Source of the DNA: an uncultured Microbacteriaceae bacterium
Lineage (GTDB): Bacteria > Actinomycetota > Actinomycetes > Actinomycetales > Microbacteriaceae
Reading direction: 5' to 3'
Assembly (NCBI GenBank): GCA_903907615.1
Contig: CAIVOR010000369.1
Coordinates: 1-31,457, forward strand
DNA length: 31,457 nt
Both the position numbers and the translations under genes were made by a program. The notes beneath the pieces are model-generated. The model was not told the origin of the DNA and did no database searches. It worked only from the letters and a program-made list of their open reading frames with translations. Below, piece after piece: positions 1 to 31,457 of the stretch. The first letter of the stretch is position 1. The number at the start of each line of letters is the position of its first letter.

Positions 1-512
1 CCCTCGTCGGTGAGATCGAACGAGTAGGCGTCTTTCATCGTGAACTCGCGACCGCGCAGGAGTCCGGCCCGGGGCCGAGCTTCGTCACGATACTTGTCCT
101 GGATTTGGTAGAGGCAGACCGGCAGATCTTTGTAGGACGTGTAGAGGTCCTTGACCAGCAGCGTGAACGCCTCTTCGTGGGTAGGTGCAAGCAGGTAATC
201 GGCGTCTTTGCGGTCTTTCAGGCGGAAAATGCCGTCACCGTATTCGTCCCAGCGACCCGTCGCCTCATAGGGCTCCTTGGGCAGCAGGGCCGGAAAGTGC
301 ACTTCTTGCGCGCCGGCGGCGGTCATCTCCTCGCGGATGATGCGCTCCACCTTGGCCTTAACACGCAGCCCGAGCGGAAGCCAGGCAAAGATACCGGGCG
401 CCTGACGGCGAATGTATCCCGCACGCAGGAGCAGTCGGTGGCTGGTGACCTCGGCGTCGGCCGGGTCTTCGCGAAGGGTACGAAGGAAGAGGTGAGAGAG
501 AAGCGTAGGCAC
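1..512 (-). CDS. proS: Prolyl-tRNA ligase, N-terminal part (runs off the left edge of the window)
   Basis: Not in the ORF track; translated by hand from GTG at 512: [48 protein letters not shown]...[20 protein letters not shown], which contains the class II ProRS N-terminus and motif 2 region. Confidence 0.96.
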
Positions 513-518
513 GCCTCA

Positions 519-524
519 ATGTTA
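519..524 (-). promoter_or_regulatory. Putative -10 element (TAACAT) for a leaderless proS mRNA; overlaps the MFS stop codon
   Basis: TANNNT hexamer 6 nt upstream of the GTG start; no properly spaced Shine-Dalgarno. Confidence 0.6.
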
Positions 525-1781
525 GGCGGTGGGCGTGCCCCGAGTGCGCGCGCGCACGATGAGCACCGTGCTCGTCACACCGACGGTGAGCGCGATGGTG
601 ACCGCGTTGAGCAGGCCGTAGCCAATGGCAGCAAGCGTAATTCCCGCGGCGGCTCCGGCGGCGGCACCCGTGAAACTCATGATCGTGTCCGACAAACCCT
701 GCACTGTGGGGCGATCTTCCGGGGTCACACTCTCAGTCAGCAACGCCGACGCGGCCACCGTCGAGGCCGACCACCCCAGACCGAGGAGGATCATCGACAC
801 CACGACGGCCGTCATGTCTCCCGACGCCACGGTATTCACAACAAGGGCGGCCAGCAGGATGATCTGCCCCAGAACAATAACCGCGATGCGGCCCCAGCGG
901 TCGGAGAGCCAACCGAACAGGGGCGAGAACCCGTACATGCCGGCCGTGTGCAGGCTGACCGTGAGGCCGATGAGCGGCAAGACGACGTTCATCATCGACA
1001 GGTGCACGGGAGTCATCGACATGATGGCCACCATCACGCCGTGGCTGAGGGCCATGGCCACCACGGCCGCGGCGGCCATGGGGGTGGCCCGAAGAATTCC
1101 GAAGGCGGCCCCGATGCTGCGCTTGGTGGAGACCACTTCAACCCCATCGCGCACGCGCTGGGCACGCGCTTCGAGCAGGGGGTCCGGGCGCAGCCCGATG
1201 GAGTAGAACACCACACCGACCACGTAGAAGAAGGCGGCAATGACGAACGCGCCCGCCAGGGTGGGAAGTCCGAGAATGAGTCCGAACGAGTTTCCGGGAC
1301 CGATGAGGTTTGGGCCAATCACCACGCCGACGGTGGTGGCCCAGACAACGAGCGAGAGGTCCCGTGCGCGCGTCGCGGGTTGGGCAAGATCGGTGGCGGC
1401 AAAGCGGGTCTGGAGGTTGGCCGCGTTTCCGGCGCCCACGAGGGCAATGCCCACGATGAAGAGTGGGAAGGATTGCGCCACGTCGGCGAAGACCACGATG
1501 ACCGAACCAACGGCCGCAATACCCAGCCCGAGAGAGAGCGCCCAGCGCCGACCCCAGCGATTGGCGTAACGCGCGAGGGGGAAGGCGAGGAGTGCCGTTC
1601 CCAGCGTGGCGAACGTGGCCGAGAGTCCACCCAGTGCCGGAGTCCCGCTGATGTGTGCGGCCATGAGCGAACCGATGGAGAAGCTGGCTCCGGTGCCCAG
1701 TGCACCCAAGACCTGCCCAATGGACAGAATGGTGAGGATTCTGCGCTGCAACCCTCGCCGAGTCGCGGTGGTCGTACTCAT
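522..1781 (-). CDS. MFS transporter (about 12 TM helices)
   Basis: ORF 522..1883; likely start ATG 1781 (MSTTTATRRGLQRRILTILS), since the upstream extension overlaps ispG. MFS loop motifs ARYANRWGRR and GWLSDRWGR; NLQTRFAATDLA motif. Confidence 0.88.
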   Translation of the reverse strand: MSTTTATRRGLQRRILTILSIGQVLGALGTGASFSIGSLMAAHISGTPALGGLSATFATLGTALLAFPLARYANRWGRRWALSLGLGIAAVGSVIVVFADVAQSFPLFIVGIALVGAGNAANLQTRFAATDLAQPATRARDLSLVVWATTVGVVIGPNLIGPGNSFGLILGLPTLAGAFVIAAFFYVVGVVFYSIGLRPDPLLEARAQRVRDGVEVVSTKRSIGAAFGILRATPMAAAAVVAMALSHGVMVAIMSMTPVHLSMMNVVLPLIGLTVSLHTAGMYGFSPLFGWLSDRWGRIAVIVLGQIILLAALVVNTVASGDMTAVVVSMILLGLGWSASTVAASALLTESVTPEDRPTVQGLSDTIMSFTGAAAGAAAGITLAAIGYGLLNAVTIALTVGVTSTVLIVRARTRGTPTA

Positions 1782-1794
1782 GCGAGTCACGCCC

Positions 1795-2943
1795 CTAGGA
1801 CGTGATGACCTGAACCGATCCGGTCTCCGAGGCGGGCATGGATGCGGCCAGGCGGTTGGCCTCTTCGATGAGCGTGGCCACAATCTCGGACTCGGGGACT
1901 GTCTTGATGACCTCGCCCTTGACGAAAATCTGGCCCTTGCCGTTGCCCGACGCCACGCCGAGGTCAGCCTCGCGCGCCTCGCCGGGACCGTTCACAACGC
2001 AACCCATCACAGCCACGCGCAACGGCACGCTCATGCCCTGAAGACCCTCGGTGACCTGCTCGGCCAGTGTGTAGACGTCGACCTGAGCACGGCCACAGCT
2101 GGGGCACGAGACAATTTCGAGCTTGCGCTCGCGCAGGTTGAGCGACTGAAGAATCTGGAGTCCGACCTTGACTTCTTCGGCCGGCGGTGCCGACAGGGAC
2201 ACACGAATGGTGTCGCCGATACCCTCGCCCAGCAGGATGCCGAAGGCCGTTGCCGACTTGATTGTGCCCTGAAACGACGGACCTGCTTCGGTGACCCCGA
2301 GGTGCAGGGGCCAGTCGCCGCGTTCCGCAAGGAGTCGGTACGCCTTGACCATAATCACGGGGTCATTGTGCTTGACCGAAATCTTGAAGTCGTGGAAGTC
2401 ATGCTCTTCGAACAGGCTGGCCTCCCACACGGCGCTCTCGACGAGTGCCTCGGGCGTGGCCTTTCCATACTTCTCGAGCAGACGCGGGTCGAGCGAACCC
2501 GCGTTGACACCGATGCGCACGCTCACGCCGGCGGCTTTGGCGCGGGCGGCAATTTCACCGACCTGGTCATCGAACTTGCGGATGTTTCCGGGGTTCACCC
2601 GAACCGCGGCACAACCGGCATCAATGGCCGCATAAACATAGTTGGGCTGAAAGTGAATGTCCGCGATAACCGGGATCTGGCTCTTCCTGGCGATGACGGG
2701 AAGCGCCTCGGCGTCGTCGCGGCTCGGCACGGCGACGCGGACAATGTCACACCCGGAAGCGGTGAGCTCGGCGATCTGCTGCAGCGTGGCGTTGATCTCA
2801 GTCGTGGGCGTGGTTGTCATCGACTGCACCGACACCTGAGCGTCGCCGCCGACCAGAACCTTTCCCACTTTGATCTGACGTGAGACACGGCGCGGGGCAA
2901 GAACCTCGGGCTTGGCGGGCATTCCTAAATTGACGGCAGGCAC
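1795..2943 (-). CDS. ispG: 4-hydroxy-3-methylbut-2-en-1-yl diphosphate synthase (flavodoxin), IspG/GcpE
   Basis: [45 protein letters not shown]; Fe-S ligands SCPSCGR and [11 protein letters not shown]. Confidence 0.98.
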
Positions 2944-2949
2944 GAGGCT

Positions 2950-2955
2950 AGCCTA
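2950..2955 (-). promoter_or_regulatory. Putative -10 element (TAGGCT) for a leaderless ispG mRNA
   Basis: TAGGCT-agcctc-GTG(2943). Confidence 0.6.
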
Positions 2956-2968
2956 CGACGAATCCGGT

Positions 2969-4279
2969 CTAGAAGATGATGACCGGCTTGACGATGTCGG
3001 CGTAAATGAGCAGCGCACTCATGGCAATCATGATGACCACAACAACGAAGGTGATGGGCATGAGCCGTGCGATGTCAACCGGGCCGGGATCGGGCCTCTT
3101 GCGCAGACGTGCCCACCCGCGGCGGATGAGCTCCCACAGGGCTCCGGCGATGTGGCCGCCGTCGAGCGGGAGGAGCGGGATGAGGTTGAACACGAAGAGA
3201 GCTACGTTGAGTGAGGCGAGAATGCCCAGCAATGACGCAATCTTGCCGTCGGTCGATACCGCCGATGATCCCGCGATGTCGCCGGCGACGCGCCCGACAC
3301 CCACCACCGAGATCGGACCGTCGAGCTGACGCTCCTCGGGCCCGAAGGCGGCCTCGCCCACGGCGACGAGTCGCTCAGGCAGCGTGAGAATCATGGTTGC
3401 GGTACCCGTGACGGTTTGCCCCACGAGGGGGAACGCTGCCGTGATGGGCTGAGGCTGCATGACCGTCGAGGGCGAAATGCCCACGAAACCGACCTCGTGA
3501 GTGAGCGCCTCTCCGTTGGGACCCGTGACGGGTGATCCGGCGTCGTCGTAGACGGGGCGCGTCACCTCAACCGGCGTGACGGGCAGCGTGAGCGTTGTAC
3601 CATCGCGCTCGACAGTGAAGTTGAGCGTTGTGGCGGCTGCCGGAGCGATGGCCTTCGAGACGTCGGTCCACGTGCTCACCGGGGTGTCATTGATGGCAAC
3701 GATGGTGTCGCCCGCCTTGAGACCGCCGAGAGCCCCGGGCGCGTCGGGCGTGGTGGCCGAGCACGACTGGGTGCTCTCGATGCACGGGGACACCGCGGCC
3801 AGGGTGCTCGTCGCCTGCGGCATTCCGAATCCCATGACGATGATGGCAAAAAGGACAAACGCCAACACGAGGTTCATGAACGGACCGCCGAACATGATGA
3901 TGATGCGCTTCCACACGGGGAGTCGGTAGAAGAGACGATCGGGGTTGACATTTTCCGCGCTCTCGGCACTCACGTCGCGCGCGTCTTGGACCATCTTGCC
4001 GAAGAGTCCGCGGGCTCCGGCCTTGGCACGCGCCTTTCCGGGCGGGAACATACCCGCCATCGAAATGTAGCCACCGAGCGGCAACGCCTTGATGCCGTAC
4101 TCGGTCTCTCCCCATTTCTTGCGAAACAGGGTGGGACCGAAACCGATCATGTACTGGGCGACTTTGACGCGGAAGATTTTGGCGGGAATGAGGTGGCCGA
4201 GTTCGTGCAGACCAATGGACACGGAGAGTCCAATAAGAAAGATCACTACGCCGAGGAGGAAGGGCCAGAAATTCGTCAC
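2969..4279 (-). CDS. rseP: M50 family RIP zinc metalloprotease with PDZ domain (RseP/Rip1-like)
   Basis: HELGH zinc motif, GGPFMN, PDZ-like LKAGDTIVAINDTPV, FNLIPLLPLDGGH; conserved position between dxr and ispG. Confidence 0.94.
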   Translation of the reverse strand: MTNFWPFLLGVVIFLIGLSVSIGLHELGHLIPAKIFRVKVAQYMIGFGPTLFRKKWGETEYGIKALPLGGYISMAGMFPPGKARAKAGARGLFGKMVQDARDVSAESAENVNPDRLFYRLPVWKRIIIMFGGPFMNLVLAFVLFAIIVMGFGMPQATSTLAAVSPCIESTQSCSATTPDAPGALGGLKAGDTIVAINDTPVSTWTDVSKAIAPAAATTLNFTVERDGTTLTLPVTPVEVTRPVYDDAGSPVTGPNGEALTHEVGFVGISPSTVMQPQPITAAFPLVGQTVTGTATMILTLPERLVAVGEAAFGPEERQLDGPISVVGVGRVAGDIAGSSAVSTDGKIASLLGILASLNVALFVFNLIPLLPLDGGHIAGALWELIRRGWARLRKRPDPGPVDIARLMPITFVVVVIMIAMSALLIYADIVKPVIIF

Positions 4280-4285
4280 GAGGCG

Positions 4286-4291
4286 AGACTA
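4286..4291 (-). promoter_or_regulatory. Putative -10 element (TAGTCT) for a leaderless rseP mRNA
   Basis: TAGTCT-cgcctc-GTG(4279). Confidence 0.6.
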
Positions 4292-4331
4292 CGCGGAATG
4301 TCTGACAGTTTCCCGCACCGGGTCTGAGGGT

Positions 4332-5417
4332 TTACCGGTGGTCGATGACGTCGCGTGCCGTCGCCCGTGCCCACGCATCGGCATCCAACAAAAGTTCGCG
4401 CGAGAGCGCGTCGGTGGGTGCGGTGTGGACGTCGACGACGCGCTTGACCGTATCCACGATGTCGGTGAATCCGAGGCGACCCGCGTGGAATGCGAGGACG
4501 GCCACTTCGTTCGCCGCATTCATGACGGCCGGGAACGTTCCGCCCTGCGCGCCCACCGACTTGGCCAAGGCCACAGCGGGGAAGGCGACCTCGTCGAGCG
4601 GTTCGAAGGTCCACGTGTGCGCGGACGTCCAGTCGACGGCGGCCGTGACATGAGGCACGCGTCGCGGCCAGTCGAGACCGAGCGCGATGGGCAACTTCAT
4701 GTCGGGCGGTGAGGCCTGAGCCAGAGTTGATCCGTCGACGAATTCCACCATGGAGTGAATCACGGACTGGGGATGCACGGTCACAGAAATGTCGGCGTAG
4801 TCGATGTCGAAGAGGAGGCTCGCCTCAATCACCTCGAGACCCTTATTCATGAGCGTGGCGGAGTTGGTGGTCACCATGAGTCCCATGTCCCACGTGGGAT
4901 GTGCGAGTGCCTGCTGCGGTGTCACGTCGCGCAGTTCTTCTGGCGATCGGCCACGGAAGGGTCCGCCCGATGCCGTGAGTACCAGGCGTCGCACCTCACC
5001 GTGCGTGCCCGAGACAAGACACTGCGCGATGGCGGAGTGTTCGCTGTCTACCGGAACAATTTGCCCCGGTGCGGCGGCCTCCGTGACCAGCGATCCACCA
5101 ATAATCAAACTTTCCTTGTTGGCCAGCGCCAGCGTCATGCCGCGCTCGAGCGTGGCGAGCGTGGGGCCAAGCCCGACAGCGCCGGTCATGCCGTTGAGAA
5201 CCACGTCGGCATCCACCGCCCGCACGAGATCTTCGGACGCGTCGGCGCCCAGCGCCGTGTGTGTCACGCCATAGGCCCGCGCTTGCTCGGCCAGTAACTC
5301 GGCCTGCGTTCCCGCAGAGAGGCCCACCACCTGAAAGCGATCGGGGTTTGCCGAAATCACCTCGAGCGCTTGCGTGCCAATGGAACCGGTGGAACCCAGA
5401 ATGATGACGCGGCGCAC
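4332..5417 (-). CDS. dxr: 1-deoxy-D-xylulose-5-phosphate reductoisomerase
   Basis: [54 protein letters not shown]; start taken as GTG 5417 (MRRVIILG). Confidence 0.98.
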
Positions 5418-5457
5418 GGTACTTATCTTTGCACCCCCATGCAGCATGTCGGGCTCC

Positions 5458-5463
5458 TAGAAT
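5458..5463 (+). promoter_or_regulatory. Putative -10 element (TAGAAT) for a leaderless gabT-ald mRNA
   Basis: TAGAAT-tgctgt-ATG(5470) within a 52-bp divergent spacer. Confidence 0.65.
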
Positions 5464-5469
5464 TGCTGT

Positions 5470-6816
5470 ATGACGACAACAGCGCAGAGCCCGGCCCCCA
5501 TCACGCAAGAACGGTTGATTCGCACGGCGATTCCCGGCCCCCAGTCACAGGCCATGCACGCCCGTCGCGCCGAGGTCATTCCTCCCGGTGTGGGCGCCGC
5601 CCTTCCGGTGTACGTCGCCGCCGCCCACGAGTCAATCGTGGTGGACATCGACGGCAATCAGTTCATCGACTTCGCTTCGGGAATTGGCGTGACCACGATT
5701 GGTCACACCGACGATGCCGTGGTGGCCGCGGTCGCGGAACAGGCAGCGCTGTTCACTCACACGTGCTTCACCGTGACCCCCTACGAGGGATACGTGCGCG
5801 TTGCCGAACTTCTTGCTCAGCACACTCCTGGAACCCACGCCAAGCGCACCATGCTGTGCAACTCGGGCGCCGAGGCCGTGGAAAACGCGGTCAAGATTGC
5901 CCGCAAGTACACCGGCAAGAACGCGATCGGCGTTCTTGACCACGCGTACCACGGTCGTACGAACATGACAATGGCCATGAATTTCAAGAACAGCCCCTAC
6001 GCCACGGGCTTCGGCTCGCTGGGAACATCAGTGTTCCGGGCGCCCAACTCGTACCCGTATCAGGATGGGCTCTCGGGTGAAGAAGCCGCCGAGCGGACCA
6101 TTTGGTACTTCGAGAAGCAGGTCGGCGCTGCCGACCTCGCGGCCATCTTTGCCGAGCCCATCCAGGGCGAGGGCGGATTCATGGTTCCCGCCGAGGGCTA
6201 CCTCACCCTGCTTCAGGAGTGGTGCCACAAGAACAACGTGGTCTTCGTTGCCGACGAGGTGCAGAGCGGCATGGCTCGTTCGGGCACCTACTTCGCCTCG
6301 GAAGGACTGGGACTCGTCCCCGACCTGATGACCGTAGCCAAGGGCATCGCCGGCGGAATGCCGCTGGCCGGCGTTGTTGGCCGCGCCGACATCATGGACG
6401 CCGCTCACCCCGGCGGACTCGGTGGAACGTTTGGCGGAAACCCCGTCTCCTGCGCGGCATCCGTCGCGGTGTTCGACCAGATTGAACGACTCCACCTGCT
6501 CGGCGAGGCCAAGCGAGTTGAGAAGACACTGACCGCCGGCCTGACCGCCCTGCAGAAGAAGTACCCGCTGATTGGCGAGGTCCGCGGACGCGGCGCCATG
6601 ATTGCCATCGAGCTGGTGATCCCCGGCACCAAGAAGCCCGACGCCGCTGCCGTGAAGCACGTCGTCGACCATGGGTTCCAGAACGGATTGCTTTTGCTCA
6701 ACGCTGGCACGAACTACAACGTTCTACGCTTCCTCCCCAATGTGCGCATGACCGATGAGCTCATTAACGACGCCATGAGCGTGCTCGACGACGCTTTCGC
6801 CAGTTACACGAAGTGA
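5470..6816 (+). CDS. gabT: 4-aminobutyrate--2-oxoglutarate aminotransferase (class III PLP)
   Basis: DFASGIGV, NSGAEAVENAVKIAR, YHGRT, EPIQGEGG, DEVQSG, PLP lysine VAKGIAGG, GGTFGGNP. Confidence 0.9.
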   Translation: MTTTAQSPAPITQERLIRTAIPGPQSQAMHARRAEVIPPGVGAALPVYVAAAHESIVVDIDGNQFIDFASGIGVTTIGHTDDAVVAAVAEQAALFTHTCFTVTPYEGYVRVAELLAQHTPGTHAKRTMLCNSGAEAVENAVKIARKYTGKNAIGVLDHAYHGRTNMTMAMNFKNSPYATGFGSLGTSVFRAPNSYPYQDGLSGEEAAERTIWYFEKQVGAADLAAIFAEPIQGEGGFMVPAEGYLTLLQEWCHKNNVVFVADEVQSGMARSGTYFASEGLGLVPDLMTVAKGIAGGMPLAGVVGRADIMDAAHPGGLGGTFGGNPVSCAASVAVFDQIERLHLLGEAKRVEKTLTAGLTALQKKYPLIGEVRGRGAMIAIELVIPGTKKPDAAAVKHVVDHGFQNGLLLLNAGTNYNVLRFLPNVRMTDELINDAMSVLDDAFASYTK

Positions 6817-6826
6817 CGAGACTCTC

Positions 6827-7942
6827 GTGCGCATCGGCGTTCCGGCTGAGGTAAAGAACAACGAGTTCCGCGTTGCGCTGACGCCGAGTGGTGTTCACGA
6901 CCTGGTCGCCCGGGGTCACGAGGTTATCGTTCAATCCGGTGCCGGCCGAGGCTCCAGCCTGACCGATGCCGACTTCGTGGCAGCCGGTGCTCGGGTGATC
7001 GAGTCGGCGAGCGACGTATGGGCGAGCGCCGAGCTCGTGCTCAAAGTGAAAGAGCCACAGCCCGAGGAATTCGCGCACCTGCGTGAAGACCTCGTGTTGT
7101 TTACCTATCTGCACCTGGCGGCCGAGCCCGACCTCACGCGCGCGCTGTGTGATGCCCACACCACATCCATTGCTTACGAAACCGTGCAGGCGGCCAACGG
7201 CACACTTCCGCTCCTCGCCCCGATGAGTGAGGTTGCCGGACGACTTGCTCCCCTCGTGGGCGCGCACGCCATGATGGCACCGCAGGGCGGCCCGGGTCTG
7301 CTGGTCTCCGGAGTGCCGGGTACCCACGCCGCACACGTGGTAGTTCTCGGCGGCGGTGTCGCCGGAACGAACGCCATCCAGATGGCCGTCGGAATGGGCG
7401 CCCAGGTGACCGTACTCGATACCAATCTGTCGCGATTGGCCCAGCTCGATCTCGCCTTTCATGGTCGCGTGAACACGATCGCGTCGAATGCCCTTGAGAT
7501 TGACCGCGCAGTCTGTGCGGCCGATCTCGTGGTGGGAGCCGTACTCATCGCCGGAGCAAAAGCACCCAAGCTCGTCTCGAACGAACTCGTCTCACGCATG
7601 AAGCCGGGAAGTGTCCTTGTCGACATCGCTGTGGACCAGGGCGGATGCTTTGCGGACACGCACGCGACGACGCACGCCGACCCCACGTTCGCCGTGCACG
7701 GATCCATCTTTTACTGTGTCGCCAACATGCCAGGCGCTGTGCCCCACACCTCTACCTATGCCCTGACGAACGCCACCCTGCCGTTCGTGCGTCGGGTGGC
7801 TGACCTCGGGTGGCGGGATGCGCTCAGTGGCGACGCGACCTTGCGGGCCGGTCTCAACACGTGGGCCGGTCAGGTCACGAACGCGGGCGTCGCCGAAGCA
7901 CACGACATGGCCCTCACCCCGCTGACCGACGTCTTCGCTTAG
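6827..7942 (+). CDS. ald: Alanine dehydrogenase
   Basis: MRIGVPAEVKNNEFRVALTP, VKVKEP, FTYLHLAA, PMSEVAGR, Rossmann GGGVAG, DIAVDQGG, YCVANMPGAVP. Confidence 0.97.
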   Translation: MRIGVPAEVKNNEFRVALTPSGVHDLVARGHEVIVQSGAGRGSSLTDADFVAAGARVIESASDVWASAELVLKVKEPQPEEFAHLREDLVLFTYLHLAAEPDLTRALCDAHTTSIAYETVQAANGTLPLLAPMSEVAGRLAPLVGAHAMMAPQGGPGLLVSGVPGTHAAHVVVLGGGVAGTNAIQMAVGMGAQVTVLDTNLSRLAQLDLAFHGRVNTIASNALEIDRAVCAADLVVGAVLIAGAKAPKLVSNELVSRMKPGSVLVDIAVDQGGCFADTHATTHADPTFAVHGSIFYCVANMPGAVPHTSTYALTNATLPFVRRVADLGWRDALSGDATLRAGLNTWAGQVTNAGVAEAHDMALTPLTDVFA

Positions 7943-10539
7943 CGGTCCATCACACACGTCGGTGGCAGTGCCGCGCGTTTCACGGTGTCATCCGCCTCGA
8001 GCACGACGACACCGTTTTTCAGGGGCGGCGGAATGAGGCGTGGATCCCGCCCCACATAACGGGCGGCCAAGCGGGACACACCATGCCACACCACGGGTTC
8101 GACCCTGAGGCGTCGGCGCAAGTCCTCGGAAACCGAGAGAGCCTGGTCCGACGTGAGGACATCTAAGGTTGGCGCGTCGTCGCCCGCACGGGTGACGTCA
8201 GTCCACACCTCAGGATTCTCGGTGACGACCACGGCTCGCCTTCCCGCGAGGACGTCGCCCAGTGCGAGGAGGTCGGGGTTTCTCTCGTCATCAGCGCCCT
8301 GGCCCGTGCCGCGAACCCCATCGTCGTCATGCTCCGACTTTTCCTCGACGGGGCGCAAAACCTGGACCGTGTCTCCGTCGAGCAGTCCTCGACCGGGTAT
8401 TCGCGTGTCGAAAGTGAGGCGCGTGCTCACGTGGCGCACAATCGGGCTGAGCCGCGCCTCATCCGTCGACGCCGAGAACGCGATGAACGTTCCGCGGCGA
8501 GGTCCGTCACGCGCGATGGTCTCGAGTGCCGAAATGAGGTCGTCACCGTACTCGTCGGGAGTGTCCCGAAGAATGGCATCCAGTCCGTCAACGACGATCA
8601 ACGCCGCCGGCACTCCCGCAGCACCTTTCAGGCGTCGGGCCACGGATGTCAGCACGTCCCACGCGAGCGCGGGGTGGCGAGGCACAACGACCGTCGACAA
8701 CGTGCTTCTCCCTAGGTGGTCGAGCAGAGTGGACTTGCCGGAACGCGGACCGCCCACCACCGCGAGCGATCCGTCGCGAGTCGGAGAGTAATCCAGTGCC
8801 AACCATCGCGTCGTGCGCACGTCTTGCCGAAGTCCCAGGCGGACGACCTCGGGGGCGAGAGCGTTGTGATCGAGACTGTCGGCCATGGTCCGATCCGACA
8901 GAGTGCGAGGAAGCTCAGGCCACCACAGACGCCATGCGTTCGGGCGTTCGGCCTCACTCCCCCTGCCGACGGGAACATCTCCCTCGCCTGCACGGACGCA
9001 CATCTCGGTCGCGCGCGCGAGTGTGCGGGCATCCGCACAAACCGGCAACACCCGTTCCACCTCACCCGCGCGCCGGCGGAGCAACAGCTGTCGTTCGGAA
9101 GGTTTGCCGACTGACTGCGGATGCGGCAGGGAAACTCCCAGGAGGTATCTCGCATCGTCGTCGCCCACCGGCGTCAGGCACAGTCGCGTCTGTGCGTTGA
9201 CGATGAGGTCATCGCTAAAGGCACCGGCGGCCCGCTGGGAGGCCAGCGCAAGATGCACCCCGAGTGCTCGGCCGTGGGCGGCCACGTCGGCCATGATGCG
9301 CCGGGCATCCGGTACCTGCTCGCAGAGCGCGCGATACTCGTCGACGACGATCAGCAGGCGCGGGAGGGCGCGGTCGGCGGGAACGTGGGCGATGTCAGTG
9401 CGGCCGCTCTCGCGAAGCAGCTGTTCCCGCCTCTCCATGTCGACGCGGATTCCCGAGAGAGCGCGTAGTACGTCGTCGCCGTCGAGATCGGTCGTGATGC
9501 CCGCAGAGTGCGGGAGGCCGGCCACGCGGACAAATCCCCCGCCGCCCTTGAAGTCAATGACCGCAAACCGAAAGCGCGCGGGGTCCTGCCGGGCCGCCAT
9601 GGTGGCGATGAGCGCCACCAGAGTCTCTGTCTTTCCGCTACCCGTTGCTCCGGCGATGAGAAAGTGCGGGCCGTCGTGCTCGAGGCTCAGGGTGACGCCA
9701 ACCGGACCGCTCACGTCATCCCGCCACCCCACGATTCCCGACACGTCACGAGTGGCGTCCGGGGTCAGGTCACCGGTTGATCCGGCGGCATGTGTCCGGC
9801 ACAGGTCATCGAGGGTGGGCGGCGCGTACCGCACGCTGTGGACGCGGGAGAGTTCGCGCCGGACAGCTGTGGCGTGGGCATCCGACAATTCGTCAAGAAG
9901 CACAGGCACAACATCGAGGGGCGTGCGCACATCGGTCAGGGTGGCCCAGCCGTCGTCGGCAAGGGTCACCGTGAGGGTGGTACTCGACGGAATCTCCGAC
10001 ATGTTGCGAACGGACGTGACCTCGTCACGTCGGCCCCCACCGGAATGCCACGCGCAAACGAGCGAGAGTGATCGGGATGCTCGGGCTGCGGCTGCCGATT
10101 CGCCGATAACGCACAGTCGCGAATCGAGCGGAACGAGGACAGGACGTTTGTCGCGATCAAGCCCGACGCGCACGTGTTGCGGTGACGCGGTGCGGACTGT
10201 CTCAGGACGATGGCCGCTGTCGAGCAGATCGGCGAGGCTCGGGTGCTGACGGCGGGCCTTCGTCGCCTCGCGCTCGAGTTCTTCCCTCCGTTGGGCCTCG
10301 CCCTGATCCGCCACCCGCTGCGCCTCCTCGGCGGCGGTGCGGCGCGCCGCTGCGGTCTGGCGTCGCGCATCCAGCAGGGATGCCCCCATCGCGAGGGGCC
10401 CCATCAGAGCAAACAGCATCATGACCGGCGATGACGCCACGAGCCACATGACGAGGGCAAAGCCCAGCGGCACCAGCAAAGAGAAGAGGGGAAGCGATGT
10501 GTGGTTCGGGAGTCGGCTCCGTGAACGCTGTTGCCTCAT
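7939..10539 (-). CDS. FtsK/SpoIIIE-domain ATPase of EccC/EssC type (N-terminal TM hairpin, one intact and one degenerate ATPase domain)
   Basis: TM hairpin LFSLLVPLGFALVMWLV...MMLFALMGP followed by a coiled coil; domain 1 DGPHFLIAGATGSGKT / DFKGG / IVVDEY / GRALGVHLALASQR; domain 2 GGPRSGKST / IVVDGLD. Start uncertain (ATG 10539 or GTG 10590). Confidence 0.85.
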   Translation of the reverse strand: MRQQRSRSRLPNHTSLPLFSLLVPLGFALVMWLVASSPVMMLFALMGPLAMGASLLDARRQTAAARRTAAEEAQRVADQGEAQRREELEREATKARRQHPSLADLLDSGHRPETVRTASPQHVRVGLDRDKRPVLVPLDSRLCVIGESAAAARASRSLSLVCAWHSGGGRRDEVTSVRNMSEIPSSTTLTVTLADDGWATLTDVRTPLDVVPVLLDELSDAHATAVRRELSRVHSVRYAPPTLDDLCRTHAAGSTGDLTPDATRDVSGIVGWRDDVSGPVGVTLSLEHDGPHFLIAGATGSGKTETLVALIATMAARQDPARFRFAVIDFKGGGGFVRVAGLPHSAGITTDLDGDDVLRALSGIRVDMERREQLLRESGRTDIAHVPADRALPRLLIVVDEYRALCEQVPDARRIMADVAAHGRALGVHLALASQRAAGAFSDDLIVNAQTRLCLTPVGDDDARYLLGVSLPHPQSVGKPSERQLLLRRRAGEVERVLPVCADARTLARATEMCVRAGEGDVPVGRGSEAERPNAWRLWWPELPRTLSDRTMADSLDHNALAPEVVRLGLRQDVRTTRWLALDYSPTRDGSLAVVGGPRSGKSTLLDHLGRSTLSTVVVPRHPALAWDVLTSVARRLKGAAGVPAALIVVDGLDAILRDTPDEYGDDLISALETIARDGPRRGTFIAFSASTDEARLSPIVRHVSTRLTFDTRIPGRGLLDGDTVQVLRPVEEKSEHDDDGVRGTGQGADDERNPDLLALGDVLAGRRAVVVTENPEVWTDVTRAGDDAPTLDVLTSDQALSVSEDLRRRLRVEPVVWHGVSRLAARYVGRDPRLIPPPLKNGVVVLEADDTVKRAALPPTCVMDR

Positions 10540-10616
10540 CCATCGAGATGACCACGTTGTCGGTGTTCGCCGCGTCAGGTATCCACACACGCGGGCGCGT
10601 CGACCGCGTCGGCGGG

Positions 10617-11255
10617 CTACTCAATCGTGAAGGATTGGTCTCCCATACCGACGGTCGCCCCCGGCGTCAGAATCACACGCTCCTGCGGTGCCAGGCGCTC
10701 TGCGGCAATCCCGGGCATGCTCACCACCGTGCCGTTGGCGCTTGCGAGGTCGGTCACCAACAGGCCTTCGGGCCGGGCCTCAACCTGCAGGTGCGTTTTC
10801 GACACGGTCTTCGAGGGGTCATTCACGACGATGAGGTGATCCCACGTATCGCCCGCGGATGCCACGGGCATGCGCCCGATGAGGCCGCGGCCCACCACCT
10901 GTGCGCGTTCGCCCGTGCTGAAAACAAGCGTGTAGGGGCGGACCGTGCGTGTCGGCTCCAGAGCGACCGTTTCCGAGACGACAGGGTCGTAGAGGACGTC
11001 CTCGGTCGGAATCTCGACGGGGGCACTCATCTCAGGGGCACTCACGTCAGGAATGATCGCCTCAGGGACAATCACCTCGGGGACAAGCGCATCGACAACA
11101 GCGGAGGCCGGAGGCGCGACGGTCGGAGAGCTGGTTCTCTGCGGGGCGCCGAACTCGGGAACGCTCGAACCGCACTCGCCACAGAAATAGGCTCCCTCGG
11201 GAAGGGCTTCTCCGCACACGTCGCACGTGCCTTGCTCGGTGTCCATGGTGTCCAT
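10617..11255 (-). CDS. Zinc-ribbon plus FHA domain protein
   Basis: CDVC-x10-CGEC zinc ribbon, Pro-rich linker, FHA motifs LIGRMP...VSKTH...TDLASANGT; start ATG 11255 or 11246, just after the upstream gene's stop at 11261. Confidence 0.88.
   Translation of the reverse strand: MDTMDTEQGTCDVCGEALPEGAYFCGECGSSVPEFGAPQRTSSPTVAPPASAVVDALVPEVIVPEAIIPDVSAPEMSAPVEIPTEDVLYDPVVSETVALEPTRTVRPYTLVFSTGERAQVVGRGLIGRMPVASAGDTWDHLIVVNDPSKTVSKTHLQVEARPEGLLVTDLASANGTVVSMPGIAAERLAPQERVILTPGATVGMGDQSFTIE
11021..11086. repeat. Degenerate 15-bp tandem repeat (about 4.4 units) encoding VPEVI-VPEAI-IPDVS-APEMS-AP
   Basis: gggcactcatctcag / gggcactcacgtcag / gaatgatcgcctcag / ggacaatcacctcgg / ggacaa. Confidence 0.7.
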
Positions 11256-11260
11256 GTTAG

Positions 11261-13375
11261 TTAGCGACGGCGTATGAGCGACCACACCGCCAGCCGACGC
11301 ATGAGTTTCTGTCGACGCGTCAGGCCCGTCATCAATTCGTTCTCGATGTCCTCGACCACCAACCACGCCGTGCGGGCATCGGACGCCACCAGAGCGTCAG
11401 CCGAGTATTCGGCGCGGTCGATCACGAAGGCCAACGCAGGGGCATCCCGCACCGACACTCGTGACGCGAGTTCACGGTTCGTAGTGGCGGGCGTCACGGC
11501 CAGTCGAGCATCCGTGAGAACATCCGCGACTTGATCTCGAGCACCCAAGACTCGCTTGCGCGCATCGGGTGCCGTGAGGCGACGGCGGCGACGCGAAGCT
11601 TTCGCGGCAACGATGGCGACAGGAGGGAGCAGGATGACCGCGGCAACGACCGCGAGCCACACCACAACTTCCAGGATGGCGCGGAGGATGAGCCACACCG
11701 GATCCGGTTCCTGCGTGTCTGCTTCCTCGTCGGACTGTGGCGCCTGCGCGCCCCGAATCTGAGACACGTCCGCCGGGGGCGGGTCAACGACGGACTGGGG
11801 TGGCGAGACGCGGTTGGGGTCGTCCGGCGGCGTGTCAGGAATGGGCCGAACGTCCGGCACGGGGTCAATGGCTAACCAGCCGGTGCTCGTATTGGCCTCG
11901 ACCCACGCGCGGAGGTCCGACCCGGTCACCTCGGTGGCACCCTCCGGCACGACAAAACCCACCACGACGCGTGCAGGGAAACCCACCTGCTGGGCGAGAA
12001 GGGCGGCCGCCACCGAGTACTGCTCCTCATCACCAATCATGAGCTTGTCGGTCAGCAGGGACGTGATGCGCTCGGAGGAGTGACCGCTTCGCGATGGTGC
12101 CTCGCCCACGCCACCGTGGCTGACATAACCGTTCTCGACGAGTGACCCGAGCACAGCGACCAACCGCTCCCCCGGTTCCGCCGTTGCGTCGCTGTGCGCG
12201 CTCACGTAGGCCTGCACGCCCGCGGGTTGGTCACTGACGACCGTGCGCTCGGTGCCCGGCGTTGCGGTGCTCAGATTGGCAAGATCCGTGGGGATCAGCC
12301 CAGGGCCCGACGCGCGGTAAACGAGACCCTGGGAGAGCCCGTTAAGGTCGATGGCCGTCTGCGCGGCGGGGCTGTAGTACAGCGAACCGATTCCCGAACC
12401 AGTGGTTTGCAATCCGGCAAGATCACCGCGCAGCGGCAACCACGGCCCCGTGAGCTGCTGAATCGTGATGGTGGCCGCCTCGCCGGCCACGTCGTCGGCG
12501 AGAGCAAACCCGGACTGCCGCGTAAAGTCGCCGTCGGGGGTCCACACGGAGTAGGTGACCCCGTCGTAACGCGAGAGTGTTGCGAGCGTGAGCATCTCAC
12601 CCGACTTACCCTCAGACAGCCCGAACATCGGCGTCTCCGAGAGGTCACCGACGGCGTAAGCGCGAAAGGCCGAGAGTGGCGAGGGAAGCGACGCTTCGTC
12701 AAGCACGGGTGATACGCGAGAACGCCACACATCGGGTGTGGTCGTCACGGCGAGCCCCACGCCCACCCCGACCGCTACGGCGACAAGGGTGACGCTTGCA
12801 GCGATCGCTTTTCGCGCGGCACGACCGGGCGTGCTCACGAACAGTGCCACGAGAATCACGACGACCATGGCGACGCCCGACATCACCGCAAAGTCGGCAT
12901 TTGCTGGGCCCAGCCAGATGGCGACGCACATGACGGCGATGCCGGGCAACAGGGACAGCACGCGGCGCGAGACAACCCGCGACAGAAGAACGGCCAACGC
13001 GGAGCCGACGAGAGCCAGCATGAACACCGGCACGAGCAGCGCGCCGAACGACCCGACGGGCGGACTGATGGTGACGATCTGCTTCCAGCCGTCGACGGCA
13101 CCGAATAGCAATGCTCGTTCGCCGCCGAGCGTGGGGACAATGCCCCACAGAGCCTGCTGCGGCACGGCGGCGGGGACGCCCACCACGACAAACACCACAA
13201 TCAGGCCAATCGGAAGAATCCACCACGGCCAGCGGCGGCGGACGACAAGCGCCGACACCAGGGCACCGAGGACGGTGCCCACAACAATCGCCACCACAAA
13301 CTCGGGCGTCTGAAAGACGGGCCACAGCGGAGTGAGTCCGAGCGCCACGGCGAGAACCGCAATCACGGGCATCAT
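11261..13375 (-). CDS. Polytopic membrane protein with a transglutaminase-like domain (TgpA/DUF3488-like), probably catalytically dead
   Basis: About 7-8 N-terminal TM helices; TGase-fold signature GDEEQYSVAAALLAQQVGFPARVVVGF...DLRAWVE...GWLAIDP; C-terminal TM followed by a DUF4129-like tail. Confidence 0.87.
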   Translation of the reverse strand: MMPVIAVLAVALGLTPLWPVFQTPEFVVAIVVGTVLGALVSALVVRRRWPWWILPIGLIVVFVVVGVPAAVPQQALWGIVPTLGGERALLFGAVDGWKQIVTISPPVGSFGALLVPVFMLALVGSALAVLLSRVVSRRVLSLLPGIAVMCVAIWLGPANADFAVMSGVAMVVVILVALFVSTPGRAARKAIAASVTLVAVAVGVGVGLAVTTTPDVWRSRVSPVLDEASLPSPLSAFRAYAVGDLSETPMFGLSEGKSGEMLTLATLSRYDGVTYSVWTPDGDFTRQSGFALADDVAGEAATITIQQLTGPWLPLRGDLAGLQTTGSGIGSLYYSPAAQTAIDLNGLSQGLVYRASGPGLIPTDLANLSTATPGTERTVVSDQPAGVQAYVSAHSDATAEPGERLVAVLGSLVENGYVSHGGVGEAPSRSGHSSERITSLLTDKLMIGDEEQYSVAAALLAQQVGFPARVVVGFVVPEGATEVTGSDLRAWVEANTSTGWLAIDPVPDVRPIPDTPPDDPNRVSPPQSVVDPPPADVSQIRGAQAPQSDEEADTQEPDPVWLILRAILEVVVWLAVVAAVILLPPVAIVAAKASRRRRRLTAPDARKRVLGARDQVADVLTDARLAVTPATTNRELASRVSVRDAPALAFVIDRAEYSADALVASDARTAWLVVEDIENELMTGLTRRQKLMRRLAVWSLIRRR

Positions 13376-14592
13376 GCGGTGGCTCGATTTCGGGACAGCA
13401 ACTTTGTCAGGTCATCGAGACGACCCACCGTGCCCACGGTCAAGCGACCGGAGGAACGCAAACGCGGCGCAGACTCGACGTCGCAGCGAAGTGCGACCAC
13501 CTCAACACCCGCGCCGAAGGGCAGCGAAGCCTGTTCGATATCAGAGAATCCGGCCACAGAGCCGGTGACGGCGAAGACCACCGAGACGTCGGTCGCCACT
13601 CCGGCCGCCAGCGGCGTGAGGCCGCCCATGGGCAGACTAGAAGCGGTGAGCGTGATTCCCGCCACGTCATCGAGGAGTCTGGCCGGTGACACGCTCGTGA
13701 GAACATCCATAGTTTCTTCGTTCTGCAGGTTGGCGCGCCCCGCGCGTACCGGCCGGGCGACCACGCTCGACCGGGAAACAACGAACATCACGTCACGACT
13801 GTCGCGGAGCGCCCGCACACCGAGCGACGCCGCCGTCGATACGGCCAGCTCGAATTCAACGTCGTCGACATAAGCCTCACGCCGCGTGTCGAGCAAGATC
13901 AGCATGCGCGAGCGTCGGGTCTGCTCATACTGGCGAATCATGAAACGTCCGGTCTTGGCGCTCGACTTCCAGTGGATGTGTCGACGGTCGTCGCCGGGCA
14001 CGTACTCGCGAAGCGCGTGGAACGACAGGTCCGAGTCGGTCAGGTCGCGGGACGCTTCTCCCTCGAGGTCGCGCACAAATCCGGCGCTCAGGGGCGGCAA
14101 TGTGGCGGTGTCGGGATGCACCACAACCTTGGCCGTGCCGGGAAGCGTGACCGAACGGCGATAGAGGCCAAAGGGGTCGCGCCGGACCACGGAGACCGGA
14201 CCGACGGGAATTACCGTTCGTCGAGGGGCCTCCACCACGAGCAGGGTCTCGTGAGTCACGCCAACGGACAGGCGTGGCACGCGCTCGGTGCGGGTGCCCG
14301 AGCCCACCGGAATGTCGAGGTCGGTGCCGGATGACGTGCGCCGCGTTTCATTGGTGAGTCGCAGCCTGACCTCAGCGGATGTGCCCGGAACGACCCGGAT
14401 CACGCTGGCAGCGAATGACACCGACAGCAGTGCGCGCCGGCGGAGAACGGTCAGGCCGAGAAGAGCCACCAGCCCGAGCGCGCAACCCAGCATGAGCGGT
14501 TCCCGCCACCCCAAGGTCACGCCCATCACGAGGCACACGACGATGACCGGCCAGACAACCCAGCCGGTAACCGTCACCCACCTCAGAGACAT
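13372..14592 (-). CDS. DUF58 family protein (MoxR partner, VWA-like), N-terminal TM hairpin
   Basis: LREYVPGDDRRHIHWKSSAKTGRFMIRQYE signature, then LLDTR...FELAVSTAASL. Confidence 0.92.
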   Translation of the reverse strand: MSLRWVTVTGWVVWPVIVVCLVMGVTLGWREPLMLGCALGLVALLGLTVLRRRALLSVSFAASVIRVVPGTSAEVRLRLTNETRRTSSGTDLDIPVGSGTRTERVPRLSVGVTHETLLVVEAPRRTVIPVGPVSVVRRDPFGLYRRSVTLPGTAKVVVHPDTATLPPLSAGFVRDLEGEASRDLTDSDLSFHALREYVPGDDRRHIHWKSSAKTGRFMIRQYEQTRRSRMLILLDTRREAYVDDVEFELAVSTAASLGVRALRDSRDVMFVVSRSSVVARPVRAGRANLQNEETMDVLTSVSPARLLDDVAGITLTASSLPMGGLTPLAAGVATDVSVVFAVTGSVAGFSDIEQASLPFGAGVEVVALRCDVESAPRLRSSGRLTVGTVGRLDDLTKLLSRNRATA

Positions 14593-14611
14593 GTTGTGCG
14601 CTTTCGTTGTA

Positions 14612-15589
14612 CTACGCCTGGCGGACCGGAGTGTCGATCAAAATTTGGCTCATCACGCTCGTGGCGGTGATGCCGTCGAACTCCGCTTCGGCGTCGAGGA
14701 CGAGGCGGTGGGCAAACACGGCATCCGCCAGATCCTTCACGTCGTCGGGAGTGACGAAGAGTCGACCGGCAGAGATGGCAGCGACGCGCGCGGCTCGCGT
14801 GAGCGCTAGGGCACCGCGAACGCTCACGCCCAGGCGCACCTCCGGAGCGGACCGCGTCGCCTCGGTGAGCCGCGTGATGTAGTCGAGCACCTCGGGGGCC
14901 ACGTGAATGCCCTCGGCGAGAGCCGCCATCTTGGTGACCATGTCGGCCGTCACGATGGGTTCGACATCGGCGACCGCTCGCGCCGACCGCGACGCCAAGA
15001 TGTTGACCGTGGCCGCGTGATCCGGGTAGCCGAGCGAGGTCTTCATGATGAAGCGATCGAGCTGCGCTTCGGGGAGTCGGTAGGTTCCCGCCTGTTCGAT
15101 GGGGTTCTGTGTGGCAACCACCATGAACACCTCGCCAACCTCGTGCGTGACGCCGTCAACCGTGACGCGGCGCTCCTCCATGACCTCGAGCAGCGCTGAC
15201 TGTGTCTTGGGGCTTGCGCGGTTGATCTCGTCCGCGAGCACGATGTTGGCAAAAATGGGGCCCTCGTGAAAGGTGAAGCTGCCCTTCTTCTGATCGAAGA
15301 TGCTGACGCCCGTGATGTCTCCGGGGAGCAGGTCGGGCGTGAACTGGATGCGCGCGTGGGACCCGCGCACGCTCTGTGCCATGGCACGCGCGAGCGAGGT
15401 CTTTCCCGTACCGGGAAAGTCCTCAATGAGCAGGTGGCCCTGACTGAACATCGCCACAAACGCCAGGCGGATGACGCGCGCTTTGCCAACAACAACCTGG
15501 TCGACATTGTCGACCAATCGCTCAAAGACGCTCGCAAAGCCGGCGGCCTGCTCTTCGGTGACGGGGGACGGAGTCTCATTCTTTGCCAT
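14612..15589 (-). CDS. moxR: MoxR family AAA+ ATPase
   Basis: EDFPGTGKT, RIQFTPDLLPGDITG, ADEINRASPKTQSALLE, ATQNPIE, LPEAQLDRF; start taken as ATG 15589 (MAKNETP). Confidence 0.95.
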   Translation of the reverse strand: MAKNETPSPVTEEQAAGFASVFERLVDNVDQVVVGKARVIRLAFVAMFSQGHLLIEDFPGTGKTSLARAMAQSVRGSHARIQFTPDLLPGDITGVSIFDQKKGSFTFHEGPIFANIVLADEINRASPKTQSALLEVMEERRVTVDGVTHEVGEVFMVVATQNPIEQAGTYRLPEAQLDRFIMKTSLGYPDHAATVNILASRSARAVADVEPIVTADMVTKMAALAEGIHVAPEVLDYITRLTEATRSAPEVRLGVSVRGALALTRAARVAAISAGRLFVTPDDVKDLADAVFAHRLVLDAEAEFDGITATSVMSQILIDTPVRQA

Positions 15590-15617
15590 GGTGCATATTC
15601 TCTTCTGCTGAGGGCGG

Positions 15618-18600
15618 TTATCCGCCGAAGGTGGGTACGGGAACAATGGTCGACCCGCCGGGGGCGCCGCAGACGCCCTCGGCGGTGCAACCGCGAACGG
15701 TGATGGTGAAGGGGTCGGTCAGGTCGAGCGTGACGGCGTCGTAGATAAACGAACCGCTCGTGGTGACATCAGGAATGAGATCAACCCACGTCGACCCCAC
15801 AAGAACCTGCCACGTGGCCACCAGAGCGGCAGCGCTGTCAACCGTGGGAGTCACGACCGTAATGCGTGTGGTGGTCGCGTCAACGGCGGTGAGACTCGCC
15901 GAGTCATAGGACGCCGTCCCCGGTGCGGTGGTCACCGTCACACTCGTGACGTCGCCCGCGCATCCCCAGGGAGTCACAGCGTAGACGGCAAACCAATAGG
16001 TGCCGTCGGCGAGGGTGGTAGCGTCGCTCCACGACGTCGACGTGGTCGAGTCGGTGGCGCCGGTGACGGGATCTGCGGGACACGTGGCCGACATCTCGCT
16101 CGAACTGCGCCACACGTAGTACGTGGGGGCATCGGGTGAGCCGCGTCGGTCGGCCGCCGACCAGGACAGGTTGAGGCCGGAGGCGTCAACACTCAGGCCG
16201 CCGCCCCACACCGGCGGACCGGCGGCGGTCACCGTGGCCGACGTTTGCCAATTCCAGTCGAAGGTGTCGGAGTCGTTGACGGCCGCCACACGCACCGAAT
16301 ATGCGGCGCCGGCCCGACCCCAGAAAGTGGGAATCGACGTGTCGTTGGCCGCCGCACGCAGGTCGGCCACCAGTCCGCCATCCTCGTAAATCTCGACCCG
16401 GTAGCCGCTCACGGGGCTGGCTCCCGCGGGAGCCGTGACGGCCGACCAGGAGACATCGATACCGCCGCCGGCCGGATGCGCACTCGTGAAGGCAACGACG
16501 GAAGCGGTCACCTCGGCGGGTGCGGGCGGAGAACGATCTGCCCCGAGCGGTTCACTCCAGGGACTCGGTGCCGACGAACCGACGGCATTGACCGCGACCA
16601 CCTGGAATCGATATTTGGCGCCGGTCGGCAATCCGTCCAGTGTGCACACGGTGGCCGCACAGGTGTGCGTGTACCCGCCATCGCTCGTCACGATGTAGTC
16701 GCTGATCGGAGAGTTATTGCCCGCGGGTGCCGCCCAGCTGAGCGTCAGCTCGCCGTTCACGAATCCGGCCGCGCGCACGGGCGTGGTGGGGGCATCCGGG
16801 ACATCCTGAATGGCAATCGTAATCACGCCCCACGCGTAACGGTCGGGATCATCCGTGGCATCGGCCACTTCATATTGGAGCGTGACGTCGGCCGCCCGAG
16901 CCGACTCCGCAACGACCACATTCAGGCGCGACTTGTCCGGTGAGGGAAGTACCGTCACGCCCTCGGGGAGGTCGGCGGCGTCGGTTCCGCGGACGGCGAT
17001 GACACGCAGGGGCGTTTTGGGGAAGGGGTTGCTCGCTTGGTCGTTTGCAAGGACATCGACCTCAACGGAGGATCCGCGGCGCACGGTGGCGGTGTCCGCC
17101 TGCGGCACGGGCAGCGGTCGCGTGGACGGGACAATCGTGATGAGCACGGTTCCCGCCTTTCCCTGGTTTTCCGCGTCGGAGGGGGTGACCTCGAGCGCGA
17201 GGCGTGATCCCTTAGCCACGCCGGGGGCGGCCGTGATGGTCAGCTCCGTACCCTCGACGACGGTTGTGATTCCGTCGGTGTTTCCCCGCAACGCGAACGA
17301 GAGCTCCCCCACGTTCTTGGCATAGGGATAGCGCGTGATTTTGACCAGATCAATCTTCTTGGTCGAGTCGGGTTCAAGGTCAATCTGCGTATCCTGCAGA
17401 ATCGGCGGTTGGTTTCCGCGGGGCGTCACCTGGATGGGCAGCACAATCACCGCGCGACGACCGTTGGGGTCGTCGGCGCTGGATCCGTCGGTGACCTCAA
17501 ACGACAGCGACGCCGGGCCGAAGTAAAGATTCTCACTGGTGAACTCAATGGTGCGATCGTCGACGGCCAGTGCGTCACCGTTGGCGTGGGTCGCACGAAC
17601 CGTGTCGGTGGAGGTCAGTCGAACCTGCTTTCCCCCGGCGGCCGTCACGTAATCATTGATGTTGATGCGCACGGTTTGCTCACTCTGCACCGAAATCGGT
17701 TTGGTCCCGAGCTTGACCTGCGGTCGAGCGTCATCCGTGCCGGGAACCCAGACGAACGCGTAGGAGACAATCGTGGGGTCGTCCGGGTGAGTGACGCTGA
17801 ACGGAATAACCTGCGATTTTTCACCGACCGTGACTCGAATCTTGCTGCCCGACTCCACCCTCGCGTTACCCGGATATCCGGGCACGATGCTCGGCGTCAG
17901 CGTGCGAATATCGCCATCGGCCCAGAAACCGTTGGCGAGGACATCCACAACAACCTCGCCGCGCGTGAGAATCTCGCTGAGCGCCACCACGCTATCGCTG
18001 AGCACGGGTGCGTTGAGCGGCGCGTCAGCGCGCACATCGAGGGTGATGAAGCTCGAGGCCGTGCCGGCCACATCGTTGGCGATTTCGTAGATCAGGCCGT
18101 ATGTGCCCGGGGTGTCGGGGACCGTGATGTGCACCTGATTGGCCACAATCGTTGCGGTGACGTCGGGCGTCGTGGGCTCAACGGACGTCACCGTCAACGT
18201 ACGACGCGCCGGATCGCTGTCGTTTGCCAGCGGGTCAACCACGATGGTGCGACCCGGACGGACGACCACGGTGTCGGGCGCGGCGGAGGGCGAACTGGAG
18301 CCGGTCGACTCGGTGGCGATGCCCACGCGGATTGTGCCGCTGGCTTCCGCACCGAAGCCGTCCATCACGGAATACTCAAACACGTCGGTCTCGCTGGCGT
18401 AGGGACCCGCCTCGTACTCGATCCACTCAGCGCCCACCGAGGTCACGGCCCCCTTGGTGGGGTTTGACGCGAGACCGGCCAGTTGAACGTTGTCGCCGTC
18501 GGGATCAGCCTTGCCCAGGGGAACCGGAATCCGCACGGTTGTTCCGGCGACCACGCGGGCCGTGATTGTGGGGGGCTGCGGGGCACGGTTACTCGCGGCG

Positions 18601-21203
18601 TCTCGAGGGCGGACCGTGATACTCACCACGCCAGTGGCCCATGCGCCGTTATCGGCGATCACGCGATAAGCGGCCGAGTAGGTGCCCGCTTCCGTCGGAG
18701 CAAGGTAACGCAGCTGGTTTGTCGTCGCGAACAGGAGGCCGGCACCCTCCGGTACCTGCTGGTCGAGCTGTGGCGCGAGGGTAAGCACACCCCCCGACGG
18801 GTGTATGTCGTTGGCGAGCACGGGGATGTCCACCACGCCTCCCGCCCGGACCGTTGCGGAATCGGGCACCGCGATCGGAGGAAGAGCCATGGTGGGCGCG
18901 ATCGCTTCGACGACCGCAACCTGCCCCTCGGCGGTGGCGACACCGTTTGTGACCCGATACGAAATGGTGTGCACTCCGGTCAGCGGGCGCAGGAGCGTGA
19001 CCCGAATCAGGTGGTAGTCCACCACCTCGGCCCGAACGTCGGCGGTATTTCCCCCCGCACTGAGACCCGTGACCACGAGCACGCCGCCCGCTGGATCGAC
19101 GTCGGTGGCCGTCACATCAACGGTCCTCGTCTGTTGCAGGCCCACAACGATCTGGTGCGCGGCGGTGATCGGTACGGCGCTGGCGTTGGGTCGCTCCACC
19201 ACATCAACGCGTACGAGACCCGAACCGTTGCTGCGCCCATCCGTCACGGCGTAGCTCACGTAGTAGGTGCCGATACGGGAGGGCGTCACACTAAACGTGA
19301 AGTCGTCAAAGTGCGGAACGATGTCCAGGCCAGAAACGCTGGGCACACCGGTCAGGGTGACGGCGCTCGCCCCGCCTCGGACGTGTTCAGCGGGGGAAAT
19401 CGTGAGAGCCTCATCGGGATAAGCCATAACGGCAAAGGGGTCCGCGCGCACGGGAACCGCTGAACCGGGCTTGACCGCGACCGCCACCGAGCCGAATCCG
19501 CTGGCCACGCCATCGGACACCTCGAGATCAATCCGGACGGCGCTGCTCGAGGCACCGGAGTCGATATAGGAGAGCCGGCCACCGGGCGTGAAGCTCACGA
19601 CACCGGCCGAACTCGTGGTCGCTTGGGCCAGATGGATCGGGTCTCCGTCCGGGTCCATCCAATCGCCCAGCACACTCAGTGTTGTCTGGCCGCCGGAAGC
19701 AACATCCGCTTCGGTCTGCCGTACCTGAACGGGAGCCGAGTTTTCTCCGTCGCTTCGCACGGTAACCGTCACAAATGCGCTCGCCTGCCCCCCGCGTCCG
19801 TCGTTGATTGTGTACGCAAACTCCACCGTTCCCGCCGCCTCGGGGGTCAAGAAAATGCGCACCGACGTTCGATCCGGCGCAACATCCACCGTTCCGGAAG
19901 TGGTGGGTACGGGCGATACGTCCGTGACCACGAGCACATCCCCGTTGGGATCGAAGTCGTTGAGGAGCACGGGAAGGAAAGAGATACGGCCGGGGCGAGC
20001 GCCAAACGCGTCGTCGCGGGCCACGGGCGGTTGCGGCTGCGGGTCGAGGGTTTCGGTACCCGAGTTATCGGCCACCACGGTTTGTTCGGTGTTCTGCTGG
20101 CTGAGGAGGTCATCCCAGTTGTCGATGAGGTGGACACCGTCTTGCAGCGTCCACGAGGCACCGGTCTGAACATCGTTGAGCGCCAGCACCCCGGCCCGCT
20201 CACGAATCTGCAGGGTGGCGCCCGTGGCCATCCCGTCGGCCTCAATGGTCACGGGATCCATGCCCGGACACTGCGTAAAGACGGCGCCCTGAGACCAGGC
20301 GGCAAAGAGGCAGCCGTCCTGCTCGCGCGGAGAAGCGGGCCGCCCCAGGGAGCCCTGGGTAAGGAGGGGCGTCACGCCACCGCCGAGCGACACCCGTGTC
20401 AACCCTCCCGTGAAAGCCACGATGGCGTCGGTGGCACTGCGCGATGGCTGGGCCAGCACGGCCTGATCGGGCGTGATGTCACTATCTGCCAGGTTCACCT
20501 GACGACCCGGGAGAAAGAGAGTGCCCGCAGTTGCGTCGAGTACCGCCCAGGCACTGCCCACCACTGTCACGCTCACCTGCTCCACCGAGAGCGGCGTCGG
20601 GAGGGAGACGGTCTGTGGAGCGGTCGCCTGCGAGACGTCGACGGTGGTGACCGTTGAGTCCTTCACGCTCACACCCACGAGCAGTCCATCGGGCTCCACG
20701 GCTATCTGTGACTTCGGACCCACGGAGAACCGCGCCGGAGTGCGGGCATCGAATGTCCCGATGGACTTGAGCGGCACCACCCACACATCACCGGTCTCGG
20801 TGGCGTGCATGACAACGAAATCGTTGATCAGTTGCACCTCGGTGGCGCCTGCGGGAAGTGCCACGGGCGTGAGGAGTGTGTTTGTGCGTTCATCGACCGG
20901 CGTGATGGTGTGCTTGGCATCGTTCACCAAAAAGACCGAGGACGGCGACTGCAGAACGTCGATGAGATCGGTCTGGGCGGGCACAATACTTCCGAGCTGC
21001 TGGATGCGTGTGTTGGCCCGACCCAATGCCTCGCGTTCTTGACTGGTCACCCACACGGCACCGTCGGTGGCCGTGACCCGGGCTGCCGAAAAACCGGAAG
21101 CAAGCACGATTCCGACGATGAGCGCAAGAACGGCCACCACGGACACCAGTGCCGGAACGAGACTCCGGAGGCGTCGTGTGGTCGAACCCGCCGCGCCGCT
21201 CAC
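15618..21203 (-). CDS. Giant surface protein (1861 aa): N-terminal signal/anchor, beta-rich N-domain, about 11 Ig/cadherin-like repeats, about 3 fibronectin type III domains
   Basis: N-terminal TM VPALVSVVAVLALIVGIVLA; repeats such as PVARDD...VLLNDFDPNGD, PIAVPDSATV...VLAND, APDTVVV...PLANDSDP, PQADTATV...DVLAND; FN3 VPDAPTTP...LSWAAP...YRFQVVAVNAVG; paired Cys. Confidence 0.9.
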   Translation of the reverse strand: MSGAAGSTTRRLRSLVPALVSVVAVLALIVGIVLASGFSAARVTATDGAVWVTSQEREALGRANTRIQQLGSIVPAQTDLIDVLQSPSSVFLVNDAKHTITPVDERTNTLLTPVALPAGATEVQLINDFVVMHATETGDVWVVPLKSIGTFDARTPARFSVGPKSQIAVEPDGLLVGVSVKDSTVTTVDVSQATAPQTVSLPTPLSVEQVSVTVVGSAWAVLDATAGTLFLPGRQVNLADSDITPDQAVLAQPSRSATDAIVAFTGGLTRVSLGGGVTPLLTQGSLGRPASPREQDGCLFAAWSQGAVFTQCPGMDPVTIEADGMATGATLQIRERAGVLALNDVQTGASWTLQDGVHLIDNWDDLLSQQNTEQTVVADNSGTETLDPQPQPPVARDDAFGARPGRISFLPVLLNDFDPNGDVLVVTDVSPVPTTSGTVDVAPDRTSVRIFLTPEAAGTVEFAYTINDGRGGQASAFVTVTVRSDGENSAPVQVRQTEADVASGGQTTLSVLGDWMDPDGDPIHLAQATTSSAGVVSFTPGGRLSYIDSGASSSAVRIDLEVSDGVASGFGSVAVAVKPGSAVPVRADPFAVMAYPDEALTISPAEHVRGGASAVTLTGVPSVSGLDIVPHFDDFTFSVTPSRIGTYYVSYAVTDGRSNGSGLVRVDVVERPNASAVPITAAHQIVVGLQQTRTVDVTATDVDPAGGVLVVTGLSAGGNTADVRAEVVDYHLIRVTLLRPLTGVHTISYRVTNGVATAEGQVAVVEAIAPTMALPPIAVPDSATVRAGGVVDIPVLANDIHPSGGVLTLAPQLDQQVPEGAGLLFATTNQLRYLAPTEAGTYSAAYRVIADNGAWATGVVSITVRPRDAASNRAPQPPTITARVVAGTTVRIPVPLGKADPDGDNVQLAGLASNPTKGAVTSVGAEWIEYEAGPYASETDVFEYSVMDGFGAEASGTIRVGIATESTGSSSPSAAPDTVVVRPGRTIVVDPLANDSDPARRTLTVTSVEPTTPDVTATIVANQVHITVPDTPGTYGLIYEIANDVAGTASSFITLDVRADAPLNAPVLSDSVVALSEILTRGEVVVDVLANGFWADGDIRTLTPSIVPGYPGNARVESGSKIRVTVGEKSQVIPFSVTHPDDPTIVSYAFVWVPGTDDARPQVKLGTKPISVQSEQTVRININDYVTAAGGKQVRLTSTDTVRATHANGDALAVDDRTIEFTSENLYFGPASLSFEVTDGSSADDPNGRRAVIVLPIQVTPRGNQPPILQDTQIDLEPDSTKKIDLVKITRYPYAKNVGELSFALRGNTDGITTVVEGTELTITAAPGVAKGSRLALEVTPSDAENQGKAGTVLITIVPSTRPLPVPQADTATVRRGSSVEVDVLANDQASNPFPKTPLRVIAVRGTDAADLPEGVTVLPSPDKSRLNVVVAESARAADVTLQYEVADATDDPDRYAWGVITIAIQDVPDAPTTPVRAAGFVNGELTLSWAAPAGNNSPISDYIVTSDGGYTHTCAATVCTLDGLPTGAKYRFQVVAVNAVGSSAPSPWSEPLGADRSPPAPAEVTASVVAFTSAHPAGGGIDVSWSAVTAPAGASPVSGYRVEIYEDGGLVADLRAAANDTSIPTFWGRAGAAYSVRVAAVNDSDTFDWNWQTSATVTAAGPPVWGGGLSVDASGLNLSWSAADRRGSPDAPTYYVWRSSSEMSATCPADPVTGATDSTTSTSWSDATTLADGTYWFAVYAVTPWGCAGDVTSVTVTTAPGTASYDSASLTAVDATTTRITVVTPTVDSAAALVATWQVLVGSTWVDLIPDVTTSGSFIYDAVTLDLTDPFTITVRGCTAEGVCGAPGGSTIVPVPTFGG

Positions 21204-22162
21204 GCCCTACCTCGACGACGCCACGGTCGGCGCCGATCGGGAACAACGTTCGCGAGCTGTGTCTCCCCCCCCGTGGGATCAACGGCATCAAAGTAAAGGG
21301 GCACATCAATCTGTGTTTGCGAAATCCCCAATTCCGCTTCGATCGACTGAAGGTCGCGCGCCAGGGCCAAGGCCGACAGCGGGCGTGTCAGGGGGTCGGG
21401 TGACAGGCCGCGCTCGAGCAGTCGGCGCAGCGAATCGGGAACATCCACCCGATCGATGTCGGTCGGTTTGCCCTTGAGGATACGCCCGGCGATAACTCCA
21501 GGTGCGTTGTCGCGACCCGGGCGCTCGAACGGCGTGCGCTGAGCCAGCAACGAAAACAGCGTGGCGACCAACGAGAAAATGTCGGTGGCCACCGTTCCGG
21601 TCGTGTGCTGGGCGATAATTTCGGGAGCCGACCACGGCACGCTCAAGCCCTGTGCATCCCCGCGATCCGACGCGGCCACCGTGGCGGCGATGCCAAAGTC
21701 ACTGAGCACCGAGTGCCCGTAGGTGGTGAACAGGATGTTGGCGGGCTTCACGTCGCGGTGGAGCACGTTGGCGCGGTGTGCGGTTTCCAACGCCGACGCC
21801 ATCCGCACGCCCGTCCGCAGTACCTCAGCGACCGGGATTCGTGTCGTGCGGTAGGTGTCGCCGAAGCCCGACGGACAAAACTCCATCACGAGGTAGAGAC
21901 GACCGTCAGCGGCCACCCCCGCGTCAAAGACCGTGAGGATGGCCGGATGCGTGCTCACGTGTGCCATAAGACGAGACTCGGCCACAAACATTTGAGTTGC
22001 CCGAGGATTTACTGCATCCGACAGCAGTACTTTCACCGCTACCTGGCGCCGAGGCAGATCCTGCTCGTAGAGAAAGACATCGGCAAAACCTCCCGAGCCG
22101 AGCGCACGCACGAACGAAAACCCGTTGAGAACCGGTGGATCCGTGGGAATGCGCCGAGACAC
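21200..22162 (-). CDS. Hanks-type Ser/Thr protein kinase, cytoplasmic (no TM or sensor domain)
   Basis: LGSGGFADV, VAVK, HRDVKPAN, DFGIA, PWSAPE, DIFSL; ends with a basic tail PDRRRPWRRRGRA. Confidence 0.95.
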   Translation of the reverse strand: MSRRIPTDPPVLNGFSFVRALGSGGFADVFLYEQDLPRRQVAVKVLLSDAVNPRATQMFVAESRLMAHVSTHPAILTVFDAGVAADGRLYLVMEFCPSGFGDTYRTTRIPVAEVLRTGVRMASALETAHRANVLHRDVKPANILFTTYGHSVLSDFGIAATVAASDRGDAQGLSVPWSAPEIIAQHTTGTVATDIFSLVATLFSLLAQRTPFERPGRDNAPGVIAGRILKGKPTDIDRVDVPDSLRRLLERGLSPDPLTRPLSALALARDLQSIEAELGISQTQIDVPLYFDAVDPTGGETQLANVVPDRRRPWRRRGRA

Positions 22163-22166
22163 GAGA

Positions 22167-22967
22167 TTAGCCCATCTGACCGGGCGGAGTTACGGCGAGC
22201 ACATCAATCACGATGACGGTGATGTTGTCGCGGCCACTGTTTCCCAGCGCGTGCTTCAGCAACTCGCTGGCGGCTTCGTCAGCGGTAGCCGTGGATTCGA
22301 GAAAATGCTCGATTCCCACATCGGTGATTTCCTTGGTGAGCCCATCGGAGCACAACAACAAGCGCGAGCCGGCGGAAACCGGCACCATGTCGACGTCGGG
22401 AATCGGTGGCTCCATCAGTCCCACGGCCCGTGTGATCACATTCGCATGCGGGTGGATGTCTGCTTCGTCGCGCGTAATGGAGCCGGCGTCGACCAGTTGC
22501 TGGACGACCGAGTGGTCACGCGTGAGTTGCTCCAGCTCACCGTCAACCAGGGCGTAGACGCGCGAATCCCCGATGTTGAAAACCGCCCACTCGAGTCCGC
22601 TCTTCGACAGCACCAAGGCAGCGCCCGTGACCGTGGTACCGGCCGAGCGCTGGTCATCGGTGACCTGTTTGCCCAGATCGTCGACGGCGCGTTCGAGGGC
22701 CGGCTGGATGTCGTCGATGCGGGCAAAACCGTCGCTGACGAGTTCCGCCAAGCGTGTGACGACGGCTCCACTCGCAAGATCACCGGCCGAATGTCCCCCC
22801 ATGCCGTCGGCCACGGCAAACACCGGGCAGGCGACGACAAAGCTGTCCTCGTTAGCTGAGCGGTGCAGTCCGACATCGGTCGCCGCTGCCCACGAAATGG
22901 TGACCGTGGCGCCGGTAGCGGAATCGCGCACGGTGTGCCCCGTGGTGTTGACTCCGATGGCGGTCAC
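22167..22967 (-). CDS. PP2C/PPM family Ser/Thr phosphatase
   Basis: TDVGLHRSANEDS, VADGMGGH, GTT, IGDSRVY, QLTRDHS, LLCSDGL, DNIT. Confidence 0.95.
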   Translation of the reverse strand: MTAIGVNTTGHTVRDSATGATVTISWAAATDVGLHRSANEDSFVVACPVFAVADGMGGHSAGDLASGAVVTRLAELVSDGFARIDDIQPALERAVDDLGKQVTDDQRSAGTTVTGAALVLSKSGLEWAVFNIGDSRVYALVDGELEQLTRDHSVVQQLVDAGSITRDEADIHPHANVITRAVGLMEPPIPDVDMVPVSAGSRLLLCSDGLTKEITDVGIEHFLESTATADEAASELLKHALGNSGRDNITVIVIDVLAVTPPGQMG

Positions 22968-23011
22968 GAACAGTCACTCCCCTAAAGATGAGATGCCCCC
23001 GCTGCGAGGCC

Positions 23012-23557
23012 TCAGGCGTGAGGTGCCGGTTCAGCGGGGATCACCATAATTCTACCGCTGTGCCCAAATTCCACGGTTGCCTCGCCGGTCGTCGTGTAGG
23101 TCTCTCGCGAACCGAGGCGTCGCGGAGTCTGGCCCGGCACGCGCACGCGTGTTCCGTTGGCCGACCCGAGGTCGGTCACGACGACGCCGAGCCCTACCTG
23201 CTCGAGCATCACATGCGACGCCGACACTTCCCGATCGTCGCTCGGCCACGAGAGCAGCAACACCCGGTCGTTGGGGCCCAACGGCGTGCGCGGAGCGCGC
23301 CCCAGCACGATGGGGCGGTGCAGCGTGAACTCCTGACCGCCGGGCTCACGCAGTCGCGCGCAGGCGTCCGGATTCGGCGCGCTCGAGACTCGGGACACCA
23401 GCGACACCTCGGACAGGTCATCAACGACGCGACCTCCGCCCGGGGATGCGCCCGCGAGGATTGTCGATTCCTCGATGATCACGGTGTCGTCCGGAGGACT
23501 CATCCGGGTCGATTCGGTGCTCAGTCGGGTCGCGTCATCCCACTCGTCGCCCACCAT
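23012..23557 (-). CDS. FHA domain protein with an acidic Thr-rich N-terminal extension
   Basis: FHA motifs VLGRAP...VSASH...TDLGSANGT. Confidence 0.88.
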   Translation of the reverse strand: MVGDEWDDATRLSTESTRMSPPDDTVIIEESTILAGASPGGGRVVDDLSEVSLVSRVSSAPNPDACARLREPGGQEFTLHRPIVLGRAPRTPLGPNDRVLLLSWPSDDREVSASHVMLEQVGLGVVVTDLGSANGTRVRVPGQTPRRLGSRETYTTTGEATVEFGHSGRIMVIPAEPAPHA

Positions 23558-23563
23558 GTACCT

Positions 23564-23569
23564 ACTTTA
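23564..23569 (-). promoter_or_regulatory. Putative -10 element (TAAAGT) heading the nine-gene operon (leaderless)
   Basis: TAAAGT-aggtac-ATG(23557). Confidence 0.6.
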
Positions 23570-23595
23570 TTGCGCGGCAGACTCCGCATGTTTAT

Positions 23596-23624
23596 TTGCT
23601 TGCCATCACGGGGCTTGGCAGAAT
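23596..23624 (+). promoter_or_regulatory. Putative sigma70-type promoter of the aminotransferase gene (TTGCTT-N17-CAGAAT)
   Basis: -35 at 23596-23601 and -10 at 23619-23624 with a 17-nt spacer; SD GGAG upstream of ATG 23673. Confidence 0.5.
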
Positions 23625-23672
23625 CAAGGGAAGCGGAACGGCCCCGCGACCCACGCAGGCCGACGGAGAAAA

Positions 23673-25103
23673 ATGACCCTCGAGACCCACCACAGCGTTG
23701 CCCTCGATCACAACGGCGTTCTGAGCGGTGATTTTCGCCACGACAACGATGCCCTCCAGGCCAAGGCGCGTGACCACCTGTGGATGCACTTCACCCGTCA
23801 GTCCAACATGCACGAGATGGGCGTTCCCATCATCGTGCGCGGCGAGGGTCACACGATTTACGACACTCAGGGGCGTTCGTACATCGACGGACTCTCGGGT
23901 TTGTTCACCGTCAACGCGGGTCACGGACGCCGCCGCTTGGCGGAAGCCGCCGCACGGCAGATGGAAGAGCTCGCCTACTTCCCCATCTGGTCATACGCTC
24001 ACCCGTCTGCCATCGAGCTTGCCGACCGCCTCGCCGACTACGCGCCCGGCGACCTGAACCGCGTCTTTTTTGCGACCGGCGGTGGTGAGGCGAACGAGAC
24101 GGCGTGGAAGTTGGCCAAGCAGTATTGGAAGCTTCAGGGTAAGCCCCTGAAGACCAAAGTGATTGCCCGCGAAGTGGCGTATCACGGCACGCCTCAGGGT
24201 GCTCTATCCATCACCGGAATTCCGGCCATGAAGCAGATGTTCGAGCCCCTCGTGCCCTCGGCGCACCACGTTCCGAATACCGACTTCTATCGCGCCCCCG
24301 AGCACGGCGATGATCTGATCGCGTTCGGCCAGTGGGCTGCCAATCAGATCGAACAGGCCATTCTGAGCGAGGGGCCCGACACCGTGGCGGCGGTCTTCCT
24401 CGAGCCGGTGCAGAACGCGGGCGGATGCCTCACGCCACCGCCCGGCTACTTCCAGCGTGTTCGCGAAATTTGCGACAAGTACGAGGTGCTCCTCGTGAGC
24501 GACGAGGTCATCTGCGCGTTCGGACGCATCGGCAACATGTTTGCCTGCACCACCTATGACTTCGTGCCCGACATGATTACGTGCGCCAAGGCCATGACCA
24601 GCGGCTACTCCCCCATTGCCGCCACCATCATCTCCGACCGCATCTACGAGCCATTTAGCTCGGGCAAGGTCTCCTTCCCACACGGGTACACGTTTGCCGG
24701 CCATCCGGTGTCAGCCGCTGTTGCCCTGGCCAACCTCGACATCTTCGAGGAGGAAGACCTCAACGGCAACGTGCGTCGCAACAGCCCTCTTCTGCGCGCC
24801 GAGCTCGAGACGCTGCTGGACAACCCCATCGTGGGTGACGTGCGTGGCGACGGCTATTTCTTTGCCGTCGAGTTCGTCAAGGACAAGGCCACCAAGCAGA
24901 CCTTCGATGCCGACGAGCGCGAACGCCTGCTGCGCGGCTTCCTGTCGACCGCCGTGTTCGATGCCGGTCTCTACTGTCGCGCCGACGACCGCGGAAACTC
25001 GGTCCTCACGATTGCGCCACCGCTCACGACCGGCCCCAAGGAGTTCGCCGAGATGCGCGAGATTCTGAGCGACGTTCTCACGCGCGCGCTCGAGGTCATT
25101 TAG
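23673..25103 (+). CDS. Class III PLP aminotransferase, omega-amine/putrescine:pyruvate type
   Basis: DHLWMHFT, IDGLSGLF, TGGGEANETAWKLAKQY, AYHGT, EPVQNAGG, DEVICAFGR, PLP lysine CAKAMTSGY, HGYTFAGHP; start ATG 23673 with SD (the ORF-track extension to 23475 overlaps the FHA gene). Confidence 0.88.
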   Translation: MTLETHHSVALDHNGVLSGDFRHDNDALQAKARDHLWMHFTRQSNMHEMGVPIIVRGEGHTIYDTQGRSYIDGLSGLFTVNAGHGRRRLAEAAARQMEELAYFPIWSYAHPSAIELADRLADYAPGDLNRVFFATGGGEANETAWKLAKQYWKLQGKPLKTKVIAREVAYHGTPQGALSITGIPAMKQMFEPLVPSAHHVPNTDFYRAPEHGDDLIAFGQWAANQIEQAILSEGPDTVAAVFLEPVQNAGGCLTPPPGYFQRVREICDKYEVLLVSDEVICAFGRIGNMFACTTYDFVPDMITCAKAMTSGYSPIAATIISDRIYEPFSSGKVSFPHGYTFAGHPVSAAVALANLDIFEEEDLNGNVRRNSPLLRAELETLLDNPIVGDVRGDGYFFAVEFVKDKATKQTFDADERERLLRGFLSTAVFDAGLYCRADDRGNSVLTIAPPLTTGPKEFAEMREILSDVLTRALEVI

Positions 25104-25128
25104 CAACACCTTTTCATCACGTCGGCGT

Positions 25129-25147
25129 CGGCGACCGGGGGTCGTCG
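25129..25147 (+). terminator. Short GC-rich hairpin after the aminotransferase gene (possible terminator or processing site)
   Basis: cggcgacc-ggg-ggtcgtcg: 8-bp stem with one G-U pair and no U-tract. Confidence 0.25.
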
Positions 25148-25182
25148 CGCAGCGGATGGTCGGGCAGGCACTTTCCCCCTCG

Positions 25183-25188
25183 TAGGCT
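25183..25188 (+). promoter_or_regulatory. Putative -10 element (TAGGCT) for a leaderless tspO mRNA
   Basis: TAGGCT-gagggc-ATG(25195). Confidence 0.55.
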
Positions 25189-25194
25189 GAGGGC

Positions 25195-25737
25195 ATGTGG
25201 GGAAACAAGCACGAGTATCACCCGGGGGTTTTCGGCGAACGTGAGTCCGGCCGGCGGGCCGTCGCGGGCGGCATCGCTTTCGTGGCGATTGCCTGGCTGG
25301 TGGGCATCCTCGGGTCCCTCGCCACAATCGACAACGTCACCGGATGGTACGCGAGTGCGGAGAAGGCCCCGTGGACGCCGGCAAACGAGGTCTTTGGTCC
25401 GGTCTGGTTGATTCTGTACACGGTCATGGCGGTGGCGGCATGGCTGGTCTGGCGCGAACGAGGAAGCTACTTTCGTCGCACGGCATTGGTTCTTTACGTG
25501 GTTCAGCTCGTCATCAACGCCGTGTGGACGCCCGTCTTCTTTGGCGCCTACCCTCTCTTCGGTAGCGCCGCGCTGTGGTGGGGTCTCGTCATCATCCTGC
25601 TTCTTGACGTCATGATTTTGGTGACGATGATCGCGTTTTCGCGCGTCTCGCGGGTGGCGGCGTGGCTACTGGTTCCCTACTGGATTTGGGCGCTGTACGC
25701 CACGACACTCAATGCCTATCTCGCCGTAAACAACTAA
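25195..25737 (+). CDS. tspO: TspO/MBR tryptophan-rich sensory protein
   Basis: WYASAEKAPWTPANEVFGPVWLILY, QLVINAVWTPVFFG, LLVPYWIWALYA; 5 TM helices. Confidence 0.92.
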   Translation: MWGNKHEYHPGVFGERESGRRAVAGGIAFVAIAWLVGILGSLATIDNVTGWYASAEKAPWTPANEVFGPVWLILYTVMAVAAWLVWRERGSYFRRTALVLYVVQLVINAVWTPVFFGAYPLFGSAALWWGLVIILLLDVMILVTMIAFSRVSRVAAWLLVPYWIWALYATTLNAYLAVNN

Positions 25738-25796
25738 AGGAATCCCCGACTCTCCCCATCTGGTCGGGACAGGGTGCAACCCAGTTCGTTGCCACG

Positions 25797-25802
25797 TAAC
25801 CT
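25797..25802 (+). promoter_or_regulatory. Putative -10 element (TAACCT) for a leaderless ogt-tag mRNA
   Basis: TAACCT-tggcgc-ATG(25809). Confidence 0.6.
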
Positions 25803-25808
25803 TGGCGC

Positions 25809-26333
25809 ATGACGAGTTCCGTTCACTTCCTCATCTCCTCATCGCCCGTCGGGCCCATCGAACTCACCGAGACGGATGGCGCGCTCACGGGAGTGCGGCT
25901 GCTCGGCGCTCATGGCTTGTCAGAGCATGGCTTGTCAGAGCATGGCTTGGGCGCGAGCGCGACCGACACACCACGCACGGCTCTCCTGCGTCGCGCTCAG
26001 AAACAACTCACCGAATACTTTGCGGGTCGACGTCACTCGTTCGATCTTCTGTTGGCCCCTCACGGCACGGAATTTCAGCGGGCCGTCTGGTCCCAGCTGT
26101 CGAATATTCCCTTTGGTGCCACGAGCACGTACGGCGCCATCGCCAGCGCCGTCGGTCAACCGCAGGCAGCGCGTGCCGTGGGTGGGGCCATCGGCGCCAA
26201 TCCCCTGCCCATCGTCGTGCCGTGTCATCGCGTGCTCGCGGGCGATCGGCGACTCACCGGGTTTAGCGGTGGCGACGGCGTCCCCACCAAAGTGACACTA
26301 CTCACCCTCGAAGGATGCGAGTTCCGCGCGTGA
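25809..26333 (+). CDS. ogt: Methylated-DNA--protein-cysteine methyltransferase
   Basis: SPVGPIEL, GTEFQRAVW, TYGAIA, ARAVG, NPLPIVVPCHRV active site. Confidence 0.95.
   Translation: MTSSVHFLISSSPVGPIELTETDGALTGVRLLGAHGLSEHGLSEHGLGASATDTPRTALLRRAQKQLTEYFAGRRHSFDLLLAPHGTEFQRAVWSQLSNIPFGATSTYGAIASAVGQPQAARAVGGAIGANPLPIVVPCHRVLAGDRRLTGFSGGDGVPTKVTLLTLEGCEFRA
25911..25949 (+). repeat. Perfect in-frame 15-bp tandem repeat (2.6 copies) inside ogt, encoding HGLSE-HGLSE-HGL
   Basis: CATGGCTTGTCAGAG at 25911 and 25926, then CATGGCTTG at 25941. Confidence 0.9.
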
Positions 26334-26941
26334 GCGCCCGCGAGACGAGTGCGCCCATCATCACGGGCGAGGACGGCCTGGGGCGCTGCTGGTGGGCGGA
26401 GTCGGGAAACGCCGAACTCCGTCGCTACCACGACGAGGAGTGGGGAGTACCGGTGCACAACGATCGCCTGCTGTTTGAGCACATCTGCCTCGAGGGCTTT
26501 CAGGCGGGCCTGAGTTGGTCCACCGTATTGAACAAACGTCCGGCCTTTCGTCGTCACTTTCACGATTTCGACATCTCTCGCGTCGCCCGACTTGGCTCAC
26601 GCGACATTGACCGAATGATGGGCGACGCGGCCATCATCCGAAATCGGGCGAAGATCGAGGCCGCCATCGGAAACGCCGTAATCACCCGCGACCTCGTCGC
26701 GACCCAGCCGGGAGCGCTCGATGAACTCATTTGGAGCTTCGCACCGAAGCGGCGGGCCCGACGGCTGCGAACTCGAAGCGAGGTACCCGCCGTCACCCCC
26801 GAGGCCGAAGCGCTGAGCAAAGAACTCCGCAAACGCGGATTCCGATTCGTGGGGCCCACCACCATGTACGCACTCATGCAGTCGGCCGGTGTGGTCGATG
26901 ACCACATTGCCGGATGTATGCGGAGCACGAACGGACGTTAG
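26330..26941 (+). CDS. tag: DNA-3-methyladenine glycosylase I
   Basis: RCWWA, YHDEEWG, LEGFQAGLSW, IIRNRAKI, FRFVGPTT, DDHIAGC zinc ligands; GTG 26330 overlaps the ogt stop (GTGA). Confidence 0.95.
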   Translation: MSARETSAPIITGEDGLGRCWWAESGNAELRRYHDEEWGVPVHNDRLLFEHICLEGFQAGLSWSTVLNKRPAFRRHFHDFDISRVARLGSRDIDRMMGDAAIIRNRAKIEAAIGNAVITRDLVATQPGALDELIWSFAPKRRARRLRTRSEVPAVTPEAEALSKELRKRGFRFVGPTTMYALMQSAGVVDDHIAGCMRSTNGR

Positions 26942-26983
26942 CTCGCGGTGAGCTCGCAAGGTCTGCTCAGACAGCCCGACGGA

Positions 26984-27760
26984 CTACAGCGCCGCCGGTA
27001 TCACCAGCGTGAGTTCGCTCTCTGCTGATCGCTCAAGCTCCCAGCCGTGGGACGGCGCCCACGCGAGAAGGGCATCCACCGTGGTCACCTCGCGCAACGC
27101 ACCCGATTCCGCGAGTGACCGCACCAACTCCCCCTTGGCCTTCTTGTTGAAGTGATTGAGGGCCCTCATGTTCCCGCCAGCGTCACGCGTGACCACGCGC
27201 AAGAAATACACTTCTGAGCGCGGTCCATCGGGCGCCGGCGTCAGATCCACGTAGCCCTCGCTGCGCGCATCCAAAACCAGGCCCGACCACAGCTCAGGCA
27301 GCGCCGCCGTGGCTCGGCTCCACGTGCTCGTGAGTGAGGCCGGCAGCTTCGGCAGCCGAGAGTTGTGCGACAAACGATAAGCCGGAATCTGATCACCGGC
27401 CGCAATTGGCCCCCAGAGCGCCGACTGAATGACGACGTGTGCCATGAGGTCGCCACGCGCTCGCGAATCGAGGGTCAGGGTCGAGAGCCCGTCGAAGAGA
27501 ACTCCCGTGTAGCGATCGATCGCGGGCAAAGTGGGCGATGTCAACAGGGTCCGATTGCGCTCCACCTCAAAGGCGAGTTTCGGCCCGAGCCTCAGCGTGG
27601 CCATACAGGTGGCCGCATTCTTCGCGAGGTGTCCGACCGCTGTGACAATGCGCTGGCGCGTGTCGGTCAGGCGATCGGCACACAGCAGGGAAGACAGGTC
27701 AACCGGGTGACCATCGCCACCGTCGCGCTTGGTCTCCGACGGTGGCAGTAAAACACGCAT
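26984..27760 (-). CDS. yaaA: Peroxide stress protein YaaA (DUF328)
   Basis: MRVLLPPSETK, PAIDRYTGVLFDGL, SALWG...IPAYRLS, LDARSEGY, HFNKKAKG; start ATG 27760. Confidence 0.9.
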   Translation of the reverse strand: MRVLLPPSETKRDGGDGHPVDLSSLLCADRLTDTRQRIVTAVGHLAKNAATCMATLRLGPKLAFEVERNRTLLTSPTLPAIDRYTGVLFDGLSTLTLDSRARGDLMAHVVIQSALWGPIAAGDQIPAYRLSHNSRLPKLPASLTSTWSRATAALPELWSGLVLDARSEGYVDLTPAPDGPRSEVYFLRVVTRDAGGNMRALNHFNKKAKGELVRSLAESGALREVTTVDALLAWAPSHGWELERSAESELTLVIPAAL

Positions 27761-27773
27761 GCGTGGGTGAGAA

Positions 27774-28043
27774 CTACTCCACAATTTCGGCGGCCGAAGC
27801 CACCACGGAAACGTTGTTGTTCTCGACCGACAGGAAACCGCCCTCGGCATTCGCCGTGATCTTGGATCCGTCTGCCGTCGTCACGCGTACATTGCCCGAC
27901 GCCAAAATAGCCAGCATGGGCTCGTGACCGGGCAGAATACCAATCTCGCCCTCGACGGTCTTGGCGACAACCATGCTCGCCTCGCCCGACCACACGTCCC
28001 TGTCGGCAGAGACGACGCTCACCTGAAGTCCGGCAGCGGCCAT
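27774..28043 (-). CDS. atpC: F1 ATP synthase epsilon subunit (short, 89 aa)
   Basis: VSVVSADRDVWSGEA...GEIGILPGHEP...GGFLSV; start ATG 28043, 2 nt after the atpD stop. Confidence 0.95.
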   Translation of the reverse strand: MAAAGLQVSVVSADRDVWSGEASMVVAKTVEGEIGILPGHEPMLAILASGNVRVTTADGSKITANAEGGFLSVENNNVSVVASAAEIVE

Positions 28044-28045
28044 TA

Positions 28046-29518
<1,473 letters not shown>

Positions 29519-29540
29519 CTAAATCGTCGTCGGGGATGTG

Positions 29541-30440
29541 TTACTTGGCGTCGGACAGCGCGTCTGCGCCACCGACAATTTCGGAAATCTGTTGCGTAAT
29601 CTCTGATTGACGTGCGTTGTTGGCGAGGCGGGTGTACTCGCGGATGAGCTTGTCGGCGTTGTCCGAAGCCGACTTCATGGCGCGCTGGCGGCTCGCGTGC
29701 TCCGAAGCCGCCGATTGCAGCATGGCGTTGTAAATGCGGCTCTCGATGTAGACCGGCAGCAGCGCGTCAAGCACCTTGTCGGCATCCGGCTCGAACTCGT
29801 AGAGCGGCAGTATCTCGGCGTCGCCCGGTTCTTCAACGCCGTCGACGATTTCGAGGGGAAGAACGCGCACGACCTCGGGAACCTGGCTGACCATGTTGAC
29901 GAAGCGGTTGTACACGATGTGAATCTCGTCTACTCCGCCCTCACTGGCGTCACGCAGGAATGACTCGAGGATGGCCTCGCCGATTTCGCGAGCGGTCTCG
30001 AAGACAGGCGCATCGGTGCCACCGGTCCACACGCGCTCGGGCGTGCGGCGACGGAACGAGAAGTACGCGTTGGCCTTACGACCCACGAGGAAGTAGGCAA
30101 CGTCTTTGCCCTCGCTGCGCAACAGCTCCGCCAATTGCTCGGCCTCGCGGAGCACCTGCGAGCTGAACGCACCGGCAAGTCCACGGTCGGACGCAAAGAT
30201 CACAATGGCCGCGCGCTCCACCTTCGCAGGCTCGGTGGTGAGCACGTGACTGATGTTTGTGTACGTTGCCACGGCAGAGACGGCACGCGTGACGGCACGC
30301 GAATAGGGGGTCGCGGCCGCAACTCGGGCCTGCGCTTTTTGAATGCGCGACGCCGAGATGAGCTCCATGGCCCTCGTAATCTTCTTGGTCGTCTGGGCAG
30401 AACGAATTTTCTGCCGGTAGACCCGAAGCTGCGCTCCCAT
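29541..30440 (-). CDS. atpG: F1 ATP synthase gamma subunit
   Basis: [52 protein letters not shown]. Confidence 0.98.
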
Positions 30441-30496
30441 TGCTTGCCTTCTCTTAGGTTGGTGTAATCAGTGACGTGACCCGCGGTAACCGCGTG

Positions 30497-31457
30497 CTAC
30501 TTCTTCTTCTTGACGATCTTCTCTTGCTTGACCTCTTCGGCCGGCAGCGCGACAAACTCTTCGCGGCCTACCGAGGCAAGTGGCTTGCCCTCGCCGGTCT
30601 GGAACTCCTGCTTGAAGTCGGCGATGGCCTTTTCCAGCTCGGACACCGTGGCGTCGGAGAGCTCGTTGGTCTCGGCGAGGTTCTTCAGCACCTTGGTCTT
30701 GCGGCCACAGAAGTCGATGAACTCCTTTTCGAAGCGCAGGATGTCTTCGATGGGCACCTCGTCGAGCTTGCCCGTGGTGCCGGCCCAGATCGAGACGACC
30801 TGGTTTTCGACGGGGTACGGGCTGAACTGAGGCTGCTTGAGCAACTCGGTGAGGCGTGCGCCACGAGCGAGCTGACGGCGGCTGGCCGCATCGAGGTCCG
30901 AGGCGAACATGGCGAAGGCCTCGAGAGCGCGGTACTGAGCCAACTCGAGCTTCAACGTTCCCGACACCTTCTTGATGGACTTCACCTGAGCGTCACCACC
31001 CACGCGCGACACCGAGATACCCACGTCAACAGCGGGACGCTGGTTGGCGTTGAAGAGGTCGGACTGCAGGAAGATCTGGCCGTCCGTGATCGAAATCACG
31101 TTGGTGGGAATGTAGGCCGAGACGTCGTTGGCCTTGGTCTCGATGATGGGCAGACCCGTCATCGAACCGGCGCCGAGGGCGTCCGACAGTTTGGCGCAAC
31201 GCTCCAGCAGACGCGAGTGCAGGTAAAAGACGTCACCGGGGTATGCCTCACGTCCCGGCGGACGACGCAGCAACAGCGATACGGCACGGTAGGCCTCAGC
31301 CTGCTTCGAGAGGTCATCAAAAATGATGAGGACGTGCTTGCCCGAGTACATCCAGTGCTGGCCGATGGCCGAACCGGTGTAGGGAGCGAGGTACTTGAAT
31401 CCGGCGGGGTCAGACGCGGGAGCGGCCACGATGGTGGTGTACTCCATGGCGCCGGCC
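30497..31457 (-). CDS. atpA: F1 ATP synthase alpha subunit, C-terminal part (runs off the right edge of the window)
   Basis: [56 protein letters not shown]. Confidence 0.99.

Follow-up and report, generated by a model that had tools for sequence, protein, structure and literature searches.

The epibiont sensing and response (Esr) pathway was described in Schaalia odontolytica (Wang, Colautti ... Mougous; bioRxiv 10.64898/2026.09.08.750141, September 2026; hereafter Wang et al., 2026). In this bacterium, the response to an epibiont requires the giant protein EsrA, whose retention on the cell depends on a transglutaminase-like protein. The giant protein is the sensor and acts upstream of phosphorylation, and signalling leads to threonine phosphorylation of an FHA protein (Wang et al., 2026). 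Esr pathways are distributed across the Actinomycetales and Propionibacteriales; 40% of 3502 adjoin esx genes, and EsrG-EccC fusions and Zn-finger-FHA outputs exist among them. The Esx-linked copy, Esr2, controls the export of some Esx substrates post-translationally, while the Esr1 pathway targets transcription, not Esx (Wang et al., 2026).

The PFNA cluster of Bifidobacterium has the order pkb2-fn3-aaa-atp-duf58-tgm-[prpC-hyp-fha] (Nezametdinova et al., 2018; PMC8430577; PMC6803598). In B. longum it is co-transcribed, MoxR is a substrate of Pkb2, and the cluster has been claimed to be unique to bifidobacteria (PMC8430577). [quoted passage not shown] Its Ig-like protein of ~1650 aa is proposed to span the envelope.

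The window analysed here is a 31,457-nt stretch from an uncultured Microbacteriaceae bacterium. It carries a putative operon that probably encodes a surface-sensing phosphothreonine pathway of Esr/PFNA type, more precisely an Esx-linked ('Esr2-like') one. The original prediction treated it as a candidate new system, a claim that does not hold: its parts match Esr one by one and were described between 2018 and 2026 as PFNA and Esx-linked Esr. The operon is no longer an unknown system; it would be a recently described cell-surface threat-sensing pathway combined with a type VII secretion-type ATPase of reduced length.

Gene content of the operon

Nine co-oriented minus-strand ORFs run from 23557 to 7939, with all domain calls backed by Pfam. 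The gene order is FHA, PP2C, Ser/Thr kinase, giant surface protein, MoxR, DUF58, TgpA-like, Zn-ribbon-FHA, and EccC-family ATPase, with intergene gaps of 44, 4, -4, 28, 19, -4, 5, and 26 or 77 nt. The coordinates reproduce exactly the gene number and gaps given in the original prediction, and Pfam agrees with its domains. The block is flanked by an aminotransferase gene in divergent orientation and an alanine dehydrogenase gene in convergent orientation; thus, it consists of exactly nine genes. Its features are as follows.

23558..23671, minus strand: intergenic region and presumed operon promoter, shared with the divergent aminotransferase gene
23012..23557, minus strand: FHA protein (Pfam FHA)
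22167..22967, minus strand: PP2C-type Ser/Thr phosphatase, EsrF/PrpC-like (Pfam PP2C_2, E 1.6e-12)
21200..22162, minus strand: soluble Ser/Thr protein kinase of 320 aa, EsrE/Pkb2-like (Pfam Pkinase, E 1e-37)
15618..21203, minus strand: giant surface protein of 1861 aa, EsrA/FN3-like (Pfam Big_9 x7, Cadherin_4/5, fn3 x2)
20124..21062, minus strand: β-propeller domain of the giant protein, residues ~48-360 (AlphaFold2 and Foldseek)
14612..15589, minus strand: MoxR-family AAA+ ATPase of 325 aa, counted from an ATG at 15589 (Pfam AAA_3, E 1.5e-62, and AAA_lid_2)
13372..14592, minus strand: DUF58 protein, corresponding to the 'vWA' partner of MoxR described for Esr (Pfam DUF58)
11261..13375, minus strand: TgpA-like polytopic membrane protein, EsrD/Tgm-like (Pfam TgpA_N and Transglut_core)
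10617..11255, minus strand: Zn-ribbon-FHA protein of 212 aa, EsrG-like output (Pfam Zn_Ribbon_1 and FHA)
7939..10539, minus strand: short EccC-family ATPase 'EccS', 866 aa (Pfam FtsK_SpoIIIE)

A promoter consensus scan of 23558..23671 found no promoter. A -10-like TAAAGT lies 6 nt ahead of the ATG at 23557, and a leaderless start is plausible for the operon on this reading of the sequence. Matches to the sequence come from DNA runs only, from lake and freshwater metagenomes, in agreement with the non-gut organism that had been predicted.

The phosphorylation proteins retain their characteristic residues. The first FHA protein has pThr-binding residues (GR, SxxH, NG) and has orthologues in the same slot in two genomes of other genera, G013 and G015. 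The phosphatase contains the motifs NED, DGMGG, GDS, SDG, and DN and shares 42-56% identity with the phosphatases of related clusters. In the kinase, VAVK, HRD, DFG, and APE are all found, and the protein ends in a basic juxtamembrane stretch without a TM helix, whereas its orthologues in G013 and G015 continue into a TM helix and a ~90-aa ectodomain. The short anchorless form occurs in five genomes of the genus (82-98% identity); judged from these sequences, the membrane anchor is lost across the genus. The missing membrane segment leaves the route of a surface signal to the kinase unexplained, which counts against a surface-sensing pathway. In the Zn-ribbon-FHA protein, whose gene adjoins the ATPase gene, a Pro/Ala/Val-rich linker joins both domains. 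Its CxxC...CxxC and its FHA residues GR, SKTH, and NG are invariant in seven orthologues, and homologues of other families have an additional RDD membrane domain.

The giant protein consists of an N-terminal hydrophobic anchor or signal, a β-propeller, Ig/cadherin-like repeats, and two FN3 domains. Across the whole 1861-aa sequence, there is a single hydrophobic segment (residues 15-33, Sec-type), none at the C-terminus, and no T7SS signal. The β-propeller region has no Pfam match; its AlphaFold2 model has pLDDT >90, and its top PDB matches in Foldseek are the YVTN propeller 1l0q, NirF, BamB, and WD40 proteins (prob 1.00). The giant protein is 28-44% identical, over ~1600-1870 aa, to its counterparts in related clusters, among them the FN3 protein of Bifidobacterium.

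MoxR is the most conserved component, with 57-69% identity to other actinobacterial clusters and 48% to Bifidobacterium, and contains both Walker A (GTGKT) and Walker B (DEIN). The DUF58 protein has two N-terminal TM helices (residues 6-24 and 32-50), and no second DUF58 gene was found in the genome. The TgpA-like protein has ~6 N-terminal TM segments and one at 570-588. Its transglutaminase fold lacks the catalytic residues, with E448 replacing Cys and R489 replacing His. The catalytic Cys is likewise absent in 18 other clusters, in 80/80 named loci, and in Bifidobacterium.

The predicted FtsK-like gene proves to be EccC-family. The best sequence and fold matches of EccS are T. curvata EccC, YukB, and EccC5; phmmer against the PDB gives 1.3e-40 for T. 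curvata EccC (4nh0) and just 1e-10 for FtsK, and the AlphaFold2 model (mean pLDDT 82) has 4nh0 as its best Foldseek match, followed by EssC. An alternative GTG start lies at 10590, and gene callers give 866 aa (P0003). The protein comprises a TM hairpin, a reduced DUF domain, an intact D1, a degenerate D2, and a small C-terminal domain. D1 retains GxTGSGKT and DE invariantly across 30 homologues, while D2 keeps its P-loop without the catalytic Glu. Mapped against the 1525-aa FHA-EccC of genome G014, EccS has no FHA and no D3, the substrate-recognition domain in EccC. In a tree it sits on a long branch, separate from bona fide FHA-EccC. By sequence and model, EccS classes as a diverged short EccC paralogue. 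Since D3 and FHA are missing and the branch is long, it may have no role as a secretion motor. It is the only EccC of the genome, which has a single orphan WXG100 gene. No WXG100 or other esx genes lie within or adjoining the locus, no Esx partner genes were found in the genome (88% complete), and five genomes of the family yielded no EccB.

Conservation and linkage of the sensing core with EccC-family genes

The same nine genes recur in identical order elsewhere in the family, both in other genera (G013, G015, Agromyces hippuratus, and one metagenome contig) and in 6/6 checkable genomes of the same genus. The block is real, conserved, and far beyond chance. Named cluster hits fall in Microbacteriaceae, Janibacter, Sanguibacter, Sinomonas, and Nocardioides, in agreement with the published Esr range of Actinomycetales and Propionibacteriales.

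The original prediction asked whether the FtsK-like gene recurs beside the PFNA core. Among loci sampled regardless of proximity, ~40% have an EccC-family gene no more than 10 kb from the cluster (10/24, 4/9 in a second sample, and 32/80 named loci), against a rough chance expectation of ~2%. This recurrent linkage spans Microbacteriaceae, Nocardioides, Janibacter, and Sinomonas and takes at least four forms by gene order:

A-Mox-58-TG-znRDD-FHA-PP2C-X-FHA-K-Y-EccC
PP2C-X-FHA-K-Y-A-Mox-58-TG-EccC
K-A-Mox-58-TG-znFHA, with EccC convergent to the cluster
the order of the window itself

The linkage outlasts several rearrangements across families, which supports the proposed functional tie between ATPase and core. 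Rosetta-stone fusions also occur as FHA-EccC proteins of ~1500 aa, and the homologues listed include Zn-ribbon-EccC and FHA-EccC entries (P0104 and P0096). Conversely, ~60% of cores, Bifidobacterium among them, have no nearby EccC, and in three genomes (G008, G009, and G024) EccS keeps its syntenic position, behind the atp operon and close to dxr, but without the sensing core. Thus, both parts can function apart.

Proposed signalling and alternative explanations

The giant protein would project from the membrane and detect a surface or contact cue. The TgpA-like protein, the membrane-anchored DUF58 protein, and the cytoplasmic MoxR would hold or remodel it and relay the signal inward. The soluble kinase and PP2C would control phosphorylation of both FHA proteins, and the Zn-ribbon-FHA protein would then switch the neighbouring short EccC-like ATPase with its intact D1. 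The FHA proteins thus most likely modulate the ATPase according to their phosphorylation state. The surface or cell-contact sensing role anticipated in the original prediction is consistent with experimental Esr work (Wang et al., 2026).

The same prediction proposed a phosphorylation-gated envelope machine in which an EccC-like motor assembles, displays, or exports the giant Ig/FN3 protein, with MoxR-DUF58 as chaperone and the TGase-like protein as scaffold. The giant protein could then be a wall conduit, close to a T7SSd reading. The EccC-family identity of the ATPase and its linkage to the core fit such a machine, as do a TGase-like protein without a nucleophile and the T7SSd combination of FHA-ATPase, membrane kinase, and ~1650-aa Ig-like protein (PMC11217815). 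However, the giant protein has its own Sec-type segment and no T7SS signal, EccS lacks D3, and most loci carry core and giant protein without a nearby EccC. In Schaalia, the giant protein senses upstream of phosphorylation and is retained through the TGase-like protein, not EccC (Wang et al., 2026). An export machine is therefore quite improbable, and the giant protein is most likely a sensor rather than cargo. It is also unlikely, if slightly less so, that the operon is an eight-gene sensing cassette beside an independent EccS, neighbours mainly through inherited synteny. The cassette would signal to other targets such as transcription or MoxR clients (Esr1 acts on transcription and not Esx; Wang et al., 2026), and EccS could be a degenerating FtsK/EccC paralogue with an unrelated job. 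The coreless EccS sites, the long branch of the EccS clade, its loss of FHA, D3, and most of the DUF domain, and the synteny of the genes around the cluster within Microbacteriaceae all favour independence. Yet other families attach FHA-EccC genes to the same core in different orders, so shared synteny is no explanation. In G008 and G009, EccS is still immediately preceded by the cluster's PP2C, suggesting a tie to the phospho-module, and in every window-type cluster the Zn-ribbon-FHA gene lies between the TGase-like gene and EccS. The invariant D1 motifs indicate that the EccS gene is not decaying.

A host-communication module, in which the FN3 protein binds host cytokines and mediates epithelial adhesion, draws on the homology and collinearity with the PFNA core and on B. 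longum FN3 fragments, which bind TNF-α in vitro (PMC10688814; PMC12607495). The organism here is a planktonic lake bacterium and not host-associated; cytokine sensing thus cannot be the general function. The cluster is also widespread among Microbacteriaceae, Nocardioides, Janibacter, and Sinomonas of soil and water, which contradicts its restriction to bifidobacteria and makes a host-cytokine role untenable as a general function. This explanation has almost no probability for the operon.

Comparison with known systems

Like T7SSd, the locus combines an EccC/EssC-type ATPase with a Ser/Thr kinase, control through FHA domains, and a Sec-dependent Ig-like envelope protein of very large size, but it fails the T7SSd definition. 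It has no WXG100 or TsdH-like gene, its FHA domains are on separate proteins and not on the ATPase, its kinase lacks a TM helix, and its giant protein is anchored N-terminally without a C-terminal TM helix. The definition also leaves out MoxR, DUF58, TGase-like, and PP2C genes. With EccC of T7SSa (T. curvata 4nh0, mycobacterial EccC5) and EssC/YukB of T7SSb, EccS shares a TM hairpin at the N-terminus, the stalk helix, and a D1 whose Walker A and B are both intact. Unlike these 1300-1500-aa proteins, it has 866 aa, a reduced DUF domain, a D2 without the catalytic Glu, and no D3.

The operon contains the three-gene MoxR-DUF58-TgpA unit (Pseudomonas aeruginosa TgpA; mycobacterial moxR operons, PMC12067865), in which a transglutaminase-fold domain comes after a polytopic TgpA_N membrane domain. 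Here, the Cys-His-Asp triad by which active TgpA-type enzymes are defined is not conserved, and the three genes are embedded in a sensor and phospho-relay operon.

The predicted PFNA likeness is borne out by a five-gene core (kinase, giant FN3/Ig protein, MoxR, DUF58, TGase-like) homologous to that of Bifidobacterium actinocoloniiforme in identical order. Identities are 48% for MoxR, 42% for the kinase, 34% for DUF58, 32% for the TGase-like protein, and 28% over 1579 aa (E 4e-106) for the giant protein, and Bifidobacterium Tgm likewise lacks the catalytic Cys. Unlike in PFNA, the PP2C gene and one of the FHA genes precede the kinase instead of following tgm, Zn-ribbon-FHA and EccC-like genes are added, and the kinase lacks the TM helix of Pkb2.

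Compared with Esr, the ATPase is a short diverged EccC paralogue without FHA or D3, no esx genes accompany it, and the kinase has no membrane anchor. Two FHA proteins are present without a pseudophosphatase-FHA (EsrG1-type) protein, the TGase-like protein lacks both catalytic Cys and His, and the organism is free-living in freshwater, with ~1.6-1.8 Mb. The match to Esr lies in architecture and in a common homology with PFNA and further actinobacterial clusters rather than in direct orthology to Schaalia proteins. As in Esr2, the filament protein combines an N-terminal β-propeller with Ig-like repeats. Both systems have MoxR, vWA/DUF58, a transglutaminase-like membrane protein, a Ser/Thr kinase, a phosphatase, and FHA outputs, including one of the Zn-finger-FHA type, with an adjoining EccC gene and the same taxonomic range.

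Anatomy of the operon and its signalling proteins

The operon in the window appears, from its domains and gene order, to be a compact variant of an Esr/PFNA-type pathway of the Esx-linked kind; Esr is the epibiont sensing and response pathway of Schaalia odontolytica, and PFNA is a Bifidobacterium cluster. Its genes make up the Esr parts list, and its core, the sensing genes around a giant protein, is collinear and homologous with PFNA, so that the original prediction of a new system is not borne out. The finding itself is real and conserved and had been correctly read at the domain level, as judged by Pfam and by nine-gene synteny in other genera. The ORF map and Pfam recover nine co-oriented ORFs at 23557-7939 with the domains originally named, listed here in operon order with their Pfam matches.

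Features of the operon (23557-7939, minus strand)
FHA1, minus strand: FHA
PP2C, minus strand: PP2C phosphatase
Kinase, 21200-22162, minus strand: Pkinase
Giant protein, minus strand, 1861 aa: seven Big_9, cadherin-like, two fn3
MoxR, start 15589, minus strand: AAA_3, E 1.5e-62
DUF58, minus strand: DUF58
Transglutaminase (TGase)-like protein, core 11861-12040, minus strand: TgpA_N and Transglut_core
Zn-ribbon-FHA, start 11255, minus strand: Zn ribbon and FHA
EccS, a short EccC-family ATPase, start 10539, minus strand: FtsK_SpoIIIE, 866-aa product, as in gene-caller records

With the most plausible starts, the intergenic gaps are 44, 4, -4, 28, 19, -4, 5, and 77 (or 26) nt, in agreement with the original reading, and the kinase stop codon overlaps the start of the giant-protein gene. 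The operon is bordered by a divergent class-III aminotransferase gene on one side and a convergent alanine dehydrogenase gene on the other. The sole trace of the leaderless promoter claimed for it is a -10-like TAAAGT 6 nt upstream of the first ATG. A consensus scan for promoters and terminators found none above chance at the operon, which speaks neither for nor against a single transcript. Sequencing runs containing the operon DNA are lake-water and freshwater metagenomes, with no RNA runs among them. The genome is a 1.58 Mb assembly, 88% complete, and its named homologues point to Microbacteriaceae.

A β-propeller is the one architectural feature of Esr that Pfam does not show, and the N-terminal part of the giant protein was therefore modelled. 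The AlphaFold2 model (residues 1-430, built with 17 orthologues) has pLDDT >90 at residues 48-360, and this region matches β-propellers in Foldseek, including the YVTN propeller 1l0q, NirF, BamB, and WD40 proteins. The propeller comes directly after the hydrophobic segment at residues 15-33, the only such segment in the protein, which has no C-terminal TM helix. This segment may be either a cleaved signal or a retained anchor.

The signalling proteins retain their functional motifs. All catalytic motifs of the kinase (VAVK, HRD, DFG, APE) are present, the PP2C active-site motifs (NED, DGMGG, DN) and the MoxR Walker motifs are intact, and the Arg, Ser, and Asn that bind pThr are present in each of the two FHA proteins, one of which has an N-terminal Zn ribbon. 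The kinase terminates in a basic juxtamembrane stretch, without a TM helix or ectodomain. Its orthologues in two other genera of the family (genomes G013 and G015) extend into a TM helix and an ectodomain of ~90 aa (loci L013:5518-6927 and L011:5977-7410). The short form is not an artefact, because it is conserved in five other genomes of the window's genus (L149-L153; ORFs of 329-335 aa, 82-98% identity). The helix and ectodomain have been lost in this genus.

Linkage of the core with EccC-family genes

All nine genes occur in the same order in G013 and G015, in Agromyces hippuratus, and in one metagenome contig, as well as in genomes of the window's genus wherever contigs permit. Three genomes of the family carry the short ATPase without the core, at a site downstream of the atp operon that is syntenic with the window (G009, L015/L016; G008, L017/L018; G024, L019/L020). 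Two of the three retain the cluster's PP2C directly upstream of the ATPase. This arrangement looks like a deletion from the kinase to the Zn-ribbon-FHA gene, and it shows that the ATPase persists independently of the core.

At other loci, in and beyond the family, the core is joined to an EccC of ~1500 aa with an N-terminal FHA domain and three P-loops (Pfam, locus L027). Named genomes with the core, with or without an EccC nearby, are those of Nocardioides, Janibacter melonis, Sanguibacter, Sinomonas, Subtercola, Herbiconiux, Microbacterium, and Bifidobacterium actinocoloniiforme. Three arrangements of the core with the long EccC were found, in which Y is a conserved gene after the kinase.

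Gene orders of clusters with the long EccC
Order 1: giant-MoxR-DUF58-TGase-[Zn-ribbon-RDD-FHA]-PP2C-[X-FHA]-kinase-Y-[FHA-EccC]
Order 2: PP2C-[X-FHA]-kinase-Y-giant-MoxR-DUF58-TGase-[FHA-EccC]
Order 3: EccC gene convergent with the core

Linkage was tallied as an EccC-family gene <=10 kb from the cluster's TGase-like gene, in samples not chosen for proximity. Such a gene was present at 10/24 loci from relatives of the window's genome, at 4/9 loci of a class-wide sample, and at 32/80 named loci. About 2% would be expected by chance, assuming two or three FtsK-family genes per 3-4 Mb genome. The tallies are above this level; therefore, the predicted co-occurrence of an FtsK-like gene with the PFNA core is real, though not obligatory. 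A homologue search with the TGase-like protein returned Microbacteriaceae only, and a scan of public genomes with a narrower TGase alignment reached only close Microbacteriaceae and one Sinomonas, with no Schaalia or Bifidobacterium by name.

Y encodes a conserved protein of ~269 aa with no Pfam match (L027:7625-8434 in G014; homologues L040-L057 and L061-L140). It lies directly after the kinase in most clusters that are not of the window type, before the giant-protein or FHA-EccC gene, and is absent from the window. The proposal that EccC follows Y in every named locus was rejected, as an EccC-family match is found in 32 of the 80 only; ~28 named loci have 2.6-4.3 kb of other sequence after Y. 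Many Microbacteriaceae (L061-L140) contain two paralogous Esr-type clusters per genome. In one, which is of the window type, the short EccC lies near dxr and the atp operon; the other has the order giant-MoxR-DUF58-TGase-ZnRDD-FHA-PP2C-X-FHA-kinase-Y, often followed by FHA-EccC. In some genomes of the window's genus, one contig contains an additional, more distant TGase-like gene together with a kinase gene (G007:C12:13084-25423; G006:C264), the kinase being a 405-aa ORF with 49% identity. This pair may represent a second Esr-type cluster; the window's own genome, at 88% completeness, yielded none.

The short ATPase and the transglutaminase-like protein

By sequence and fold, the nearest relatives of EccS are EccC and EssC rather than FtsK or TraB. 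Its sequence matches Thermomonospora curvata EccC 4nh0 (1.3e-40), YukB (1.3e-24), and EccC5 (2.3e-24), compared with 1.3e-10 for FtsK. The full-length AlphaFold2 model (mean pLDDT 82) has 4nh0, 4n1a, 4lya, and 5fv0, all EccC or EssC, as its best Foldseek matches. However, EccS departs from the standard EccC/EssC layout of two TM helices, a DUF region, and the FtsK-like ATPase domains D1-D3. When mapped onto the 1525-aa FHA-EccC of G014, it retains the TM hairpin, D1, a weak D2, and a cut-down DUF region (~110 aa versus ~300 aa in EccC), and it lacks FHA and D3. The third P-loop is absent, and the C-terminal domain is just ~110 aa. In D1, neither Walker A (GxTGSGKT) nor Walker B (DE) varies across 30 EccS homologues. 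D2, weakly recognisable in EccS by GGPRSGKS and without a catalytic Glu, retains its P-loop in these homologues, with DDLD or DG where DE is expected. In a D1-domain tree, the short forms make up one strongly supported (100/99), long-branched group, and the FHA-EccCs beside Esr cores intermix on short branches with those beside WXG100 genes. The tree and the domain losses therefore indicate that the short form is a diverged paralogue rather than the standard Esx motor of the family.

G013 and G015 hold both EccC forms, and the window's genome (88% complete) holds the short form only. Pfam detects no WXG100 substrates or membrane partners of EccC/EssC within the window. The sole WXG100 gene found in the genome is an orphan on the 4.5-kb contig C161 (L060:2418-2705, minus strand), flanked by groEL and a HAMP histidine kinase gene. 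In the standard Esx locus of the family (L145, G013:C1:2664000-2680000), the gene for a 1500-aa FHA-EccC is accompanied by a WXG100 gene and by a run of genes for four proteins that match no Pfam family (427, 211, 206, and 282 aa). Homologues of the four were not found in the window's genome at its 88% completeness. A search of five family genomes found no EccB (PF05108), and Esx membrane partners in Microbacteriaceae therefore appear to be undescribed proteins. Since EccB is missing even where a genome has a full FHA-EccC/WXG100 locus, it cannot test for the presence of a type VII system in this family.

The TGase-like protein had been predicted to be a pseudo-enzyme, and its residues agree. 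The window protein has GDEEQY instead of G-x-C-E-Q-Y, with Glu at the Cys position, and DLRAW instead of D-x-H-A-W, with Arg at the His position; the DPxP Asp alone is retained. It thus differs from active TgpA-type transglutaminases and cysteine proteases, which have a Cys-His-Asp triad. Loss of the Cys is general to all sampled relatives. In 18 further clusters, drawn from several families, the position is occupied by D, A, G, or Q; in B. actinocoloniiforme it is S, and in 80/80 named Microbacteriaceae loci, which retain the His, it is D. No TGase-like protein of the Esr/PFNA-type clusters sampled (L011-L144) has the catalytic Cys. The flanking E-Q-Y is invariant across these clusters, and the His is retained in about half of them. 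This pattern argues against canonical transglutaminase chemistry for EsrD and Tgm, the Esr and PFNA counterparts. Because both Cys and His are replaced, the covalent anchoring proposed for EsrD could not use canonical chemistry here, and the Cys-less proteins bear directly on the current hypothesis that EsrD anchors the sensor covalently.

In a plausible order of events, the giant protein would sense a surface or contact cue, and the TgpA-like, DUF58, and MoxR proteins would retain or remodel it. The kinase and PP2C would fix the phospho-state of FHA1 and Zn-ribbon-FHA, and the latter may act on the short EccC. This last step is suggested by gene adjacency, by FHA-EccC and Zn-ribbon-EccC fusions in relatives, and by the model for Schaalia, in which a sensor signals through a kinase to pThr on an FHA protein and then to the response, and the Esx-linked copy controls Esx export (bioRxiv 10.64898/2026.09.08.750141). 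A complex prediction for EccS residues 100-866 and Zn-ribbon-FHA scored 0.00 and carries no weight for or against binding. EccS, the sole EccC-family member in the genome, has an intact D1 but lacks D3 and FHA. On a less likely reading, it would not be a regulated Esx motor in these genome-streamlined freshwater Microbacteriaceae; instead, it would belong to the sensor complex as an integral ATPase for output or assembly, with the Cys-less TgpA-like and DUF58 proteins as membrane partners, the whole forming a minimal, previously unrecognised EccC-based machine. If this were true, the "transglutaminase" would serve as a scaffold without catalysis in all Esr/PFNA systems, and the giant sensor would be held non-covalently and not cross-linked.

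For the favoured reading, a compact Esx-linked Esr/PFNA-type pathway, the free-living lake host argues for a general function in surface or contact sensing, not host communication. Abundant Patescibacteria co-occur with freshwater Actinomycetota. Because of this shared habitat, epibiont defence, a candidate role by analogy with Esr, would have ecological relevance. With its soluble kinase, split FHA, and two-domain EccC, this natural variant could help dissect the signal route to the ATPase.

Comparison with known systems

T7SSd, a type VII variant of Actinomycetota, is the nearest published analogue of the phosphorylation-gated machine in the original prediction. It combines an FHA-bearing ATPase and a membrane kinase with a WXG100 protein, a small TM protein, and an Ig-like envelope protein of ~1650 aa (Garrett et al. 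2024, PMC11217815). Unlike TsdC, which has an N-terminal FHA domain, the window ATPase has none, and no WXG100 protein (TsdA) is encoded in the locus. The kinase and the giant protein also lack the TM helix of TsdD and the C-terminal TM helix of TsdI, respectively. [quoted passage not shown] Relatives of the cluster in other families do carry FHA-EccC and TM-anchored kinases. The MoxR-vWA-β-propeller ternary conflict systems (Kaur et al. 2020, PMC7159879) were also considered as an identity and rejected, as the cluster is not described there; the Esr authors conclude likewise (bioRxiv 10.64898/2026.09.08.750141).

In B. actinocoloniiforme DSM 22766, the five core genes pkb2-fn3-aaa-atp-duf58-tgm are collinear and homologous with the window core, all five with tblastn E values of 1e-21 to 4e-106. 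Identity is 28% over 1579 aa for the giant/FN3 protein (E 4e-106), 48% for MoxR, 42% for the kinase, 34% for DUF58, and 32% for TGase-like/Tgm. However, tgm in PFNA is followed by prpC, a hypothetical gene, and fha, whereas the PP2C and FHA genes of the window lie upstream of the kinase. PFNA has been called unique to bifidobacteria and tied to cytokine sensing (PMC8430577). Homologous clusters are found in Microbacteriaceae, Nocardioides, Janibacter, Sanguibacter, and Sinomonas. This distribution contradicts the bifidobacteria-only claim and makes cytokine sensing untenable as the general function of the cluster.

The Esr pathway was described in a preprint (Wang et al., 9 Sept 2026; bioRxiv 10.64898/2026.09.08.750141). 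Its EsrA, a filament on the cell surface, has a Sec signal, a WD40-type β-propeller at the N-terminus, and ~14 Ig-like repeats. The other parts are a MoxR, a vWA protein, EsrD (transglutaminase-like), EsrE (kinase), EsrF (phosphatase), and the FHA output protein EsrG. When esrA1 is deleted, the proteome and transcriptome no longer respond to a Saccharibacteria epibiont, and Thr152 of EsrG1 is phosphorylated on infection in an EsrA-dependent manner. In an esrD1 mutant, EsrA1 is shed into the supernatant, and EsrD was suggested to link EsrA covalently to the surface. The Esx-linked Esr2 governs export of AesA and AesB after translation. Of 3502 Esr pathways, chiefly in Actinomycetales and Propionibacteriales, 40% adjoin esx genes, and EsrG comes in at least 13 architectures, among them Zn-finger-FHA types and EccC fusions (bioRxiv 10.64898/2026.09.08.750141).

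Each of these parts has a counterpart in the window. The giant protein has the hydrophobic segment, β-propeller, and Ig-like repeats of EsrA, and the MoxR partner is the DUF58 protein, with a putative vWA-like fold. The TGase-like protein resembles EsrD at the level of fold family (TgpA_N and Transglut_core), with the catalytic Cys and His replaced. The kinase and PP2C, with intact motifs, correspond to EsrE and EsrF, and the two FHA proteins, one with a Zn ribbon, to EsrG. All Esr features are thus present at the domain level; the match is one of architecture, and the window proteins are candidate orthologues of those of S. odontolytica F0309. The preprint makes no mention of PFNA or Bifidobacterium (bioRxiv 10.64898/2026.09.08.750141). 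Three literatures, on the PFNA "cytokine-sensing" operon, on Esr, and on kinase/FHA-linked type VII variants, overlap on one widespread actinobacterial system.
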